64,000 nucleotides of DNA from a virus (taxonomy: Duplodnaviria; Caudoviricetes). Location: positions 7,832 to 71,831 of the IMG/VR virus record IMGVR_UViG_3300012952_003947. One strand, given 5' to 3'. Positions 1-64,000 of this stretch are shown in pieces. Within the stretch, counting starts at the first letter, position 1, and every line of letters starts with the position of its first letter. The position numbers and the translations under genes were made by a program. Below the pieces are notes generated by a model. That model was not told the DNA's origin, did not search any database, and saw only the letters and a program-made list of their open reading frames with translations.

Positions 1-42
1 TCGCTTGTTCTATAATAAGAACCAAGAATATCAGATATAATC

Positions 43-561
43 TTAACTTTTTTCGCTTCTGACAATGTTATACCCCGCTCTAGCTATCACAATCGAATCC
101 GCCTTATCGTATGACTCTGGCTTTGGATTACCCTGCTTTGTGTACTGTACACTAAAGCTATCCTCGTTGTCAAGAAGAAACTGTAGAACGACCTGTTTGG
201 CCTTTGTTCCTCTCGGAACTTTTATTCCGCAGGACTTTCTTGCGCTGGTCGCTGCCAAATATTCGGGTTCGATAGCATATCGTCTATAGCAGAGCCAAGA
301 TATGACTCCATTGAAACGAGAAAGCGTAGAAAGGGTTTTAGCCGAGGAGAAGCCGCTTCTAAAAGATTGCAGAGACTGCTCAATAAATATTCTAGAGGGC
401 GCAGTAGGCAATAAATCCATCTTTGCGTTGATCTCTTCCACCTTACGGAAGAAATTTTTATATTTTCTAGTGTCCCAAGCTTCATTATATATTATTTCAC
501 CGTTTTTATTTATTAACGTAGCACCGGTGATACTAGTGCTAACATCTAAGCCTAAAATCAT
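43..561 (-). CDS. RuvC-like Holliday junction resolvase
   Basis: RNase H-fold acidic motifs: N-terminal ILGLDVSTSITG, central IFIEQS, C-terminal DKADSIVIA; 172 aa. Confidence 0.8.
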   Translation of the reverse strand: MILGLDVSTSITGATLINKNGEIIYNEAWDTRKYKNFFRKVEEINAKMDLLPTAPSRIFIEQSLQSFRSGFSSAKTLSTLSRFNGVISWLCYRRYAIEPEYLAATSARKSCGIKVPRGTKAKQVVLQFLLDNEDSFSVQYTKQGNPKPESYDKADSIVIARAGYNIVRSEKS

Positions 562-573
562 ATAAGCATTATA

Positions 574-1752
574 CTAGAAATCTAATTTCATTTTAACAGT
601 AAAATCACGATTTTCTGTCTTTTTTATAGGCGTAGCTAATTTTGCGATCGCTATCAAGTTTTTATCTTTATCGTATATGCCAACTTTGGAAATATAAGTC
701 TCCTTCTGAAAGTTTTCATTGTGGCCATCAAAAGAACTTGAAACAATATTCTTAATTTTTATTTCGGACGGCTCAGAAAAAGTACTTTCCGAAGATACTG
801 CTGCGTTACCCGCAGAGCCGCTTATAAGATAAGTTGGATTGTTAGAAAAATTAAGCTCGCCTTTTGGAGCATGTGCCATCATCGTCATCACTGGGACATA
901 GTTTATACCATTAAAGTCCATGGAGTAGCTGGAAGATATCACCGATTCGTTAATGCAAGCATAGTTTAGCCACTTCGGACTCTCGCTCGTGCCATCATAA
1001 GAGTCATTATATGCACTTTCTAGCTCCCAAGACCCTGTCAACAACATAAAGCCTTGTCCATATAGAACAACGCCAGCTACAGAGCCAGATCCTTCAGAAC
1101 CCACAGGGCCAACTTGAATTAATTCTCCGTTTTTATTTTCGTCTTTTAACTCTCCAATAACACTGCCAGAAACATAGTATTTTAAATTCACTGAGCCTTT
1201 TTCTATCGACGAACCATAAAATATTGATGGAATAGTGACCAGATTAATTTCTTGACTGGATTTATTCCAGCCGCCAGAAGAACCATCGCCATTAATATCA
1301 GAAGTATACGCATAATGAAAGCTAGAGGGGATATTAAAATCTAACGTGTTCCTTAGAGCGACGATTCTTTTTCTTGGATGATTGTCTCCGGGTAGATCTC
1401 TATCTCCAGTAATCCTCTGGCGTGAAATTGTTGCTTGCAGAGGATACGAACTGGTTATCTCTTGGCCCCAATCATTTTTATTAATTGTTGTTGTAGCAAT
1501 TGTTTTAAAGGAGGATAGGTCACTATTCTTCGGTAAAAACGGATATATAAGATTTGACGAACGATTAACGTTCATTTCAAAGAGATTAATATGACCAGAA
1601 GTTGTATTAGAGTTGACTGCAACTTTGCCATCTGCTGCAGCGCGTTGATTTTTATAATAAATCTTCCCTGCATGGATAACAAAATTAACTTCAGGGTAGG
1701 TCTTTAGCCTGTTGTAGAATATATCATTTTTATTAAATCTATAGAATGACAT
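574..1752 (-). CDS. virion structural protein (baseplate/tail-collar-like C-terminal domain)
   Basis: C-terminus ETYISKVGIYDKDKNLIAIAKLATPIKK...KLDF resembles tail-collar/baseplate domains; paralog of 1766-2863; lies in structural operon. Confidence 0.6.
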   Translation of the reverse strand: MSFYRFNKNDIFYNRLKTYPEVNFVIHAGKIYYKNQRAAADGKVAVNSNTTSGHINLFEMNVNRSSNLIYPFLPKNSDLSSFKTIATTTINKNDWGQEITSSYPLQATISRQRITGDRDLPGDNHPRKRIVALRNTLDFNIPSSFHYAYTSDINGDGSSGGWNKSSQEINLVTIPSIFYGSSIEKGSVNLKYYVSGSVIGELKDENKNGELIQVGPVGSEGSGSVAGVVLYGQGFMLLTGSWELESAYNDSYDGTSESPKWLNYACINESVISSSYSMDFNGINYVPVMTMMAHAPKGELNFSNNPTYLISGSAGNAAVSSESTFSEPSEIKIKNIVSSSFDGHNENFQKETYISKVGIYDKDKNLIAIAKLATPIKKTENRDFTVKMKLDF

Positions 1753-1765
1753 TTATTCATTTGAC

Positions 1766-2863
1766 CTAGTAATCCAATCTAACACGAAGAGTAATCTCGT
1801 TTTCTGGAGTCTTCTTCAGCGGCTCTGACAATTTTGCTACCGCTAGCAATTCATTATCTGCAGAATATAAACCAACAGTTGTTACATAGCTAACCGGACT
1901 GTCAGAAGTTACGTTTTTAACTCTCATCTTACTGCCGGTTACATATGTTGGGTTGGCACTATAATTGAATTCATTATGATTTGCTCTACAGAAATAGATC
2001 GTAGAATTCAATTCCGTAGTATTGTTAAATTGAATATTCTTAATTCTATTTCTTAAGCCGTCGCAGGATCCTGAAATGGAACCGCTGAACATAGCCTTCT
2101 TAATCGTTGAGAAAGTATCGTTATCGTCGCCCTCTTTAGAGCCCCAATAATTAGAAACTTCAACCTCGGAGTCGTCGTCGTCCGGATTTGCTCCAAAAAG
2201 TGAAGAAGTTAAGACAATTACACCGGCCTGATAAAATACTTGACCTACAGCCTGGGCTGTGTGATCGCCTGTTGTAAACGTAGATGCCGTGTAGAGCAAT
2301 CCATATTCTCCTGCTGGGGAATTTGATCTATACTCGTTTTCAGCATTTGTATCATATAAAGTTAGTTCGCCTGCGTTGTCAAATCCGTGACTATAAGCAG
2401 AGGCGGTGGCAACTGTTAGTTGAAAACTTCCTTTCTTAATTTCATCTTTAACAAGAAGTCTGGCGAAATTTAAAAAGAAGCACTCTCTCATTGAGTCCGT
2501 TGTGGTGCCAAGCAAATCACCATCTCTATCGAACTCCCGTATGTTACCGTCGGCATCATGACCCATTAAAACTTGGGCCATTTGATTATAAATATTAATT
2601 TTCTTAGAATTTTGTGTTGCTGCGCTAGATGATAGGCCCGCGTTGGATGAGTAACCCATTGTAATATCAAATATGTGATTTGCGGAAGAGCTTAAGTATG
2701 GATAGTCATATACTGATTGGAACATTCCGTGAGAAAAATTCTTAATGTTAGAATCAGAATACGTACCAGAAACTATTGTTCCCGTGATTGGAACTGCTTC
2801 ATGCAACAGAGTTCTAGTCGAAGCAACGTCGTTGTTTAAGAGAGTTTTAAATGTAGTCGCCAT
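1766..2863 (-). CDS. virion structural protein, paralog of 574-1752
   Basis: C-terminus SYVTTVGLYSADNELLAVAKLSEPLKK...RLDY; shared NYS/FSxNPTY motif with neighbour. Confidence 0.6.
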   Translation of the reverse strand: MATTFKTLLNNDVASTRTLLHEAVPITGTIVSGTYSDSNIKNFSHGMFQSVYDYPYLSSSANHIFDITMGYSSNAGLSSSAATQNSKKINIYNQMAQVLMGHDADGNIREFDRDGDLLGTTTDSMRECFFLNFARLLVKDEIKKGSFQLTVATASAYSHGFDNAGELTLYDTNAENEYRSNSPAGEYGLLYTASTFTTGDHTAQAVGQVFYQAGVIVLTSSLFGANPDDDDSEVEVSNYWGSKEGDDNDTFSTIKKAMFSGSISGSCDGLRNRIKNIQFNNTTELNSTIYFCRANHNEFNYSANPTYVTGSKMRVKNVTSDSPVSYVTTVGLYSADNELLAVAKLSEPLKKTPENEITLRVRLDY

Positions 2864-2883
2864 TTTTAATTCCTTATATTATT

Positions 2884-3840
2884 TTAGCAAGCGCCATCTG
2901 ATTTAAGTTTAATAAATCTCACAGGGATATCAATCCTATAGCCCGTTGTAGCTCCAGTTACTCTGACGTTTGAGTCGATATAGTAAAAGCAATCATTTTG
3001 AATTGTAGCAGTGCTACCAAGCTTAGTAAATAATGTTGTGCTGGTATTTAAATCAAGGGAAGATTGGATCTTGAACCTCAAGCTAGAGCCTCGGGGGCCG
3101 GAGATTGTCTGTGTACCGTCATCTGTGGATACATTGTCGTTGTTGCTAACATATCCAGGGTTAGTTGTAAGGGATAGGTAGTAACTAGCAATATTGTCGT
3201 CATCAATAAATGATACCGGGGCCAAGCCGGCGCCGGCTGGTGTGTGAATGCTACCAAGACGATTATCTATTTCAATAATATATTGCTGCTCGACCAAATC
3301 AGAATCTAATTGGAACGCGGCTGGGATATCCGAAGTATCCAAACCTTGGTCAATTCGAATGAGCGAGCCTCCGTCTGTGTCAGAAGAGGGGTTCTCGCCG
3401 GCAAGGACACCGTTTCGGCTAGCCATTGTTGTTGTGGACGCCGCAGAGGATGTCGCTTTTTCTGAATCTTCGTCAACCGCAACAAGGAATGTTTCTGATG
3501 ACCCATCAATTAGGTACATTTCAGTGTTCGCGGCTTGTTTATTTAATTTTAATACGGGAAGGTATAAGAGATTTGTGCGAGGAATTGAAATAAGCTTCGA
3601 TTTCATTGTAGATGTGTTATTTGTAAACGCCTCAAATACGGGTGTTTGCAACACTTCTAGATCAAAATACGCACTACCCGATGCATGATCCCGATTATAT
3701 TTGGTGTAATCGACCTCATCATCGCCAAGTGCAAACTTTACAATCCTAAAGGATCCATCGCCTTTTGCCAATCTAAAACGTCCAGTATCAGTTAATACTG
3801 CGTCAAGTATAATGTCTCCGCTATTATCTAAAAAAGCCAT
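2884..3840 (-). CDS. conserved large-phage virion structural protein
   Basis: N-terminus MAFLDNSGDIILDAVLTDTGRFRLAKGDGSFRIVKFALGDDEVDY, a motif I recognise from large aquatic myophage structural genes; SD-like GGGAG upstream. Confidence 0.55.
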   Translation of the reverse strand: MAFLDNSGDIILDAVLTDTGRFRLAKGDGSFRIVKFALGDDEVDYTKYNRDHASGSAYFDLEVLQTPVFEAFTNNTSTMKSKLISIPRTNLLYLPVLKLNKQAANTEMYLIDGSSETFLVAVDEDSEKATSSAASTTTMASRNGVLAGENPSSDTDGGSLIRIDQGLDTSDIPAAFQLDSDLVEQQYIIEIDNRLGSIHTPAGAGLAPVSFIDDDNIASYYLSLTTNPGYVSNNDNVSTDDGTQTISGPRGSSLRFKIQSSLDLNTSTTLFTKLGSTATIQNDCFYYIDSNVRVTGATTGYRIDIPVRFIKLKSDGAC

Positions 3841-3870
3841 AACTCTTTTTTCTCCCAGGGTGGTCTCCCT

Positions 3871-3879
3871 ATAATTAGT
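3871..3879 (-). promoter_or_regulatory. candidate phage late promoter ACTAATTAT
   Basis: In one of the few intergenic gaps, about 30 nt upstream of the ATG at 3840; similar CTA(A/T/G)TTA elements precede 25318, 62586 and 62665. Confidence 0.4.
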
Positions 3880-3917
3880 ATATTATTTTAAATAATTTCC
3901 TTTTTATATTATAACAG

Positions 3918-6900
3918 TTAGCATTTCTTTGTTAAATCATCAGATGTTTTTTCTAAATTAAGTTTTTCTTTAAAAGTCACATTTAAATCTAACTTTCTTC
4001 CTGTCTTTTTTGAAGTAATTCTAAATTTAAAGGATTTGTTTAATGAAGACTGGTTCTCTAAACCTAGCACTGGTACCGTATCATAAGCAGAATCGATTCG
4101 TTTTTTGCCGCCGCCGGGCGTGGTCTCGTCAAAGACCGACTTGTCATCATTAAATAAGAGATGAGTTACGGCTGGCTTGATATATAAATATTTTTTGAAC
4201 TGCTTCTCGCTTTGCCGGCCAGCTTGTTCATTCTTTTTCTTCATCTCTAAAAAGTCTATTATTCTAATAACTGGATATGATACTTCTGAATTTTTTACCA
4301 TTTCCAATTCATACACCGCTGTCGGATTCGAACGATGGCCATGTATATCTTGTGTTCTAAAAGTGTAATAATATTTTCTATTTGGCTCGATGTCGTCAAT
4401 AAAAGTTGATCTACAATCAGCGCGGAGAGATGCAATACTTTTTCCTAAGAAGTCTGAATATGACTCAGGTCTACGATCAATTCTAAAAACTTCAAACCGA
4501 GTTACTAAATCGTCACTCTTAAAGACAATCGGAGGAGGATTTTTTACAAAGTTGTCATAGGTTAAATCGGGATAGAGCGTCTTTACATAATCGAACACTC
4601 TTCCTAATTCGCCACCCGTCTCTTCAGATAATCTATTACCAAAGAACATAGATAGTTCTGGTATTGCAGTATATTCTCCAACCTCTGCTTGCAGGGCTAT
4701 TAATATCTTGTTATCTACGTTACGATAGGGTACCATATCTACGCCGGGAGGTACTGGCGGTCTGTCTTGTATAATCGTAAAATCTCTGCTTATATGATAA
4801 TCCGTCTCAAACAAAAGCAATTCAGGCTCGGTAACTACAAAAACATCTACACCAGTATCCTGACCGCCAGTATTGGTTGGGCCTACGCCCATCTCATTAT
4901 CGGCTTTATCCGCCGGCGCTAGATATCTATACTTTGTTGCGACAACCAACTGCCATGCGTATATATTATATTTATATTTCTTACCATACAAAACTTGAGT
5001 ATCTACAAATTTGATTACGTCAATCTCTGAGGAATTCGTAAACCAAAAATTTTGCACTACTCTTCCGGTTTCATCGAGTTTTTCTACTCTATAAAATACT
5101 GTTTCGCTGTGAGCCCTTTTGCCAGAAATTATGTCTTTATAAGTGCGGCTTCTATTTTTCACTAAATTATTTATCTGTGCTTTAAAGCCTAATCCATAAA
5201 TTTTATTAATAAAAGGATTTGAAATGTCATCATTTTTAAAACTATCATCACCACCCAATTCAATGGTTCTACTCTCAAGATCTCCATTTGTTAGAGGATA
5301 TTGTGTCCAAAAATTAAAAACTTCTGCTTTAAACCATTTATCTAGACATAAAACTTTATTACGTTTTGTAAATATTTTATTTTGAGTCTGCTCGACTGAT
5401 GTATCAAAATCATGTAATAGTAATCTTTTTTCTTTAATTCTATTAAGAGTGTCAAATAAGAAATTTGGTTTTAGTATGTTTCTTAGTTGTTCTTGTTCCT
5501 CCTCATAGTTATATACCTCTTCAGTTTCCTCCATCGTTGTTGCCTGTGATAGACCAGTATCATATAGTGGTTCGTCGTCCGGGCCTAGTGTGGAGGAAAT
5601 GCTTTCTTGAGCCTCATCAAGAGTCCCGGGTGTTGCAGCCTGTTCAAGAGGCATCGTACTAACTGCCATTACTGATTTCAGTAAAGCATTTTTTAACCCA
5701 TGTTGTTCTAGGAGGTCAGCAAACTGCGTCATAGTGTCAGTGGAAAACTCTACGGTATTTTGCATAGGAAAAGTTTCTTTATATGTTTCGACGTCTGATA
5801 ACTGCTTTACCGTTTTTAGAGGAAAGACAACATTCGAAAACTCCCTAGCTGTTGATCCTACTGGATTTTCTGTTAGCTTTTCAAATTCAGGCTCCTCGCC
5901 TATTAATCCAGCGCCAACCGCGACTTTATTAATGGTTTTTCCCCAGTTTTTAAAATAATCACCCTTCATTTTAAACAATTCAATGTTAGCCATTGGATTT
6001 TGCAAATTTTGAGTTAAAGATATGTGTTTTAAATACGATCGATCAACAAGTTCGCGGCCCAGAACTTGACCCATAGAAACACCACCTTTTCGGCTTTCAT
6101 TTAAAGCAAGGTGGATATACATGTTTGGCAAAACGCGCTCTGGCATATAAAATTTATTTAAGTCGGCGCCGGAACCATGAATAGCCATAGTAGGGATAGC
6201 TCTTTCGTACTCCTCAACACGATAATTGTATTCTGATTCTACGTTGACGTATTTTAGTTTTCTAAGATCCGTCGATATGCTTGATTTTAAATATGGAACA
6301 TCGTATTGAGTCGAAAAATCTCTAAAATATTTTAACGGCTTAAGATCATCCGGAGCCAGCGCGCCTAGGCCATCGTTAATTGGTCGTCCACCTGGGACCA
6401 GACCATGACCACCCATGGCCGGAAATATATTTAATTTTTCAATTTCATAGTTATCGGGGCCATCTAAATCTGAATCTTTGTTTTTTTGATTTAAATAGGC
6501 TTTCTGGAAGTCGTTTGAATCATTGAAAACGTTTTTTGTTCCACCAAAGTGCAGGTCAGGATTGATTGGAAAAATGTTAATTTTTTCGTGTTTTTGGCCC
6601 CAGAGGGAGGCGGTATCGGCGGAGACTTTCGAGCCTAGGCCCAATGAGAGGGATTCAAAAGTGCTAGATTCTTTTAAAATTTCTATTTCAAAAGGGAATT
6701 TTCCTTGATCCAAAGATATATTAAATTCTAGCTTACCCTGGCTGGACTCCGAATAATCGCCCTGAGTTCCATAAAGCGCGCCGAAGGGGTTGGGCGCTCT
6801 ACCTAGGCCAAAACCAGAGTCACTAAAAAACTTGCCAGCATTAATACGAATAAAATCATAATAATATCTGCCGACACCAAGCTCACTATCTTGCTTTAAT

Positions 6901-7070
6901 TGAGTCTCTGTGCCCTCTATTTCATAACCGAACTGACCTTCTCGAATTTCAGTTTGCGTAACTCCTCTAGTTGTTTCTAAATCGTACCTGCCTGCAGCAT
7001 TGTAATCTTCAACAAAGACTACTTTTTCTTTATCTACGGTTACTGGTATTTTAATATATTTTAAAGTCAT
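3918..7070 (-). CDS. large hypothetical virion protein, possible FN3-like domains
   Basis: 1050 aa ORF coupled to neighbour by TAATG overlap at 7070; YGKKYKYNIYAW and KYYYTFRTQDIHGHRS resemble FN3 beta-strand motifs. Confidence 0.5.
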   Translation of the reverse strand: MTLKYIKIPVTVDKEKVVFVEDYNAAGRYDLETTRGVTQTEIREGQFGYEIEGTETQLKQDSELGVGRYYYDFIRINAGKFFSDSGFGLGRAPNPFGALYGTQGDYSESSQGKLEFNISLDQGKFPFEIEILKESSTFESLSLGLGSKVSADTASLWGQKHEKINIFPINPDLHFGGTKNVFNDSNDFQKAYLNQKNKDSDLDGPDNYEIEKLNIFPAMGGHGLVPGGRPINDGLGALAPDDLKPLKYFRDFSTQYDVPYLKSSISTDLRKLKYVNVESEYNYRVEEYERAIPTMAIHGSGADLNKFYMPERVLPNMYIHLALNESRKGGVSMGQVLGRELVDRSYLKHISLTQNLQNPMANIELFKMKGDYFKNWGKTINKVAVGAGLIGEEPEFEKLTENPVGSTAREFSNVVFPLKTVKQLSDVETYKETFPMQNTVEFSTDTMTQFADLLEQHGLKNALLKSVMAVSTMPLEQAATPGTLDEAQESISSTLGPDDEPLYDTGLSQATTMEETEEVYNYEEEQEQLRNILKPNFLFDTLNRIKEKRLLLHDFDTSVEQTQNKIFTKRNKVLCLDKWFKAEVFNFWTQYPLTNGDLESRTIELGGDDSFKNDDISNPFINKIYGLGFKAQINNLVKNRSRTYKDIISGKRAHSETVFYRVEKLDETGRVVQNFWFTNSSEIDVIKFVDTQVLYGKKYKYNIYAWQLVVATKYRYLAPADKADNEMGVGPTNTGGQDTGVDVFVVTEPELLLFETDYHISRDFTIIQDRPPVPPGVDMVPYRNVDNKILIALQAEVGEYTAIPELSMFFGNRLSEETGGELGRVFDYVKTLYPDLTYDNFVKNPPPIVFKSDDLVTRFEVFRIDRRPESYSDFLGKSIASLRADCRSTFIDDIEPNRKYYYTFRTQDIHGHRSNPTAVYELEMVKNSEVSYPVIRIIDFLEMKKKNEQAGRQSEKQFKKYLYIKPAVTHLLFNDDKSVFDETTPGGGKKRIDSAYDTVPVLGLENQSSLNKSFKFRITSKKTGRKLDLNVTFKEKLNLEKTSDDLTKKC

Positions 7071-10000
7071 TATTGGTACTTCTTATCTTTAGACTCGGAC
7101 TTCTGATTTTTAGACTCGGAGCCGCCGATATTAGCTAGATTGCTGACATATTCTTCGTGACTACTGCAGGGCATATATAGAACAACGCCGGCATATTCTT
7201 TGTATTCGTTAGTCAATGTGTGACTATGGAACGATCCGTTGCATTTTAATTCATAACTTCTTTTCTGGGCTTGCTCCGGAGTTATATAAATATCATGTTT
7301 GGGGTCTAGCTTTAATATTTTCTTTGCTTTATCTAAATCTATTTTACTTAAATCTTTTTCTTCTTCTAAAGTCAACTGTGGTTGTATATCTTGATTAATT
7401 TCTTCGCCGGCTTCTAACAAGAAATATTCATTATAAATAGGTAATTCAAAATTTTCATTTTTTGCCAACCCAAGAAGCTTGTTCTCGTAACGACGGATGC
7501 GACACAAAGTAGTTCCAGCCAGGGCTCCATAGTTAGAAGTAGTTAGATCTAGCCACGTTGGACTAGAATCTTTTAATTCGTGTAAATATTCAACTTTTAC
7601 AATGTTGCCGTAATTAAGCCAGAAGGCTCCGTAGTGCTCCAAGTCGCCAACAATATCTAACAAAGGATCATGCATACCTGTTTCTCTAATATTTTCTCTT
7701 TTTTGTTCATATGAGTCAAACATTAAAGTCTTTATTTGATTAGGCAAGCTTTTAAGGCGACCTCTTAAAAGTAATTTTGCTATTGCCGCCTTATCTGTGG
7801 CGTCGCTTACAGAGTCCTTAACTGCACTAAGAACACTTTTTTCAGGGTTGAAGCTATAATATGAAGATCGAACAATCTCATTTAGTAAATTATTTTTTAA
7901 CACTTTACTGCCGAGCATCGCAAATAACAATGAAGAGGGGTCACTATTTAAACCCTCATCGCCGACAGTAGACTCATAAGGGTCAAAAGTTTTTTGGTCT
8001 TTTGTTTGGCCTTGCAGATTTGATTCTTTTTGTTGATCCGCCTCTTTTATACCTTTGCCCTTATCTGATTGAGATGTGTTTTTATTCTCCTTTAAAGCAT
8101 CTGTTAACACCGCTAATGCTGAGCTTACGCTTTTGCCTACGTGCGTCCCATCTTTTGTGGCCAATTCTAATAATTGTTTCTTTATTAATTGTTGATTAGC
8201 ATTTAATTTTGAGTTAGGATTTTCTAATATATTGTCATTTGGCAGCTTGCCTAGTAGATTATAATACATAATTTTTAGCATTATTTGTTGAACTAGGAAC
8301 CTTTTTTGTTCATTGTTTATATATTCAATTGTGCCATTCTTAAATAAGTTTAAGGTTGAGTATCCTTTATCATGAAACCTAACCCTAGACGGTGTTAAAT
8401 ATGTAAATTTTTCACTGTCCGGACTGTCATTAGCAACAACCGGAAATGTTTCGCCACTTAATGTAACAGACATATCAACTGGAGCTTCTAAATCATTAAA
8501 ATATTTTAACAATTCGTGATTTGTTCTCTCGACCAGTCCAGACGCCTGAACATGTCTAAGCCCCATACTATGTCTCAAGGGAAATACTGCCGGAGAGCCG
8601 GCAGGGCCGTCAGGAACTCCTGCAAGATAATCGTAGCCTACGAAGTAGGGGGTGCTGTGGTCATTAATAACAGGTAGTGCAAAGTTAATTTTTATACGAC
8701 CTTTGTCAGAATTTATCTTAGAATTTGATTTACTATTACCAGTATGGTCATAATTATTCTGTGCCATGCCCACTTTGTTTCTAGTTAGCTGACCATCTAA
8801 GGTAGAGTCGCCGGCTAAGGGCATATTTACTCCTGATATTTTAGACGCCTCCGCTATAACAGTATCTAAAACGGAAATTAATGCCTTTAATGCTTCCGGA
8901 GTACTTCCAGCTTTTATCTCAGCTAGTTTTGCTAGTTTCTCAGATTGTTCTACCACTGATCTGCCGGCTTGGATATTTGCGTTAAGATCGTTACGAGAGA
9001 TCACGGGAGACATAACTAATAAAATTTTAAGTTCTTTATAAGCTTCTGCTGCAGCAGATACTTCAGGATTGTAAGTTACGGGCTCGGCGGTGTCGCGAGT
9101 CTCTTTCCAGACTGCGTACTCCTCCCTGTTCATGTCTCTTTCCAAGCCTGTCTGCTCGTCTATTACTTTGGGCGCCACTGACTGTACTTCTGGTCTAGGT
9201 CTGCTATTTAGATACTCAGTGCTATAAGAATTATTTTTAATATTAAAGTTTGGTACTTTCTTTACTCTAGTGGTACGTATTCTTTTGGCGCGGTTATCAA
9301 TTAATTCACCAACGCGGCCTCGAATAGGGCGATTAATATGTTTGGGAATCGGGGTGGCATGAGGATCTTTTTCTGTCGCAATTTTATAATCAGATTGGGT
9401 AAAGCCTTCGGAAGCCTCTAAGTACAACTTTTTCAAAACATCGTTTGCTTTAATTGCTTTTACTAATTTTTTTCCAACCAGGATGGGCGAATAATCAGAA
9501 ATTTCTAATTCTAAGTCATAAACATATTGACCTAAGCCGAAATCGCTAGTGGATGTATTTTTTGATAATTTATTTTGTGAAAGGGCGCCGGCATCTGTAA
9601 ACATAAAACTTCTACGAAATATATTTTTTAAACTAAGATTTCCTAATTGTAATTCTTCATTAACAGTTTCTTGCTTTTTTAAAACGATGTTTTTTTCTTT
9701 TATGCCAGAGGGCACTCCTTCATCCGAAAATCTTGCGATCATGGCTGGAGGGTCTTCTTTATCAAAATCTTCAGCTTCTCTATTTAATACTCCCGCCTCA
9801 TTTGTCATATTGTTTGGTTTAATGCGACGACGGTGAATGGTCATGTTTTTAATTTTTGCCATCCGGGCTACTTCTTCTACAAGCTCTCTCCAGTCGGAAT
9901 TATATAAACCATAAACTGACTTGATAAGAGAATTTTCACTTAATATTTTATACATATCTAGCGAATAAAAGACTGCTGCACCTTGATTAAAATTGTTGTC

Positions 10001-11164
10001 CGGTTCATAATGAGAGATAACAGCATAAGCATAGTTGCTCTTTTTATTTTGCTCAAAAAAGTTACTGCTGTATCCTAAATTATTCAAGTTCGCAGATTTT
10101 TCAATTAAGCCGGCTGATTCATAAACTTTAAACGATTGCAAATTTTCAACTATAGGGTTGTGTCTAAAGTCCTGAACTTTATCACTAACAAGCTCATTTG
10201 CAAAAACAATCTCATATAACACAGAGCCAAGCTCGGAATCCCATCCATCGTCTGTATCTGTAAATGTATAGGAATTCATCTTAATATCATCCTCAGATAT
10301 GCTTCCAAGACCAGATGTTGCATACTCACTTAGTGCTGCAGCCATTTCTTTTATATCAAGATAAGATACTACAAAGTAACTTAAATGCTTTGGATCTGAA
10401 GATTGTACGTCAAACGTGACACTTGGAGTGCCCGAAGAGGGAACTGGAACTTTATATATTCTTTCTCCGTTTGAATCTAAGTAACTATTCATTCTCTGTA
10501 AGTGTTGCAAGAGATTTTTTGACGCATCGATATCAGGATTTGTCATAGAGAATCGTTGTGTGACGTGCTTGCGGGATCCCAAATCTGTTACCAATACTCT
10601 ATCTTTATCAAAAGCCTCAGAGGCTGGGAGTAGGGAAGGGTCATTCATAGCAATAGCAAATGGAAGCAGCTTATTTGATAACATTCTTTCTGTATGGCTT
10701 TCAACAGTCGATTGAATTACTGCAATTTTAACAAAATCAACCAGCCTAGACATTCCTTTTTCGTTGGTCATACCACCAAAGAAGGACGCAGCTACACTGT
10801 TGCCTCTGTCGGAAACAGTTTCCATTACTTCACAAAATATGCTAGATTTAAGATTAAGGGCTGAAGCTTCGGAGATTCGACCGGCGCCAGAGGACTGTCC
10901 TAGGAATTTATTTTGTAATCTCTCCAGTCCTTCCGCAGATTTTGCTATATTGTCCTTTCCAACAGAACCTTTTGTTATGAAAGAATGATAACTTTTAGAA
11001 AATCCGCTTGCTTTAGGCGGTTGCCATGACGGATGAACACCGTTAATATGTGGGTTAGTGTTACCAGAAAAAACATTAGAGCCGCCCGTCTCTAAGACAA
11101 TTTTGGAAAGCTCAACCTTTGGAATGAATCTTTTTAATAATTCTTTTTTGGTCATTTTAGCCAT
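7070..11164 (-). CDS. large hypothetical (probably virion) protein
   Basis: ~1364 aa ORF; ATG at 11164 overlaps the upstream TAA (TAATG), preferred over the tracked start at 11170; no motif recognised. Confidence 0.55.
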   Translation of the reverse strand: MAKMTKKELLKRFIPKVELSKIVLETGGSNVFSGNTNPHINGVHPSWQPPKASGFSKSYHSFITKGSVGKDNIAKSAEGLERLQNKFLGQSSGAGRISEASALNLKSSIFCEVMETVSDRGNSVAASFFGGMTNEKGMSRLVDFVKIAVIQSTVESHTERMLSNKLLPFAIAMNDPSLLPASEAFDKDRVLVTDLGSRKHVTQRFSMTNPDIDASKNLLQHLQRMNSYLDSNGERIYKVPVPSSGTPSVTFDVQSSDPKHLSYFVVSYLDIKEMAAALSEYATSGLGSISEDDIKMNSYTFTDTDDGWDSELGSVLYEIVFANELVSDKVQDFRHNPIVENLQSFKVYESAGLIEKSANLNNLGYSSNFFEQNKKSNYAYAVISHYEPDNNFNQGAAVFYSLDMYKILSENSLIKSVYGLYNSDWRELVEEVARMAKIKNMTIHRRRIKPNNMTNEAGVLNREAEDFDKEDPPAMIARFSDEGVPSGIKEKNIVLKKQETVNEELQLGNLSLKNIFRRSFMFTDAGALSQNKLSKNTSTSDFGLGQYVYDLELEISDYSPILVGKKLVKAIKANDVLKKLYLEASEGFTQSDYKIATEKDPHATPIPKHINRPIRGRVGELIDNRAKRIRTTRVKKVPNFNIKNNSYSTEYLNSRPRPEVQSVAPKVIDEQTGLERDMNREEYAVWKETRDTAEPVTYNPEVSAAAEAYKELKILLVMSPVISRNDLNANIQAGRSVVEQSEKLAKLAEIKAGSTPEALKALISVLDTVIAEASKISGVNMPLAGDSTLDGQLTRNKVGMAQNNYDHTGNSKSNSKINSDKGRIKINFALPVINDHSTPYFVGYDYLAGVPDGPAGSPAVFPLRHSMGLRHVQASGLVERTNHELLKYFNDLEAPVDMSVTLSGETFPVVANDSPDSEKFTYLTPSRVRFHDKGYSTLNLFKNGTIEYINNEQKRFLVQQIMLKIMYYNLLGKLPNDNILENPNSKLNANQQLIKKQLLELATKDGTHVGKSVSSALAVLTDALKENKNTSQSDKGKGIKEADQQKESNLQGQTKDQKTFDPYESTVGDEGLNSDPSSLLFAMLGSKVLKNNLLNEIVRSSYYSFNPEKSVLSAVKDSVSDATDKAAIAKLLLRGRLKSLPNQIKTLMFDSYEQKRENIRETGMHDPLLDIVGDLEHYGAFWLNYGNIVKVEYLHELKDSSPTWLDLTTSNYGALAGTTLCRIRRYENKLLGLAKNENFELPIYNEYFLLEAGEEINQDIQPQLTLEEEKDLSKIDLDKAKKILKLDPKHDIYITPEQAQKRSYELKCNGSFHSHTLTNEYKEYAGVVLYMPCSSHEEYVSNLANIGGSESKNQKSESKDKKYQ

Positions 11165-12258
11165 TAACAAGTCTCCTCATTAGGCCCAGAGGGGATTGCA
11201 TAAATGTTTTCTGCCTCATCAGCATCAGATGTAGGTAAGGCGTCGTCCGGACATTCAAATAATTCTTCGTCCAGATACGGATCTTCTCTTTTATCTTTAT
11301 TTCTTGCTGCACAAAAGGCTTCAACGCTAATTTCTCCATCAAACAAAAAATCAAAAAAGTATTCAACATAATTAGGTGTTAATAAAGAACTTTTTGTGCT
11401 TGGCTTGTCATCAGTCAAAATACCATCTTTTACGTTATTAAACTCTTCCTGAAAATATATTTTTTCTAATTCATCGTCCTCGCCAATTTTAAACACTTCA
11501 ACGTCAAAGTTTTCCGATAGAAACTCAGTATTTTTTTCTTTTAATTCTAACAAAATATAATTGTCTTTTACAACTAATACTGTTCCGTCATTAAAAAAAT
11601 CACTTCTTATCGTTCCGTCGTCCAAATCGTTGCCGTGCTCTGTTAAACTAACAAAGCTATTCATTCTCTCGCTCTGTGGGACGCCTCCGGGATCACCGTC
11701 TTCATCAGGAAAATCATATTGCTCAACGCCAATTTCAATTTCTACTTCTGTTGCTAATTGAGGTATCCTATCGACCAAACCAGCAGTGGAGCCGGTATAG
11801 GTTGTAGATATATTTGCGTGATCTAGTTCGCCATTTAAATATAGCACGCTCCAGGCGGGAGCATATCTAGAATTCAACTTTGAGGTACCGATTGATTTCA
11901 TTCGGATGTCTCTATCCATCTCTAGAGTATTAAATTCTATTTGCTCATCATCTTCGTAAGCGGCCCAAGATTGGCCGCTAGAAAGTACGCCAGAGCTAAC
12001 AAGTTTCTTTTTTATAACTTTTTTTTGTTCAATATTACTAAAATTATATTGAGTTGACAACCGTGGTGTTTTATTTAAAATTCTATTTTCTGTTTCACTC
12101 TGGTCTTCAACAAAGTTAGCATAATTCGAATCATACAACACGTCATCATCATAAAAAGCATAAAATTCAGGCTTAAACTTTCCCAAAGAAAGCAGACGCT
12201 TTCCATGTTGAGTTAGCTGAATATCTAGTACTTGTTCTTTTTTATCTAAAAATTTCAT
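11164..12258 (-). CDS. virion structural protein, distant paralog of 2884-3840
   Basis: N-terminus MKFLDKKEQVLDIQLTQHGKRLLSLGKFKPEFYAFYDDDVLYD aligns by eye with 2884-3840; acidic C-terminus. Confidence 0.5.
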   Translation of the reverse strand: MKFLDKKEQVLDIQLTQHGKRLLSLGKFKPEFYAFYDDDVLYDSNYANFVEDQSETENRILNKTPRLSTQYNFSNIEQKKVIKKKLVSSGVLSSGQSWAAYEDDEQIEFNTLEMDRDIRMKSIGTSKLNSRYAPAWSVLYLNGELDHANISTTYTGSTAGLVDRIPQLATEVEIEIGVEQYDFPDEDGDPGGVPQSERMNSFVSLTEHGNDLDDGTIRSDFFNDGTVLVVKDNYILLELKEKNTEFLSENFDVEVFKIGEDDELEKIYFQEEFNNVKDGILTDDKPSTKSSLLTPNYVEYFFDFLFDGEISVEAFCAARNKDKREDPYLDEELFECPDDALPTSDADEAENIYAIPSGPNEETC

Positions 12259-12260
12259 AG

Positions 12261-15200
12261 CTATCGACGCTCACCTTCTGACACTTTTGTCAATCGTGTT
12301 GAAGGTTTTTCGCTCCGTTGTATTTGCGTTATATCTTGATTTTTCCCTGGGGGTATTTTCACCGTACCCTCTTCTTCATTAAATTGTTCTTTACTGATTG
12401 CGCTTTGTGGTATAAACGGTGCGTCTGGACCTATTGATATACCTGCATCAAGTTTAACTAATTCAACGAGAGAGAAATAATCATAAGGCCAGTTATAACT
12501 GTAATCTGGTTCTTTCTCTTTATTTCCTACTTGGAACTTGAATCTATCATCGTCTCTTGAATCTGCTGTTAGATTATAGTAGCTACGTTCAGCTTTCTTT
12601 TTAATCTTAAAGATCATCCAATGTATTTCCTCGCCGGCGTCATCTTTGAAGGGAGGTAATCCGTGGAAAAACTCATGCTTTCCAGTAGGATGAGATACAA
12701 CAACTTCTTCTTTTTCAGCAGTCATCGCAATCTCTGGCATTAAGTTTTGCCAAATATCAGACAAATCATCTTTATCCAGAGTATGCGTAAACTCAAAAAT
12801 ATACATTACAAATGGAGTTTTTGTTTTATATTTTAAGAAGTCAAAATTAGGTGGTACAACATATCGATTCATTAATTTGATCATGTCAGAAATAGAAGTA
12901 TCTTGTATGTCTTCTTTAGCTCCAAAGTCCCCTCTTTGAACCGCAGGTTTACCATTGGTAATATTTTCAAGCTGTTTCTTATAAATGCCAGGAAGAATCT
13001 TAAAGAAATGCTTAGAACCAAAAGTATTCACTGTAAAGTTGGTCTTCTTTTTTGAGAAAGGAATTGCTACAACAGCTTCTGAAATTTCTTTTTCGTCCGC
13101 AACTTCGCCAACTCTTTGACTGCCCGGGTTAAATCCACAAACATTGATCAAAGATCCGGTTGTAGTTTGAGAGGGGTCTAATAGTTGCACGGGATGACTT
13201 TCTTCAATGTCTAGAAACAATCCTGTCCCTTCGCCTGGAATGTTGCCGTATCCATTCCAGATACTTCTTACAAATCTTGCGTCTTTGTCTGGGTCACCAT
13301 GAGTACCAGATACATCTAGAACTGGACATTCCCACTTTGTACCAATAGACCAAACGTCGAAAGCAGAAGTATCGCTATCAGTGATAGAAGTTGGTACGTA
13401 CTGGCCTTCCGAATCTGTTTGTGACGAATATGTAACTTTTTTAACCCTAGTTTTGCCTAATAAATTAACAGAGGAGCTTAATTGCATACAATTTTGTACT
13501 GGTAGGCTGTTACCATGCACGGAGCCTGTAGCTGTTCCGGCTACGGTATCTAAATACGGATTTTTATTAAAATAAGTTACTTCGGCGCCGGCCAGGATTT
13601 CATCAAGACTAAACACGGCAGAGGCGCCAGTGTCCATAGGGTTGTCATCGCCATAGACGCCGGAATCATGAGGAGAGAATGAAATTCTCGCTACAGAATC
13701 CCCATAAAAATAAGGTGGTGTCCAAGCAGAGTGGTTAATAAAACTATTTAAAAGGTTATAAGCATCAGAGGTAACACCTTCGGCGACGCCGCCTATGTTC
13801 GCAGTAAAGTGCGGAGTATCTAGAGTCCAAGTACCTTCTTCTAAAATATGCTGATGGGCTAGAGATACGGTCAGGTCAGCCCAGGTTCCAGACAAGGCCG
13901 GGCCATATATGCTCCCTCTCCTATCACCCCAGTGCGGAGATATTCTGTTAAAATAGCCTGTTTGTTGATTTCTGTTTCCAACAGGCCCTTCACTTATTAC
14001 AAGGTCTTTTGTTCTTCTTAATACAACATCCATGTAATAAACTGTGCCAGAGACCATCGGTTTAAAATCTTTTTCCGCTGCAGAGAACGCTGACGTTAAT
14101 TTGCCATTTTTTAAGAAAAATCTAGGTACTTCTGCTAAGAAATTGTGCGAGGCCATTGGGAAACTAGGCTTAAAGCTTCCGTTCCAGTCAAAAAATACAT
14201 CCTGGGCGGGATCTGACGCATCCGCATCAGCGCTAAACAGAGATAAAAATGTGGCATCAGCTAAGGACGGATCAGACGTTCTGGTGGTCCTATACGCGGG
14301 GCTAGTTTCAACAAAGTGAATCGCGGATTGGCCGTCAGACGAGGAGATTGGTATATAATTTTTAAAATCTACCAAGGCTTCAAACGGAAGTCTATAGTTT
14401 GGTGCTTCTGTTAAAGCTGACATTTCAAAACTTGTAAAAGAAGCACCAATTAATCCTGATTGCCCTTCTGGGGCTGACCCTTTATACACGGGATAATCAA
14501 CCGCAATACCCGACTTAATTGAATTAAAAAATACTCCCGGGGCCATTAGCGGCTGAAGTAGAGCATTTAATCTCTGTGCGCCAAAATCATATGTAGGCGC
14601 CCAGCTAGTTGAATTAGTTCCGTTAAAATACGCAGATCCTGTTGATTTAGACCCACCGATAAACGGACCTAGAGATTGAGATAATAGCGAACCCAATTGA
14701 ACTGACCTTAGTGCAGGGTAAAATCCATTATAAGGCAATAATTTTTTAACTCCGGAACATTTTAATGTAATACGAGACACTGCTGTATCTGAGTGATCTT
14801 CTTGAATCATATTAAAATATTTAAGAAAATCACTGTGAGAATACGTATCATAAAAATCATCATCCAGGCGCGAAGTGCGGTTCGGGCCGGCGCTGGCTGT
14901 GATGTTTCCGCCATCAAGCATAAACAGCATATTGTTTTTAGCTCTAAAGTTTCCTCCTCGCTCATTCATATAAAAATCAATATGATCAGAAATTCTAAAC
15001 TCTGGTACGATAGAATGATCTTGTCCAATAACACGAATATCTGAAGCGTAGTCTTCATAATTATTAAACCAAGGACTCTTGCCTCTGACATCATGAGCAT
15101 AGTATGGTTTCATTTTTCCTGGTACGGCAAAAGGTTCCCATATGGAGGCTGTGAGTGTGGGGTTATCATATCCTGTAACAAGATATGTTGAACCAGTGCC

Positions 15201-18200
15201 GCTAGTAGATAAAGTCCTCATAAAACTTAAAGACGCTGTTGTGTGTAGAGATTCATAGGTGCCGGCGGGCCATAATTCACCGAAATAGTCTGCGCGGTTA
15301 TATGTTGCGGACAAGCTGCCGCCTCCCGCAATTGTAACAGTGCCCTCTGGGCGGTGCCTTGTTGGCCCCAGAGGCCACACACTTAATTTAGTGTTAGATA
15401 AATCTGTTCTGCCTTGACCATTATCAACCATGCCTTGAGAATTTAATGCAGAGTCTATAGTAAGTCCCATACTATTCTCATCGTTGTTCCAAAAAGTACG
15501 TCGATCTTTTCTATCAATACCATTAGTAGCATGTCCGGTTGTCTCAGCATATTGTGTGCGAGATCTAACTTTATTTAAGAAAGTATTTTTTTCTTTAGGA
15601 AACACGGTTTCTGAATAGAATAATCCATTAAACGATTCTACAGGATTGGCCGCTGGTGGAAGGGCGCCTTTCTCATAAATGTCCAATAAATCATCATAAG
15701 CCTGTTTTGGACGATTGGCTAAAGTTCTATTATCACCTCTCAATTCTTCAGATGCAATATTGTTATTAAGAGCATTGTTAGCAAAATGAGATAAATTGTT
15801 GCCAAAAGTGTGATTAATGACAATTTCTTCTCGACCGGTAGTATTGCTGCCTTGTTTACCAACAGTCAGCTTGTGTGTAATTGGCTTATATTTAATAGCG
15901 ACCGGTGGTTCGGTGTAAGATGTTAGGACTTCTGCTACTTTCTTTCCTTGAATTGCTAATAGGTCGCGTTGATATTTTTCCCATCTACTAAGACCATCGG
16001 TGTTAAAAGTAGTCTCCGTCTTTGTCCTTGGCTGAGTTATGATGGAATACCTATTCTTTTTACGCATGTCTCGGGCTACCGGGTGGAGTCCGGTTCTAGT
16101 TTGTTTCCAAGAAGGGTAGCCATAAGGTCCGTTGCGGTGAATAAGAATACCGTTTAGTGTGGCAGCGACGCCATTCCAGCCAACAGATGACACCTGTGCG
16201 TATGCATTATAATCTTGACCATCGCTGTCAGGATCGCCGTCGCCGGCGGGATGCTCAGGAACATAATTAATCTTGACTCTGTAACCAGCGCTTATCTGTT
16301 CTACAGATAAACTATCATATCCTATGAAATTTGAAGCTTCAGTTATTGGTTCATAAATATTAGTATTCATTCCTGCAAAATCTACACCGATAAATCCAGT
16401 GGCAGCACTAAAGCCGACTCGGTCTCGATCACCAATGTACACTCTTTGCCCAGTGGACGCTATCACACTGCCTGCTGAAGATTCAGTTATAAACGAAAGT
16501 TCGCTGGAGCCTGTTGCAAAACCAAATATGGAGGAATCGACAGAGGCAGAAATCCAAGCATATCCCATATCTGATTGCGGTATGGGGTGCTGCACGTACC
16601 AGTTATCATATACAGATTCTGTTGTTGCTATATTCTCACCATGCAAGTAATCTGCTGTTTCAGCTAGTTCTAACCTCTTGCGACCATTTCTGTTTATTTT
16701 ATGGAACGATGGTACCGTAACATACTTATCAGTCAATACTGATCCGTGAGTGCTGTCATGGCCATATTGGCCACAATGTCTTGTTAATATAGTCCTTAGA
16801 CCATCCCTAGCAGAACGAGCGGTGGCTCCGTCATTATTACCATCCAAGTGGTTGGACATTCTAATGGTGCCGTCCTCACCACTGCCAGGACCCCTCACAG
16901 AAAGGTTTCTAAAGGGCAGAGCGTTGTATACCGAGTATTCCTCTGCATTGATGTCCAAGAAGCCTCTAGAGAGCGTTTCCGGGCCGCCTGGGGAGGAGAA
17001 ACGGTTGGCAATCACAGTCTTCTGATTGGAAGAGCCTTCCTCACCTCTGGTATCTAGTGTATAATCAGTGGCTGAAGAGAATCTGTTACTCGTATTAATC
17101 GGATGATCACCTTCGCCAAGATGGCCAAAAACGTTTCCTCGGCCTTCGGTGCTTGGATTGATGCCAATTAAGCTATGAATATTTGTTGTTTTCGGCAAGC
17201 CTTCTTGAGAATCGGTCTTAGCGTAGATACTAGGGAAGTTTGAGGCGCCGTCACTATTATTAAAGAATATGTTATTGACTGAACGACCGGTCGTGTGGAC
17301 AACCTCGTATTTGTTTGTATAATTGCCAATGAAGGTAATGCTATCTACAGAAGAGGTACTTTGCTGAATATTTCTAATGTTGATCGGTCTTTTTGCGGTT
17401 TCGTCTCTGAAATATCTTGCTCTTGGCTTGTCTGGTCCATCATCCCCGGGATTTTTAACTGTCAAGTTAAGGACTGATATATCTAATTTCCAAGCTTCGG
17501 CGCGGGATTCATCATCATCAAGAGTTTTACTTATCGCAGTATTTAACTCTGTGTGGCGATGTGTGAGGCCGCCAACGTGCTTTTCTGTGAAGGGACCTTG
17601 CAAGGGGGCTTCATTATTATACGAATCAAAATGATGATTATTTATATCAATATTCGGTCTAAAGGTTCTTAGTCCGGAGCCCACAGGATAGCCAGTTGAG
17701 ACAGAGGAACTAAAGATTGTAAATGGTGCAATTAAATCTCCCTTAGCTTGCTGATATGCATCTGTCACCTCTACGCCAGATTCTAAAACATTTGTCTTAA
17801 AATTTAATTTTCTTTTTAATAAATCCGCAGGGCCTTTTTTGTCGTCGCATGAAGAAACAACAACTTCTAAATCAGTCTGCGGTATTCTCAGTGTGCCATT
17901 CGCGCCATATTCTGTTATTGACTTATAAAAGTTTGGTTTTTTGTTTATATAAGCTTGGCCTGCTCTAATTTGTTTTGACTCATCTGCCGAGAACTTATAC
18001 GGGCGAGACAGCTTTCTGAGAGCATACGTAGAACCAGTATACGAATTTCCGCTTACTTCTGCTAGCTGTGGGGCGGTGGCGTCCACTACTTTTGTAATAA
18101 TATTATTTAATGTTTGTCTATCTCCATCTAGAGTTGATATACCAAGATCTAGAGGTGATTTGTCTCTTTCGGCCCGGTCTTTCCACCAGAGGCAATTTGT

Positions 18201-21200
18201 ATTTTCATTACTGTTTCCGTCTTCTCTACCATTTGTTGGATTTAGCGGCGCGTGACCGAATTCCCAATCATAGAGCAATTCGTTGATTCCCATTATTCTA
18301 GCTTCAGGATCATCGACCTTAAATTCCATTGTTGGGAACTTAGTCGTATACTTGTTTCTTTCAAGCACATGACTTTCAATAACTGTTCGAACGTTCTCTG
18401 CGAATTCTGCCGATGCGGGGACGAAATTCTGCAACATCATCGAAATTGAATTGTCAACCCACTTATAAAACTCTATATATTTCTCAACGTCTGGGGTGTT
18501 TGCCAACTTTTCAAAGAATAGTTGTCGAATCTTGCCCATCTCTTTGTATTCTTGACGATATCTATTGACTGGCTCACCGATGATATTATGAAAATCTTTG
18601 ATCGTGGCAAACAATCTTATCATCTCATCAGAAACATTTTGATACGGACTCTTTTCAAATGCGAAGAAATAGTTTATTGGCCTAGTTTCTCTCGTAAATG
18701 TTACGTCGTCGCGATCCAAAATGTTTACCATATCGGAGCTTATGATATTATCGGGATTTGATTGTCTTGTAGTTGCAACATAAAAATCATCAACGACCTT
18801 TTTGTTATTAGAGGGGAAGTTTTCACCTCGGGCGGTATGTTGCTTTCTAGTAACGTTGCCGACCCAATCATATCTGGTTGAAGCCAGCGACAACGATCCT
18901 GATGAGACATCAGAAACGGTAAACTTTCCGTCGCCATCGCTGCCAGTTACGTGTTGAAAATCCCAATTAAGAGCTAGGGTGGCAAATTTTGGTACTTCAA
19001 CATCTGGAATGTCAGACTGCAGCATATAACTGTTCTGATATGGAGAATCGACGCCATAATTAGCTGCATCTCTTGCATGCGCTCGTACTTCATTATCATC
19101 TAGATCTGTTAGCCAAACTCTAAGACCGCCGACCTTAACATCAGAATATTGTACAACATTTCCTGTGAAGTTTGTTCTATGAGCACCGACGTAGAATCTC
19201 TTAGGAGCGGTAATAAACGAAGCTCCATCTAATTCATTTCTAATTTCTGATTCGCCCAGTTCTGTATCTAAAAAGCCAGTTGATTTGAATTCTCGTACGA
19301 CCGTGCCGCCATGAGCATTTACACCGACAAATTCAACTAGGTATTTGTTTGTTGTACTGCCAGAAAGGAATGATCCAGAGACTAAACTTGCTTGTGGGTA
19401 TTTCTCATCTTTGACTCTTACAGCAAAATTCCATCTCTCATTGTCGTAGATATTTGTAAATGTGCTACTTGTTATTTCCGGAACAAATGACCCTGTCAAT
19501 ACAAAAGTGATCTGATTTCCTTCAATTCTGTCTCTAACAGCATAAACCTGTAAGCCACCATAATCTGGAGATCCCCAAGTCAAATCATTATCATCCATCG
19601 CGGTGTGACACCCAAACAGCGAAGATGTTATATAATCATATGGTTGGTAATTCGCAGTATTTGCTGCATGTTTTTTAGGAAACAGAATGTCCGCTTCAAT
19701 TGTAATCGGAATATGCCTTTCTTGGCTATGCCCGCCACCAGAACCTGTTATAAATGAAACAGAGTTTGTGTTACCGGTTTCTGGATATTGATATACAGTA
19801 CTGCCAAATCTATCGCTATGATTGAAATCAATATAAGAATTCTTATATGCTACTTCTCTGTAGTTTTCTTTGATCTCATGAGTTATATTATTGCCATAGA
19901 TATTTAATCTAATAATCTCTTCGTCGATACCAAAACATCTTATAAAGTTTCGAAACGACTTTTCTGTGCCCTTTGTTTTATAAAGGAATACGAGATTGTT
20001 ATAAATGTTGTTATAAATAGAGTTTTTTACATTATGTAGTTTTTCTCTAAAAACAAGCTTTTCATCTTTTTCCGCAAATTGTCCCAAAGTATCAACATCT
20101 GCAAATATTTCTGCCGTGCTAAATCCATGAGATTGAAGAACTTGGTCACTAAAAGAATAGGGTTTAAAGCTTGAGCTAGGATAAGTAACTTCTTTAAGCT
20201 TAGGCAAGGATTGCACTTGAAGATAGAGAGTATCAAAGTAGCTAGAAATGATTTGAGTCAGATTAGAGAGGTGACCATCCCCGTCCTCGGAATCTCCTTC
20301 TTGAATCCAGGCTGGTATTGAATTAAAAATTGAAGCGTTATTAGTTAAGTCATGCTCTTTGCCGATAAAAGTCAGCTTATTTTTCATATCCGCAACTTCT
20401 GATTGGTTGGGATACAAAATAGGATCTTTATACTCGCTATTTACAACGTCAGACTCTACCATTGCAGAGCCCGTTCCTCTATAGGTAGAGCCGACCATGC
20501 CTGTGGAGATGGTCCAAGAACCATTGCAAATTCTACCAGAGTAATCTAATACTGTAGAATCAAGCGAAGCTGTGGTAGTAATACCCTCATTAAATTTATA
20601 ATAAACACCTAAATCAGTGTTAGCATCGCTCCTGTTTGTACCGCCGTAGACTGGCACATACCAATTTAATCCTATATCTTTGGGTGTTCTGGCTGTTTTC
20701 CAATACCTAAATTCATCCATGGAGCCAGAGAATTTATTTAATCCACGACCAAGAGGAGTTGTTGCGGTACCAAAGTTTTGCAGAAAATCAGGGAAAGCAA
20801 CGTTTGCACCAATTGTTGCAACCATAGAACCAGCAAATTCGCCCAAAGCGCCATTGGTCTTAGTTATTTCTTGCCTTCTCTTACCATCGACATATAAAGT
20901 AGCGCGTAGATCGGCAGAATCATTTTGCATAACGAAAGCATAATGGTGCCAACTACCGTCAGCTAACGAGTCTTTTGTGTAATCAGTGAAAAGACCCTCG
21001 CTCGCAGCAGAAGCTGAGACTGAATTGAATCCTACAAAAGAATCCGCTTCACCAGCACCTGTTCCAACTGTACCAGATATGCAGTGAACACCAAAGGCGG
21101 CGTTACTTCCTGTTCCATCATTATGAACAAAGATCTCATATCTTCCATACTCAGTGCTTGATCCGGTTACTCCGTTCCACAAATCAAAGAGGGTCATTCT

Positions 21201-21854
21201 ATCAGAACCACCGTCGGTGCCCCGGGGAATGAGAGAGTCTACCTTAAGCCAGAATTCTACAGTTGATCCAGAAGATGCATTAAACTTTAGATTTGATTCA
21301 CGATTACTGTTATTATCAAATACATTACCATATGATGCTTTAAAGTCGCCTTTGGAGTTTGTAATATCTTTATATTGTTCGCGAGAGTTTGCGGCGGGGC
21401 CGCCTTTAACTAAAATATATTCTGTGACTGCTGGAAGACCAAAATAATATCCGGCAGTTGCTAAATGAGATGGATTAAGAGTAGAAGCTGCTGTGCCCCA
21501 GCCGTCTGGAGAAAACTTAGCATATCCATTAACTCTAGGATATTCATAGTCAAATACATGCTGATCTAGATAAGAAGAGGAGTTATACCAATCTAGTTGC
21601 TCCGCTCGTGTTCCATCGTACGGATATAAATTTTGAATTCTTGTAAACGCAGATTCATAATATTTCTCGGCAGAGCCAAATTTTGCAAAATTCTCTGGCT
21701 TGGTAAAATCAACGTGAGGCACAAAAGCATCTTTTTCGGCTGCGTAAGATTCTAAAATCTCATGTTCACCAATTTTATCTTTTAGGTTTTCTAGTGTTGA
21801 GGCTGATAAAACACTGTCCGTACCTTGATTTTTAAATAAATCTTTAATACTCAT
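12261..21854 (-). CDS. 3197 aa baseplate wedge (gp7-like) protein with LamG/concanavalin-like domains
   Basis: LamG signature TVEFWLK...DGSWHHYAFV...LYVDG...FSGSMDEFRYWKTART and a second degenerate copy; wedge-type LYKTKGTEKSFRNFIRCFG motif; downstream of gp25-like and gp6-like genes. Confidence 0.6.
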   Translation of the reverse strand: MSIKDLFKNQGTDSVLSASTLENLKDKIGEHEILESYAAEKDAFVPHVDFTKPENFAKFGSAEKYYESAFTRIQNLYPYDGTRAEQLDWYNSSSYLDQHVFDYEYPRVNGYAKFSPDGWGTAASTLNPSHLATAGYYFGLPAVTEYILVKGGPAANSREQYKDITNSKGDFKASYGNVFDNNSNRESNLKFNASSGSTVEFWLKVDSLIPRGTDGGSDRMTLFDLWNGVTGSSTEYGRYEIFVHNDGTGSNAAFGVHCISGTVGTGAGEADSFVGFNSVSASAASEGLFTDYTKDSLADGSWHHYAFVMQNDSADLRATLYVDGKRRQEITKTNGALGEFAGSMVATIGANVAFPDFLQNFGTATTPLGRGLNKFSGSMDEFRYWKTARTPKDIGLNWYVPVYGGTNRSDANTDLGVYYKFNEGITTTASLDSTVLDYSGRICNGSWTISTGMVGSTYRGTGSAMVESDVVNSEYKDPILYPNQSEVADMKNKLTFIGKEHDLTNNASIFNSIPAWIQEGDSEDGDGHLSNLTQIISSYFDTLYLQVQSLPKLKEVTYPSSSFKPYSFSDQVLQSHGFSTAEIFADVDTLGQFAEKDEKLVFREKLHNVKNSIYNNIYNNLVFLYKTKGTEKSFRNFIRCFGIDEEIIRLNIYGNNITHEIKENYREVAYKNSYIDFNHSDRFGSTVYQYPETGNTNSVSFITGSGGGHSQERHIPITIEADILFPKKHAANTANYQPYDYITSSLFGCHTAMDDNDLTWGSPDYGGLQVYAVRDRIEGNQITFVLTGSFVPEITSSTFTNIYDNERWNFAVRVKDEKYPQASLVSGSFLSGSTTNKYLVEFVGVNAHGGTVVREFKSTGFLDTELGESEIRNELDGASFITAPKRFYVGAHRTNFTGNVVQYSDVKVGGLRVWLTDLDDNEVRAHARDAANYGVDSPYQNSYMLQSDIPDVEVPKFATLALNWDFQHVTGSDGDGKFTVSDVSSGSLSLASTRYDWVGNVTRKQHTARGENFPSNNKKVVDDFYVATTRQSNPDNIISSDMVNILDRDDVTFTRETRPINYFFAFEKSPYQNVSDEMIRLFATIKDFHNIIGEPVNRYRQEYKEMGKIRQLFFEKLANTPDVEKYIEFYKWVDNSISMMLQNFVPASAEFAENVRTVIESHVLERNKYTTKFPTMEFKVDDPEARIMGINELLYDWEFGHAPLNPTNGREDGNSNENTNCLWWKDRAERDKSPLDLGISTLDGDRQTLNNIITKVVDATAPQLAEVSGNSYTGSTYALRKLSRPYKFSADESKQIRAGQAYINKKPNFYKSITEYGANGTLRIPQTDLEVVVSSCDDKKGPADLLKRKLNFKTNVLESGVEVTDAYQQAKGDLIAPFTIFSSSVSTGYPVGSGLRTFRPNIDINNHHFDSYNNEAPLQGPFTEKHVGGLTHRHTELNTAISKTLDDDESRAEAWKLDISVLNLTVKNPGDDGPDKPRARYFRDETAKRPINIRNIQQSTSSVDSITFIGNYTNKYEVVHTTGRSVNNIFFNNSDGASNFPSIYAKTDSQEGLPKTTNIHSLIGINPSTEGRGNVFGHLGEGDHPINTSNRFSSATDYTLDTRGEEGSSNQKTVIANRFSSPGGPETLSRGFLDINAEEYSVYNALPFRNLSVRGPGSGEDGTIRMSNHLDGNNDGATARSARDGLRTILTRHCGQYGHDSTHGSVLTDKYVTVPSFHKINRNGRKRLELAETADYLHGENIATTESVYDNWYVQHPIPQSDMGYAWISASVDSSIFGFATGSSELSFITESSAGSVIASTGQRVYIGDRDRVGFSAATGFIGVDFAGMNTNIYEPITEASNFIGYDSLSVEQISAGYRVKINYVPEHPAGDGDPDSDGQDYNAYAQVSSVGWNGVAATLNGILIHRNGPYGYPSWKQTRTGLHPVARDMRKKNRYSIITQPRTKTETTFNTDGLSRWEKYQRDLLAIQGKKVAEVLTSYTEPPVAIKYKPITHKLTVGKQGSNTTGREEIVINHTFGNNLSHFANNALNNNIASEELRGDNRTLANRPKQAYDDLLDIYEKGALPPAANPVESFNGLFYSETVFPKEKNTFLNKVRSRTQYAETTGHATNGIDRKDRRTFWNNDENSMGLTIDSALNSQGMVDNGQGRTDLSNTKLSVWPLGPTRHRPEGTVTIAGGGSLSATYNRADYFGELWPAGTYESLHTTASLSFMRTLSTSGTGSTYLVTGYDNPTLTASIWEPFAVPGKMKPYYAHDVRGKSPWFNNYEDYASDIRVIGQDHSIVPEFRISDHIDFYMNERGGNFRAKNNMLFMLDGGNITASAGPNRTSRLDDDFYDTYSHSDFLKYFNMIQEDHSDTAVSRITLKCSGVKKLLPYNGFYPALRSVQLGSLLSQSLGPFIGGSKSTGSAYFNGTNSTSWAPTYDFGAQRLNALLQPLMAPGVFFNSIKSGIAVDYPVYKGSAPEGQSGLIGASFTSFEMSALTEAPNYRLPFEALVDFKNYIPISSSDGQSAIHFVETSPAYRTTRTSDPSLADATFLSLFSADADASDPAQDVFFDWNGSFKPSFPMASHNFLAEVPRFFLKNGKLTSAFSAAEKDFKPMVSGTVYYMDVVLRRTKDLVISEGPVGNRNQQTGYFNRISPHWGDRRGSIYGPALSGTWADLTVSLAHQHILEEGTWTLDTPHFTANIGGVAEGVTSDAYNLLNSFINHSAWTPPYFYGDSVARISFSPHDSGVYGDDNPMDTGASAVFSLDEILAGAEVTYFNKNPYLDTVAGTATGSVHGNSLPVQNCMQLSSSVNLLGKTRVKKVTYSSQTDSEGQYVPTSITDSDTSAFDVWSIGTKWECPVLDVSGTHGDPDKDARFVRSIWNGYGNIPGEGTGLFLDIEESHPVQLLDPSQTTTGSLINVCGFNPGSQRVGEVADEKEISEAVVAIPFSKKKTNFTVNTFGSKHFFKILPGIYKKQLENITNGKPAVQRGDFGAKEDIQDTSISDMIKLMNRYVVPPNFDFLKYKTKTPFVMYIFEFTHTLDKDDLSDIWQNLMPEIAMTAEKEEVVVSHPTGKHEFFHGLPPFKDDAGEEIHWMIFKIKKKAERSYYNLTADSRDDDRFKFQVGNKEKEPDYSYNWPYDYFSLVELVKLDAGISIGPDAPFIPQSAISKEQFNEEEGTVKIPPGKNQDITQIQRSEKPSTRLTKVSEGERR

Positions 21855-21863
21855 TTTTGACTA

Positions 21864-23519
21864 CTATTCTTTTTCTTCCACTCTAAATTTAAATGTTTCT
21901 GACTGTTCTACATATGAATTATTCAAATAATAACTCAATTTTAAAGCGTATGCATAGCCCGGTTCAAGCAATGACATGTCTAAATCAAAATAGCTTCCGG
22001 ATGAATCATATGACAATCTTGTATAAGATTTTGCATTTCCTGTTGCCAGGGGAGAAGTGCTGCCTGTTCCGTACGGAACTACTTCAAGGCCATCTACAAC
22101 TCTATAAACTCTGTAGTAGGCATCTTCTACATTCTCTGATTCGGAAGCTTGTGTTGCCTTGGTATATATTGATGGACACCAATTCTTTTCTCTAGCATAA
22201 ACTCTAAATCTTGGTGTTTCATTTTTATCATAAATTGGTTTAAGATTTGTAATATTATTAACATATGTAGGTTTCGGATTATATTCTTTAGCAGTATGCG
22301 TTACTGGATATATAGATCCTGTGTGTACTGTTAAACCTTCAGAACCTGCGGCACCTTCGTCGCCTGCTCCAGAGGAGCCAGAGAACCATACATCATGTAG
22401 CTTGGCTAGAGGGTTAGCCGAAGAGGTTAGGGCAAAAGAGGCAGTATATACTCCAACGTCCTCATAGCCTCCTGTGATTACTGTACCATTTACTAAATCT
22501 GTTTGAACCAAATCTATGGCTGGGCCTTCTGGTATATCGGTACCATCGTCGGATCCAGAATATATTCTCACATATATCTCAGAACCTTTAGAATCGATAC
22601 CGGGGACATTTCTTAGGCGGCCTCTAAAGTAGTTATAAAAATAAATTGTATTAATATTCTCGTCCGCAGAGACAAGTGAACTGCTATAATGGAAAGAGCC
22701 TCGGTGATCCTTTGTGGATGAATCCCATCTAGCTTCAATTGTTGGCTTTTTAAAGAAAAATTCTGACCCTCTAGCAAAAAATCTTTTCGTGTAGTAAGAT
22801 CTTTTAGATCCGGTTAAGTTATTTAAGACAGAGCCAGTGTCGGCGGCTGTAGAAGACGAGAAGTGTGCCTCTTGTGTTCCCGTCAAATGTACACCAAAGC
22901 CATAATTTGAAATAGTGCCAGCGATCCATTCTTCTACCGTGTCTGTAACATCAAGTTCTAAATCTTCAATACCTTTTGTAAAGTCAACAGTCTTTGCTCT
23001 GTTGGTATCTTCATCACCATGATCACTAGATCCAGTGTGATAATCTCCACCTTGACGCTCCCAAGATGTGTTAGCTGCGCTTCGAACCCAGTTAGAGCCC
23101 TCTTCGTCTCTGGTTAGGTCCCTGTATCCTTCCATGTCTAAACCAAAACCTTCTTCCCAGGAGGCTGAAACTGGTACGACATTTAGGGTCATATTGCGCG
23201 GAGTGGTCTCTCCATGTTTGGCATTGTACATTTTTAAATAAAAATCAACGTTTCCGCTGACCGGTAAATCGCCTCTATTTCTATCCGCAATAATATCCGC
23301 TATTGGAAATTGAATTAATATCCTAGATAGTTCTGTTGTTTTGCCAGAACCGGCGCCGGTAACCGATGATGATGGCTGTTGAGCTTGACCATAGATAGAA
23401 AAAACTTCCAATATATCACTAGCTCCCGTATTTGAACCAGTGCCTCTGGTGGACAAGTTACTCTCAAAAGCATTAGTGATTGTGTTATCTTTTTCTGCGA
23501 TGTACTTTTTAATGGCCAT
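21864..23519 (-). CDS. virion protein with DNRLRE/CBM96-like beta-sandwich domain
   Basis: KDNTIT...NTGASDILEVF...SRILIQF...YLKMY...VPVSASWEEGxG...GGD pattern; in baseplate operon. Confidence 0.45.
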   Translation of the reverse strand: MAIKKYIAEKDNTITNAFESNLSTRGTGSNTGASDILEVFSIYGQAQQPSSSVTGAGSGKTTELSRILIQFPIADIIADRNRGDLPVSGNVDFYLKMYNAKHGETTPRNMTLNVVPVSASWEEGFGLDMEGYRDLTRDEEGSNWVRSAANTSWERQGGDYHTGSSDHGDEDTNRAKTVDFTKGIEDLELDVTDTVEEWIAGTISNYGFGVHLTGTQEAHFSSSTAADTGSVLNNLTGSKRSYYTKRFFARGSEFFFKKPTIEARWDSSTKDHRGSFHYSSSLVSADENINTIYFYNYFRGRLRNVPGIDSKGSEIYVRIYSGSDDGTDIPEGPAIDLVQTDLVNGTVITGGYEDVGVYTASFALTSSANPLAKLHDVWFSGSSGAGDEGAAGSEGLTVHTGSIYPVTHTAKEYNPKPTYVNNITNLKPIYDKNETPRFRVYAREKNWCPSIYTKATQASESENVEDAYYRVYRVVDGLEVVPYGTGSTSPLATGNAKSYTRLSYDSSGSYFDLDMSLLEPGYAYALKLSYYLNNSYVEQSETFKFRVEEKE

Positions 23520-25318
23520 TATCTAATAGTGCCCCTTATATCTTGGTTTGGATATTTTATTTCATAAATTGCATTCTTTGGTATTGAAATAAATCGACCA
23601 TCCGATGATGTGTTACTTTTTGTATTGAATCGAATGTCAGAATATTTGCCACCGTTTTTCTGAAATACTTCTACTCTTTTTGTATCAACCACTCCGGGTA
23701 CAAGGTTTAACACTTTGTATAGTTTTGTGATCGAAAAAGATTCTCCAATGTCTGGTAGTATATTGAATTCTTCTCTCAGCGCTCTAATGCACCTATCTAA
23801 TAGATCATGTTTATTAACGCCACGTTCTGCTATAACATCAAAATCAATAGCAAAATTAATTATTTTAGCATCTAAAATATCAATTGTATCATTTATCATC
23901 CTGTTTCTATTTAACCAGATTTTAAGATTTTGTTTAATATAAGAATTACTTTCTATCAAAAAACCTCCGGCGCCTTCAGAAATTACGTATAAATTTAGGT
24001 TTCTTTTAAAAGAATCAGAATCTTGAATTAAGTTGCATCTTTTAACAGAGCCAAACTGTGGAGGCATAGAATATACTAAAACTTTATAATCTTCAGCAGT
24101 TACTGCTCTATTTTGCGAGTAGAACGCACCGTAAGCACGTTGTTTAAGCTCTTCAGAGTTAACATATTTTGTATCACCACAAATTGGTTCTTCATTGGTT
24201 ACCTCTAAGGATTCAACAATGGTCTTCTTCTGACTTCCGTCTAGATCAACAGGATTCTTGAATTCTATATTCACATCTCCAGTTTGAGTTACTGTATTAA
24301 CAGGAGCGTTTAGAGAGGTGCTATTATTGCTCCTATAAACTACTGTTAGTGTTGTATTTGACGGCGCTACTCCAAGCTTATCAGATGTTAGGAAATTATA
24401 TGGATCAAAGGTTTTATCAGAAATATAGTCTTTTCCGTGAATGTCCATTAAGACGTTGCTAGGATCTACAATTAAATCCGCAGTGTCATCGCTCTCAGAA
24501 CCATGTCCAAACTGCAATGTGGTTTCGCCGGCCTCGCGGTGGACAATAAACCTTCTTGGCACTGCAATAGGCTTCATGATCTTAGGAGCGAACTCTGAAT
24601 CTGAGTTAGAAGGATTATCTACTTCTGAATAAACTATCTCTTGGGACAAATAATCAACTTCAAAATATGAGTTTCCCTCGGAATCAACCACCGAAATAAT
24701 TTCGCTAACATTCGAATCATCAATTGTTACTTTTTTAAATCTTTCGTATTCGCCAATCTCAGCTTCAACAAATTTTAGTTCTCCAGAAATTACTCTTCCT
24801 TTCGCCTTAACGGCAAAATATGTTGGTACTCCGGTGGTAGAATTTACATTTGATACAATAATCTCATTGGTGGTCTTACTAAAATCAATATCCTCTATCA
24901 GAAGATAGGAGGTGCCGGCGGTAGAGAATACAGTAGAGCCTCTTTTTAATTTTGGATAGTAATCTGCATCAACTGCTGTGCCTGCAGAATTAGCTGGAAC
25001 TAAAACAAAGAACGATACTTCTCCAACCGCAGTGGGAGCACCGGTGAATTTATAGCCTAGTTGGCGTGAATGTTTAATAACGTTATTATATTCTAGCGCC
25101 GTATCTAAGAATGATTCATTCGCCTGATAATCTAGATAGAACGAAAGGATATCGCCCACGTAAGCAACAGTATCAAGCATTAAAGATCCAAAGGATGCTT
25201 CATTAAAATCCTTAAAGTTGTTTGGGTAGTATCTTTTTGCGTACTCTACCAGCGATTCTTTAATAGTATTAAAGTCGCGAGAAGTATAATTAATTGGTAC
25301 CTTCTTTTTTTCTACCAT
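23519..25318 (-). CDS. baseplate wedge subunit, T4 gp6 / baseplate J-like
   Basis: YTSRDFNTIKESL...DFNEASFGSLMLD...LSFYLD, LQFGHG, QNRAVTAEDY motifs typical of gp6/J. Confidence 0.85.
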   Translation of the reverse strand: MVEKKKVPINYTSRDFNTIKESLVEYAKRYYPNNFKDFNEASFGSLMLDTVAYVGDILSFYLDYQANESFLDTALEYNNVIKHSRQLGYKFTGAPTAVGEVSFFVLVPANSAGTAVDADYYPKLKRGSTVFSTAGTSYLLIEDIDFSKTTNEIIVSNVNSTTGVPTYFAVKAKGRVISGELKFVEAEIGEYERFKKVTIDDSNVSEIISVVDSEGNSYFEVDYLSQEIVYSEVDNPSNSDSEFAPKIMKPIAVPRRFIVHREAGETTLQFGHGSESDDTADLIVDPSNVLMDIHGKDYISDKTFDPYNFLTSDKLGVAPSNTTLTVVYRSNNSTSLNAPVNTVTQTGDVNIEFKNPVDLDGSQKKTIVESLEVTNEEPICGDTKYVNSEELKQRAYGAFYSQNRAVTAEDYKVLVYSMPPQFGSVKRCNLIQDSDSFKRNLNLYVISEGAGGFLIESNSYIKQNLKIWLNRNRMINDTIDILDAKIINFAIDFDVIAERGVNKHDLLDRCIRALREEFNILPDIGESFSITKLYKVLNLVPGVVDTKRVEVFQKNGGKYSDIRFNTKSNTSSDGRFISIPKNAIYEIKYPNQDIRGTIR

Positions 25319-25352
25319 CGATATGTTCTCCGGAGGGACAGTTCTCTACACA

Positions 25353-25361
25353 TTAATTAGA
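25353..25361 (-). promoter_or_regulatory. candidate phage late promoter TCTAATTAA
   Basis: Overlaps the stop of the gp25-like gene, about 35 nt upstream of the ATG at 25318; matches the element at 3871. Confidence 0.35.
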
Positions 25362-25761
25362 TCATTAAATCAGAATTTATTTCTAAAACGTCAATATCTC
25401 CGGTTGGTTTGATAACATATTTCAATTGTATTCTTAAACCGTTAGCATTGTCTGGGTCTGCTGGAGTTCCTTTGTGGAAGGAAAGCTCTTCAATACTAAC
25501 AAAGGGAAGGTATTTATCTACTTGAGAAAATATTCTCCCCTCGATGACCGAATGTACACGCTCCATATTCGGTTCAAACAAGAAATTTCTTAATCCTACT
25601 CCAAAAGTTGGATCCATCATTTTTTCTCCAGGGCAAGTTAAAATTAGATGTTTTAAATTTTGAGCAACAGCTTCTTTAATTGTTTTGTTTAGTCCAAAAG
25701 CTGGATCTACGTCATCATTTCTGACTGGCAATTGTGGTGATATTCCATATCCGCAAGACAT
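25357..25761 (-). CDS. baseplate wedge protein, gp25/GPW-like
   Basis: AVAQNLKHLILTCPGEKMMDPTFGVGLRNFLFEP is the gp25 family signature; adjacent to gp6-like gene. Confidence 0.9.
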   Translation of the reverse strand: MSCGYGISPQLPVRNDDVDPAFGLNKTIKEAVAQNLKHLILTCPGEKMMDPTFGVGLRNFLFEPNMERVHSVIEGRIFSQVDKYLPFVSIEELSFHKGTPADPDNANGLRIQLKYVIKPTGDIDVLEINSDLMI

Positions 25762-28700
25762 TATTCTTCTCCTTCATATTCTGGTTCTTCGCACTCTAAA
25801 GTGATAGTTCCATCTTCTATAGCCTGTTTGTAGGCTCCGGGGGTACCCCCTAATTTCTTATCCCTCTCTTTATCTAATAAGTTCCCAGGAAGAGAAAATG
25901 ATATTCCAAGGGCCACTAAACCATATGGGGTTATTGGTGCGCCGGCGGCCATGAGGCCCGCTGCAATGGCAGGGACAGTATAATCTGGCGCTCCAGTTAT
26001 TCCTTGTATCTTCGTCGACGTTGATACAACCGGGTCTGTTGCTTGGGCAAATGCTTTGAGTACAACTGCCGGACCAATTGATGGTGAAAAAGAGGGACTT
26101 TCAGCCTCTGAGCTACCTAAGCTTTGTTGTTTCTTGATAAAGGATCCAAAATCTCCACCAGATTTATGTTTATCTTCAATTGAATATTTATGACTCTGCC
26201 CTGCATCTACAACCGATGTTTCAAATAAAGCTTTCAAAGATTTTTTCGTTTGGGTGAATCCTGTAGCATCTCTCATAGAGGGGTGAGACATACTATATAA
26301 AGCTCCCAACGTTTTTAACCTCTCATGATTAAAAAGATAGTCATTCAATATTTTGTATTCCGGGTTGTTTTTCATTTTTTCTCGTAACTCGGGTTCATAA
26401 GTCTCAAACACGCTGTTCATGTAACCGCCAAATATTTGCTCTCTTTTTGCCGTTTGATTCTTAAAGTTCCCTTCCTCTGCAGAATACGGGTAGCCCCATC
26501 TCGTATATCTTTGATTGGCATATACGTCTCCAGCCTCAAGCGGGTCCGGACCTGTAAATTGAAAATTATTTTGAATGTCTTGAACATAAGACGTCAAATC
26601 AGAATAGGCGCCGCCGCCAACATTTGCTCTAATTTTTTTACCATATGGTGTGTTAGATGCTGGATATTCATTTGCGGTGTTGAATTGTCCGTCGCCGGGA
26701 TGGCCAATAATATTTTGAACTAACTCATTGAACGTTTTAAATCTCATCTGTGAGGATTTATTAGTTAAAGTGATCTCTTCACTAGCGATGGGAATCATAT
26801 TAACAGAATAAGTTTTATACATATTTGCAGTCGAATTCAGTTGTACTACAGCGGCGTCGTCCCCTGCCGGCTCATGAATCATATAGTCTCGGATTTCTTT
26901 TGGAATTTCGTCTTTAATATCATCCCAGCCGGCTGCATTGAGATTTAAATCTAACACTTTTTTATATGATTTCAGGGCGCCGGCGGATTCTCTTATTTGC
27001 TTATGATATTTATTTTCTTCTTCGATTGCGATATTCGCTATATCCTCGAAAGCGCTGTTCAAACTCGCGCCGGTGTCTTCAGAAGTTGGCAAACAATATA
27101 CCAATCTAATGCCTATAGAGACATCTAAGTAGTCTGCTATCTTCTTATCCGCATAAGACGATTGTTCCCCGATTTCTTGCACATTACCTGATCCAAATTC
27201 CGTAGTTACCTCTTCGCCTTCTGGTACTTCATCTGCAGATATTATGATATCTGTTTGTGGATATTGAATTGCATTCCAAACTGCGCGCTCAAATTCATCG
27301 AGCGGAATGACTTCTGGTAGTGTGTTAATTCCTCCAAACGAAAAGTTTTTAGTGAACTCCTCAGATAATTTCTGTTGATCGAACTTATCCTCCCAGGAAT
27401 TATTATCTTTATACGATTTATAAGAATTAAAATCTATATTTGGATAAAAGTTTATAAATTTTCTAGCATTTTTCATTTCCCAAGTTTTTTTAAGCTTCAC
27501 ACGAACATACTTTTGAAAGAAAAAATTGCCATCAAAGCTGGTATCGGCTAGCCGTGTTTGCTTTTGGTTCTGCACAAATTGATTTGTGGGAATTGTCAAA
27601 TCGTTAGTATCAAAAAATTTAAACTTATTTTTTTGATCGCTCATAAGAGAATAGGATGTTATATCTCTTGCGTCCTCTTGCCACATAATATTTTTTATTT
27701 TAAGCAAGAGACCAGAGGGGGCGACGCTGGAATGCTCAAAAAAGTTTCCATTTTTAGTGATATCTTGCAGTTGATTAAAGCTTATCATAGGAGATGGAAC
27801 ATCCATATATGTTTGGTCGTAAAAAGATATAGAATTTAAAACATCTAGAGACTTATTTGAAGAAAATTCCTTAATTAGGTTTTCAACTCTAGGCTGCATC
27901 ATATCGAGTTCTTGTTTAATAATATCATCTATCGTATCATCTGGCCTGATTTCTGCTAAATGTTTGTTAAAAAGATCAACATACTTGTTATTATTAGAAT
28001 ATTCAAATAAATCATTATTTAGCTGAGTTTTTATAATAGCTAGTCCTAGATCCGTTGATAAGACCTCCTTCACATCTAACTCACTAAACGCAAATATACC
28101 ACGTAACAAGGGCTGTAAAATAGCTAGCCTGATTATAGACATTATAGATAATTCTTGAAGTGCCTCTTGAATAGAAGAAATATCTCCTGTTATATCTCTC
28201 TCTATTGTTTCATTTTCTTTTTGTCTATAATTTTCCACTGCATTTTCGACTAGAGAATCAGTATCCATAATATCTTTATATTTATCGACACAGATTTTTC
28301 TTATAGGATCTAATTCCGCTTCTTTTTTAACAAATTCTAGTGATTCAAAATTGTTGATATTAAACAGAGCATTGTTAACAAAACTTTGCATGGAGTTTTG
28401 CACGTATAAAACCAAATAGCGAGCATAATAATTTTTTAGGCTGCCTTCCAATGCACCCGCTCCCTGAGAAAACGTTGAATTATCTAAGTCAATACCAGGA
28501 TACAGATTTCTTACTTTATCCATAATCATTTTTGACCATATTGTAGCTTGGGGCAAATCTTGACTTAACAAGTCTATAGTTTTACTATTGTATGTGGGCT
28601 CTTCTACACCCAATACGCCGACGACTGGAAGATCTGGCAAATCGTCACCTGCAGGATCGCCGACACCAACAGCGGGGCCAGTGGTAATATTTTCTTCATT

Positions 28701-31700
28701 TAAGGGAATACCAAAAAGATTTTTAATTAAACTAATAATTTCTGGATCTGTGGATTTCTCAACCTCAAACACGCCCGGGCCGGCAGGAGTTTTAAAATGC
28801 ACGCTGTAATCGCCATTAAGATATTCATTCCAATTGTTTTTATCTTTTACAGGAATTTTATAAGTTACCAAGTTTTCTTGCTCAGAAAGTTTCTGCTTGA
28901 TCTCGGCAGGGATTTCAACATCTTGCAATGACGCTGGGGACGCCGTTGCGCCGGAAGTAGACTGCAGGTTTATTGTAAAAGCAAATGCAGATGTTTGTGG
29001 CACGCTGGTGCTCCACTTAATGGTACCATCAGGGCTTTGTTCATAACGACCATAGCTTGAAACATAATTAGATAATAAATTAACGTCTTCTCTAATCCCT
29101 GCCGCAACTCTTCTTGTATCAAGATTATCAGCAGGCATGGTCATAATTAAAGAATCTTTAAAAGAGTCTAATTGCGGTGATGATGTAATTAAAGAATTTT
29201 TAAATCTATCTAATTCTTGCACCAAAGGTACTCTATACGTATCAACAATTGTCTGAAACATGTCGTCTGTAATTTCTAGCACATCCTGTGGTGTATGTCC
29301 TGCCTTGTCAAAAATAGAAGGTGTTCGGTCCTGAAGAGCATCGGGATTAGTCAAAAGTTCAGCAATTTCTTCTAATCTGGCTGTTCTTATAGAATCTTCA
29401 TTACGAATCATTTTTTCAATCTGATCATCCGAAAATCCTTTCGACGCTAAAACTTGTCTTTTTGCGTCAGTGCTTACCAGAGAAGAACACACCGCTTCAC
29501 TCGGTGTGATGTCTCTTACGATTAGATTACAAATTTCTAACTCAATATTTTCACCCAACAGATGAAATAGTCTTTTAATTTTACTTTTACTATTCAGATA
29601 TATGGCTAAAGTTTCATACTTTTCTTCAATCAAAAACTGAACTGAACTTAATACCTGTATAGACGGCTCTCCGGAAAGAAGAGAACATGTCTCTAGTGGA
29701 AATAGAAATTTTGTCAAATCTTCAAATAGATTAGTTATATCCTGTAAGCGGCTTGGAGGAATACCCAAAGCTCTCATAGCTTTAGCCATCTTGTTGGGAT
29801 CGCCATTTATTAAGTTGTTGATATCATTGTCTATTGAAGAACCTTCTTTGTTAGACAAAGCTCCCGCCATGGTAGATAAAGTTCCCTCTGGTTCTCCGGG
29901 CTTGTCGTCATTAAGAGGTGTGTTTCCTACAGGTTTATCTGGAGAGTTGAAAATGTTGTTTTCTCCAAATATTCCCGCTAGGCCAGCGTCTGCATTAGGA
30001 TTTGGTTTTGGAAAAAAGTCTGGTGTGTCTTCGCAATATTTTAGGATATCGGCCATCACTGCATCGATGAGTGCGACCAAGGTTTGTATAATCGACTCCA
30101 TTATCGCTTTCACCAAAGCATCAGTGAAATCTTTCAATAAATCGTTAGTACTAAGAGAGTCCGGAAAGCCAAGAGTTGGAGGCACCGGAAGTTTTGGTGC
30201 AATATTTTTTGCGCCGGCCTTAATTTTTGTTAGGCCGCCTTTTTGAAACAATTGTTTTGGTAGGTTATCTACAAATTGAGCCAACCTTTCACATAAAGCA
30301 TCGACATCAATAAAATCTTGATACTCGTCTAAAAACCTATTTATTTCACGGGAATCTCTTTTTACAGCAGCCTTTTGCTTATTAAAAACATTCGATTTGA
30401 AAATACCAACAGTGTCAGGTATGTTCATAGGAATTTTTTCTGACTTTGCTGCTGAACCATATCCAACTAGCCTCTTTCTTTCAAGAGTTACCTGTGTACC
30501 TTGACCGGGCTGTGGAATAAACTCTAGATTTCCTACGTTTTTACCTGTCTGAGATACGACTTTCTTGGTACCATCAATAGTATCCATATAGGCATCAAAA
30601 TCATAGCCTCCAGCCCATTTTAAAGCTTCAGCCTTACTTACCCCTGGAGGAGTGAGCCCGGCGTCAATTAGAGGCTTAACGATGACCTCTTGGACTGCTC
30701 TGAATCCTATATCATTAATTAAGCCCTTAAGCAAGCCTTTACAGAGCGCTTGAACCCAATCTCCACCATTCATCTTGTTGCCAAGACATGTGGAGGCTTT
30801 TACCAAAAGGTCTCTTACATGTATTCTATGAAAAACTTCGCCGAATGGTCCAGCGGGGCCGGTGCCGATTCCTTTGGAGCCCATGGATAATAAGTGAGCG
30901 TTTTTTTGAGCTTTTTCAAGATTGGCAAACAGTGTGCCGCCGGAATAAGACGACTCTTTCTTTGATTTTTCTAACTTCTCTTTCTTTGATTTAGCATCAT
31001 TTAGTCGCGACTTTTCTTTTTGAAGATCGGATGCAGATTTTTGTTTTTTATTACTCTTCTTATCGCCAGTCGCAGGCAAAAGATTAGGCGCGGGGCGCAT
31101 ATATTTATTTAATAATTCTAACCAATTAAGTTGATTTTTTGTGGCGTCTTCATGCATATCACCAGCATATATAAAAAACGCTCTTGTTGTTTCCGAATCA
31201 AAAGGCGGAACACTGTGAAGATTTTTTATCCCAACCGTGCAAAAGCCTGTTTTTAAAAATTCGTTATTGACTTTTTCTTCAGATATATTATGTTTTATAA
31301 ACTTAAATTCAAATTTACTATTATCTGCTCCAATTTGTAATAGATCTGGTTTTGACAGGCGCAATTCTTTTTGATTTTTTAATAAAAATTCACCCAAAGC
31401 TGCCGGAATCATTTCAAAATTATCAAGCTGCTCTTTAATATTAGGAAGTCGGCTTTTATCTCCTGTGTATTTCTCCGCGCCCGGCATTATTACTTCTTTG
31501 AAAATCTTTATTAATTTGTTATTTCTGTCTTGGAGCTTATCAGTTGCCACAGCTAAAGTATGAGCGGTTTTGCCAGACATCATCTGTTCTGCTGGAGTTT
31601 CTAATTCTTCTTTTACAGGCACTGTGTCTATAATAGATTTGTGAATCTTTACGAGTACTTTAATGATATTGTCGTTAGAATTTCCAGTATGATAAACTTC

Positions 31701-32330
31701 GGTGTTTTGATCTAAGTTTTCTTTAAGTTGGCTAAAGATTTGTTGCAGATCGTTTGGCGAATAATCTTTGTTATAATTATCCAGAACAATCTGTGATGCT
31801 TTCATTAGAGATAACTCTTGAGCATTCGCTGCGGTCACAGGAATTGTAAGACCGTTGCCATTTTCATCAAAAAATGCTCCCTTGCCTCCCAAAAGCATGT
31901 TGAGGACAACAAGATATTGTTGCTTACTCTCTGTGACGTCTCCATCATTCAAAGTAGTCCAGTCGGGGCTGAATACTGCTGACGTTTTAAGTGCAGACTG
32001 GGAAAGTAGCATTTCTTTTAGTAAATCAGAATCAAGCGACCATCTAAACGTATAAGTTAGTGAACTAGCTTGTGTTGATGCTGCGGGCGATGGATCCCAT
32101 TTATCGTCAAAAGTTAGAATAGATCCGAAGCCATTATTTATTATAGACTCTTTAGCGTTAGAAATTCTTTCTTCGTCCAAATCCTCATCAGGATCCAGCC
32201 ATTGATCAGCTTTTTCAAAAAGTTGTTCTACAATTTTTTCTCTATATGATGCGTCTTGAGCTATATTTTTTGCAGCGGCGAGATCATTTTCAGGGCCAAC
32301 AACTTTTTGTTTTATATATTTTAAACTCAT
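25761..32330 (-). CDS. 2189 aa hypothetical virion protein
   Basis: Long uninterrupted ORF between the spike and gp25-like genes, TAATG coupling; no family recognised. Confidence 0.55.
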   Translation of the reverse strand: MSLKYIKQKVVGPENDLAAAKNIAQDASYREKIVEQLFEKADQWLDPDEDLDEERISNAKESIINNGFGSILTFDDKWDPSPAASTQASSLTYTFRWSLDSDLLKEMLLSQSALKTSAVFSPDWTTLNDGDVTESKQQYLVVLNMLLGGKGAFFDENGNGLTIPVTAANAQELSLMKASQIVLDNYNKDYSPNDLQQIFSQLKENLDQNTEVYHTGNSNDNIIKVLVKIHKSIIDTVPVKEELETPAEQMMSGKTAHTLAVATDKLQDRNNKLIKIFKEVIMPGAEKYTGDKSRLPNIKEQLDNFEMIPAALGEFLLKNQKELRLSKPDLLQIGADNSKFEFKFIKHNISEEKVNNEFLKTGFCTVGIKNLHSVPPFDSETTRAFFIYAGDMHEDATKNQLNWLELLNKYMRPAPNLLPATGDKKSNKKQKSASDLQKEKSRLNDAKSKKEKLEKSKKESSYSGGTLFANLEKAQKNAHLLSMGSKGIGTGPAGPFGEVFHRIHVRDLLVKASTCLGNKMNGGDWVQALCKGLLKGLINDIGFRAVQEVIVKPLIDAGLTPPGVSKAEALKWAGGYDFDAYMDTIDGTKKVVSQTGKNVGNLEFIPQPGQGTQVTLERKRLVGYGSAAKSEKIPMNIPDTVGIFKSNVFNKQKAAVKRDSREINRFLDEYQDFIDVDALCERLAQFVDNLPKQLFQKGGLTKIKAGAKNIAPKLPVPPTLGFPDSLSTNDLLKDFTDALVKAIMESIIQTLVALIDAVMADILKYCEDTPDFFPKPNPNADAGLAGIFGENNIFNSPDKPVGNTPLNDDKPGEPEGTLSTMAGALSNKEGSSIDNDINNLINGDPNKMAKAMRALGIPPSRLQDITNLFEDLTKFLFPLETCSLLSGEPSIQVLSSVQFLIEEKYETLAIYLNSKSKIKRLFHLLGENIELEICNLIVRDITPSEAVCSSLVSTDAKRQVLASKGFSDDQIEKMIRNEDSIRTARLEEIAELLTNPDALQDRTPSIFDKAGHTPQDVLEITDDMFQTIVDTYRVPLVQELDRFKNSLITSSPQLDSFKDSLIMTMPADNLDTRRVAAGIREDVNLLSNYVSSYGRYEQSPDGTIKWSTSVPQTSAFAFTINLQSTSGATASPASLQDVEIPAEIKQKLSEQENLVTYKIPVKDKNNWNEYLNGDYSVHFKTPAGPGVFEVEKSTDPEIISLIKNLFGIPLNEENITTGPAVGVGDPAGDDLPDLPVVGVLGVEEPTYNSKTIDLLSQDLPQATIWSKMIMDKVRNLYPGIDLDNSTFSQGAGALEGSLKNYYARYLVLYVQNSMQSFVNNALFNINNFESLEFVKKEAELDPIRKICVDKYKDIMDTDSLVENAVENYRQKENETIERDITGDISSIQEALQELSIMSIIRLAILQPLLRGIFAFSELDVKEVLSTDLGLAIIKTQLNNDLFEYSNNNKYVDLFNKHLAEIRPDDTIDDIIKQELDMMQPRVENLIKEFSSNKSLDVLNSISFYDQTYMDVPSPMISFNQLQDITKNGNFFEHSSVAPSGLLLKIKNIMWQEDARDITSYSLMSDQKNKFKFFDTNDLTIPTNQFVQNQKQTRLADTSFDGNFFFQKYVRVKLKKTWEMKNARKFINFYPNIDFNSYKSYKDNNSWEDKFDQQKLSEEFTKNFSFGGINTLPEVIPLDEFERAVWNAIQYPQTDIIISADEVPEGEEVTTEFGSGNVQEIGEQSSYADKKIADYLDVSIGIRLVYCLPTSEDTGASLNSAFEDIANIAIEEENKYHKQIRESAGALKSYKKVLDLNLNAAGWDDIKDEIPKEIRDYMIHEPAGDDAAVVQLNSTANMYKTYSVNMIPIASEEITLTNKSSQMRFKTFNELVQNIIGHPGDGQFNTANEYPASNTPYGKKIRANVGGGAYSDLTSYVQDIQNNFQFTGPDPLEAGDVYANQRYTRWGYPYSAEEGNFKNQTAKREQIFGGYMNSVFETYEPELREKMKNNPEYKILNDYLFNHERLKTLGALYSMSHPSMRDATGFTQTKKSLKALFETSVVDAGQSHKYSIEDKHKSGGDFGSFIKKQQSLGSSEAESPSFSPSIGPAVVLKAFAQATDPVVSTSTKIQGITGAPDYTVPAIAAGLMAAGAPITPYGLVALGISFSLPGNLLDKERDKKLGGTPGAYKQAIEDGTITLECEEPEYEGEE

Positions 32331-32341
32331 TCTAGCATACC

Positions 32342-33283
32342 CTAATTGGTGTGATTAAACCTGCTGTTTATATACTTAGGTCCGGATTCTAATAAATAAT
32401 TTGCTTTTACACCCATCAGATTTTTTCTTTGTGTCACAATACTCCGTATGGGTGACATAATAGTTGCAGCAGAGAATACCATTAAAGCGGGAGGGAGATC
32501 CGGAGAAGGCGGCACAGGGTGTGGACCAATAGGATCTATATGAGTATGCATAGCGGTGGTTTGATTAAAATCGCTTTGTCTCCGAATAAAATCATATACT
32601 ATACCGTTTAATGTAACCAAATTATCAACTATCTTATCTAACACATCAACCAGCCTGTCTCCTTTTACTAGGGGCTGTACGTCTGTATCATCATTTCCGG
32701 CGATAAGATCGATGCCTCCAGGGGCATCAATACGGCCATTTTGTGAATTTTTAGCAGAAGTGCCAGTAACTAGCCTGATATTTTCTCGACCTATTAATCT
32801 TAAAGTATCAGCTTTCATGGCAATGGAGGCGCGCATTTTAGAATCTTCTGCGCCTGAAGAGCCAACTAATCCAAAATATTGATCGATATCTGATTTTTGT
32901 GATATATAAATCCGTGCCGCATCTTTATCAAAATCAGGATCAACATAAACATTTTCTCCTAATTTATTTTTTTCTTTGATATCAGAAGATTGTGGACCTA
33001 CAATTAAATCAATGCTGCCAGCTTGAGTATGGCCAGATCCACCGTACCCAGAACCTAGTTGTCCAGGGCGGTCACGGCCTAGAACTATTCTTTGATTGTT
33101 CTTTCCTTGTATTACTTTTTCACAAGGAGCATTAATATAGTTTGGTGTTGGTTCAACTAAGTCATCATGATTTATGCCCTGACCTTCTTGATCTGGGTGT
33201 AAATTCAGTTGATGATCTTTTTGTTTTTTAGACGAGCCAGAAAAATCTCTTGCTAGCTTCTTATTTTCTCCAGGGGATCCCAT
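32342..33283 (-). CDS. baseplate central spike (gp5-C/gpV-like)
   Basis: Short beta-strand repeats (RIVLG, IDLIVG, IYISQ, LRLIG, IRLVTG, IDLIAG) followed by MHTH, an HxH metal-binding apex motif; position in baseplate operon. Confidence 0.55.
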   Translation of the reverse strand: MGSPGENKKLARDFSGSSKKQKDHQLNLHPDQEGQGINHDDLVEPTPNYINAPCEKVIQGKNNQRIVLGRDRPGQLGSGYGGSGHTQAGSIDLIVGPQSSDIKEKNKLGENVYVDPDFDKDAARIYISQKSDIDQYFGLVGSSGAEDSKMRASIAMKADTLRLIGRENIRLVTGTSAKNSQNGRIDAPGGIDLIAGNDDTDVQPLVKGDRLVDVLDKIVDNLVTLNGIVYDFIRRQSDFNQTTAMHTHIDPIGPHPVPPSPDLPPALMVFSAATIMSPIRSIVTQRKNLMGVKANYLLESGPKYINSRFNHTN

Positions 33284-33295
33284 AAAACAACCTCA

Positions 33296-35020
33296 TTAAG
33301 CAATTTCGTTTGCCAAAGTATTTTTTCTCCAATAGTTTGCATACATAGGAGATTTTGGGCCTTTGTTTAATATTTCTTTTGGATAAACAGCATAATTACC
33401 ATCTAGCACAAATTCCTCTCCTGACTGAAAGTTTTCAACAGGTACAATAACTTCCCAATGCCACGCTTCTTTAATATAGGGATTAAACCCAAATCTATAC
33501 GCATTCTCTTTCAACCAAAGAAACGCAGGGGTTCTCTTTTGTTGTGCGTTGGTCTTAGAACTAGGCTTCAAGCCATTATTTCCAAAGTCTACCGCCAAAC
33601 CAGTCTCATGAGGACTAGCCCAAGCTCTATATTGACGGCCTGTGGCCACAGAACCATACTCATCTTCAAGAAAAGCATCAAAAAGCCTCTTTAAATTAGA
33701 ATAGCTTACAGTGCCATCTTGTTCCAAAGCCTCAGTTAACTTAACAGGCCCTGCCATAGGGCCTTTTGAATTTAGACCGGCCCTTTTAAATTTGTAATGA
33801 TTAGGCTGTGTTAGCCATCTATATCTCTTCATGGGGCCATCGCGCAATCCGCTCGATACTAAAAATTGCTCTGTTGCGCCGGTCTCTGTTAGCCACGCTT
33901 CGTTTAACAATTGAAGTCTAGCCGCCAATAACGGATGTGCGTGCTGTTGTATTTTTCCAGAAATAGTTGGTATAGAGACAGCATCAGATTTATCAAGGGT
34001 GCCAAAAACGTTTAAAAACACTCTTCTTTCTGTATAAGCAGTATTTGGCAATAATTCTACAGTTGTAAATTCACCGACATTTAATGGATTTGTCGCAGGG
34101 CCTGGACTAGTGAGAGACGAATTAACCTCGCATGGCAGCGGCTTTGCTGCTTCGATTTCTTGCTTTTCTGATTCTTTATTTGCCTCTTCCACAGCAAACA
34201 ACAATTTCTGTCTTATTTCTTCTTCTTGCAAGATCAAATGATTACGAGCATCAGGATCCTGCTCAGCACTTATTTGCATTTGTATGTAATTGAGTTGCTG
34301 TTCTAGCTCTACAATATTCTCTAAATTTACATTTGTGGATTGTAAGCTGGTGGTCGGCACGTTAACAGACTGGCCTGCTTGAATGTCATCTACTTTAGAT
34401 ATTTCTGGCAGTTCTGGTACGCAAGGTCGACCATATACGTCCTTACCAGCTTGCGGTGCAGGCATAGCGCCGCCGAAAACCGGGCCTAAATATAAAGGAT
34501 CTTGGAAGTTTTCTCTGTTGCCAAAATCAACCCATATGAGATCTCCAGGTTTTGGTATACCCATCCCTGAAACGCTGGCATCTTTAGCAATAAAAGTTGG
34601 GTACATGTCTATTGTCACATGATCAATTGCTCCAGGTGGGCCAGCAATAGCTGTGGGCCTAGGCAAGATTGATCCGTGGATTTCAGGAATATATCCTTTT
34701 ATTTCTACCTTTTGCATATCGCCCGGAGAAATGCCTATATTATCATCAGCAAGGATAGTTGTATGCCAACCATCAGAACTAGTTCTTGGGCCTGGGACTT
34801 CAACTCTAAGTACAATTGCCTTAAAGTGGTGAACTCCTCGCAAAATATTCTGCTCATAACTCTTTAAGTTAGTTATTCTTAAGGAATTAATGTTGGAGCC
34901 ATCGTTCCACTTTTTAGTTGATATTTGAGTTAATATCGGATTTAAATCCCCCCAAGCATACTTTGATAGCGGATCAAAATTTTTATTTAGGTCCTTTGGT
35001 GGATCTGAGCTATTCGACAT
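33296..35020 (-). CDS. baseplate hub/gp5-N-like protein fused to a VanY-type (M15) Zn peptidase
   Basis: N-terminal AIVLRV...IKGYIP...PKPGDLIWVDF (gp5 OB-fold-like); C-terminal SSGLR, SPHETGLAVD, WLKENAYRFGF, EAWHWE; ATG at 35020 preferred over tracked 35038. Confidence 0.7.
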   Translation of the reverse strand: MSNSSDPPKDLNKNFDPLSKYAWGDLNPILTQISTKKWNDGSNINSLRITNLKSYEQNILRGVHHFKAIVLRVEVPGPRTSSDGWHTTILADDNIGISPGDMQKVEIKGYIPEIHGSILPRPTAIAGPPGAIDHVTIDMYPTFIAKDASVSGMGIPKPGDLIWVDFGNRENFQDPLYLGPVFGGAMPAPQAGKDVYGRPCVPELPEISKVDDIQAGQSVNVPTTSLQSTNVNLENIVELEQQLNYIQMQISAEQDPDARNHLILQEEEIRQKLLFAVEEANKESEKQEIEAAKPLPCEVNSSLTSPGPATNPLNVGEFTTVELLPNTAYTERRVFLNVFGTLDKSDAVSIPTISGKIQQHAHPLLAARLQLLNEAWLTETGATEQFLVSSGLRDGPMKRYRWLTQPNHYKFKRAGLNSKGPMAGPVKLTEALEQDGTVSYSNLKRLFDAFLEDEYGSVATGRQYRAWASPHETGLAVDFGNNGLKPSSKTNAQQKRTPAFLWLKENAYRFGFNPYIKEAWHWEVIVPVENFQSGEEFVLDGNYAVYPKEILNKGPKSPMYANYWRKNTLANEIA

Positions 35021-35303
35021 CTTCCGAATTCCCCTCAATTAAATTATAAATTTCGTCTTTATCAAAAGTTGTTAAATTATTGTTTTGACTAGTTTTTTTA
35101 TGAACCAGACCAGCAATTTTAACTAACTGTTCGTTGGAACGTTGAAGGGTTTCTAGATATTTAGATGCAACCTGACCTAGGTCCTTGTGGTCATGACCAG
35201 AATTCATGCTCTGCATAATATCGGTCAGCAGTGTTAAGGCCATTGCTCTGTCGTTTTTTATATTCTCGGTAACTTCACTTATAAAGGAATCTAATTTACT
35301 CAC
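35010..35303 (-). CDS. hypothetical helical protein
   Basis: 97 aa ORF tightly coupled to both neighbours. Confidence 0.6.
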   Translation of the reverse strand: MSKLDSFISEVTENIKNDRAMALTLLTDIMQSMNSGHDHKDLGQVASKYLETLQRSNEQLVKIAGLVHKKTSQNNNLTTFDKDEIYNLIEGNSEDVE

Positions 35304-36010
35304 ATCTTACCCTCATTCCAATTTTTCTTGAAATTACGATACTTTACTCTAATTTTATTAAGATTATTGACAACTTGCTTTGTGTTAAGGCCCGTAATTT
35401 CCCTTATGTACAAGTAAATAGCTTTCTTGTTAAAAATCTCAATTTCATCAATACTATTAAAGAGTATGCGAATAGCATTTAGAACTTTTAATTCGTTTTC
35501 TTTTAATTTTAAATTTTCCCATTTATCCAACTCAACATGAAGGAATTGCCAGAATTCAAAGTCCTCTCTGTCGTTCTCATAAGGATTGTTCGTGGATAAA
35601 TATTGTTCTTCTAGATCAAGAGATATATCATCAAAATGAACTTCTCTTTTAAGATTTTTGCTGTTTTTCTTGACCTTATGAATAAACCAATTTTTTGTGA
35701 TTACACTAAAATATGAAAAAGCTTTTGATTTTTTAGATGAATCATATTTGTCTAAAATAGTGGTTAAATAAATTTTACACTCGTCCTTTAAATAATCAAT
35801 ATTGGGCAAAGTAGTAAATTTATACGTGTATACTATCTTATCGACCATCTGGTCAAAAGCTGGACCTATGTATTTTACGTAAAGTTCTGTTCTGATCTTA
35901 TTATCAGTCGTTAAAGCGTAGTTAATTATTGCTTCTTCGTGAACCTTCGTAAAATAGTCATTCGCTCTCTTTCGTCGTCTCGGTTTGTATGTCTTCTTCG
36001 ATGATGGCAT
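35300..36010 (-). CDS. phage RNA polymerase sigma factor (T4 gp55-like / sigma70 region 2)
   Basis: YFTKVHEEAIINY start and DKYDSSKKSKAFSYFSVITKNWFI region-2-like motif; C-terminal HTH-like KKAIYLYIREITGLNTKQV; ATG at 36010. Confidence 0.65.
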   Translation of the reverse strand: MPSSKKTYKPRRRKRANDYFTKVHEEAIINYALTTDNKIRTELYVKYIGPAFDQMVDKIVYTYKFTTLPNIDYLKDECKIYLTTILDKYDSSKKSKAFSYFSVITKNWFIHKVKKNSKNLKREVHFDDISLDLEEQYLSTNNPYENDREDFEFWQFLHVELDKWENLKLKENELKVLNAIRILFNSIDEIEIFNKKAIYLYIREITGLNTKQVVNNLNKIRVKYRNFKKNWNEGKM

Positions 36011-36371
36011 CAAGTTCTTCCTCTTCTAAATCTTCTACGGAGAGCGCATATTTATCTCTAAAAAAGTCAATTTCATCAACCACTTCTTTAGTGTGATTTA
36101 TCAAATCTTCCAGAGTGGGATCTCCATAAAAAGTTTCCAGAGAATACAAGCCCCTCATATGAGTCTCAAGCGAATAAACTGCGTCTAATAGTTCTTCTAT
36201 ATCTTGTGTCATATTAGAAATATTTTCTATTAGTCTTTTAATATACCAAACCATTGCAACTATCAGTACAACAGATAGATAAAGCAAAAAAGGTAATGGT
36301 CCCAAGACTGCCATCAATAGCGCAGAATTAAGGACCAGGGAAATTATTAAAAAGTAATTACTTAAACTCAT
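35958..36371 (-). CDS. hypothetical membrane protein
   Basis: Two N-terminal hydrophobic segments followed by a coiled, acidic tail. Confidence 0.55.
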   Translation of the reverse strand: MSLSNYFLIISLVLNSALLMAVLGPLPFLLYLSVVLIVAMVWYIKRLIENISNMTQDIEELLDAVYSLETHMRGLYSLETFYGDPTLEDLINHTKEVVDEIDFFRDKYALSVEDLEEEELDAIIEEDIQTETTKESE

Positions 36372-36628
36372 ACTATGTCTTCTCTCATATCTTTCTTTTG
36401 TTTATTTAAATCTTTACGAAATTCTTCTATTTTTTCTTTAGTGAGTTCGCCAACCTTAGAATTTTTGCTCTCACCAGTTTTTTTAACAAAAGAAATAAAC
36501 ATGCTAGGAACTTTTTTTAAAGTTCCGTCGGTTTCGCATTCAGTGCAATCTGTTAATTCTTCAGACATGGAATGTCTAGTTTCAAATACTACTTCACATT
36601 CACTGCACTTATACGTATACTTTGGCAT
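36368..36628 (-). CDS. FmdB-family zinc-ribbon protein
   Basis: MPKYTYKCSEC...DCTEC...LKKVPS pattern. Confidence 0.8.
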   Translation of the reverse strand: MPKYTYKCSECEVVFETRHSMSEELTDCTECETDGTLKKVPSMFISFVKKTGESKNSKVGELTKEKIEEFRKDLNKQKKDMREDIV

Positions 36629-36855
36629 CAGCCGCCGATCTCCGTTTCTTCATCAGTAGTTTCAGCGTCGAACTTAACTACAGGAGGGTTTACAACAAAC
36701 AACTCCTCGCCGACCTCTGTAAAGTCTAAGTTTTTTAAAGTTGGGACAATATCACTTTGCTCCAGAAGGCTCTTTTGCAAACACATCATAAGTGCTCCTA
36801 ACGCCTCATCTGATAGTTTCATTTTTTTTAGGTTGTTTTCATTTTCAAAACTCAT
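36628..36855 (-). CDS. hypothetical protein
   Basis: 75 aa ORF abutting neighbours on the coding strand. Confidence 0.55.
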   Translation of the reverse strand: MSFENENNLKKMKLSDEALGALMMCLQKSLLEQSDIVPTLKNLDFTEVGEELFVVNPPVVKFDAETTDEETEIGG

Positions 36856-36858
36856 TTT

Positions 36859-37161
36859 TTACTCCTTATTGAAAAATGTTTCTGAGTTGATATTCTTATC
36901 GTCTATGAAGAGATCATAAACCGGTTTTCCAAGCTTAAGTTCATGATGCTTGACTCCCCATTCGATAAACTGTTTTTCGGTGACCTCTCTCCAATCTATA
37001 CCAGAGCCGGTGCCTCTAGCTGTCCAATAGATAATTGTATTACCATTATCGTACAATTCATTAATTTTGTTAATATTTTTTTCTATTGGGGTCGCTTTTG
37101 AATAATCTCTATCCTCTGGGGAGATACAGATTGTCTCGTCAATGTCTACATAAATAATCAT
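36859..37161 (-). CDS. small HAD-superfamily phosphatase (capsule-biosynthesis phosphatase type)
   Basis: IYVDIDETIC (DxD), YWTARG, GKPVYDLFIDDK motifs. Confidence 0.8.
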   Translation of the reverse strand: MIIYVDIDETICISPEDRDYSKATPIEKNINKINELYDNGNTIIYWTARGTGSGIDWREVTEKQFIEWGVKHHELKLGKPVYDLFIDDKNINSETFFNKE

Positions 37162-37902
37162 TTATCTCTCGTAATCGTCTTCTATTCTGACAATATCATC
37201 TTCACCAAAATAAGTTCCAAGTTGGGTTTCTACAAACACAAGTTGTTCTTGCCCCGAGTTATGAATTCTATGCTTTGTCTTGGCAGGAATTTCAATGATG
37301 GATCCCGCTCGAACTTGAGTTTCTTTACCGTCGAGTGTTAGGACGCCCTCGCCAGACACAATTGTCCAAACTTCGCTTCTTTTATAATGATATTGATAAC
37401 TTAGTCTATGTCCGGGCTCAACCCATATTTTTTTGACCTTGCAATCATCAGAGTCTAAAAGTACTTCATAGCGGCCCCATGGTCTAATATTAGACTCCGG
37501 CTCATTAGAAGTTTTCAAAAAGTCAGTAACCATATCGTGAATTCTAAAATCAACTTTAGTTTTCCACTCGTCGTTCCCAGAAGCTACGCCGTCTCGAATA
37601 GAGGTTGCAGAAATAAATCCAATATCCGGAGGGGGAACGAACTCATTAATTTCATATCCAACTCCTCGGCCATAGTTAACACTCTCAATATCTGGAATTG
37701 ATATAATCTTAACATCCGCCTCTTCATATACCTTTTCCAACATTTTAATCGTCTGCTCTGTTGTGAAAGGGTTTTTCTCATCAGGAGGTATGTCTCTAAC
37801 AGCAATTAAAACCGGTATATCTTTTTCTAATTTTTGTGATATCAACCACTTATGGCCGTTATGGGCTGGTTGCCATCTGCCAATAAACATTGCTCTCTTC
37901 AT
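37162..37902 (-). CDS. HIGH-family nucleotidyltransferase (NadM-like) fused to a mannose-6-phosphate isomerase type II cupin
   Basis: FIGRWQPAHNGH and ISATSIR; C-terminal RPWGRYEVL...VKKIWVEPGHRLSYQYHYKRSEVW...G. Confidence 0.75.
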   Translation of the reverse strand: MKRAMFIGRWQPAHNGHKWLISQKLEKDIPVLIAVRDIPPDEKNPFTTEQTIKMLEKVYEEADVKIISIPDIESVNYGRGVGYEINEFVPPPDIGFISATSIRDGVASGNDEWKTKVDFRIHDMVTDFLKTSNEPESNIRPWGRYEVLLDSDDCKVKKIWVEPGHRLSYQYHYKRSEVWTIVSGEGVLTLDGKETQVRAGSIIEIPAKTKHRIHNSGQEQLVFVETQLGTYFGEDDIVRIEDDYER

Positions 37903-38630
37903 GTAATATTCCTCATTATAAAATATTCTAATGTATTAGCAGACCTTTCAATGTCCGCCGAGTCTGTTGGAATGAGTAGGTCCACATCCGTCGGAGGCTC
38001 AAAAGGATCCGATATTCCTGTAAAATTATTTATTCTCTCCGGATGACCGTCTGGTAAGAGTGCCTTCCTATATAGACCTTTTGTATCTCTCTCTTTAACA
38101 GTGTCTAAGCTAGCTTTTATATAAACAAGCTTGCCATTAGGGTCTAGTAGCTTTAACTCTTTTCTAACGTCGTCATACGGATTAATAGCTGATATTATTG
38201 TGACAACGTTGTTTCTTGCCAAGACTTTAGCGACAAAACCTAGTCTTCTAATATTTCTGTTCCTGTCTTCTTTGGAAAACCCCAGATCACTGCACAAACC
38301 GGCCCTATACTCGTCTCCGTCGATTACCTCTACTTGGATACCTTTTCTTCGCAATCTTTGCTGTACGAGGCGGGCAAGGGTGGTTTTGCCAGATCCAGAT
38401 AGGCCGGTCATTTGAATAAAGAGACCTCTCGTCCTGCCCCAGGTTGTACTATTCCAAGCTCTTTCATGAAGAATATACAGCGCAATCATGAATACTTGAT
38501 ATATAATAGCAACCAAGCCGGTTTGTTCCAAAGACCCGGTAACAAAATATGCAATACAGCTTAATACAAAAAGACCTATTAATCTCCAACTTATAGCTTT
38601 TATTAAACTTCTTTTCTTAGAATCAATCAT
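37899..38630 (-). CDS. cysC: adenylyl-sulfate (APS) kinase with N-terminal DUF2061-like membrane domain
   Basis: TGLSGSGKTT P-loop, DGDEYR...LGFSKEDRNRNIRR, RDTKGLY, FTGISDPFEPP; N-terminal KRSLIKAISWR plus two hydrophobic helices. Confidence 0.9.
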   Translation of the reverse strand: MIDSKKRSLIKAISWRLIGLFVLSCIAYFVTGSLEQTGLVAIIYQVFMIALYILHERAWNSTTWGRTRGLFIQMTGLSGSGKTTLARLVQQRLRRKGIQVEVIDGDEYRAGLCSDLGFSKEDRNRNIRRLGFVAKVLARNNVVTIISAINPYDDVRKELKLLDPNGKLVYIKASLDTVKERDTKGLYRKALLPDGHPERINNFTGISDPFEPPTDVDLLIPTDSADIERSANTLEYFIMRNIT

Positions 38631-38631
38631 T

Positions 38632-39495
38632 TTACACCCTTACTAAAAAATCTGCAACCGGCTTTTTGTGCTCAGGCAAATTATCATATTGTTGTTGTTT
38701 AATTTTAAATAAATTTTCATGTACTCCGGGTCTGCCGCCTTGAAGCTCTGGGTGTATGACGAAATTTAACGTGAGCATCGTTCTTTCTTGTTTAACAGGC
38801 TTTGTGCCTCGATGATATGACGTAGTAAACCCTGTTAAGAGATCTCCCTTCTTTGCAGTTAAATACATTAAAGAATCTTCTCCGTATAGATTTTTCATCT
38901 CATCTTCTGACCATCTGTGTCTCACTTGGTGATCCAGCGGCATCTTGTTCCAACTATCTCTTATTAAAGTGAGTGGCCCGTCTTCGGGAGAATCTACATC
39001 ATTCAAATACATAAAAAATTTAAAAAATTTAATACTGTTTTTGTCTCTATGAAAAAGTTGTGTAGTAGTGGGAGGCAAATCATTTAAAAAGCTTTTTCTT
39101 AAATTAAATGTTCCAATCGCCGGCATACATTTAAAGTACTCTTTGGCAAAATTAACAAGCGGATCGCTAAAAGCTATTTGCTGCACCTCGTCGCTAACTA
39201 AAAATGGGTTTGCAACAGTGGCATAGTGGCTATCAATAGATTTTAAGTCCACATTATTTTTTATGCAGAAATCAACCTTATCTTTTATAGTGTCTAAAAG
39301 ATCATGGTCTATTGCTTGTTCCCATTTGGTAAAACCGTTAGTCTTTAAATCTTCAATTTTTTCATCATACTCGCCAGTTAATTCGATAGGATATTTCTCT
39401 TTCCTCTCCAAAAACTGCTTATTATAATATTCTACAGCAGCTTGGCCGCCGTTATAAAAACCAACACTATCCGGTTCGAACCAATAATTATTCAC
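38632..39495 (-). CDS. 2OG-Fe(II) dioxygenase, PhyH-like
   Basis: FHRD...FFMYLNDV...GPL...GD...HRG...RTML (HxD...H...R). Confidence 0.8.
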   Translation of the reverse strand: MNNYWFEPDSVGFYNGGQAAVEYYNKQFLERKEKYPIELTGEYDEKIEDLKTNGFTKWEQAIDHDLLDTIKDKVDFCIKNNVDLKSIDSHYATVANPFLVSDEVQQIAFSDPLVNFAKEYFKCMPAIGTFNLRKSFLNDLPPTTTQLFHRDKNSIKFFKFFMYLNDVDSPEDGPLTLIRDSWNKMPLDHQVRHRWSEDEMKNLYGEDSLMYLTAKKGDLLTGFTTSYHRGTKPVKQERTMLTLNFVIHPELQGGRPGVHENLFKIKQQQYDNLPEHKKPVADFLVRV

Positions 39496-40222
39496 TTTCT
39501 TTTGGCTCCATTATTGCTAGTAGCGCTGGAGATTGTACGCCTTCTTCGATTTTTAGAATATTAAAATATCTTGAGGCTATAGATTCAAAAGATTTTTTTG
39601 AAAAGTAGTGTGTGTGTCCGTCATAATTATCTATTGTTGGATCAACCAATTTTCTTTTTCGGCCTTTGCCAGACAAGGAAATTAATAAAGGAATTTCAAT
39701 AATACAACGTTTTAATGCTAGCTGGGACATTTTCTTAAGAAAGTTTTCTATATCCTCAACATGTTCTAACACATGCCACGCTGAAATTACATCATAACTT
39801 TTAGAAGTTTCTAGTTTTAGAAAGTCTTCCTCGTAAGTGGTAAACCCTAATTTTTTACACTCGCTTATCAGTGATGGGTCCAATTCTGTGCATTCAATAC
39901 TGTCTACTTTATCCTGCAAATGTTTTGCAAATGTTCCCGCGCCGGCGCCGATATCTAACCAAGAATATTTTTCATTCAAATATTGATCGATCATTTCAAC
40001 TCTTTTGGAACAAATATCTTTTCTTTTCTCGTGAAATAATTCTGTAACATTGCCTTCAGCGTCTATCTCGGCATGGTCCCTTCGCTCAATAGTTCTATAT
40101 TGCTCTTGGTGGTACTTTACGCTATCCCCAGGGTATATCCTATGTATGTGACCGCAAGTATCACACTTTAATGTGTTTTGGTACACATTTTTATACTCAG
40201 ATCCACAGCAATGACATTTCAT
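39488..40222 (-). CDS. class I SAM-dependent methyltransferase with N-terminal zinc ribbon
   Basis: CHCC/CDTC cysteine pairs; LDIGAGAGTF motif I; YDVISAWHVLEH. Confidence 0.85.
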   Translation of the reverse strand: MKCHCCGSEYKNVYQNTLKCDTCGHIHRIYPGDSVKYHQEQYRTIERRDHAEIDAEGNVTELFHEKRKDICSKRVEMIDQYLNEKYSWLDIGAGAGTFAKHLQDKVDSIECTELDPSLISECKKLGFTTYEEDFLKLETSKSYDVISAWHVLEHVEDIENFLKKMSQLALKRCIIEIPLLISLSGKGRKRKLVDPTIDNYDGHTHYFSKKSFESIASRYFNILKIEEGVQSPALLAIMEPKESE

Positions 40223-41064
40223 TTTTTAGTAACTCCGATAAACTCAGGATCTACAAAAGTGTCAACATGATAATTTGTACCAGTATGTTTCCTTGAAATG
40301 TAAGGTCTAATTCTTTTTATTGTTGGTTTTACCATAAATGTTAATACATCTCTCGTTTTTTCTTCACAAAACGTAGCTCTGTGAATGATGTTATTATCAA
40401 ATATTATAGCAGTTCCTGCAGGTCCTGTTAATTTTTTTGGTTCATAGCCAGAGCCAATTAAACTTTCAATTTGATCATTAGAAAATCTACTCGGATCCCA
40501 AATAGGAGGACAAGCCTCGATCCATCGAATATGGTCAATTCTAGTTGTAAAAGCTTTATGGCCATGGTTGTTTTTTGATAAAACTTGGAAGGCGCCGTTT
40601 TGCTCTTCAACATCATCTAGATATATCATTATTTTAATGATTTCTTTTGGATGATTATCCATATGCCAGGAAAGAGAACCAACAGACTTTTCATCGTAAT
40701 TGCCAGTTTTTGTCCTATACGCATATACTGCCATGGCCTGAACATTACAATTAAATACAGTCTTTTCTACTTCTGGTAGAATAATTTCTGCTAATTCTTC
40801 TATTCTCGGAATATCCCACGGATTCTTATACCGCAGGAGAGGTTGATTTTTTATATCAACTCCGGAGGGAGTAAATATTTTTTTCGGATTTTTATATTCT
40901 TTATCTAAAAAATTTTTAATTTCATTTATAATATTCAAATAATCCGAATTGAAATGGCTTGGGTCAACCGCGCGGTACGTAAAATCATACAGACTTTGAT
41001 TTAGCCGAGTTCTATTTTCATAAGTTTCCTTACATAGTTCATAGTATTGTTCATAGGTTAACAT
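40219..41064 (-). CDS. 2OG-Fe(II) dioxygenase, PhyH-like
   Basis: WHMDNHP...IMIYLDDV...GPAGTAIIFDNNIIHRAT...RDVL. Confidence 0.8.
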   Translation of the reverse strand: MLTYEQYYELCKETYENRTRLNQSLYDFTYRAVDPSHFNSDYLNIINEIKNFLDKEYKNPKKIFTPSGVDIKNQPLLRYKNPWDIPRIEELAEIILPEVEKTVFNCNVQAMAVYAYRTKTGNYDEKSVGSLSWHMDNHPKEIIKIMIYLDDVEEQNGAFQVLSKNNHGHKAFTTRIDHIRWIEACPPIWDPSRFSNDQIESLIGSGYEPKKLTGPAGTAIIFDNNIIHRATFCEEKTRDVLTFMVKPTIKRIRPYISRKHTGTNYHVDTFVDPEFIGVTKK

Positions 41065-41065
41065 T

Positions 41066-41917
41066 TTAGTTTGATTTCTCTTTAAATTCTATTAAATCTC
41101 TATAATTCATAGGTTCAACAATATTGTCTAATCCCATCAAATTGCCATAAAGTTGGGTTCTTTGGAATTTAGTGTGATCGTATATCATTCTCACTGCATG
41201 GAGAGTATCTACAGACGGTTTAAATAATACTATTGAGTTATTCTTATTAGTTACAACTTTGGTCTCGCACCAATCCCACGGTACCCAGGTTGTATTTTTT
41301 TGATGGTTTTCGTTCCAATAATCTTTTACAAATTCCCATTCTGGTTTAAATTTAAGCAGGTTGGTATGAATTTGTTCTTCATCAATACTGCTGTTTTTAT
41401 TGATATTAAGAAGATATGTTAGTTGCTTCTCTCTGACATCTGGGTGTGGACTAATCTCATAGTGCGAAAGATTTTTTTGAATCGCTGTTATGATTCTAGT
41501 CTCTTTTACAATCTCAAACTTTTCTTCCAAGGTTTGTTTGAACTCTTGTCCATTTAAGTAATCTGTAAGTTCTCGTATAAGATTATTTTGTATTTTGGAT
41601 AATCTAAAAGTAACACCATAACTCTCTATTGGAGTACCCTTTCTGCCATAAGGAAAACTATTGTTATTGTAGTGATGAAGATACTCTTCTAAGTCAGTTG
41701 TACAGCCAGGAAAATTTTGTACTACATAATCTTTTTTCTGTAAAACATCTATCAACGCTTCTGTATCTCGGACTGGTTCGAAATGAATCTGCTTATCGGC
41801 CAGTATTATTTCTAGATGTTCTTCTTTTAAAACATTTTCGATTAAAAGATGCTTAAAGGGCTCTTTCTTAAACTCTGCGTTTTTTATTTTTTCGGAAATG
41901 TAGGAGAATTCACCCAT
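41066..41917 (-). CDS. 2OG-Fe(II) dioxygenase (prolyl-hydroxylase-like)
   Basis: PFKHLLIENVL, ISPHPD, LTYLLNIN, NSIVLF...TLHAV...RTQLYGN. Confidence 0.75.
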   Translation of the reverse strand: MGEFSYISEKIKNAEFKKEPFKHLLIENVLKEEHLEIILADKQIHFEPVRDTEALIDVLQKKDYVVQNFPGCTTDLEEYLHHYNNNSFPYGRKGTPIESYGVTFRLSKIQNNLIRELTDYLNGQEFKQTLEEKFEIVKETRIITAIQKNLSHYEISPHPDVREKQLTYLLNINKNSSIDEEQIHTNLLKFKPEWEFVKDYWNENHQKNTTWVPWDWCETKVVTNKNNSIVLFKPSVDTLHAVRMIYDHTKFQRTQLYGNLMGLDNIVEPMNYRDLIEFKEKSN

Positions 41918-41927
41918 TTGCCTGCCT

Positions 41928-43013
41928 TTATTTTTGTAAAATATCTCTTATCTTAAAGCAATAATCATCAAATTTATTTTGATATTGTTTCATATTTCTA
42001 TTACGTATATCATACCAATTAGATAAGTAGTCTTTATCATTTTTTAATTTATTTACTTTCTCGTATATTAGTTGATCCCAATTAGACTGTCTAATATCTA
42101 CATTATAGTCTTCGAATCCATTTTTAAGAGAAAAGCCTAAAACCTTATCTTGTGTAGAGAAATAAATTGAAGGCAGGTTTAGGCCAACAGAGCACAATTG
42201 GCCATGGCCGCGCATCACTATTCCATAATCGTAATCATGATAAGATTTAAAAATTTTCATAAAATTATCATATTTTATAAGCTCAGTAAATTCTTGTTGA
42301 TTCCACTGGAAGCTCTCAGTTGAAATTTGTGGAAACTTATAATCTTTTGGACAATGTGGGATAGTTTTTAAATCCAACTCTTTTATAAAATTTGATACTT
42401 TTTCTAAATTTGCAGGAAATAATCCTCTGCCGGCAATAATATCATCACCAGAGTTCCAGGCCGGTTGAAATAATCCATTTTTTATGGTTTCTTTTTGGTC
42501 GGCTTCGAAACCAAATATTAACCCAGGGTCCGGCACTTCTGGTACTTGCATGTTATTAAAGTAGTTTGATATCGTTTCTTGTGATCCGTCATTCCTAACA
42601 GAAAATAATTCACATCTATCGATAAAAGCTTTTATATTATGTAATCCCTCTCTTGTCATTCTATTTCTATTACGAAAATTATTAACCCCGACCGCAAAAG
42701 CAACCATAGGAATATCTATAACAGATAGCACATCTGCATTAAAAGGCAGTTTATAATATGTTTCAAATTTATGCTCGCCCTCTATAAGGCCGCCGCCTCC
42801 AACTATAAGAAGATCATTTTCTTCGGAAACTTTTTTAAATAAATTTTTAGAGTATTCTACGTTATTTCGTACATCATGAAAAGGTAAAATATTAACCGAA
42901 GACCATTCTATTTTTTGATCGACTATTTCATTTAGTCTTTTCCTGATATTGTAAGAAGCAATATTATCTCCGGCGTTAATACCGTACGATGCTAAGTGAG
43001 CAATCTTTATCAT
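41928..43013 (-). CDS. polysaccharide pyruvyltransferase family protein
   Basis: NAGDNI, LLIVGGGGLI, FSVRNDGS, VPDPGL, MRGHG motifs. Confidence 0.75.
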   Translation of the reverse strand: MIKIAHLASYGINAGDNIASYNIRKRLNEIVDQKIEWSSVNILPFHDVRNNVEYSKNLFKKVSEENDLLIVGGGGLIEGEHKFETYYKLPFNADVLSVIDIPMVAFAVGVNNFRNRNRMTREGLHNIKAFIDRCELFSVRNDGSQETISNYFNNMQVPEVPDPGLIFGFEADQKETIKNGLFQPAWNSGDDIIAGRGLFPANLEKVSNFIKELDLKTIPHCPKDYKFPQISTESFQWNQQEFTELIKYDNFMKIFKSYHDYDYGIVMRGHGQLCSVGLNLPSIYFSTQDKVLGFSLKNGFEDYNVDIRQSNWDQLIYEKVNKLKNDKDYLSNWYDIRNRNMKQYQNKFDDYCFKIRDILQK

Positions 43014-43870
43014 TTGAATATCAAACCTCTGTGAGATGGATCCATAAACATGTCCTTGTTCTGTAATCCACCAGTATGTTCTTTGTTAATATATGGAGAT
43101 AGCTTTTCTATAGATGGTTTTATTAAAAAATTCACTACGTCGCGGTGAGATTTTGTAGCCGTCGTTGCTCTGTGTATAACGTTTTCATTAAAAATTATTA
43201 CAGTACCTGCAGGACCACAAACTTTTGTAGGCTCGAAGCCCATCTCTTTCAATTTATCCATTTGATATGGACTAACTCTGCTATTGTTTGGCGCAGCTTT
43301 CCATTCTTTAAAACTAGTTCTAGTCGAATTATGTTTAAAAAGTTCTTTAGTCTCTTTATGTTGTAAAAATTCTAGCGGTGCGCAATCCTCGTCGACATCT
43401 GTTAGATAAATCATACATTTCATATATTCATATGGGTGATTATCAAAATGCCAAAGCCAAGACATACGGGGATCCCTATCGGTAATATTATTTCTGTATA
43501 TATATAAATTTTGAACTTGGATATTGCATCCAAAAAGATTTTTTTCAATCTGCGGCATTAAAATTTGTGTTATTTCTTCAAGACCGTCAATATCGAAAAA
43601 ATCCTTGCAAAATCTTACCAAATCATTATCCTTAGAAATACCGTCAGGTCCTGGCGGCCAGTAGCAAAGATCATCATTTGCCAATCTGTGATCTGAAGTT
43701 TTTGCTACTTTTTTTACAAGATCGGTATACTGCTCAGGAATACTTTCTATTATTGCAGCGCTTGAATCAGGAAACACAATTTCATGAGTAAAAGAGTATA
43801 AATCCACTGCAGGGGTGGGCATACCGGCTGCTTCTCTAGCTAAATTATAATATTCTTCATACGTTTTCAT
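43010..43870 (-). CDS. 2OG-Fe(II) dioxygenase, paralog of 40219-41064
   Basis: WHFDNHP...CMIYLTDV...GPAGTVIIFNENVIHRAT...RDVV; shares the TYExYY start and HTG near the C-terminus with 40219-41064. Confidence 0.8.
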   Translation of the reverse strand: MKTYEEYYNLAREAAGMPTPAVDLYSFTHEIVFPDSSAAIIESIPEQYTDLVKKVAKTSDHRLANDDLCYWPPGPDGISKDNDLVRFCKDFFDIDGLEEITQILMPQIEKNLFGCNIQVQNLYIYRNNITDRDPRMSWLWHFDNHPYEYMKCMIYLTDVDEDCAPLEFLQHKETKELFKHNSTRTSFKEWKAAPNNSRVSPYQMDKLKEMGFEPTKVCGPAGTVIIFNENVIHRATTATKSHRDVVNFLIKPSIEKLSPYINKEHTGGLQNKDMFMDPSHRGLIFK

Positions 43871-43871
43871 T

Positions 43872-45461
43872 TTATTTTTTATCCAACGTTTTGTTCAACT
43901 CTTCAATTAATTCTTTAAATTTAGTTTTATATCTTCTATTATTTTTCTTTTTTATATTCTCTTGTTTTTCATATTCTATCCCATGAAGACTATGCATTAA
44001 AGCAATATTATTAATAAGATTTCTTTGCCTAGTGCCTTGTTTGCCAACAGGTGCATCGGACATAGAGGAAACCGTGTTATCATAAATTATAGTTCCTCTG
44101 TCTCCGTTATCGAGTTTGACAGGGATATTAATAAGAGCAACTTGATATCCGGCAGCCCAGGCGCGATAACATATTTCTGATTCAAATAATATCCCAGGTT
44201 CCCCTGCTTTAGAACATCTGCGATCCCATCCGCCCAATTCTAGAAATACATCTTTTCTCATAAAATACGGGCCAATATTAATATTTTCAACGAACATAAG
44301 ATCCCTTCCATTATATTCACTATCCGGATTTTTATACGGTATTTCTCCAGCATCTATTCCATACGTAGGATCACGATCAAAATTTATAGTTCTGCCGCGA
44401 GCGCCGCCTAAAATAGCTAATTTCGGATATTTTTTGAAAAGATACTGAGCATAATTTAGCCAATCATTATCTGTCGGAATAACATCATCATCCTGCAAAA
44501 GACAAAATATCTTAGCTTCTGACATATGGATAGCTTTCTCATAAGTTCTTAATTCATGTATATCGTTACTTCTCAAAATATAATGATTCTTATGTTCGAT
44601 CAGATCAACCCATTTTTCCATCGAGCCGTCTACAGAGCCGTCCTCACATATTATTATTTCATCAAATTTTGATTTTGCCAATCTTTCATATAATTCTTCA
44701 ACATTGTATTCGTGATTGAAAGATAATAATATCGCAGACATTTTAGGATTTTCATTATATTTTGATCTCTTATTTAAATAAGCTTTGCGATTTTTAATTT
44801 TTTCAACCATCTCCGGTGGATGTATTGGTATGGCCCGAGTGTTAACTTTTTTATTCAATTCTGAGTATAATTGAAAATCTCTTTTGTATATTTTCTCAAT
44901 TCTAGCTTTTAAATTTTCATCTTTTTTAATATATTTATAAATCTCATCTTTTAGACTCTTATCTTTTGAGTTCAGGTGTTTTAATTTTACAGGCTTTTTA
45001 TTCAGATTTTTACAAAGCTTTTCAATTAATTGTTTAAGAAGTCTAAATTTTATGATTTTGTCTGAGTCGAAGGGAAGTAGCGCGCCGTGGTGGTCTGTAA
45101 TAAAATAATGTTGCGGAGCTATGTGCGCATCCCAAGTGTTATCTTTCTCAATCTCGTTGATAAACTCAACAAATTTTTCTTTTGATTCGGGCATCCTAAA
45201 GAATTTTTTAGTTCTAATTACGCGGCCATGTCTCTTTATTACTTCCAGATACCCCGAGACTAAGCGATCAATTGGATCTCTCAGGACGCAAAACAAAGCA
45301 TAGTTTTTTACATGATCCGGCAAATTAAAATAATTACTTTCGTTTTTATCCATATTAAATGCGTCTCTTATACTCGTTTGAGCACATTTAGGTATTCCTA
45401 TAAAACATAATTTATATTTATCGGAATACCAGCAAAGCCCTTTTTCATGGTTATGTGGCAT
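43872..45461 (-). CDS. sulfotransferase (Sulfotransfer_2-like) fused to a GT2 glycosyltransferase
   Basis: IGIPKCAQTSIR (5'-PSB), LRDPIDRLVSGY (3'-PB), DAHIAPQ; C-terminal IIICEDGSVDGS, LLQDDD, GPYFMRKDVFLELGGWD. Confidence 0.8.
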   Translation of the reverse strand: MPHNHEKGLCWYSDKYKLCFIGIPKCAQTSIRDAFNMDKNESNYFNLPDHVKNYALFCVLRDPIDRLVSGYLEVIKRHGRVIRTKKFFRMPESKEKFVEFINEIEKDNTWDAHIAPQHYFITDHHGALLPFDSDKIIKFRLLKQLIEKLCKNLNKKPVKLKHLNSKDKSLKDEIYKYIKKDENLKARIEKIYKRDFQLYSELNKKVNTRAIPIHPPEMVEKIKNRKAYLNKRSKYNENPKMSAILLSFNHEYNVEELYERLAKSKFDEIIICEDGSVDGSMEKWVDLIEHKNHYILRSNDIHELRTYEKAIHMSEAKIFCLLQDDDVIPTDNDWLNYAQYLFKKYPKLAILGGARGRTINFDRDPTYGIDAGEIPYKNPDSEYNGRDLMFVENINIGPYFMRKDVFLELGGWDRRCSKAGEPGILFESEICYRAWAAGYQVALINIPVKLDNGDRGTIIYDNTVSSMSDAPVGKQGTRQRNLINNIALMHSLHGIEYEKQENIKKKNNRRYKTKFKELIEELNKTLDKK

Positions 45462-45462
45462 G

Positions 45463-46092
45463 TTATTCTAGCTCCTTCAAAATCAATACTAAAGCATCTT
45501 TTGCACATGAATTTTCTTCACTTGCAATTAATCTATCTTCCACTATCTGTCTAGCTTTTTTTACATTTATTTCTGACCAATCTCCATGATCATAGCTTCC
45601 TTCAAAAAGACGTAAATCATCACACACTATTATAGCTTCATTTTTAAAATTATCATTAATAATTTGTAGTTCTTCATATAAAGGAACATCTTTTTCTCTA
45701 CTAGATCTTCCAGTCTTAACACCATTCCAATCTGCAGAATAATGACCGTCTAAGTAAAATATTGCTGGCTTATTTACTATTTTGCAAACTTCTTTAAGCT
45801 TTTCTTGTGAGTCTCCCAGTATAAAATTTATCTTATTGCTGGCGTCATAAAACGGATTCTCTAGACTATTAACAAAATTTACAGAATTATTATAAATTTC
45901 TTCGACAATTTCTATTGTATATAACTGCTCAAAATACGGAGACATGTGAAAAATAGTGGGTATTCTTAGTTTTCCTGTTTTTGGTATTTTTACAGGCTGA
46001 TATGTGCCTGTTTCTATAAATACTCTAGGACATTTTAAATTATAGCTAGCCAGCAAAGTGTCAATTACGCTCTTATTTAAATTTCCGCCCAT
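45463..46092 (-). CDS. putative class I SAM-dependent methyltransferase
   Basis: VFIETGTY, YTIEI, ILGDS, IFYLDGH, IVCDDLR pattern. Confidence 0.65.
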   Translation of the reverse strand: MGGNLNKSVIDTLLASYNLKCPRVFIETGTYQPVKIPKTGKLRIPTIFHMSPYFEQLYTIEIVEEIYNNSVNFVNSLENPFYDASNKINFILGDSQEKLKEVCKIVNKPAIFYLDGHYSADWNGVKTGRSSREKDVPLYEELQIINDNFKNEAIIVCDDLRLFEGSYDHGDWSEINVKKARQIVEDRLIASEENSCAKDALVLILKELE

Positions 46093-47094
46093 TTACCCTT
46101 CCATCTCCACCTGTTGTTTAACCCACTCATATGTTTTTTGCATCCCGACAACAAGAGATTGTGAATAATCCCATCCTAACATTTTTCTAATAAGAGAATT
46201 ATCGGAATTCCTACCCATAACACCAATCGGACATCTAAAGCCATACTTATCTTCAAATTCCTTGCCTTGAATATTATATATTGTCAAGGATTTGCCAGAG
46301 ACAGAAGCTGCCATTTTTGCAAAATCGTTAATAGATATCATCTCTTCAGATCCGATGTTTACAGGCCCTGTAAAATCTGAATCCATCAGCCTTCTTGTCG
46401 CCTCGATACACTCATCAATATATAAAAATGATCTTGTTTGTTTCCCATCTCCCCAAACTTCAATCTGCCCATCTAACGGAGCTTCGGCAGCTTTTCTGCA
46501 TAGTGCTGCAGGTGCTTTCTCTCGGCCTCCTGTCCAGGTGCCTTCGGGACCAAATATATTATGATATCTAGCAATGCTTACATTTAAATTATGATTTCTT
46601 GCGAAAGCAAAATAAAGCCTCTCACTAAATAATTTTTCCCAACCATATTCTGAATCTGGATTTGCGGGATAAACGGTGTCTTCGCTACAGGTTGGATTAT
46701 CTGGATCTAGCTGGTTATGTTCCGGATATACACATGCAGAAGAAGAATAGAATATTTTCTTTACTTTATTTTTAACACACTGCTCTAAAATATTGAGATT
46801 GATCATAACAGAATTATGCATAATATCTGCGTCATTCTTACCAGTAAAAATAAAACCGGCGCCTCCCATATCAGCAGCAAATTGATAAACTTCATCAATG
46901 TCTCTAGTAACCGCAGAGCAAATAGTCCCGCTTCTTAAGTCGCCGGGGACAAATTCATCCGCTATTTCTGTGATATCAAAAAAATCATGCTTTTTAATAT
47001 CTACGGCGCGGACCCAGTGGCCTTCCTGTTTTAACCTTTTTACCATAGCTCCGCCGATGAATCCGCCGGCCCCACAAACCAAAATTCTTTTCAT
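46093..47094 (-). CDS. GDP-mannose 3,5-epimerase-like NAD-dependent epimerase
   Basis: GAGGFIG, AADMGGAGFI, YSSSACVYP, YGWEK, GTWTGGREKAPAALCRK, WGDGKQTRSF, GRNSDN match GME signatures. Confidence 0.85.
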   Translation of the reverse strand: MKRILVCGAGGFIGGAMVKRLKQEGHWVRAVDIKKHDFFDITEIADEFVPGDLRSGTICSAVTRDIDEVYQFAADMGGAGFIFTGKNDADIMHNSVMINLNILEQCVKNKVKKIFYSSSACVYPEHNQLDPDNPTCSEDTVYPANPDSEYGWEKLFSERLYFAFARNHNLNVSIARYHNIFGPEGTWTGGREKAPAALCRKAAEAPLDGQIEVWGDGKQTRSFLYIDECIEATRRLMDSDFTGPVNIGSEEMISINDFAKMAASVSGKSLTIYNIQGKEFEDKYGFRCPIGVMGRNSDNSLIRKMLGWDYSQSLVVGMQKTYEWVKQQVEMEG

Positions 47095-48167
47095 TTTATT
47101 ACCTCTTTAATTTTACTAGGGAGGGGATAATGATTATAAAATAAATCTGTCAAAACGTTAAACTCTACACCTTCACCTAAATTATAAAAATCAAAATTCA
47201 AAGCTTCACTTAATTCCAACAGATATTCCCAAAAAATTATCATCTGTCTTTCTTGAAAATCATCACCGTGTTGTTTATACCAATTTGGTATTTTTTTGTT
47301 TCCATCAAAGGCATGCAACAAATTACCATTTTCTTCGACTTTTGAGCGGCCATCGAGGCCAACTATATATATATCTTTAAATCCCATAAAAGCTGCATAA
47401 GTTATAAGTCTGGGGCCTATTCCAAGAGCAGAATTATACCTCGTGGCAAAGAACGCAGTGTTTTGGGGATATTTTTTATAAAATTTTCTTACTTTTTTAT
47501 AAGAAGGCTCGTTGCTTATTAAGTTTCCTCTCTCTAGTTCAAAACATGCTATCGTCTTATTTTGTTCCATCAAAGAAGTAAACTCTACTGTATTGTTATA
47601 ATCAAATACACCCTCCACAATAGCTGTCAGATCTACATTTTTATTTTTTAATTTTTCATTTTTATAAAACTCATTACACGACCATATCTGATCGAAGCTC
47701 ATTTTTTCCCAAGATACTTCATTAACAGAGGGTCCACCGCAAACTATTAAAACAGATTTGCCGTCGTTATTAACACTTTTTTCATGGATGGAAAAAACCA
47801 ATTCAGAACCAAGAATTTTATAATCTTTTAAATCTCCAAACTTAAATTTTTCAATGATATGTTGATAATAAGATTTACTCCATCTAACGCCCTTTTCAAT
47901 CGAATCAACGGCAATATTAAAATGTGCATCCTTGCCGGCATTAGTTTTACGATATTGATATCTACTAAAACACTTATTATTTTTTTCGTCTAACCATATA
48001 CTTCCATCTTTTGATAATGGATAATCCTTTATATATTGTGTAACAAGATCTTTGTGTTCTGTAGATAAGTTTGACAAGATCGTGTTTTTTTCATAAACAA
48101 TAGTATAATGCTTCGTGTTAAAGCCTAATTTTAACTTATTTTTCATAAAGCTTTTCAAACATCTCAA
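47091..48167 (-). CDS. CstII/GT42-like sialyl(nonulosonyl)transferase with extra N-terminal domain
   Basis: LIVCGGPS...DQIWSCNEFY and AAFMGFKDIYIVGLDG parallel the CstII GNGPS...CNQFY and ALGYKEIYLSGID motifs. Confidence 0.6.
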   Translation of the reverse strand: MRCLKSFMKNKLKLGFNTKHYTIVYEKNTILSNLSTEHKDLVTQYIKDYPLSKDGSIWLDEKNNKCFSRYQYRKTNAGKDAHFNIAVDSIEKGVRWSKSYYQHIIEKFKFGDLKDYKILGSELVFSIHEKSVNNDGKSVLIVCGGPSVNEVSWEKMSFDQIWSCNEFYKNEKLKNKNVDLTAIVEGVFDYNNTVEFTSLMEQNKTIACFELERGNLISNEPSYKKVRKFYKKYPQNTAFFATRYNSALGIGPRLITYAAFMGFKDIYIVGLDGRSKVEENGNLLHAFDGNKKIPNWYKQHGDDFQERQMIIFWEYLLELSEALNFDFYNLGEGVEFNVLTDLFYNHYPLPSKIKEVIK

Positions 48168-48810
48168 ACTGCCAAGGATAATCTATATCAAAACATTCAC
48201 TTTCTGGCATTGGAAACAATTCGATATCTCCTGGCTTATTAAAATCTCCCATCCATATGCTTTCACCAATCTTATCTAATCGGCCTGCATATAAACAATG
48301 AGCAGCTTCATAAACTGGTTTAGCTAATTTTGTATTCATCACAGCTTCTGTAAGGGGAGTAAGAAATTCATGCTGGTCATTCCAAAAATAGTTCTTCTTC
48401 TCGATTACTCCAAACATTCCATCAGAGTCTGTTTTGCAATATGCTTCAACAAAATTATCTATGGTTTCAATCTCCAAAAATGGAGCACAACCGTTTACAA
48501 GTACGCAATATTTAAAAGGAAGTTTATCCCACCACTCATACATCTCTGTCATTGGAGTGCCCTCAGAATTAGCTGAAGCTTCTGATCTATCAAAAACATT
48601 GATGCCAACTTTATTAGCAACATCTTTTAGTTCCTGCTCATAAACCGAAACGTATACTTGGCTCTGATCTACAGATTTAAGATGCTTTAGCTTCTTAAGG
48701 CAAATTTCAAATAAGTTAGTGTCATGCACAGGTTTAAGCATCTTTTTAGGGGTTCTTTGGGAGCCCATCCTCGCTTGCACGAGAACTACCACATCTTTAA
48801 TTTCTTTCAT
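48136..48810 (-). CDS. neuA: CMP-N-acylneuraminate (nonulosonate) synthetase
   Basis: VQARMGSQRTPKKMLK, CAPFL, FDIDYPWQF. Confidence 0.85.
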   Translation of the reverse strand: MKEIKDVVVLVQARMGSQRTPKKMLKPVHDTNLFEICLKKLKHLKSVDQSQVYVSVYEQELKDVANKVGINVFDRSEASANSEGTPMTEMYEWWDKLPFKYCVLVNGCAPFLEIETIDNFVEAYCKTDSDGMFGVIEKKNYFWNDQHEFLTPLTEAVMNTKLAKPVYEAAHCLYAGRLDKIGESIWMGDFNKPGDIELFPMPESECFDIDYPWQFEMFEKLYEK

Positions 48811-50708
48811 TATAGTAATTTATTGTTCTTATAAGGGCTCAGAAGATGCAGCGATTTGCAAGTACCAGCACCATGGTGCAAGTGACCGCTCCAAATTTCG
48901 GTTACCCAAGAGTGAGTTTGATCTTTGAGTTCATTCAAGACTTTTTCAAATTCTATGTTGCCGTCCCCAACTTGTACGCCCTCTCCGTCAATACCTTTAG
49001 CATCAGATATGTGCATGTGAGAAACTAAGTGTTTAATTTTATTAGTATAATCTGCTAAATCTACACCAGAGTGATTACAGTATAAGCCAGCATGGCACAT
49101 ATCAAAAGTCATGCCTAGATTAAAATGCTCGCAAAATCTTATCATATCGTCCGCAGGCATGAAACCGTACTGAAACCATTGGCCACCTAGGTACCAGGGC
49201 CTAGGCGGCAGATTCTCGGGCAATACGGCGACATCTGAAGGGTTGAACTGAAGGCGTTTGAAATTATCGATCGCTCTTTCGATCATCAGTTCATTCGGTT
49301 TCTCACCTACAACATGATCTAATGACATTCCTCCCAAATGCATAACTATTTTTGGCTTCTCTTTTGGAAAGTTCTTGGCGATTTGTAGAGTTTTGTCAAT
49401 TGTCTTTTGTAAGATCTCAACCGAGAGATTAACAATGCCCTCATCATCTGAACATAAATCAACAAGCTTCCTATCTACAATCTCCGGTGCATGTACAATT
49501 AAGGAAGAGTCTTTTGTGCCTCCTTGAAAATCCACATTCAAATCAGTTTCCGAGCAGTGAAACTCTATGACAGGAGTCTTAAGCACAGAGTATTCTTCAA
49601 AATCATGAAATCTACACTTTACACCCCATTGTTTCCAAAACGTGAACTTTGGCCAATCTTCAATTCTTCTTTCCTCTTCAAAATCTGTTTTTGAGATATA
49701 GTGATCTTCTTTGATATCTCTTTGCAAAGTCCTGCCATAATATGGCTCGATTTCATGAACATATATACCCTTACCGGGGGAGCGAAAAACAACGTCTTCC
49801 GGCTGCAATACATGTCCTTTTTTGAGGGAAGTTACTGTAAAAGCAGATTTAGCGAATGATTCTTTTGCTAATGTTTCTGCTTGGTTAACTTCTTTTTTGG
49901 TTCCCAGAGCTAGTTGAATTTGTCGCATATTTTCAACCATGTTCTTAAAATCTTCAGGATACATAGAAGCTTTATGATCAGGGCCAGTTGCATCTCTATC
50001 AAATGTTATATGCTTTTCAACAATTCTAGCGCCAAAGCCAACTGCGACGTCTGGTATAAATATACCTCTCTCATGACCTGAATATCCAACTATTGGATGT
50101 ATTTGCTTTAAAGTCTCAAAAAACCCAAGATTAAGAGATTCGTATGGGCTAGGATATGTAGAATTTGCTAATAAAAACGCATACTTAATTCCTTTCTTCT
50201 CATAATACTTTGCACACTTTCTAATATCTTCCTCTTCCCACATTCCAGTAGATATTATTAATGGCTTATTATAAGAAGCACACTTGTCAATCAAAGAAAA
50301 ATTAATCATATCAGCAGACGCAATTTTAAACGCTGCTATGTCCAAAGACGCTACAAACTCTGCTGAATCTTCATCGAAAGGTGTAACTATTAAATCAAGA
50401 CCCAATTCTTCGCATTTATCCTTAATGATATAATAATCTTCTTTACTTAGCTCGACTTCTCTAAGCAGGGGGATTAAATAATCTAAACTCCATTCGGCGC
50501 TGTTCGGATCATCTAAAATCTTTTTAGAATATATTTTTTCAAGATTTCTTTTTTGGAACTTGACTGCATCAACACCGGCTTCGGCTGAAGCCTCAATGAG
50601 TTTTATGGCCTCAGATAAAGACCCATTATGATTAACGCCGATTTCACTAATTACATAAATGTATGAATCGTCTTCTTTCGAAAAGACTCTATCAATTGTT
50701 TTTTGCAT
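48810..50708 (-). CDS. neuB: NeuB-type nonulosonate synthase + SAF domain + xylose-isomerase-like TIM barrel
   Basis: ISEIGVNHNG, DAVKFQ, FKIASAD, GYSGHE, VEKHITFD, GPDHKAS; SAF-like KKGHVL...FRSPGKG; C-terminal ENLPPRPW, FDMCH, HMHISDA, EIW. Confidence 0.9.
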   Translation of the reverse strand: MQKTIDRVFSKEDDSYIYVISEIGVNHNGSLSEAIKLIEASAEAGVDAVKFQKRNLEKIYSKKILDDPNSAEWSLDYLIPLLREVELSKEDYYIIKDKCEELGLDLIVTPFDEDSAEFVASLDIAAFKIASADMINFSLIDKCASYNKPLIISTGMWEEEDIRKCAKYYEKKGIKYAFLLANSTYPSPYESLNLGFFETLKQIHPIVGYSGHERGIFIPDVAVGFGARIVEKHITFDRDATGPDHKASMYPEDFKNMVENMRQIQLALGTKKEVNQAETLAKESFAKSAFTVTSLKKGHVLQPEDVVFRSPGKGIYVHEIEPYYGRTLQRDIKEDHYISKTDFEEERRIEDWPKFTFWKQWGVKCRFHDFEEYSVLKTPVIEFHCSETDLNVDFQGGTKDSSLIVHAPEIVDRKLVDLCSDDEGIVNLSVEILQKTIDKTLQIAKNFPKEKPKIVMHLGGMSLDHVVGEKPNELMIERAIDNFKRLQFNPSDVAVLPENLPPRPWYLGGQWFQYGFMPADDMIRFCEHFNLGMTFDMCHAGLYCNHSGVDLADYTNKIKHLVSHMHISDAKGIDGEGVQVGDGNIEFEKVLNELKDQTHSWVTEIWSGHLHHGAGTCKSLHLLSPYKNNKLL

Positions 50709-51720
50709 TTTTTATTTCTTTCTTTACTAGACAAATATCGCTTTGAACCATCTTTTTTACAAGATTGGGAAAATCAGTCTTAGGTTCCCATCCCAACACT
50801 CTCTTAGCCTTTGAAGAATCTCCGCAAAGAACATCAACTTCTGCTGGGCGCATATAACGCGGATCTTGAACTATATATTGATTCCAATCATCTATGTCTA
50901 CAGCAGAAAATGCAGCGTCCAAGAAATCTCTAATTGAATGACTTTCTCCCGTGGCAACAACATAATCGTCTGGTGTTTGATGTTGAAGCATTAGCCACAT
51001 CGCCTCTATAAAGTCAGGTGCGTATCCCCAATCTCTTCTAGAATCTAGGTTTCCCAGAGCAATGTGATCTTGTAACCCTAGGTGTATTCTAGCTACGCCG
51101 TCTGATATTTTTCTTGTAACGAATTCTATTCCTCTCCTCTCTCCTTCATGATTAAAGAGGATTCCGCTGCAGTTAAACATCTTATAAGATTCCCTGTAGT
51201 TTTTACACATCCAGTGACCATATACTTTAGCTATACCGTACGGACTGCGAGGGTAGAACGGAGTCATCTCATCCGATCTTGCTTTGAGAGTAGTCCTATT
51301 ACCGTCTAACTGTAAATTTGTAGTGTTGCCAAACATCTCAGATGAGCTAGCCTGATAGAATCTAACTGGCTTACCATATTCTCTAATAGCCTCAAGTATT
51401 CTCAGTACACCCAATCCTGTAACGTTAGAGGTTTGCTCAGGAATATTCCAAGATGCACCAACGAAAGACTGTGCTCCTAGATTATATACTTCATGAGGTT
51501 TTATTTGGCGTAGCAACCTTAAAAGTGAATTTTGATCTGTTAAATCTCCAGAAACAAACTCAAAATCATTCTCGTTTTCTAAATGTAAAGTATTAGCTCT
51601 ATTTTTTGTAGAGGAACGTCTTTCCATACCGTAAACTCTATAACCTTTTTCTAAAAGAAAATCAGCAAGATGGCTACCATCCATGCCGTTTACGCCAGTT
51701 ATTAATGCTCTTCTTTTCAT
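50692..51720 (-). CDS. gmd: GDP-mannose 4,6-dehydratase
   Basis: ALITGVNGMDGSHL, YNLGAQSFV, FYQASSSEMFG, PRSPYGIAK, GILFNHE, FVTRKI, RDWGYA. Confidence 0.95.
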   Translation of the reverse strand: MKRRALITGVNGMDGSHLADFLLEKGYRVYGMERRSSTKNRANTLHLENENDFEFVSGDLTDQNSLLRLLRQIKPHEVYNLGAQSFVGASWNIPEQTSNVTGLGVLRILEAIREYGKPVRFYQASSSEMFGNTTNLQLDGNRTTLKARSDEMTPFYPRSPYGIAKVYGHWMCKNYRESYKMFNCSGILFNHEGERRGIEFVTRKISDGVARIHLGLQDHIALGNLDSRRDWGYAPDFIEAMWLMLQHQTPDDYVVATGESHSIRDFLDAAFSAVDIDDWNQYIVQDPRYMRPAEVDVLCGDSSKAKRVLGWEPKTDFPNLVKKMVQSDICLVKKEIKNAKNN

Positions 51721-51735
51721 ATAACCTCTCTTGTT

Positions 51736-52947
51736 TTATTTCTCTGACTTTGGTTTTTCAAATGGGTTCCAAGCGACCGTGCCCTTATCACTAATTGGCT
51801 GGAATGTTGCTGGAGCATATACATGCAGGTCTTTATATAGTTCATCTTTTGTATAGTCAATTGGTGTTATATCAAAAGTATTATCAACAGCAAAGGTGCT
51901 CTTGTGGTCAAAACTTTTAGATAAATTTAATTTATGTTTTATATTATCATTTAAAGGAAAAAATTCTGTAGAAAATTCAGTCGAAACATTATATTCATGA
52001 CATTCTCCTAGATTGTATAAATTGAAATTATGTTCTTTTTGAAGATTAAGTATATAATTCCAATAAGACACGTATTGTCTATTTTGAAAGCTTACACCAA
52101 AGTCTTGAAACCATTTTGGATTTTTTTTATTTGCCTCAAAAGCATGTCCAGAACTGTTTTGTTTAAAACCATCTATGCCAACAAAATATATATCTTTTAC
52201 CCCCAAAGCAATTGCATAGCACAGCATTCTCAAAGACACTCCCGGTTGACCCCTGTATCTAGTGTGAAAAAAAGAACATGTATCTGGGTGCTTGCTAATA
52301 AAATCTTTCATATTTCTATAATCTTTAGAGGCATCGCCGCGTTCTATTTCAAAAGCAACTTTTGTATTTTTATTTTTCAAATAACTTTCTAACTTTTCAT
52401 TATTTAAAAAATCTACATTTGGCGCCAAGGTAATTAAGTCTATATCGACATCTTGAAATCTAGAATCTAGAAAAAAGTTATTACACGACCATATAAAATC
52501 AGTTTTAATATTTTGCCAATCGACGTCCTTAGTGGATGGTCCTCCGGATACTATCAGAACGCTCTTTCCTTCGTATTTTTCTAGATCCTGAGTTTTGCTA
52601 AATACCCACTCTTGGTTGTATATGGTTTCTTGATTTTTTAATGTTTCTATATCAAACTTTGATATAATATTTTCTACAAGAGATTTACCCCATCTTCCTT
52701 GTATAAAATCTCTTTTATCACTGCAAAAGCTATGATCTTTGCCAAATACTGTTTCTCTATATTGTTCAGGACTAAAATATCTTCGTGCGGTGGCGTCAAA
52801 CCAAATTGTACTGTCTGCAGCGGTTGGGCATTGAAGATAAAAACTTTTAAACGCTTCGTATACTTCCCTCTTATCGACAATAGACTTTAAAACCTTTCCG
52901 TTCTCATAAACGCAAAAGCAATTATTAAATACTTTTCCTAGAAACAT
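51736..52947 (-). CDS. CstII/GT42-like nonulosonyltransferase, paralog of 47091-48167
   Basis: LIVSGGPS...DFIWSCNNFF; AIALGVKDIYFVGIDG; HAFE; YNLGE; shares the N-terminal extension with 47091-48167. Confidence 0.6.
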   Translation of the reverse strand: MFLGKVFNNCFCVYENGKVLKSIVDKREVYEAFKSFYLQCPTAADSTIWFDATARRYFSPEQYRETVFGKDHSFCSDKRDFIQGRWGKSLVENIISKFDIETLKNQETIYNQEWVFSKTQDLEKYEGKSVLIVSGGPSTKDVDWQNIKTDFIWSCNNFFLDSRFQDVDIDLITLAPNVDFLNNEKLESYLKNKNTKVAFEIERGDASKDYRNMKDFISKHPDTCSFFHTRYRGQPGVSLRMLCYAIALGVKDIYFVGIDGFKQNSSGHAFEANKKNPKWFQDFGVSFQNRQYVSYWNYILNLQKEHNFNLYNLGECHEYNVSTEFSTEFFPLNDNIKHKLNLSKSFDHKSTFAVDNTFDITPIDYTKDELYKDLHVYAPATFQPISDKGTVAWNPFEKPKSEK

Positions 52948-53664
52948 TTATCTCACCGTATTGTGAAGCTCTTTACCTTCACCTAAATTAATAAATGCAG
53001 TCTGCTTGTATAAATCTTTTGCATACTTCCAAAAATATTCATACTGCTTCTTAAACACATCTTCAGAAAAAGAAGATGGTAGAGTTTTCTTACCCGGCTC
53101 AAAAGCATGCTCGCCTTTGTAAATTGGCTTAAAACCATCCAAGCCCGCAAACTTAACTTCTTTGCATCCCAGTGCTGCAGCAAATAATATCATTCTAGGA
53201 CCAATACCTAATTTTCCATAAAATTGTGTATGCATACAAAAATATTTTTCATAATCATTAAAATTATATCCAAACCACTTATCATGCACTTCGAAACCGA
53301 GAAGAGGCTTATACTTATCAGTATAGCTTTTTAATTTATCGTTGTCAAGATCAACTTCAGACATCATCATTGCTAAATCAATTTTTTTATTAGCTAGCTT
53401 TTCATTTCGAAAAAAGTTATTGCAAGACCAAATAAAATCTTTATCTATGCTATCAAAGTCTAGTTTATTAGTTGATGGGCCACCGCCTAAAATAAGAACT
53501 GTAGAATTATTATAGTCTTTAAACTCTGGCAAATCACTATAAACAATATGATTTGTTGCAACTACACTTTTAACAAACTTCTTAAAACTAAGTCTGCAAT
53601 CTCGAATCACCCAATCAGGAAAGCTTTCAGTTGCTCGGTGGTGTTGAAAACAGTTGTACATCAA
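52948..53664 (-). CDS. CstII/GT42-like nonulosonyltransferase (short form)
   Basis: LILGGGPS...DFIWSCNNFF; AAALGCKEVKFAGLDG; HAFE; INLGE. Confidence 0.6.
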   Translation of the reverse strand: MMYNCFQHHRATESFPDWVIRDCRLSFKKFVKSVVATNHIVYSDLPEFKDYNNSTVLILGGGPSTNKLDFDSIDKDFIWSCNNFFRNEKLANKKIDLAMMMSEVDLDNDKLKSYTDKYKPLLGFEVHDKWFGYNFNDYEKYFCMHTQFYGKLGIGPRMILFAAALGCKEVKFAGLDGFKPIYKGEHAFEPGKKTLPSSFSEDVFKKQYEYFWKYAKDLYKQTAFINLGEGKELHNTVR

Positions 53665-54491
53665 ACACCCCTAAGTTTCTTCCTTATAGGTTTCTCCCCT
53701 TCGGTCACAACCTTATTTCCGTCTCCTAGGGCCATTTCTAGCTCTCTAACGCCCTTTACAAGCTTTATCAAGCCTTGGGGTTCTACGGAGGCTAGATGGT
53801 CAGAGCCCCACATTGTGCGGTCTAATGTAATATGCCTTTCCAAGATCGTTGCTCCGAGATATACAGAAGCGACAGTTGTGCCTAGTCTAAATTCATGGCC
53901 ACTATAGCCGACCTCACAATCGTATCTCTCTTTTAAAGTTTGGATGCATTTTAGGTTTAGCTCTTCAAGTGGTGACGGATATGTAGAATTACAATGCAAC
54001 ATTGCAAATTCTGCTTCTTCCTCTCGCAGAATCTCTACTGCATGATCGATTTCTTCTATTGTGCTCATACCGACAGAGAAGATAATCTTCTTTCCAGTGC
54101 GCGCGGATTCTCTCAATAGTTCGTCATTTGTTAACATCGCAGAAGGAATCTTAATCCAAGGAATATCATATTGCATTATAAACTTGAGACTATCTAAATC
54201 CCAAGGAGAAGCTGACCATTCTATACCTTTAATGTGGCAATAAATATCAATCTCATCGTAATCTTCTTGCTCAAATTCCACTTTATGTTTATAGTCAAGA
54301 TAAGTCATTGTACCCCATGGGGTTTCTCTCATAACACCCTTTTGATGCTCTGGTACACATACATCTGGATTTCTCTTTTGAAACTTAACTGCGTCGCAGC
54401 CGGAGAGTGCTGCAATATCAATTAGCTTTTTAGCAGTTTCTAAATCACCATTATGATTAATTCCGATTTCTGCAATTATATATGTTTTCAT
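53661..54491 (-). CDS. neuB: NeuB-type nonulosonate synthase lacking the SAF domain
   Basis: IAEIGINHNG, DAVKFQKR, RETPWG, IKIPSA, LHCNSTYP, GYSGHE, LERHITLDR, GSDHLAS; ends without a SAF domain. Confidence 0.9.
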   Translation of the reverse strand: MKTYIIAEIGINHNGDLETAKKLIDIAALSGCDAVKFQKRNPDVCVPEHQKGVMRETPWGTMTYLDYKHKVEFEQEDYDEIDIYCHIKGIEWSASPWDLDSLKFIMQYDIPWIKIPSAMLTNDELLRESARTGKKIIFSVGMSTIEEIDHAVEILREEEAEFAMLHCNSTYPSPLEELNLKCIQTLKERYDCEVGYSGHEFRLGTTVASVYLGATILERHITLDRTMWGSDHLASVEPQGLIKLVKGVRELEMALGDGNKVVTEGEKPIRKKLRGV

Positions 54492-56524
54492 AGTTTTACT
54501 CTTGGTATATTTTCATACAAGTTGCTTTTATTAGATACCAGTTCTAATTCTACGCCCTTCTCTTTAAGCCAATAAAACAACGCCTCGGAAGCTTCGCAAG
54601 TTATCGAAATCTCCCAAGGTAAAATGTCTCCTTTATTAAACATCTTTTTGTCTTCATAAAAATGCTTATAATCTTTATCTCTCTTGGGATCCTTCTTTGA
54701 TAAATCCCAACCTAAAGCAACTATTTTCTTAACCCCTAAGTGTTGAGCCATATATATTACTGTTTCATAAAGTATGCCCGGACCACAGGGCCTTGTAGGA
54801 GTTTTAGACATTATATAGTCATCAAACTTTTTTGTCAAGCAAATAAACTCATTATTTATTTCTGTTCGAATAGGGATCTTAAAGAAGATATCATGTTTTT
54901 GAAATTCGCTCCATCTCATATGAAGAGGATAATTACTACTAGCAACAACGATCGGATCGCTTTCGTTATATTGATAATGTTCTTGAACGAAATCTCCAAC
55001 CGGCTCTGGCAAATTAGCACAATTAAAGAAATGAAAATCAACGACTTCCGGTGTATATTCATATGCTTGTTTTACTGCAAATACTAGTTTATCTTTTAGT
55101 TTTTCTTTAAGAACATTTTTCCTGTTGTCCGATAAAGATGGACCACAATTAAGAAGATAACAAACTTCTCCTTCGAAGGCATTATGCAAAATTTCCATTT
55201 GCTTTTCAATAGATTCAGTTCTGGCTAACTGTTTTTTAATTTGTCTGGTCTTTTCCTTGACAGGAGGAAGGTCCTCGACGACATTTTCAACCTCAAGCTC
55301 CTTTAGAGCGTCTACCATGGTCTTACCAATACTACAAGGATCATACCCGTTATTTAAAATATGTGTCGATCCAGTTTCGCCCATTTTTATTAGCTCGCTA
55401 CGTTTTTCTTTCCATAAATTATATGCAGCCCTTAATTGTTTTCTTGCAGAGGAAATGTTTGATTCAAACCATTGTCCATTACAATCATAAGGAACAACTG
55501 TAAAAAGACAACTGTCCCATTGACCGTCGACGGGGAACATTGCATCTTCGTGAATAAAATCGACGTGGCCGCCTTCTTTTGGTACTATAACAGGCTTCTT
55601 GTGTGTTAGAGCCTCTGCGATAGGTAAACAGAAGCCCTCCCCTCTAGAGAGCAAAGAAAACACATCTGATTTTTTATAAAGCCAAGAAATATTTTCATTA
55701 GAAATAAAACCGGGAATCAATACAATATTATTAGATTTCGAAGGTTGGTTCCACGGAAAAAGCATAGACTTTTTAATATGCATAATTTCGTTTCTAATTT
55801 TTGTTATATCATGAGACTGGCTTCCAAATGTTTTCAAGAGTAGTATAGCATCATCATCAAATTCAAATTCTGCTGTAAATGCTTGAATTAATTTATCAAA
55901 CCCTTTTCTTTTAGTCCACTGCGAAATAGATAAAACAACAAATTTTTCATCCAAATTAAATGGTAATTTCATTGGATCGTAATTGCCAGTTGGAGGCTCA
56001 ACAATATGCGGAACAACTCTGCAAGGTATGTCTAAACCTGCGTTTTTAGTATCTTTTTCAAATGTTTTTTTATTCCACTCACAAGGAGTTATAATCATAT
56101 CAGGTTTTAAATACTCATAGTCTCTCACCCATTCTTCTGGAATTAAGTCTGTTTCCCAAGCAACATAGTTTGCCTTATATTTAGCATTTTTTATAAGCCT
56201 TTGCATTGCTGGAGAACAGTTTGGTGTGGGCTTAAACCTCTTATCGGCAAAAAGAATAAGCGGCGGGGGCATGTGCCATAAAAACACATATTCACTATTG
56301 ATGGTGTCTTCAATCTCGCTGTCATCTTTAAATTCATATTTTTTAAGCAAAGCTTTTTCATCAGAAGTTAATTTATCTGATTCTGAAACTACAGACGAGT
56401 ACACCTTCAATTCGAAAGCATTCGGATTTTTCTGTAGATACGCATCGAGTGCTTTAATGTAGCCTCTAGCGGCGACACCGTATCCGCTTTTATCGCGTGA
56501 TTGGCAACAATATACTATTCTCAT
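54488..56524 (-). CDS. GT4 glycosyltransferase fused to a Maf/DUF115-like domain
   Basis: SGYGVAAR, YVAWET, SRGEGFCLPIAEA; C-terminal LLNCGPSL, FAVKQA, MAQHLGVKKIVALGWD. Confidence 0.75.
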   Translation of the reverse strand: MRIVYCCQSRDKSGYGVAARGYIKALDAYLQKNPNAFELKVYSSVVSESDKLTSDEKALLKKYEFKDDSEIEDTINSEYVFLWHMPPPLILFADKRFKPTPNCSPAMQRLIKNAKYKANYVAWETDLIPEEWVRDYEYLKPDMIITPCEWNKKTFEKDTKNAGLDIPCRVVPHIVEPPTGNYDPMKLPFNLDEKFVVLSISQWTKRKGFDKLIQAFTAEFEFDDDAILLLKTFGSQSHDITKIRNEIMHIKKSMLFPWNQPSKSNNIVLIPGFISNENISWLYKKSDVFSLLSRGEGFCLPIAEALTHKKPVIVPKEGGHVDFIHEDAMFPVDGQWDSCLFTVVPYDCNGQWFESNISSARKQLRAAYNLWKEKRSELIKMGETGSTHILNNGYDPCSIGKTMVDALKELEVENVVEDLPPVKEKTRQIKKQLARTESIEKQMEILHNAFEGEVCYLLNCGPSLSDNRKNVLKEKLKDKLVFAVKQAYEYTPEVVDFHFFNCANLPEPVGDFVQEHYQYNESDPIVVASSNYPLHMRWSEFQKHDIFFKIPIRTEINNEFICLTKKFDDYIMSKTPTRPCGPGILYETVIYMAQHLGVKKIVALGWDLSKKDPKRDKDYKHFYEDKKMFNKGDILPWEISITCEASEALFYWLKEKGVELELVSNKSNLYENIPRVKL

Positions 56525-57789
56525 TACAACACTACTACCTGATCAGCTTGAGGCTCTATTTGCATTTCCTCTTCACCTAAAATTGCTTCAACAAATTCTT
56601 TATACTTATCATCAGATTTAAAGTTTTCCAAAATCCAAGATTGAAGTTTCTTTGCTTGAGACTCAAATCTTCCTAAATCTTTATAGACTTCCATTAGGCG
56701 TTTCTTATAAGAAAATTTATCTGCATATGCCCACTTAGAATCTGCTTGTACAACTCCATCCCACACAGCCTCTCTTTGAACATTTTGCAATGTATAATCA
56801 ACCTTAGCAAACATTGGTTTAATTTTTGTTTTGCCTTTTTTATCTTTTATTGGCATACAGAGAAAATCCATATGACCACTCCAATCCGGAGCTAGAATAG
56901 GCAAGCCCTGCTGTGCGGCCTCGAATAGAGGAAGGCCAAAGCCTTCTCCGTGAGCTAGTGTTAAGTAAGCCTTAACTTTTGGATGAGTGTATAGAGAGGT
57001 CATTTCCTCGTCAGTCATACTACCATGCATTAGATATATTTTGCATTTATAGTCTTTATTATCTAAAGTATGCAATACTGATCTCAGCTTATGTTCAGTT
57101 GCAGTTTTATCCATAGTAGAATTATTAGCTTTATTACTTTTGATTATTAGACCAACATCTTCGTTTTGATGAAATTCCTCAACAAACCACTTGACTGTTT
57201 TATCTAAATTTTTTCTTGGACCCCACTGAGCTACTGTTAGAAAATTAAAATTAGATTCTAAATTTATACCCAGATCATGTGTTTTAAACGCTTTACAACA
57301 ATAATTCACAGGAATAATAGGAGTTCTTACTTTAAACTCAGGAAAAACTTCGCCTGTTTCAGTATCTTCGGCTTGATAAACGGTGTTTGCGAAAGCTTCT
57401 TTTGCAAAACTAGAAACAACAATAATTTTATCCATTATTTCAGATTTCTCAACCCATTGCGGAGATATTTTAGTTGTTTCAATACCAGCAGTATAGCCAA
57501 TATTTATTGGAGCTTTTTTGGTCCATTCATTCGGTATGGTCACCTGCAAAGATATATCAAACATACCACCGCTACTCATATAAAAATGAGTCTTTTGGAT
57601 TAGCATTTCAATCCATTGTGATTCTTCCGTGCGCTCAGTCATACAATTTGTTCGACCCCAATTTGTATTTTCCAAAAAGATATCAAACCTATCTTCATGA
57701 GCCCTTAAAGATCGTAAAGCAAACCTGCATTGTTCACCGTATCCCGATCTAGACAGGGCAGGGCCTCTAACAATTATTCTTTTTTTCAA
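56524..57789 (-). CDS. GT4 (GT-B) glycosyltransferase
   Basis: SRSGYGEQ, GYTAGIET, RKNL, HGEGFGLPLFEAA, WSGHMDF. Confidence 0.85.
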   Translation of the reverse strand: MKKRIIVRGPALSRSGYGEQCRFALRSLRAHEDRFDIFLENTNWGRTNCMTERTEESQWIEMLIQKTHFYMSSGGMFDISLQVTIPNEWTKKAPINIGYTAGIETTKISPQWVEKSEIMDKIIVVSSFAKEAFANTVYQAEDTETGEVFPEFKVRTPIIPVNYCCKAFKTHDLGINLESNFNFLTVAQWGPRKNLDKTVKWFVEEFHQNEDVGLIIKSNKANNSTMDKTATEHKLRSVLHTLDNKDYKCKIYLMHGSMTDEEMTSLYTHPKVKAYLTLAHGEGFGLPLFEAAQQGLPILAPDWSGHMDFLCMPIKDKKGKTKIKPMFAKVDYTLQNVQREAVWDGVVQADSKWAYADKFSYKKRLMEVYKDLGRFESQAKKLQSWILENFKSDDKYKEFVEAILGEEEMQIEPQADQVVVL

Positions 57790-57790
57790 C

Positions 57791-59092
57791 TTAATCTCCC
57801 GAGATATCTATTTTCTTTAAAGTCCAGGGCTCGTAATTCTTTCTTGTATCCCAAGAACCATGTTTTTCGTGAACTTTCGTTAATAAATTAAACCAATTAT
57901 TTCTATAGGTTTCGAAATTATAATTTTTTAATACGTGTTCGCGACCTTTTGCACCTAGAGCCAATCTTTTTTCTCTGCCCATTTCGTACATTTCGACCAA
58001 TGCATTAACAACATCTTCCTCATCGACCCTGTCTTCATATATCCAAGGCACCGGTTGTGAACCAATTACTGCTTTTGAAGATGGTTCTATACCAATTCCA
58101 AACCACTCTTCACCATCCGTTACTTGTTCTTGTAATCCTCCTGTCATATTCACTATGATAGGAGTTCCACAAGATAATGACTCCAAAGTGCCTAATCCAA
58201 AACCTTCAGCGTCAGCAATATTAATTGTACAATCTGCCATATTGCAGAACAAGGCTATCATCTCTGGTGGCACTTTTTGCTCTGAGAATTTAATCTGGCC
58301 ATTTAACATGCCCAAGTGATCGCCTATTGCTAGCAAATCTTGTCCGTACTGATCATGTACATCGGTGTGCATCAGAAGCATCGCCTTATCTTCGCCAACT
58401 CTATTAAGGAATTCCTTAAACCACCAAATTACACTTCCAGACTGTTTTCTCTTTGCGTTTCTATTATTCCAAAAAAACAACATTTTGTCGGAGTCGGGAC
58501 CAAATTCAGGACCGAAGTTTTGTACTCGCTGTTTAAACCTTTCTGTTTCAGACATTGGTTTAAAAATATCGGTATTAACAGAGTGAGGTACATAATGTGT
58601 TTCAACATCTGGAGAAACATTTCTAACAATATCATCTGTAACTTTTGAAATAGTAGCAATCACATCATTGGAATCATACAGGGGCTTATTAAACGTTGGG
58701 TATGGCTTATTATCCCAAACATGATAATATATCATCGGGACAACAGATCTGATTTCATCGTCAATAGCCCAAAGCCATTCGTAAAAGCGAGGATCTGTCA
58801 TAAACCAAAGCATGTCAGGCCGCTCAGCTTTAAGAGCCTGCCTAACTTGTTCTTGATTTCCGTAACCTTTTACTGGTTGAATGATAAAATCCTCTCCCCA
58901 CGGATCAACTGCTAGCGTTTTAAAACTACGATGATCAATAGCTCCGCCAAGACAATAGAATTTAAATCTACCCGTCTTTAATAAATTATCTATCATATAT
59001 AATGTTTGTGTACCAACGCCCGATGGAGATAGCGGGTGGTCGGATATTACCATTACTTTAATTTTATCTTCTTGCGGTAATGTACCTTGCAT
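57791..59092 (-). CDS. GT4 (GT-B) glycosyltransferase
   Basis: PSGVGTQ, VPHSVNTDIFKP, NRNAKRK, AEGFGLGTLESLSCGTPII. Confidence 0.9.
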   Translation of the reverse strand: MQGTLPQEDKIKVMVISDHPLSPSGVGTQTLYMIDNLLKTGRFKFYCLGGAIDHRSFKTLAVDPWGEDFIIQPVKGYGNQEQVRQALKAERPDMLWFMTDPRFYEWLWAIDDEIRSVVPMIYYHVWDNKPYPTFNKPLYDSNDVIATISKVTDDIVRNVSPDVETHYVPHSVNTDIFKPMSETERFKQRVQNFGPEFGPDSDKMLFFWNNRNAKRKQSGSVIWWFKEFLNRVGEDKAMLLMHTDVHDQYGQDLLAIGDHLGMLNGQIKFSEQKVPPEMIALFCNMADCTINIADAEGFGLGTLESLSCGTPIIVNMTGGLQEQVTDGEEWFGIGIEPSSKAVIGSQPVPWIYEDRVDEEDVVNALVEMYEMGREKRLALGAKGREHVLKNYNFETYRNNWFNLLTKVHEKHGSWDTRKNYEPWTLKKIDISGD

Positions 59093-59100
59093 ATGTCCTC

Positions 59101-59886
59101 TTATTTACAATGCTCCGTTTCATAAAACTCGCATCCAAAGCCAGAAGTACATGAAAGCTTGTTTTTATGAAAATTGTTTGAATTTATATTATGCAATGCT
59201 TTTGACAAATAGTTAAGAGCATTTTCAGTTTTTTTAGGACCACTGGTTACACGAAATATTTCAACGTGATTTTTCTTAGCAGTCCTCTTCAATAAACCAA
59301 AATATGTTTCAATCTTTTTTGGATCGATATTATGCTTCTGAGCGAAGTAATACTTATAGAAAGTCAATTGATAAGTGATCAGAGAATCAGCCTTCTTTTT
59401 AGGGTGCCAACCCCAGCTACAAGTTTTCCAATCAATTATATGATACTTTCCGTCGGGAGTCTTAACTACGAGATCAATGAAACCCTTAAATTTAATATCA
59501 TTTTGTTCAAATTCTTTAATATTTTCATAAAGTTGTTCCTCAACAGAAACTACTTCGTATTCTTCAAAGTATTCTTCTAGAAAAGGATAAGCCAACACTG
59601 ATAGTTGTCTACCTTGAACTAACATTTCATCGATAGTTTTTTGATTAATTTGGTCTGTGACATCTTCAGGAAGCTTAGCCAATTCTTCAAAAAAAACTTT
59701 TTCGAAATGTTCTTCTTCGTTGATTTGCTCTTTTAATACCTTGTGTTCGCAAACAGAGTGTATTGCTGTTCCAAAAGCTGTGTAATGGTTTCCTTTGAAC
59801 TCATCAACTTTATCTATATATTTTAGTTTATGCTTGTACGGACATTCTGCCCAAATTTTAAATTCAGAGTACGAGATATGAGACAC
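59101..59886 (-). CDS. PD-(D/E)XK (RecB/Cas4-like) nuclease with probable Fe-S cysteines
   Basis: ISYSE...ECP, GTAIH, VE, GFIDL, IIDWKT, QLTFY, C-terminal CTSGFGCEFYETEHC. Confidence 0.85.
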   Translation of the reverse strand: MSHISYSEFKIWAECPYKHKLKYIDKVDEFKGNHYTAFGTAIHSVCEHKVLKEQINEEEHFEKVFFEELAKLPEDVTDQINQKTIDEMLVQGRQLSVLAYPFLEEYFEEYEVVSVEEQLYENIKEFEQNDIKFKGFIDLVVKTPDGKYHIIDWKTCSWGWHPKKKADSLITYQLTFYKYYFAQKHNIDPKKIETYFGLLKRTAKKNHVEIFRVTSGPKKTENALNYLSKALHNINSNNFHKNKLSCTSGFGCEFYETEHCK

Positions 59887-60291
59887 TTAGACCTCTTCGG
59901 TTTGAGTAATACCCGTCACAGAAGTTACAGAAGTTTGTGTATTTGCTGTGTTATTTGCTCTATTTGTAGATCTTGACTTAGATTTACGATTAGTTGTAGA
60001 GCGCTTAGGGCTTGTTTTTGCCTTAGTAGTATACACAAACTTTTGTGTGTTTGCAAGCTCATTCGTAACATATGTTGAATTTTTACATTCTTCTATCTTA
60101 AATCCTTTTTCTCTTAGCATAGAACGGATTTCACTCTCATGCCATCCAATGGGGCGGACGCCTCTTGGATTTGCTTTTGGTACAGTAATTTCAACTTGCA
60201 GTAAACCATTTTTTTCTACCGCAGTTAATTTTAAACTATAGGTTCTATTGTTTTTAGTGCTTTTAACTGTCCAATTCATAATTTTCTCCAA
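59887..60291 (-). CDS. hypothetical protein with basic low-complexity C-terminus
   Basis: Coding-strand ORF filling the gap; K/R/S/T/N-rich tail. Confidence 0.5.
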   Translation of the reverse strand: MEKIMNWTVKSTKNNRTYSLKLTAVEKNGLLQVEITVPKANPRGVRPIGWHESEIRSMLREKGFKIEECKNSTYVTNELANTQKFVYTTKAKTSPKRSTTNRKSKSRSTNRANNTANTQTSVTSVTGITQTEEV

Positions 60292-60961
60292 TATTATTAA
60301 TATGTTGTATTTTCATAAACGCTTTAGGGGATATTGCATTAAGCATTTTTCTATCTCCCAAATAGTATTCTTCAAAAGCTATAGCAAAATATTCTCTAAC
60401 AGATGTTGCGGCATAGGGAGAGACGAATAGTCCCATAGCTAGTGTTTCTAATTTTGGGTAACCAACTGATTTATAAAAGAAATCATCCAAGTCTTTTGAG
60501 AAATCTGAATCTAAGAAATTGTAAGGTGAAGTATCATACTCTTGAAATCTTAGAATTCGTTCTAGCTTTCTTCTTTTACCTAAAAATTCTGCTTCTACTT
60601 TAGAATCTGAGTATATGTCTTCACTATATCTTTCCTCCAACATATGTGCGACTTCGTGGACAATATCGTCTATCATATCCTCTTCATCGTCTTGTTGATT
60701 AGTAAGATAAATAGCGCCAGAATCATACATGGCATTTATTTCTCGTTGCACAAGATGCTCAAATTCTCCAATATAAATTAAATCTAAATCGTGAAAAAAA
60801 GATCTCGGCAACGTTCTTTCTAGAAAAGCAACAACTCTATCTAAATCTATATTTTGATGCAAAGGGTCTTTTATGTGAATTGGAACAGAGTTAAAAATTA
60901 ATCTTATGTCCTCCACTTTTTTAGACCTCTCGTGGGATTCTTTTATAAAATCCTCTAACAT
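60263..60961 (-). CDS. hypothetical protein with zincin-like HEXXH motif
   Basis: IVHEVAHMLEE and distal REYFAIAFE. Confidence 0.55.
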   Translation of the reverse strand: MLEDFIKESHERSKKVEDIRLIFNSVPIHIKDPLHQNIDLDRVVAFLERTLPRSFFHDLDLIYIGEFEHLVQREINAMYDSGAIYLTNQQDDEEDMIDDIVHEVAHMLEERYSEDIYSDSKVEAEFLGKRRKLERILRFQEYDTSPYNFLDSDFSKDLDDFFYKSVGYPKLETLAMGLFVSPYAATSVREYFAIAFEEYYLGDRKMLNAISPKAFMKIQHINNIGENYELDS

Positions 60962-61219
60962 TTATTGTTCCTCACTAGACATATTAAAGCCAGTTTCTAT
61001 ATCAGTTAAGCCCTGATGATATCCTCTAATCCAATTTTCTTCAGCAATTGCCATTAGAAAATCTGGAAATTCTTCTGCTACGACATTAACAATCATTTCA
61101 ACTGTTACATTATTATCTTCCGGCTGTTGTTTTTCTCCAACGTACTCAACCAACCATCTTTTTAATTCTGTATCTTTCGCGACGACATCTTCTAATACTT
61201 CAGTTTTACCCAGATCCAT
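60962..61219 (-). CDS. hypothetical protein
   Basis: 85 aa ORF preceded by strong SD AAAGGAG. Confidence 0.65.
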   Translation of the reverse strand: MDLGKTEVLEDVVAKDTELKRWLVEYVGEKQQPEDNNVTVEMIVNVVAEEFPDFLMAIAEENWIRGYHQGLTDIETGFNMSSEEQ

Positions 61220-61275
61220 AATACTACTCCTTTAGGTTTCTTAACTATATCAAATTAAACAATAATTGTTAATAA

Positions 61276-62586
61276 TTATAATATTTTTGCTGCCAAAGTA
61301 GCGACTTTAGAACGCTCGCCTTTTATTAAAGTTACGTGTCCAGCCAATTCTTGATCTTTAAATCTCTCAATTGCATAGGACAGACCATTTGTTGTGGCGT
61401 CCAAATATACATTGTCAATTTGTTCAACGTCACCAGTAAGAATAATCTTGGTACCTTCGCCGACGCGAGTAATAATAGTTTTAAGCTCATGTAATGAGAG
61501 GTTCTGGGCCTCATCAATAATAATGAATGCGTTAGAGATAGAGCGGCCTCTAATATATGTAAGAGCTTCCATTTCAATCGTTCCATTCTCAAAAAGCATT
61601 TCTAGAGTTGTCTTATCAGATCCAAACAAAAATTCTAAGTTATCTTGAATAGGCATTAGCCATGGGCTCATTTTTTCTTCGAGAGTTCCAGGCAAGAATC
61701 CAATATCGTTACCAAGTGGTTGAATTGGTCTAGAAACTACTAACTTTTTGTATATTTTATCATTTTCTAATGTTTGTTCTAGACCAGCAGCGATGGCCAA
61801 AAGAGTCTTGCCACAACCAGCTTTACCAATCATTGTAATAACTTGTATGTTCGGATCCATTAAAAGATCGATCGCAAAAGATTGTTCTTTGTTTCTAGGA
61901 CGTAAGCCCCAAGTTCCGTTTCTTCGTTCAGTTATTTTTGCCAAAGGAGAATTATAATTCATAAATCTTGCGAGAGCAGTCTTTTTTTCGTTAAGACTAG
62001 AAATAAGCATTATGTACTGATTTGCATATAACTTAACTTCTTCTTCATCTAAAAATATTTCATCACCAGAATAAAACCTATCAATTATCTCGTCATCGAC
62101 CAGATGTTGTTTTAGACCTGTATAAATATCTTCTGTGTTATCAACTAATTGTTCTACAGAATAATCTTCGCAGGGAATCGCAAGAGCATCACATTTTACT
62201 CGCATGTTAATGTCGCGAGAGACAACTATCACTGATTTGTTATCATGTTTCTTGTTTTCAGTAATAGCAGTGCCAATTATTTGATTGTCTGCTGACGATA
62301 AATCAAAGCCCGGGGGCAGGTCGTCTGGATTATAATCTCTTACAGAGACTATTCCGTATTCCTCACCCAAGCTAACGCCTTTGTGCAGATTTCCCTTTTC
62401 TCTTAGAGAATCTAGAATGCGAATTGTATTTCGCGCATTGACGCCGACGCCATCTTGTCTTTTTTTGTGACCATCTATTTCATCTAGCACTTTTAGAGGG
62501 ATGACTATGTCACTGTCTTCGTATGAGTAGATACAATTGAAGTTTGTTAAAAATACGCTAGTATCAAATATATAAATTTTTTTCAT
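61276..62586 (-). CDS. phoH: PIN-domain PhoH-family ATPase (PhoH2/YlaK type)
   Basis: YIFDTSV (PIN), SRDINMRVK, RNKEQSFA, GKAGCGKT (Walker A), IRGRSI, IIDEAQN, TGDVEQID. Confidence 0.92.
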   Translation of the reverse strand: MKKIYIFDTSVFLTNFNCIYSYEDSDIVIPLKVLDEIDGHKKRQDGVGVNARNTIRILDSLREKGNLHKGVSLGEEYGIVSVRDYNPDDLPPGFDLSSADNQIIGTAITENKKHDNKSVIVVSRDINMRVKCDALAIPCEDYSVEQLVDNTEDIYTGLKQHLVDDEIIDRFYSGDEIFLDEEEVKLYANQYIMLISSLNEKKTALARFMNYNSPLAKITERRNGTWGLRPRNKEQSFAIDLLMDPNIQVITMIGKAGCGKTLLAIAAGLEQTLENDKIYKKLVVSRPIQPLGNDIGFLPGTLEEKMSPWLMPIQDNLEFLFGSDKTTLEMLFENGTIEMEALTYIRGRSISNAFIIIDEAQNLSLHELKTIITRVGEGTKIILTGDVEQIDNVYLDATTNGLSYAIERFKDQELAGHVTLIKGERSKVATLAAKIL

Positions 62587-62613
62587 TTAAATTCCTGTTG
62601 AAGGAAATGTATA

Positions 62614-62623
62614 TATAAATAGT
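62614..62623. promoter_or_regulatory. candidate divergent promoter element (TATAAATA on +; ACTATTTAT on -)
   Basis: In the 78 bp gap between the divergent phoH and protease genes; exact T4 late consensus on + and CTA(A/T/G)TTA-type on -. Confidence 0.45.
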
Positions 62624-62664
62624 TATTATTCTTTTTCTTTTCTAGTTATTATGAGGACATTGGC

Positions 62665-63507
62665 TTGCAGTATTTAAAAAATATTTTAAAATCTCTAGTT
62701 TTTGGAGTTCTTTTCCTGGCGTTGTTCGGCTCTTGTGCGAGTCTAAATAATAAAAAGAACAGAAAAGAAAAAATACCATTAAAATCATTCGTACAAGTAA
62801 AGTATAAATCATACAGAAAAATTTGTACACCCCGTGATCCAAAAAACTACAAATCTTCCTGTTATCTACCTTTAGGTGGCGGTGTTGGATCAGGAGTTAT
62901 ATTTGCTCATTCTCTTGAAGGCTCGTATATAATGACAGCCGCGCATGTGTGTGATCCAGAAAGAATACCAGAGTGGATGCATATGCACAGCATGCCAGAA
63001 GCAGAAAACGAAGAACTAAGAAAAAATATAATAAAAGTATTCTCTATCAACGATTATAACTATTTCAGCCACAATTTAGAAATAGTTGATTTTGATCGCC
63101 ATACAGATCTTTGTGTAGGTCATGTCTGGGGCTTATTTGATAAAAGAGTACGATTATCTAAAAGAAGGCCAAAGCTTGGAGAAAAAGTTATTAATATAGC
63201 AGCACCTGCAGGATTCTTTTCATCCAAAGTTGTACCAGTTTTAGATGGTAGATTTTCAGGCAACACTATGATTGAAAGAAAAGCTAGAAGAGCCGTCTAC
63301 ACTATCCCAGCAGTGGGAGGCAGTTCCGGGTCGCCAGTCTTAACAGTCAAAGGTAAACTAATAGGAATGATATCGGCTGCACATGTAAGGTTCCATCACA
63401 TAGCACTTTCGCCAGTTTACAGAGACGTTATAGATTATCTAATTAATACTGTTAAAAAAGACACAGAGAAAAAAGGTCGTGATATTAAAGACATTGGTCT
63501 GTTTTAG
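62665..63507 (+). CDS. trypsin-like (S1) serine protease with lipoprotein-type signal peptide
   Basis: Catalytic triad IMTAAHV, TDLC, GGSSGSPV; N-terminal basic and hydrophobic stretch ending FGSC; TTG start with GAGG SD. Confidence 0.85.
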   Translation: MQYLKNILKSLVFGVLFLALFGSCASLNNKKNRKEKIPLKSFVQVKYKSYRKICTPRDPKNYKSSCYLPLGGGVGSGVIFAHSLEGSYIMTAAHVCDPERIPEWMHMHSMPEAENEELRKNIIKVFSINDYNYFSHNLEIVDFDRHTDLCVGHVWGLFDKRVRLSKRRPKLGEKVINIAAPAGFFSSKVVPVLDGRFSGNTMIERKARRAVYTIPAVGGSSGSPVLTVKGKLIGMISAAHVRFHHIALSPVYRDVIDYLINTVKKDTEKKGRDIKDIGLF

Positions 63508-63734
63508 ATGTCTTCTTTCATGACAATAATACACCCATAGTTGTAATAATATTCGTCATGATAATACCAGCCATATTCTGTAACTATATCACACGCAATC
63601 TTACGCATCTCTGCTGTTTTTCCGGTTATAATCTTAAACGGCGGTTCTAAAAAATTAATAAATTCAATAATCTTTTTTTCCGCTTCCTCGTGGCTTAAAT
63701 GATGTAAGTCTAGTGTGGGTAACCTTCTAGGCAT
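63504..63734 (-). CDS. stand-alone Smr-domain protein
   Basis: TLDLHH...EA...I.EFI...KIITGK pattern in 76 aa. Confidence 0.7.
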   Translation of the reverse strand: MPRRLPTLDLHHLSHEEAEKKIIEFINFLEPPFKIITGKTAEMRKIACDIVTEYGWYYHDEYYYNYGCIIVMKEDI

Positions 63735-63999
63735 TTAACTTACTCACATAATCGTACATCGCTATGCCAGAAGTTGTGCCAACATTCATACTACGAACTG
63801 ATCCGTATTGTGTAATAGAAACCACATGATCTGCCAAAGATAACATTTCGTCAGAAAGACCAATACCTTCTTCACCAAAAATCATAAGTGCATTTTCTGG
63901 CCACTTGAATTTCTCCATTGGCACAGCGCCCTCTACGTTATCGAGGCAAACAAATGTAAAATCAGATTTAAGATGTATAAGCTCGCCAGGATCGTTGAT
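63727..63999 (-). CDS. SpoU/TrmH-family RNA 2'-O-methyltransferase (partial, 5' end outside window)
   Basis: IFGEEGIGLS...DHVVSITQYGSVRSMNVGTTSGIAMYD SPOUT motifs 2-3; frame stays open to the window edge (…FVCLDNVEGAVPME…). Confidence 0.88.
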   Translation of the reverse strand: MNDPGELIHLKSDFTFVCLDNVEGAVPMEKFKWPENALMIFGEEGIGLSDEMLSLADHVVSITQYGSVRSMNVGTTSGIAMYDYVSKLNA

Positions 64000-64000
64000 A

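Follow-up and report, generated by a model that had tools for sequence, protein, structure and literature searches.

The window analysed here is a 64,000-nucleotide stretch (GC 37.0%) of an uncultured marine T4-like phage, lying in a 71.8-kb contig whose record is ~40% complete. It contains a structural block and a glycan cluster, and the palindromes GCCGGC and GGCGCC recur in both. Their positions are listed below by open reading frame (ORF), and frame 0 means that the hexamer is read as the codon pair GCC-GGC (Ala-Gly) or GGC-GCC (Gly-Ala).

2884-3840, minus strand, ORF: GCCGGC at 3226, 3232 and 3397 and GGCGCC at 3229, all in frame 0; the tandem GCCGGCGCCGGC within 3226..3402 encodes Ala-Gly-Ala-Gly.
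3918-7070, ORF: GCCGGC at 4214 (phase 1, GGC-CGG-C) and 4912 (phase 2, GCG-CCG-GCG), GGCGCC at 6165 (frame 0).
7070-11170, ORF of 1366 aa: GCCGGC at 7187, 7406, 8597, 8810, 8963, 9587 and 10109, all in frame 0 and encoding 7 of its 12 Ala-Gly dipeptides; GGCGCC at 9171 (phase 2), 9584 and 10883 (both frame 0).
12261-21854, ORF of 3197 aa with a Laminin_G_3 domain: GCCGGC at 12633, 13587, 14886, 15261 and 16242 (frame 0); GGCGCC at 13584, 13623, 15663 and 17244 (frame 0) and 14596 (phase 2).
21864-23519, ORF: GGCGCC at 23352, frame 0.
23519-25318, baseplate wedge (gp6-like) ORF: GGCGCC at 23969, GCCGGC at 24527 and 24914, frame 0.
25761-32330, ORF of 2189 aa: GCCGGC at 25941, 26928, 26979, 28779 and 30213 (frame 0) and 26866 (phase 2); GGCGCC at 26607 and 26976 (frame 0).
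38632-39495, glycan-cluster ORF: GCCGGC at 39119, phase 2.
39488-40222, glycan-cluster Methyltransf_23 ORF: GCCGGC at 39941 and GGCGCC at 39944, frame 0, within the SAM-binding motif LDIGAGAG.
40219-41064, glycan-cluster ORF: GGCGCC at 40591, frame 0.
42429, glycan-cluster pyruvyl transferase ORF: GCCGGC, frame 0.
46858 and 47934, glycan cluster: GGCGCC and GCCGGC, respectively, both in frame 0.
47065, glycan-cluster epimerase ORF: GCCGGC, frame 0, in the Rossmann motif GAGGFIG.
51736-52947, ORF: the final GGCGCC, at 52421..52426 (phase 2, TTG-GCG-CCA), beyond the span of an earlier, sequence-only reading of this DNA.

Altogether, the window holds 30 copies of GCCGGC and 18 of GGCGCC, and the hand counts and positions of that reading proved exact. 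Some copies overlap in composites (GCCGGCGCC twice, GGCGCCGGC four times). Base composition predicts 2.6 copies of each word, and a first-order Markov model predicts 3.6. Codon-aware nulls were computed over the whole 71.8-kb contig, where the counts are 35 and 20. Synonymous shuffling, pooled or within gene, gave expectations of 9.9-10.9 for GCCGGC (z ~8) and 6.8-7.4 for GGCGCC (z ~5). When protein, codon usage and dinucleotides were all fixed, the expectations were 11.9-14.5 and 7.8-8.4, and 0 of 500 shuffles attained the observed counts. The sequence-only reading had staked its claim on such a codon- and dinucleotide-preserving null, under which the excess persisted (35 vs ~12 and 20 vs ~8). 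GCCGGC ranked first in over-representation among all 4096 hexamers. Relative to composition the two palindromes are over-represented many-fold, as are highly iterated palindromes (HIPs) in the sense of Elhai 2015, and they stand ~3x above the codon and dinucleotide null. Both genome compartments, the structural block and the glycan cluster, showed the same excess, and the glycan cluster by itself had 5 GCCGGC vs 2.4 expected and 4 GGCGCC vs 0.9. Apart from the final copy, sites are missing beyond 48 kb because that part has few Ala-Gly or Gly-Ala dipeptides and lower GC3.

The reading frame of the copies was highly uneven. In the window, 26 of 30 GCCGGC are GCC-GGC and 15 of 18 GGCGCC are GGC-GCC. 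With 87% of copies in one frame, the earlier argument from varied codon phases, by which the signal would not be just Ala-Gly, fails; the out-of-frame GCCGGC number four, and two of them, at 4214 and 4912, are among those it cited. A frame-resolved null gave, for frame 0, 31 GCCGGC vs 8.8, 17 GGCGCC vs 6.0 and 22 GGC-GGC vs 11.4, and the out-of-frame copies in the contig were not significantly enriched (4 vs 2.9 and 3 vs 1.5, together 7 vs 4.4). Codon-pair tables placed GCC-GGC ahead of every other pair in the genome (31 vs 7.6), and enrichment reached 3.9x for GCC-GGC, 2.7x for GGC-GCC and 2.0x for the non-palindromic GGC-GGC; GCC-GCC in the window was not enriched (3 vs 3.1). GGC is the favoured Gly codon (36%) at a genome GC of 37%, and all synonymous alternatives contributed equally to the excess. 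When the null was conditioned on the GC3 of four codons per side, 31 GCCGGC stood against 7.9 and 17 GGCGCC against 6.2. Regional GC3 heterogeneity was rejected as the cause, for this conditioning moved the expectation only from 7.5 to 7.9, and C3 autocorrelation extended no further than distance 1 and involved Ala/Gly codons alone.

Under the flanking-GC3 null, the palindromic pairs in the window numbered 48 vs 14.1 expected (3.4x) and the non-palindromic pairs 25 vs 14.3 (1.75x), a contrast with a chi-square of ~7.6. This one contrast (p ~0.006) is the window's evidence for a DNA-level layer. Palindromes as a class also behaved differently from other hexamers, with a z-spread of 1.81 vs 1.06 and both tails heavy. 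Ten palindromes, CAGCTG, AGGCCT, GAGCTC, CGGCCG, CTCGAG, CCGCGG, ACGCGT, GGGCCC, GTGCAC and CACGTG, have zero copies in 1..64000, although the codon null expects 62 in total for the contig, and the identical set is missing from the structural block and from the glycan cluster. Avoidance of short palindromes is what one expects of a phage; in this one, two are in excess and ten others erased.

The words were then followed in a comparison set of 80 relatives, all uncultured marine myoviruses. Together they carry 391 GCCGGC and 320 GGCGCC vs 114 expected each, and individual relatives either share the excess or lack one or both words completely. The two words rank top in many separate clades with 35-50% GC. 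An eight-member clade has no GGCGCC in its loci and a single copy in the 358 kb of five of its whole records, GCCGGC is missing from whole records of 145, 100 and 210 kb, and one locus (L041) has no copy of either word though nested among rich sisters. Palindromes are thus missing against substantial expectation, lineage by lineage, both here and in the relatives, and the complete loss of words in some relatives points to restriction avoidance. The cultured T4-like phages S-PM2 and HTVC008M showed no excess, but expectations there are near zero.

The relatives also carry the words outside frame 0. In a split-half cross-validated test, frame-1 copies were enriched (GCCGGC 11 vs 4.6, GGCGCC 15 vs 5.9), whereas matched non-palindromic controls were depleted in that frame (GGCGGC 0 vs 2.6, GCCGCC 7 vs 12.7); frame 2 showed no excess (1.15x). 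In the rich relatives, which were picked by their counts, with cross-validation covering the frame test only, the bases flanking the hexamers were complementary, extending the symmetry to 8 bp, in 102 vs 80.6 and 93 vs 70.4 cases (P<=0.0015). The flank excess persisted after composite sites and C..G flanks were removed, and non-palindromic cores in the relatives showed none. Within the window, flank complementarity was not significant (17 vs 16.4). The frame-1 excess and symmetric flanks in the rich relatives indicate a DNA-level component.

These results showed that the excess is real and is a genome- and family-wide sequence bias, and that nearly all copies in this phage are in-frame Ala-Gly and Gly-Ala pairs. 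Two layers can be told apart. In the first, the third base of a Gly or Ala codon depends on that of an adjacent Gly or Ala codon, and GGC and GCC adjoin beyond their separate usage; because this coupling is frame-bound, 87% of copies are in-frame Ala-Gly or Gly-Ala. The second, shown statistically, comes on top of the first: at the DNA level, and on both strands alike, perfect GC-rich palindromes are favoured, so that palindromic pairs outdo non-palindromic ones in the window; its cause we infer. The DNA-level process proposed in the sequence-only reading stands in part: a strand-symmetric component is present in the window (3.4x vs 1.75x) and is clearer in the relatives, in frame 1 and flanks, but another share of the excess is tied to the reading frame as a codon-pair effect, by which non-palindromic GGC-GGC is raised as well. 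The account we tentatively prefer, at close to an even chance, is a signature without any discrete element, almost wholly at synonymous codon positions, in which codon-pair coupling combines with a neutral palindrome-favouring bias.

The simplest competitor, a purely translational codon-pair bias, holds that decoding by the host or the phage favours adjacent C-ending Gly/Ala codons and that nothing acts on the DNA, palindromy being an accident of GCC and GGC as reverse complements. It is established that codon-pair preferences depend on the third base in the P site and on which codon occupies the A site, and the phage excess is similarly frame-bound, synonymous and set by the third base and the next codon. 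The frame-0 confinement of 87% of copies, the share of GGC-GGC in the enrichment (22 vs 11.4), the preference for GGC (36% of Gly) in a 37% GC genome, the lack of significant out-of-frame enrichment in the window and the equal draw on all synonymous alternatives, as codon-pair selection would give, are all on its side. In the window the excess is indeed confined to its frame and explained by adjacent codon identity, but it is not indifferent to palindromy and outside bases. Palindromic pairs exceeded non-palindromic ones (3.4x vs 1.75x), GCC-GCC stayed at 3 vs 3.1, and in the relatives frame-1 copies were enriched while matched non-palindromic words were depleted; their flanking bases were complementary above chance. 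The second of these bases opens the next codon, and no mechanism based on decoding predicts its involvement. Moreover, GGC-GCC belongs to the nnCGCn codon-pair pattern, which is usually avoided across all domains of life (Tats 2008, PMC2585594). We regard the purely translational account as unlikely. Membership in nnCGCn is also a point against the first layer of the preferred account.

Another alternative is a HIP-like process, in which a phage or host methyltransferase marks both words, and methylation-directed mismatch repair or protection ratchets near-cognates into palindromes. The earlier likening to cyanobacterial iterated palindromes was apt, as GGCGCC in Calothrix PCC 7103 and rCCGGy, which includes GCCGGC, in Oscillatoria PCC 10802 are published alternate HIPs, each accompanied by a matching methyltransferase (Elhai 2015, PMC4390886). 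The combined density of 0.77 sites per kb is near the model's saturation at ~1 per kb, the phage family has a symmetric DNA-level component, and the phage tolerates both words but has lost ten other palindromes, as protection would lead one to expect. Nevertheless, this process is quite improbable here. The search for a C5 methyltransferase that the sequence-only reading had looked to returned none: the 71.8 kb (~40% of the genome) hold no C5, N4/N6 or Dam methyltransferase (PF00145, PF01555, PF02086) and no Vsr, and a rich relative that is 82% complete (G002) has no C5 methyltransferase (PF00145) and only one N6_N4 enzyme (PF01555). The one-sided intermediates that a GmeC ratchet predicts were not enriched (ACCGGC/GCCGGT 1.00, GGCGTC/GACGCC 1.14), and no variant was clearly depleted. 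Transition (deamination) variants of both words were likewise undepleted, which argues against very-short-patch-type repair. Spacing is irregular, and host-specific enzymes are hard to fit to words that top many clades at 35-50% GC, presumably in different hosts. Selection for dense recognition sites of a dimeric DNA-binding, packaging, nicking or modification protein would suit the palindromy, the 8-bp symmetric flanks of the relatives and the genome-wide excess, but is very improbable: almost all copies in this phage are in frame 0, and since whole sister lineages live with zero copies, the sites are dispensable. Relatives do not share site positions, including at places where the dipeptide could have been retained, and non-identical relatives are saturated at synonymous sites. 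Spacing is mildly clustered rather than regular. The lack of conserved positions and the clustering argue against packaging or binding signals, an option in the sequence-only reading, being maintained at fixed places.

Under the preferred combination of codon-pair coupling and neutral bias, the second layer would stem from replication or repair biased towards making or keeping perfect palindromes at any place that coding permits, with a HIP-like outcome; selection for functional sites is not favoured as its source. Neutrality is supported by the unconserved positions, the clustered spacing, the equal draw on synonymous alternatives and the like excess in both compartments. These uncultured marine T4-like myoviruses would carry the bias as an inherent trait of their family, opposed by host restriction alone. 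Since the host of this phage evidently leaves GCCGGC and GGCGCC uncut, both words would accumulate while the ten others are purged to zero, and relatives meeting NaeI/NgoMIV-type or NarI/KasI-type restriction would have lost one or both words. A strand-switch on a loopless 6-bp palindrome is physically doubtful as a mechanism.

Several known systems resemble this pattern in part. Like the alternate HIPs of cyanobacteria, the phage carries the same two GC palindromes, several-fold over composition, mostly in coding sequence and on the order of one per kb, and in both cases the excess may be an epiphenomenon of repair rather than a selected function. Unlike them, the phage genome shows a modest excess, ~11x above base composition and ~3x above its codon null vs 15-50x in cyanobacteria, has both words enriched together, plus CCCGGG and others, keeps 87% of copies in one frame, and shows neither a detected cognate methyltransferase (in 71.8 kb) nor enriched one-sided intermediates, while among its relatives the words are either in excess or gone altogether. 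In E. coli, very-short-patch repair, which is tied to Dcm and Vsr, skews oligonucleotide frequencies, and there too a repair bias at methylated words shifts word frequencies genome-wide without site selection; in the phage, however, the T-containing deamination variants are undepleted and no Vsr or C5 methyltransferase was detected in 71.8 kb. Avoidance of restriction sites by phages (e.g. Rusinov et al. 2018, PMC6286503) matches the ten palindromes at zero and the lineage-wise purging of GCCGGC and/or GGCGCC in many relatives, but the two palindromes in excess have the opposite sign.

For the window itself, the signal should be read with caution as mostly a codon-pair effect and not as free-standing sites. 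If the DNA-level component is real, it would offer a second, much smaller and faster-evolving system for the long-unexplained cyanobacterial HIPs, in which cause and effect are separable because sister lineages range from excess to total absence. It is possible, though on balance doubtful, that in this abundant family of marine T4-like phages an intrinsic DNA-level process, either a replication or repair bias or an unrecognised methylation-linked ratchet on phage DNA, writes perfect GC-rich palindromes at every synonymous opportunity and host restriction erases particular words. Were it so, cyanobacterial HIPs would have an equivalent among viruses, one that offers a workable way to their mechanism, and each phage's palindrome spectrum would record, in both directions, which restriction systems it meets. 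The presence or absence of 6-bp palindromes could read out host restriction exposure in uncultured phages.

The 30 GCCGGC and 18 GGCGCC counted by hand in the window proved exact, against 2.6 copies of each word expected from base composition and 3.6 from a first-order Markov model. The whole 71.8-kb contig contains 35 GCCGGC and 20 GGCGCC. Shuffling synonymous codons of this contig, either pooled or within genes, gave an expectation of 10-11 GCCGGC and about 7 GGCGCC, and a shuffle fixing the protein, the codon usage and all dinucleotides gave 12-14.5 and about 8, with the observed count reached in 0 of 500 shuffles. The sequence-only reading had proposed a HIP1-like, DNA-level excess and had named its disappearance under a codon- and dinucleotide-preserving null as evidence against it; the excess persisted under that null, in which GCCGGC was the most over-represented of all 4096 hexamers. 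Local shuffles in windows of 20-50 codons were discounted as a null, because each window holds too few synonymous partners and the data were nearly reproduced.

The sites had also been thought to fall in different codon phases, which was not borne out. GCC-GGC (Ala-Gly) was in frame at 26 of the 30 sites and GGC-GCC (Gly-Ala) at 15 of the 18, and the examples offered at 4214 and 4912 both belong to the four out-of-frame GCCGGC copies. Out-of-frame copies in the contig were unremarkable (4 GCCGGC vs 2.9 expected, 3 GGCGCC vs 1.5). GCC-GGC was the genome's most over-represented codon pair (31 vs 7.6 expected), GGC-GCC ranked fourth (17 vs 5.8), and the non-palindromic pair GGC-GGC was likewise raised (22 vs 10.6). 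Since GGC-GCC belongs to the nnCGCn class of codon pairs, which organisms of all kinds tend to avoid (Tats et al. 2008, PMC2585594), its excess is not predicted by ordinary codon-pair rules. The GSC-GSC pairs were then compared between the window and 24 relatives rich in the two words, with flanking GC3 fixed.

Table. Codon-pair ratios of GSC-GSC pairs, flanking GC3 fixed
GCC-GGC (palindromic): window 3.9x; 24 rich relatives 2.8x
GGC-GCC (palindromic): window 2.7x; 24 rich relatives 2.5x
GGC-GGC: window 2.0x; 24 rich relatives 1.7x
GCC-GCC: window 1.0x; 24 rich relatives 1.6x

With flanking GC3 fixed, the window has 48 palindromic pairs vs 14.1 expected and 25 non-palindromic pairs vs 14.3, and the two classes differ (chi-square about 7.6, p about 0.006). 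Because the palindromic ratios exceed the non-palindromic ones and GGC-GGC is also raised, these results showed a frame-bound coupling of C-ending Gly/Ala codons, on top of which the two palindromic arrangements are favoured further. Within the window, the signal is mostly this in-frame Gly/Ala codon-pair effect, and the palindrome-specific surplus is modest. The genome is 37% GC, and 36% of the Gly codons of the whole contig are GGC, which is twice the share of the other C-ending four-fold codons (GCC 18%, CCC 15%, ACC 15%, GTC 14%).

Several other sources of such a pattern were considered and discarded. Neither regional GC3 heterogeneity nor a mosaic of GC-rich patches accounted for it, as the C3 autocorrelation was essentially limited to adjacent Ala/Gly codons; short GC3-rich runs are present, but conditioning each codon on the GC3 of its four neighbours on each side shifted the expectation only from 7.5 to 7.9. 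A repeat family or paralogous repeats carrying the words were rejected because every site lies in a distinct context. Non-synonymous drive was rejected as well, Ala-Gly/Gly-Ala dipeptides being at most about 10% commoner in rich than in purged relatives, which was not significant. Regular spacing of the sites was absent; they were mildly clustered (CV 1.49 vs 1.16, P about 0.04), partly because of composite GCCGGCGCC sites.

The source record is linear and 71,831 bp long, with a CheckV completeness of about 40% for a full genome of about 180 kb, and the window covers its bases 7832-71831. The GC content of the window is 37%, nearly all genes are encoded on the minus strand, and no tRNA genes were found. 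The features needed here are as follows.

12261-21854: giant ORF of 3197 aa, one Laminin_G_3 domain, the rest without a family match
23519-25318: T4-type baseplate wedge (gp6-like) gene
25761-32330: giant ORF of 2189 aa, without a match in Pfam or PHROGs
36859-60961: glycan-biosynthesis cluster, 25 kb

The baseplate wedge gene is flanked by giant ORFs of 3197, 2189, 1366 and 1050 aa, and Synechococcus phage S-PM2 has its gp25/gp6/giant virion structural genes in the same layout. Marine metagenomes, Tara included, contain more than 6,700 homologues of the baseplate protein; identity to the nearest cultured phages is only about 33%. At least 14 studies dated 2014-2025 include seawater/marine metagenome runs with DNA near-identical to window positions 7070-11170 (46-96% of sampled 31-mers), indicating that the phage is widespread; divergence among the runs was at most 2.5%. 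Taken together, the baseplate gene layout, the metagenome homologues and the recurrence in these studies identify the source as part of the genome of an abundant T4-like marine myovirus that is uncultured. A peptide-pattern search of viral and metagenome contigs returned no close relatives of the window, and the baseplate protein of the nearest locus, L001, is only 55% identical. Contigs of the family (L081-L086) also occur in MAGs labelled Gammaproteobacteria, Gemmatimonadota, Maricaulis, Actinomycetes, Flavobacteriales and Pelagibacter, and the MAG labelled Candidatus Pelagibacter sp. TMED166 includes a 116-kb contig of the family. The probable explanation is that phage contigs were mis-binned with bacterial genomes, and the labels offer no basis for a host assignment.

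The glycan cluster encodes glycosyltransferases, a sulfotransferase-GT2 fusion, a pyruvyl transferase, an epimerase, a Methyltransf_23 protein and PhyH-type dioxygenases. Its GC content (33-36%) is below that of the structural block, and its GC skew is far more strongly negative. The cluster alone contains 5 GCCGGC vs 2.4 expected and 4 GGCGCC vs 0.9, and the same palindromes are purged in it as in the structural block, which implies residence long enough for amelioration. The lack of sites beyond 48 kb reflects opportunity, because Ala-Gly/Gly-Ala dipeptides are few and GC3 is lower in that region.

The contig lacks ten 6-bp palindromes altogether, although the codon null predicts 62 copies of them in all: CAGCTG (15.6 expected), AGGCCT (9.7), GAGCTC (7.5), CGGCCG (6.1), CTCGAG (5.8), CCGCGG (4.4), ACGCGT (4.0), GGGCCC (3.6), GTGCAC (3.4) and CACGTG (2.1). 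Their absence indicates strong multi-site restriction avoidance: the phage is under restriction pressure, but not at GCCGGC or GGCGCC. Its host is accordingly predicted to lack endonucleases of the NaeI/NgoMIV or NarI/KasI type and to have enzymes that target the ten missing words. GAGCTC and CTCGAG are nearly missing family-wide.

The distribution of the two words was examined in relatives at 80 IMG/VR loci (1.16 Mb in total; baseplate protein 46-55% identical to that of the window). Together these loci contain 391 GCCGGC and 320 GGCGCC, vs 114 expected of each. The excess is common to many clades and strikingly patchy on the baseplate tree. L001, the sister of the window, has 13 GCCGGC and 15 GGCGCC in 14 kb, and the relative L037 carries 22 and 26. 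In one well-supported clade of eight, GCCGGC is present but GGCGCC is not, and five of its whole records (358 kb) hold a single GGCGCC copy. Several lineages have neither word, among them L041, which is nested within rich sisters such as L030 and L045; GCCGGC is entirely missing from whole records of 145, 100 and 210 kb. Such purged lineages keep their Gly-Ala/Ala-Gly dipeptides using other codons, and GGC-GGC is still enriched about 2x. This pattern reads as the signature of word-by-word restriction avoidance over a family-wide background excess. No excess was found in the cultured phages immuto (Flavobacterium) and Mel-JY01 (Microcystis), nor in two cultured marine phages of T4-like type, S-PM2 (Synechococcus) and HTVC008M (Pelagibacter). 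In positions 140000-189999 of Mel-JY01, a distant cultured relative, GCCGGC is purged (0 vs 3.9 expected) and the non-palindromic Gly-Gly word GGCGGC is still enriched (15 vs 4.0).

The relatives also carried a signal outside the in-frame codon pairs. In a split-half test, in which each locus was classed on one half and measured on the other, frame 1 (a frame offset from the codon pair) showed 11 GCCGGC vs 4.6 expected and 15 GGCGCC vs 5.9, while matched controls that share the central codons but are not palindromic gave 0 vs 2.6 and 7 vs 12.7; frame 2, the other offset frame, showed no excess (about 1.15x). Bases flanking the hexamers in relatives were complementary more often than expected (102 vs 80.6 and 93 vs 70.4, P<=0.0015, within-locus permutation), and no such complementarity was found around GGCGGC or GCCGCC. 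The effect persisted without composite sites and without C..G flanks. No decoding mechanism predicts this complementarity, because on one side of the hexamer it involves a base at a first codon position. Several other palindromes are raised across rich genomes (CCCGGG 1.8x, GGTACC 1.7x, GCTAGC 1.7x). In the window, where power is low, complementary flanks numbered 10 vs 10.6 and 7 vs 5.8 expected. The family-level data make a DNA-level palindrome bias, with restriction as a counterweight, likely, and this part of the original interpretation is retained.

With regard to mechanism, the nearest description is that of the alternate HIPs of cyanobacteria, in which HIP1 is replaced by GGCGCC in Calothrix PCC 7103 and by rCCGGy, including GCCGGC, in Oscillatoria PCC 10802, each with a matching methyltransferase (PMC4390886). 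The words are identical and the outcome similar. The present case differs in its phage setting, excess size and frame bias, and in the missing methyltransferase and predicted intermediates. The cognate methyltransferase envisaged earlier was not encountered, C5, N4/N6 and Dam enzymes and a Vsr endonuclease being absent from the 71.8 kb (about 40% of the genome), and a rich relative that is 82% complete has a single N6_N4 enzyme and no C5 methyltransferase. The one-sided intermediates predicted by Elhai's GmeC ratchet were not enriched (ACCGGC/GCCGGT 1.00). Moreover, the same two words come out on top in many separate clades, whose GC contents cover 35-50%; this is easier to reconcile with a property intrinsic to the phage family than with host-specific enzymes. 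A methyltransferase-driven process is therefore less likely. Very-short-patch-type repair was rejected, as transition variants showed no deficit (deamination products GCTGGC/GCCAGC 0.99, GGTGCC/GGCACC 1.38).

Selection of the sites themselves is also less likely. Site positions are not conserved between relatives, and most sites of one genome are matched by a different dipeptide in the other; this comparison carries little information, since non-identical relatives are saturated at synonymous sites and the others are identical. All synonymous alternatives contribute equally to the excess, T- and A-ending ones being depleted to the same degree, and no depletion was seen in any of the 18 single-base variants of either word. 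Together with the unconserved positions, the missing C5 enzyme and the clade spread, these results favoured a neutral palindrome bias. Such a bias would create or retain perfect GC-rich palindromes, which coding constraint and restriction would then filter. As its physical route, template switching is doubtful for a palindrome of 6 bp that has no loop.

Palindrome avoidance is the standard expectation for phages (PMC6286503), and our literature search found no description of such a palindrome excess in phages. The excess is unusual for phages, and the window itself adds little mechanistic leverage. Other words enriched window-wide were CCGG (177 vs 134), GCTAGC (15 vs 7.1) and TCTAGA (41 vs 28.7). 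CTAG, a tetranucleotide that bacteria and their phages normally contain in low numbers, was enriched window-wide as well (229 vs 197, z 5.2).

Follow-up and report, generated by a model that had tools for sequence, protein, structure and literature searches.

A variable glycan-synthesis island with predicted nonulosonate, sulfation and pyruvylation functions behind a constant glycosyltransferase pair in an uncultured marine T4-type phage

Lipooligosaccharide (LOS) sialylation in Campylobacter jejuni employs a NeuB-family synthase (NeuB1), a CMP-activating enzyme (NeuA1) and soluble transferases of the GT42 fold (CstII and CstI). The latter two, like WaaG, act on the LOS/LPS core at the cytoplasmic face, and the products are exported by host systems. 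In the Maf system, an MptE-like/DUF115 domain transfers CMP-nonulosonates to flagellin in the cytoplasm, and this is, to our knowledge, the only well-studied route placing nonulosonates directly on protein. The Kdn pathway of Bacteroides thetaiotaomicron consists of Kdn-9-P synthase, a phosphatase and CMP-Kdn synthetase. Mycobacteriophages and chloroviruses glycosylate their virions with virus-encoded, soluble cytoplasmic transferases and without lipid-carrier machinery; we know of no nonulosonate or sulfate on these virions. In Streptomyces, SCO4879-4881 is a locus for Kdn teichulosonic acid (PMC3479208; PMC11481543), and the wall polymer contains Kdn (PMC11481543). Clusters with neuA/neuB have already been listed as AMGs in phage genomes, including Lake Biwa LBVG_26 with neuA/B/C, and T4-type pelagimyophages and cyanomyophages carry 'host-recognition' clusters, in which genes for glycosyltransferases and sugar nucleotides form a variable block by the tail-fibre genes.

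The island described here occupies positions 36859-59092 of the window, i.e., the whole 64,000-nt stretch analysed. As originally predicted, it is a contiguous same-strand block: ORF calls on the window gave 22 ORFs, all on the minus strand and mostly abutting or overlapping (Table 1). Its genes were annotated by Pfam and NCBIfam profile searches, with PDB matches for some proteins, and related loci were counted in 80 listed viral contigs of the 218 confirmed to carry relatives of the short NeuB. The source contig is a phage, a large uncultured marine one of the T4 type, because it is collinear gene by gene with a complete 204-kb T4-type genome carrying terminal repeats (G001). It belongs to the RM378/immuto branch, and thus to a different phage branch from the pelagimyophage, cyanomyophage and LBVG_26 clusters; its MCP is 45-55% identical to those of immuto, Mel-JY01, RM378 and LR756508.1, and 34% to that of HTVC008M. 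The island lies upstream of the sigma gene within an unbroken gene array, and a motif search found no T4-type late-promoter motif marking it. Regarding the flanks, the predicted baseplate neighbour is solid (a gp6-like wedge), whereas the assignment of the sigma factor, whose relatives occur in at least 599 viral contigs, is weak.

Table 1. Predicted genes of the island and its two conserved flanks, in window coordinates.
Predicted product	Position	Strand	Evidence
Late-sigma-like protein, conserved flank	35300..36013	-	phrog_234, E 3.8e-5 (weak)
Mini HAD phosphatase, 100 aa, sigma-proximal island end	36859..37161	-	DxDxT; PDB 9iqw, E 7.7e-11
HIGH-motif nucleotidyltransferase (aa 1-90) + PMI-type cupin (aa 138-242) fusion	37162..37902	-	PF01467; PF01050, 100.7 bits
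APS kinase (CysC) with N-terminal DUF2061	37899..38630	-	TIGR00455, 168 bits, above cut-off; PF09834
Probable 2OG-Fe(II) dioxygenase, distant PhyH-like	38632..39495	-	BLASTP E 1.8e-5 to 43010-43870; HRD...H motif
Class I SAM-dependent methyltransferase	39488..40222	-	PF13489, 65.6 bits
PhyH-type 2OG-Fe(II) dioxygenase	40219..41064	-	PF05721, 24.2 bits (cut-off 22)
Probable 2OG-Fe(II) oxygenase	41066..41917	-	Weak YhhC match, E 3.8e-5; HPD...H motif read in sequence
Polysaccharide pyruvyl transferase	41928..43013	-	PF04230, 67.9 bits
PhyH-type 2OG-Fe(II) dioxygenase	43010..43870	-	PF05721, 25 bits (cut-off 22)
Carbohydrate sulfotransferase (aa 11-199) + GT2 (aa 242-403) fusion	43872..45461	-	PF03567, 51.3 bits; PF00535, 32 bits
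209-aa protein without assignment	45463..46092	-	No Pfam, NCBIfam or PDB match
NDP-sugar epimerase/reductase (SDR)	46093..47094	-	PF01370, 141.9 bits
GT42-like transferase paralog with shared N-terminal domain	47091..48167	-	A1 HMM E 2.8e-115
CMP-nonulosonate synthetase (NeuA/KdsB-like)	48136..48810	-	PF02348 (CTP_transf_3), 55.9 bits
Long NeuB + SAF + xylose-isomerase-like TIM barrel fusion	48810..50708	-	Pfam NeuB 233 bits; PDB NeuB/PseI matches
GDP-mannose 4,6-dehydratase (Gmd)	50692..51720	-	PF16363, 415.6 bits; TIGR01472, 405 bits (cut-off 415)
GT42-like (CstII/CstI-fold) nonulosonate transferase + extra N-terminal domain	51736..52947	-	PF06002, 38.3 bits, above cut-off
GT42-like nonulosonate transferase paralog, 238 aa, catalytic domain only	52948..53664	-	A1 HMM E 1.8e-67
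Short NeuB-family nonulosonate synthase, 276 aa, without SAF domain	53661..54491	-	PF03102, 261 bits
GT4 domain (aa 192-326) + remote GT42/MptE-like C-terminal domain fusion	54488..56524	-	Pfam; hhalign
GT4-B, second constant glycosyltransferase	56524..57789	-	Glycos_transf_1
GT4-A, soluble GT-B glycosyltransferase, clade-core, constant island end	57791..59092	-	Glycos_transf_1
PD-(D/E)XK nuclease, conserved flank	59101..59886	-	PF12705, 81.9 bits

Comparison of the neighbourhood with relatives separated a constant from a variable part. The two distal GT4 genes belong to the core of the clade and are kept in every relative examined; the stretch from there to the late-sigma gene is a variable, swappable cassette of 3.4 to 22 kb. 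GT4-A is 59-63% identical in all five near-complete or complete relatives, four of which lack NeuB, and its homologs hold the same position in immuto phages (hosts, Flavobacterium) and Mel-JY01 (Microcystis); others are found in RM378 (Rhodothermus) and LR756508.1. GT4-B was found in 52 of the 80 related loci (median identity, 42%), and the minimal island, 3.4 kb in G007, pairs GT4-A with GT4-B. The PD-(D/E)XK nuclease adjoins the pair likewise in immuto and Mel-JY01, so that the order nuclease-GT-GT-variable region is common to cultured phages of Flavobacterium and Microcystis. NeuB-bearing relatives have a larger core, namely three GT4, NeuB, NeuA, a GT42-like protein and the HAD, in 20 of 20 loci containing both borders (the mini HAD occurs in 50 of all 80). 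The constant pair and swappable cassette are newly defined here, and a GT42-like family, sulfation and pyruvylation are added to the known phage clusters.

Two NeuB, a NeuA and a HAD phosphatase had been predicted, and all four were recovered. Of all island genes, that for the short NeuB is the most highly conserved (70-85% identity in the 80 listed of 218 viral contigs); the protein shares 55-63% identity with cellular short NeuBs, ~60 from Streptomyces included (55-58% for the latter). In the NeuB tree, the short NeuBs form a phage clade (SH-aLRT 99) whose sister is the Streptomyces-type NeuB, and the Streptomyces NeuA-NeuB pair is the nearest cellular relative (PMC3479208). The long NeuB forms a long branch; a full-length homolog (39% identity) in a Chloroflexia MAG neighbours a short NeuB and an APS kinase. 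Both NeuBs fall short of the NCBIfam equivalog cut-offs. NeuA has homologs in 73 of the 80 loci (median identity, 53%). The mini HAD matches a PDB entry titled 'capsule biosynthesis protein' and, weakly, TIGR01689 (EcbF/BcbF), and its homolog adjoins NeuB in a Myxococcota MAG.

The nonulosonate made by the island is probably Kdn-like, as (i) the phage clade is sister to the Streptomyces-type NeuB, and (ii) the window has the HAD and the PMI cupin and yielded no NeuC, PseB, DegT or GNAT gene. The assignment rests on homology to a Streptomyces enzyme whose specificity is itself deduced from the polymer. Like the Kdn pathways of Bacteroides and Streptomyces, the island lacks hexosamine-modifying genes and joins its synthase with a cytidylyltransferase and a small HAD phosphatase, and its PMI cupin could supply mannose-6-phosphate. 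Nevertheless, its phosphatase is of the EcbF/BcbF type rather than the KdsC type, and its activities are predicted ones.

The CstII-like proteins have, in the modelled structure, the GT42 sialyltransferase fold. The protein at 51736-52947 matches CstII (phmmer, E 1e-9), and its AF2 model (pLDDT 89) superimposes on CstI/CstII with Z 13 and an rmsd of 3.5 Å over ~195 residues, albeit with ~20% sequence identity and an extra N-terminal domain of 115 aa. Of four CstII/Maf-type domains initially proposed, three are clear paralogs (52948-53664 and 47091-48167 share 36% and, over 334 aa, 37% identity with 51736-52947), while the fourth, the C-terminus of 54488-56524, is only a remote relative (its family against A1 in hhalign: 93% probability, E 2.5e-7, 163 columns). 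The family comprises 321 representative clusters, and those with a labelled source are metagenome proteins. Maf-type transfer to protein was not supported: the best folds are GT42, no Maf protein-directed transferase was among the structural matches of the model, PF01973 (MptE-like) scored 23 bits, below its gathering threshold of 34.6, and the island has no flagellin-type partner. The nonulosonate transferases look like glycan-directed GT42 enzymes. In contrast to C. jejuni, the island has three to four GT42-like paralogs encoded by a lytic phage, and the donor sugar is probably not Neu5Ac.

Profile matches bear out the predicted MPI cupin and Gmd, the CysC, sulfotransferase, pyruvyl transferase and methyltransferase, and the three GT4 and one GT2. 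'GME', on the other hand, is no more than a generic SDR (best equivalog, GDP-L-fucose synthase, 110 bits; cut-off, 500), which possibly acts on the Gmd product. The nucleotidyltransferase part of the cupin fusion has NMNAT-like matches, and the relatives of this gene are cupin alone (112-146 aa). Among the four proposed 2OG-Fe(II) dioxygenases, two PhyH proteins (36% identical paralogs) pass the cut-off narrowly, and the other two have weak matches plus HxD...H motifs; homologs of 38632-39495 occur in 31 of the 80 loci. Neither the 209-aa protein, which is specific to this island, nor the sulfotransferase-GT2 fusion has a homolog in these 80. The APS kinase is 59% identical to its homolog in G006.

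The pathway logic may be read as follows. Within the infected cell, the two soluble GT4 transferases would begin or lengthen a sugar chain on their acceptor. The short NeuB would produce a 9-phosphate intermediate, the mini HAD would remove the phosphate, and NeuA would then activate the nonulosonate with CMP; the NeuB-TIM fusion may give a second ulosonate. A GDP-6-deoxyhexose could come from the PMI cupin/nucleotidyltransferase together with Gmd and the SDR, and the APS kinase could convert host APS to PAPS. Three or four GT42-fold enzymes, one fused to a GT4, would attach the nonulosonate to the chain, which might afterwards be sulfated, pyruvylated, methylated and hydroxylated. The anionic, nonulosonate-containing product of the original prediction agrees with the sulfation and pyruvylation genes alongside, and so does cytoplasmic synthesis with the enzymes, which are predicted to be cytoplasmic because they are soluble: no island transferase has a hydrophobic segment. 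The lack of membrane anchors noted for the GTs does not extend to CysC, whose N-terminal DUF2061 domain has two hydrophobic TM-like segments (aa 8 and 36), and this domain hints at a membrane-proximal site.

As for the acceptor, we tentatively favour a protein intrinsic to the phage, most probably one of the virion, the island setting a variable 'serotype' of the particle, although we would give this somewhat less than an even chance. The GT4 pair sits at one locus in phages of three host phyla (Bacteroidota, Rhodothermota and Cyanobacteria), which argues, indirectly, for an acceptor travelling with the phage. A virion protein is counted against by the closest characterised GT42 folds, which act on LOS and not on protein, by the dispensability of the island (four complete relatives lack NeuB), by the lack of a T4-type late-promoter motif that would mark it for expression with the structural genes, by the membrane domain of CysC, and by the published reading of such clusters as changing the host surface.

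That reading, in our view only a little less likely than the first, is that the soluble transferases act from the cytoplasmic side of the inner membrane on the host LPS/LOS core or another lipid-linked glycan, that the product leaves through the host's MsbA/Lpt, Wzx or ABC systems, and that the more anionic surface stops superinfection or the re-adsorption of progeny to infected cells and debris. It is assumed in the papers on the cyanophage, pelagimyophage and lake-virus clusters, and would suit the CstI/CstII-like folds of the nonulosonate transferases, WaaG and PglA among the structural matches of GT4-A, the capsule-type HAD and the CysC membrane domain; moreover, capsule/EPS/LPS loci typically feature pyruvyl transferase, sulfotransferase and nonulosonates, and a variable island parallels variable host O-antigens. 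Nevertheless, a host acceptor common to the three phyla is less likely, priming enzyme and ligase are both absent, and a lytic T4-type phage is short of time for re-coating the cell. The absence of export and priming genes, from which a virion target had been deduced, extends beyond the window to the whole 71.8-kb record and three relatives at least 94% complete; Bac_transf, WecA/MraY and Wzx families had no match in G000-G004, and neither G000 nor G001 encodes a protein with at least 8 TM-like segments. This separates neither target from the other, however, because CstII- and WaaG-type enzymes need no dedicated exporter.

It is unlikely that the GT4 pair makes a soluble or intracellular glycoside, or glycosylates a non-structural host or phage protein, with the cassette modifying the product. 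The AF2 model of GT4-A (pLDDT 90) matches GT4 enzymes at Z 33-35, the top ones including sucrose-phosphate synthase, MshA and BshA, enzymes whose acceptors are small and soluble, and a chlorovirus GT4 (PDB 3oy2, Z 34.4, tied with others). Since the closest folds use small soluble or lipid-linked acceptors, the fold is uninformative on a protein acceptor. On the other side, four nonulosonate transferases together with sulfo-, pyruvyl- and methyltransferases imply a decorated chain of several residues, as known from surfaces.

We know of no nonulosonate-modified DNA. DNA, the other acceptor originally proposed, is very improbable: a glycan on phage bases could guard against host nucleases while the PD-(D/E)XK nuclease, a constant neighbour of the GT pair, degrades unmodified DNA, and DNA glucosylation is classical in T4-type phages and 2OG-Fe(II) oxygenases are present, but these are PhyH-like and not TET-like, no ThyA-family hydroxymethylase gene was found in five complete clade genomes, and the DNA of immuto_2-6A, a cultured relative that shares the GT4 pair, consists of canonical dA, dC and dT plus fdPreQ1 replacing dG, without a glycosylated nucleoside (PMC10516641). 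Tet_JBP likewise had no match in these five genomes, a weak result as the TET control was silent. Lastly, in line with a variable cassette, the window shows a GC dip at 40-46 kb, and the sulfotransferase-GT2 fusion falls inside this low-GC stretch.

The phage origin on which the original prediction drew was borne out: the window is collinear, gene by gene, with a related viral genome (G001; 203,859 bp) that carries a gp23-type capsid gene and direct terminal repeats, with a completeness rating of 100%. The source record itself is 71.8 kb long, of which the window takes up 64 kb, and is ~40% complete by CheckV. With a gp23-type capsid, a gp6-type baseplate wedge and a complete, terminally repeated collinear relative, this is a T4-type (Straboviridae-like) phage. 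Judged by capsid and baseplate proteins, it is closest among named phages to Flavobacterium phage vB_FspM_immuto, Microcystis phage Mel-JY01, Rhodothermus phage RM378 and LR756508.1, an uncultured 484-kb phage. A pelagimyophage identity was considered and rejected, as the major capsid protein shares 34% identity with that of HTVC008M, against 45-55% capsid identity to the nearest named phages. Nucleotide searches of the phage collection gave no match, and the lineage is known from metagenomes only; several of the protein relatives originate from Tara Oceans data, and one NeuB-bearing relative, from seawater, is labelled 'marine virus'. The capsid gene of G001 (L085 700-2289) encodes a gp23-type protein of ~620 aa that was matched by the Gp23 model in two pieces, and therefore carries a large insertion relative to T4 gp23, a candidate surface-exposed domain. 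G001 also encodes a tmRNA (L090 19518-19938; tag ANNNYYFEESRLAA) and six tRNAs (Lys, Ile, Arg, Asn, Met and Leu), as observed in loci L090, L091, L097 and L099; no tmRNA or tRNA was found in the window.

The ORF map of the window places 22 ORFs in 36859-59092, every one on the minus strand and mostly abutting or overlapping by a few bases. Since profile searches assigned nearly all of them, the predicted ~22-kb same-strand block for a sulfated, sialic-acid-like glycan was confirmed, with three corrections. Nearly all the listed domains were recovered, whereas the putative GME turned out to be a generic SDR protein only; likewise, three of the four proposed CstII/Maf-type domains are clear paralogs and the fourth is a remote relative. 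We infer the biochemical roles of the island genes, listed below, from their domains.

Genes of the island and its surroundings (window coordinates)
Feature	Position	Strand	Basis or remark
GT4 transferase (GT4-A), distal end	57791-59092	-	profile match
GT4 transferase (GT4-B), distal end	56524-57789	-	profile match
GT4 transferase, distal end	54488-56524	-	profile match; extra C-terminal domain
Short NeuB, 276 aa, without SAF	53661-54491	-	PF03102, 261 bits
NeuA/KdsB-like cytidylyltransferase		-	profile match
CST-I/MptE-like paralog	52948-53664	-	mutual identity of the three paralogs 32-37%
CST-I/MptE-like paralog	51736-52947	-	as above
CST-I/MptE-like paralog	47091-48167	-	as above
Second (long) NeuB with SAF, fused to xylose-isomerase-like TIM barrel	48810-50708	-	PF03102, 233 bits
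Gmd		-	415.6 bits
SDR epimerase/reductase		-	best model GDP-fucose synthase, far under cut-off
Sulfotransferase-GT2 fusion		-	PF03567, 51.3 bits (cut-off 22)
Pyruvyl transferase		-	profile match
SAM methyltransferase		-	profile match
PhyH dioxygenases (two)		-	profile matches
2OG-oxygenase candidates (two), weaker		-	HxD...H motifs
Island gene without assignment	45463-46092	-	
APS kinase after DUF2061 domain	37899-38630	-	TIGR00455, 168 bits (cut-off 138.7)
HIGH-motif nucleotidyltransferase domain then PMI-type cupin, one protein	37162-37902	-	profile matches
HAD phosphatase (mini-HAD), 100 aa, DxDxT motif	36859-37161	-	PDB 9iqw 'capsule biosynthesis protein', E 7.7e-11
PD-(D/E)XK nuclease	59101-59886		flank
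Small ORF	59887-60291		flank
PIN-PhoH fusion	61276-62586	-	flank
Late-sigma-like gene	35300-36013		flank
VanY-like protein, 580 aa	33296-35038		flank
Giant protein, 2189 aa	25761-32330		baseplate/fibre region
gp6-type baseplate wedge	23519-25318		
Giant protein, 3197 aa	12261-21854		baseplate/fibre region

For PDB 9iqw, the entry matched by the mini-HAD protein, we found no describing paper in the literature.

Among the putative nonulosonate transferases (hereafter GT42-like proteins), the one at 51736-52947 scored 38.3 bits with PF06002, for which the cut-off is 25; the other two clear paralogs fall under the cut-off when searched alone, and are 32-37% identical to it. The AF2 model of this protein, built on 83 family members, has a pLDDT of 89, and its residues 118-341 align with CstI and CstII at Z 12-13 (rmsd 3.3-3.7 A over 185-201 residues). 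The predicted structure is thus a single-Rossmann GT-A-variant fold superposable on CstII, and eukaryotic GT29 sialyltransferases came next in the fold search (Z ~10). The GGGPS motif, D150, N156, R230, G257-D259-G260 and the HAFE..K segment are invariant or nearly so in the family. Membership in the Maf flagellin transferases was rejected: PF01973 (MptE-like) remained sub-threshold in all four GT42-like proteins (20-23 bits against 34.6), and no Maf chain was among the 50 fold matches listed, an absence which by itself does not exclude Maf. The family comprises 321 representative clusters among 1.84 billion, and in the search that gave sources and names all hits were unnamed metagenome proteins. 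The fourth domain was missed by the HMM of the family and was recovered by profile-profile comparison alone (93% probability, E 2.5e-7); its fusion with a GT4 domain suggests that hexose and nonulosonate transfer take place on one chain.

Both NeuB proteins match PF03102, as well as NeuB/PseI entries of PDB at E-values of 1e-36 to 1e-49. Nevertheless, both are under the NCBIfam equivalog cut-offs (TIGR03569/TIGR03586: 269 and 286 bits against 399.65; 197 and 212 bits against 340.25), and are therefore not assigned as strict N-acetylneuraminate/legionaminate or pseudaminate synthases; the short one is without SAF besides. The set required for Kdn via its 9-phosphate, namely a synthase, a HAD phosphatase and a CMP-synthetase, is present, and profile searches detected no NeuC, PseB/LegB, DegT aminotransferase or GNAT N-acetyltransferase in the window. 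In 80 related loci, PseB, DegT and GNAT genes go with a separate long NeuB; for instance, a PseB-like gene occurs in 25 of the 29 loci with the separate long NeuB but in 12 of the 51 without it (p 8e-8). The short NeuB is found in all 80 loci, which were retrieved by the short NeuB itself. In the phylogenetic tree it forms a single phage clade (SH-aLRT 99), whose sister group is cellular and consists of NeuBs just as short (55-63% identity), from Streptomyces, Acidimicrobiia, Planctomycetota, Chloroflexota, Myxococcota and others. The mini-HAD gene adjoins the short NeuB in a Myxococcota MAG, and in a Chloroflexia MAG a full-length homolog of the NeuB-TIM fusion, 39% identical, has a short NeuB and an APS kinase as neighbours. 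The Streptomyces gene is located directly downstream of a NeuA-like gene, and this neuA-neuB locus is reportedly tied genetically to Kdn teichulosonic acid. The counterpart pair in Streptomyces is SCO4880-SCO4881 (PMC3479208), and Streptomyces walls contain a teichulosonic acid with Kdn (PMC11481543). On account of the affinity and context of the short NeuB, the neighbouring mini-HAD and the PMI cupin, we favour a Kdn-type sugar made via a 9-phosphate intermediate, a reading that has roughly an even chance of being correct. Gmd and the SDR protein should together provide a GDP-6-deoxyhexose.

The island also carries a predicted gene pair for PAPS-dependent glycan sulfation, an APS kinase and a carbohydrate sulfotransferase. 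The original prediction stated that the glycosyltransferases lack membrane anchors, and indeed no hydrophobic segment was detected in any of them; the two that we found are helices in the N-terminal DUF2061 domain of the APS kinase, the sole island protein that looks membrane-anchored. The same 243-aa architecture is encoded in another complete relative (G006; 59% identity). No PF01747 match, the mark of Sat-type ATP sulfurylase, was obtained in either the source record or G006, both of which have the kinase; APS is presumably supplied by the host. The gene overlapping cysC by 4 bp encodes the fusion of a HIGH-motif (NMNAT/cytidylyltransferase-like) domain with the PMI cupin, seen in this phage only, as the cupins of the relatives stand alone (112-146 aa). 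Domain II of RfaE belongs to the same superfamily as the HIGH-type domain, which could be either 1) a mannose-1-phosphate (sugar-1-P) nucleotidyltransferase or 2) a non-canonical APS-forming enzyme.

Comparison across the relatives indicates that the locus consists of a constant GT4 pair (GT4-A and GT4-B) followed by a horizontally exchanged cassette. Relatives of the short NeuB share 70-85% identity in the best 80 of 218 confirmed viral contigs, and NeuA, the mini-HAD and three GT4 are retained in all 20 loci with both island borders, together with NeuB and GT42-like proteins in one or two copies each. The idea that the nonulosonate module belongs to the core of the clade had to be dropped, as the NeuB family is absent from four of the five near-complete genomes nearest by the sigma-like gene (62-74% identity), these four being complete. 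GT4-A is kept in all five (59-63% identity), at a distance from the sigma gene ranging from ~3.4 to ~21 kb, compared with 22 kb in the window. The minimal locus, in a 180.7-kb genome with terminal repeats (G007), comprises the PD-(D/E)XK nuclease, GT4-A, GT4-B, three small ORFs and the sigma gene. The cultured immuto phages and Mel-JY01 are annotated in the order PD-(D/E)XK nuclease, two glycosyltransferases and a variable run of sugar genes, and homologs of GT4-A are present in RM378 and LR756508.1. The sigma-like gene is up to 74% identical to those of NeuB-less phages against a median of 59% to those of NeuB-bearing ones; this greater closeness to NeuB-less phages than to most NeuB-bearing ones fits cassette exchange. 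Relatives of the sigma-like gene are present in at least 599 contigs. Window positions 40001-46000 have a GC content of 0.326-0.328, against 0.35-0.39 on either side; the genes unique to this phage lie in this stretch, for which homologs in related islands are rare or lacking. As originally noted, the island adjoins sigma and baseplate genes, with no intergenic gap of >60 bp from PhoH to the baseplate genes. The T4 late-promoter motif TATAAATA showed no enrichment, being found 12 times against 9 expected and never at an island gene start, and scans for sigma-70 promoters and terminators yielded background levels. Two contigs binned as a Marinoscillum SAG (L103) and an 'archaeon' MAG (L104) may represent mis-binned phage or infecting-phage DNA: both have 24-26% GC, one-strand gene packing and a short NeuB, to which L104 adds genes for an APS kinase and a PMI cupin.

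What the glycan is attached to is a separate question. We tentatively prefer a virion or other phage protein as the acceptor, at somewhat less than an even chance, on indirect grounds: (i) the GT4 pair occupies the same position in phages of Bacteroidota, Rhodothermota and Cyanobacteria, (ii) the enzymes are soluble, the DUF2061-APS kinase aside, (iii) no lipid-carrier machinery was found, and (iv) the locus adjoins late-sigma-like and baseplate/fibre genes. As to (iii), Und-P priming transferases (Bac_transf and WecA/MraY type) gave no match in the source record and four relatives (G000-G004), the controls being positive; neither did Wzx (PF01943), the exporter family searched by name, in the same genomes. 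No ORF with at least eight hydrophobic segments exists in the source record or the complete G001, in which one 1028-aa ORF with seven segments adjoins the capsid region. The absence of the exporter and priming genes searched for therefore extends beyond the window, to the rest of the record and to the relatives searched, so that the refuting condition set by the original prediction, such genes directly outside the window, did not materialise. Nevertheless, the key argument of the original prediction, that missing exporters point to the virion, does not discriminate, because CstII-type (GT42) and WaaG-type enzymes need no dedicated exporter. The fold of GT4-A does not reveal the acceptor class either: in its model (pLDDT 90) the enzyme has a canonical GT-B fold and lacks added domains, and the top matches, sucrose-phosphate synthase, a chlorovirus GT4, MshA and BshA, are effectively tied at Z 33-35, followed by WaaG, PglA and TarM at Z 28-29.

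Modification of the host envelope is only a little less probable in our view, and several observations argue for it. Of the characterised enzymes, those nearest to the nonulosonate transferases add sialic acid to lipooligosaccharide; decorations like those of the island are typically found in capsules and LPS; a membrane domain is part of CysC; and similar clusters have been read in this way in the literature (PMC7029224; bioRxiv 10.1101/655167). Some other intracellular product is improbable. DNA, admitted as an acceptor in the original prediction, is very improbable, as cultured immuto_2-6A, equipped with both the GT4 pair and a cassette, has canonical dA, dC and dT, with fdPreQ1 replacing dG (LC-UV-MS; PMC10516641), and the ThyA-family hydroxymethylase (PF00303) is absent from five complete clade genomes; a Tet_JBP search was also negative, its control being silent. 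A deazaguanine pathway was separately rejected for the clade, as QueC is absent from the five complete genomes.

It is attractive to speculate, at a chance clearly below even, that the whole aquatic T4-type branch, cultured Flavobacterium and Microcystis phages included, glycosylates its own particle. The conserved GT4 pair would start the sugar chain on the particle and the horizontally exchanged cassette would determine its chemistry, which in this phage would yield a Kdn-type sialoglycan with sulfate and pyruvate groups. What the O-antigen locus is to bacteria, the island would then be to the phage, with exchangeable 'serotypes' of phage particles. If the virion is the acceptor, abundant marine phages would have variable acidic sugar coats affecting particle adsorption, aggregation, grazing, sinking and host-phage recognition. 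Alternatively, if the acceptor is the host envelope, the system would stand as a large example of a lytic phage converting the surface of its host. The question can be tested either way, since relatives in culture carry the same conserved GT4 pair: the immuto phages, with Flavobacterium sp. LMO8 as host, and Mel-JY01, with Microcystis.

Phage clusters of neuA, neuB and neuC as well as CysC have already been listed as auxiliary genes (bioRxiv 10.1101/655167), and variable blocks of glycosyltransferase genes are on record for other marine T4-type phages, next to their fibre genes (PMC7029224). As a rule, such clusters are labelled 'LPS-like auxiliary genes' and given no further treatment, and we found no paper reporting phage particles that bear a nonulosonate or a sulfated glycan. 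New here are the fixed transferase pair with a swappable cassette, occurring also in cultured phages; the small predicted family of GT42-fold nonulosonate transferases, whose source-labelled hits are all unnamed metagenome proteins; the full anionic decoration set of nonulosonate, sulfate and pyruvate; the affinity of the conserved synthase with the Kdn type; and the case against DNA as acceptor.

The surroundings of the island afforded some minor observations. The structural genes gave almost no PHROGs matches, and the sole Pfam match in the two giant proteins of the baseplate/fibre region is Laminin_G_3 (ConA-like lectin), at aa 194-394 of the larger one. Between the sigma-like and baseplate genes lies a gene whose product has a C-terminal VanY-like D-Ala-D-Ala carboxypeptidase domain and may serve as a cell-wall hydrolase associated with the virion. 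A gene upstream of the island, likewise on the minus strand, encodes a PIN domain fused to a PhoH ATPase and is conserved at 59-72% identity in relatives. The small ORF between the PD-(D/E)XK nuclease and a metallopeptidase-like gene encodes a basic, Ser/Thr-rich C-terminal tail (25% S+T), and is present in one other locus only.
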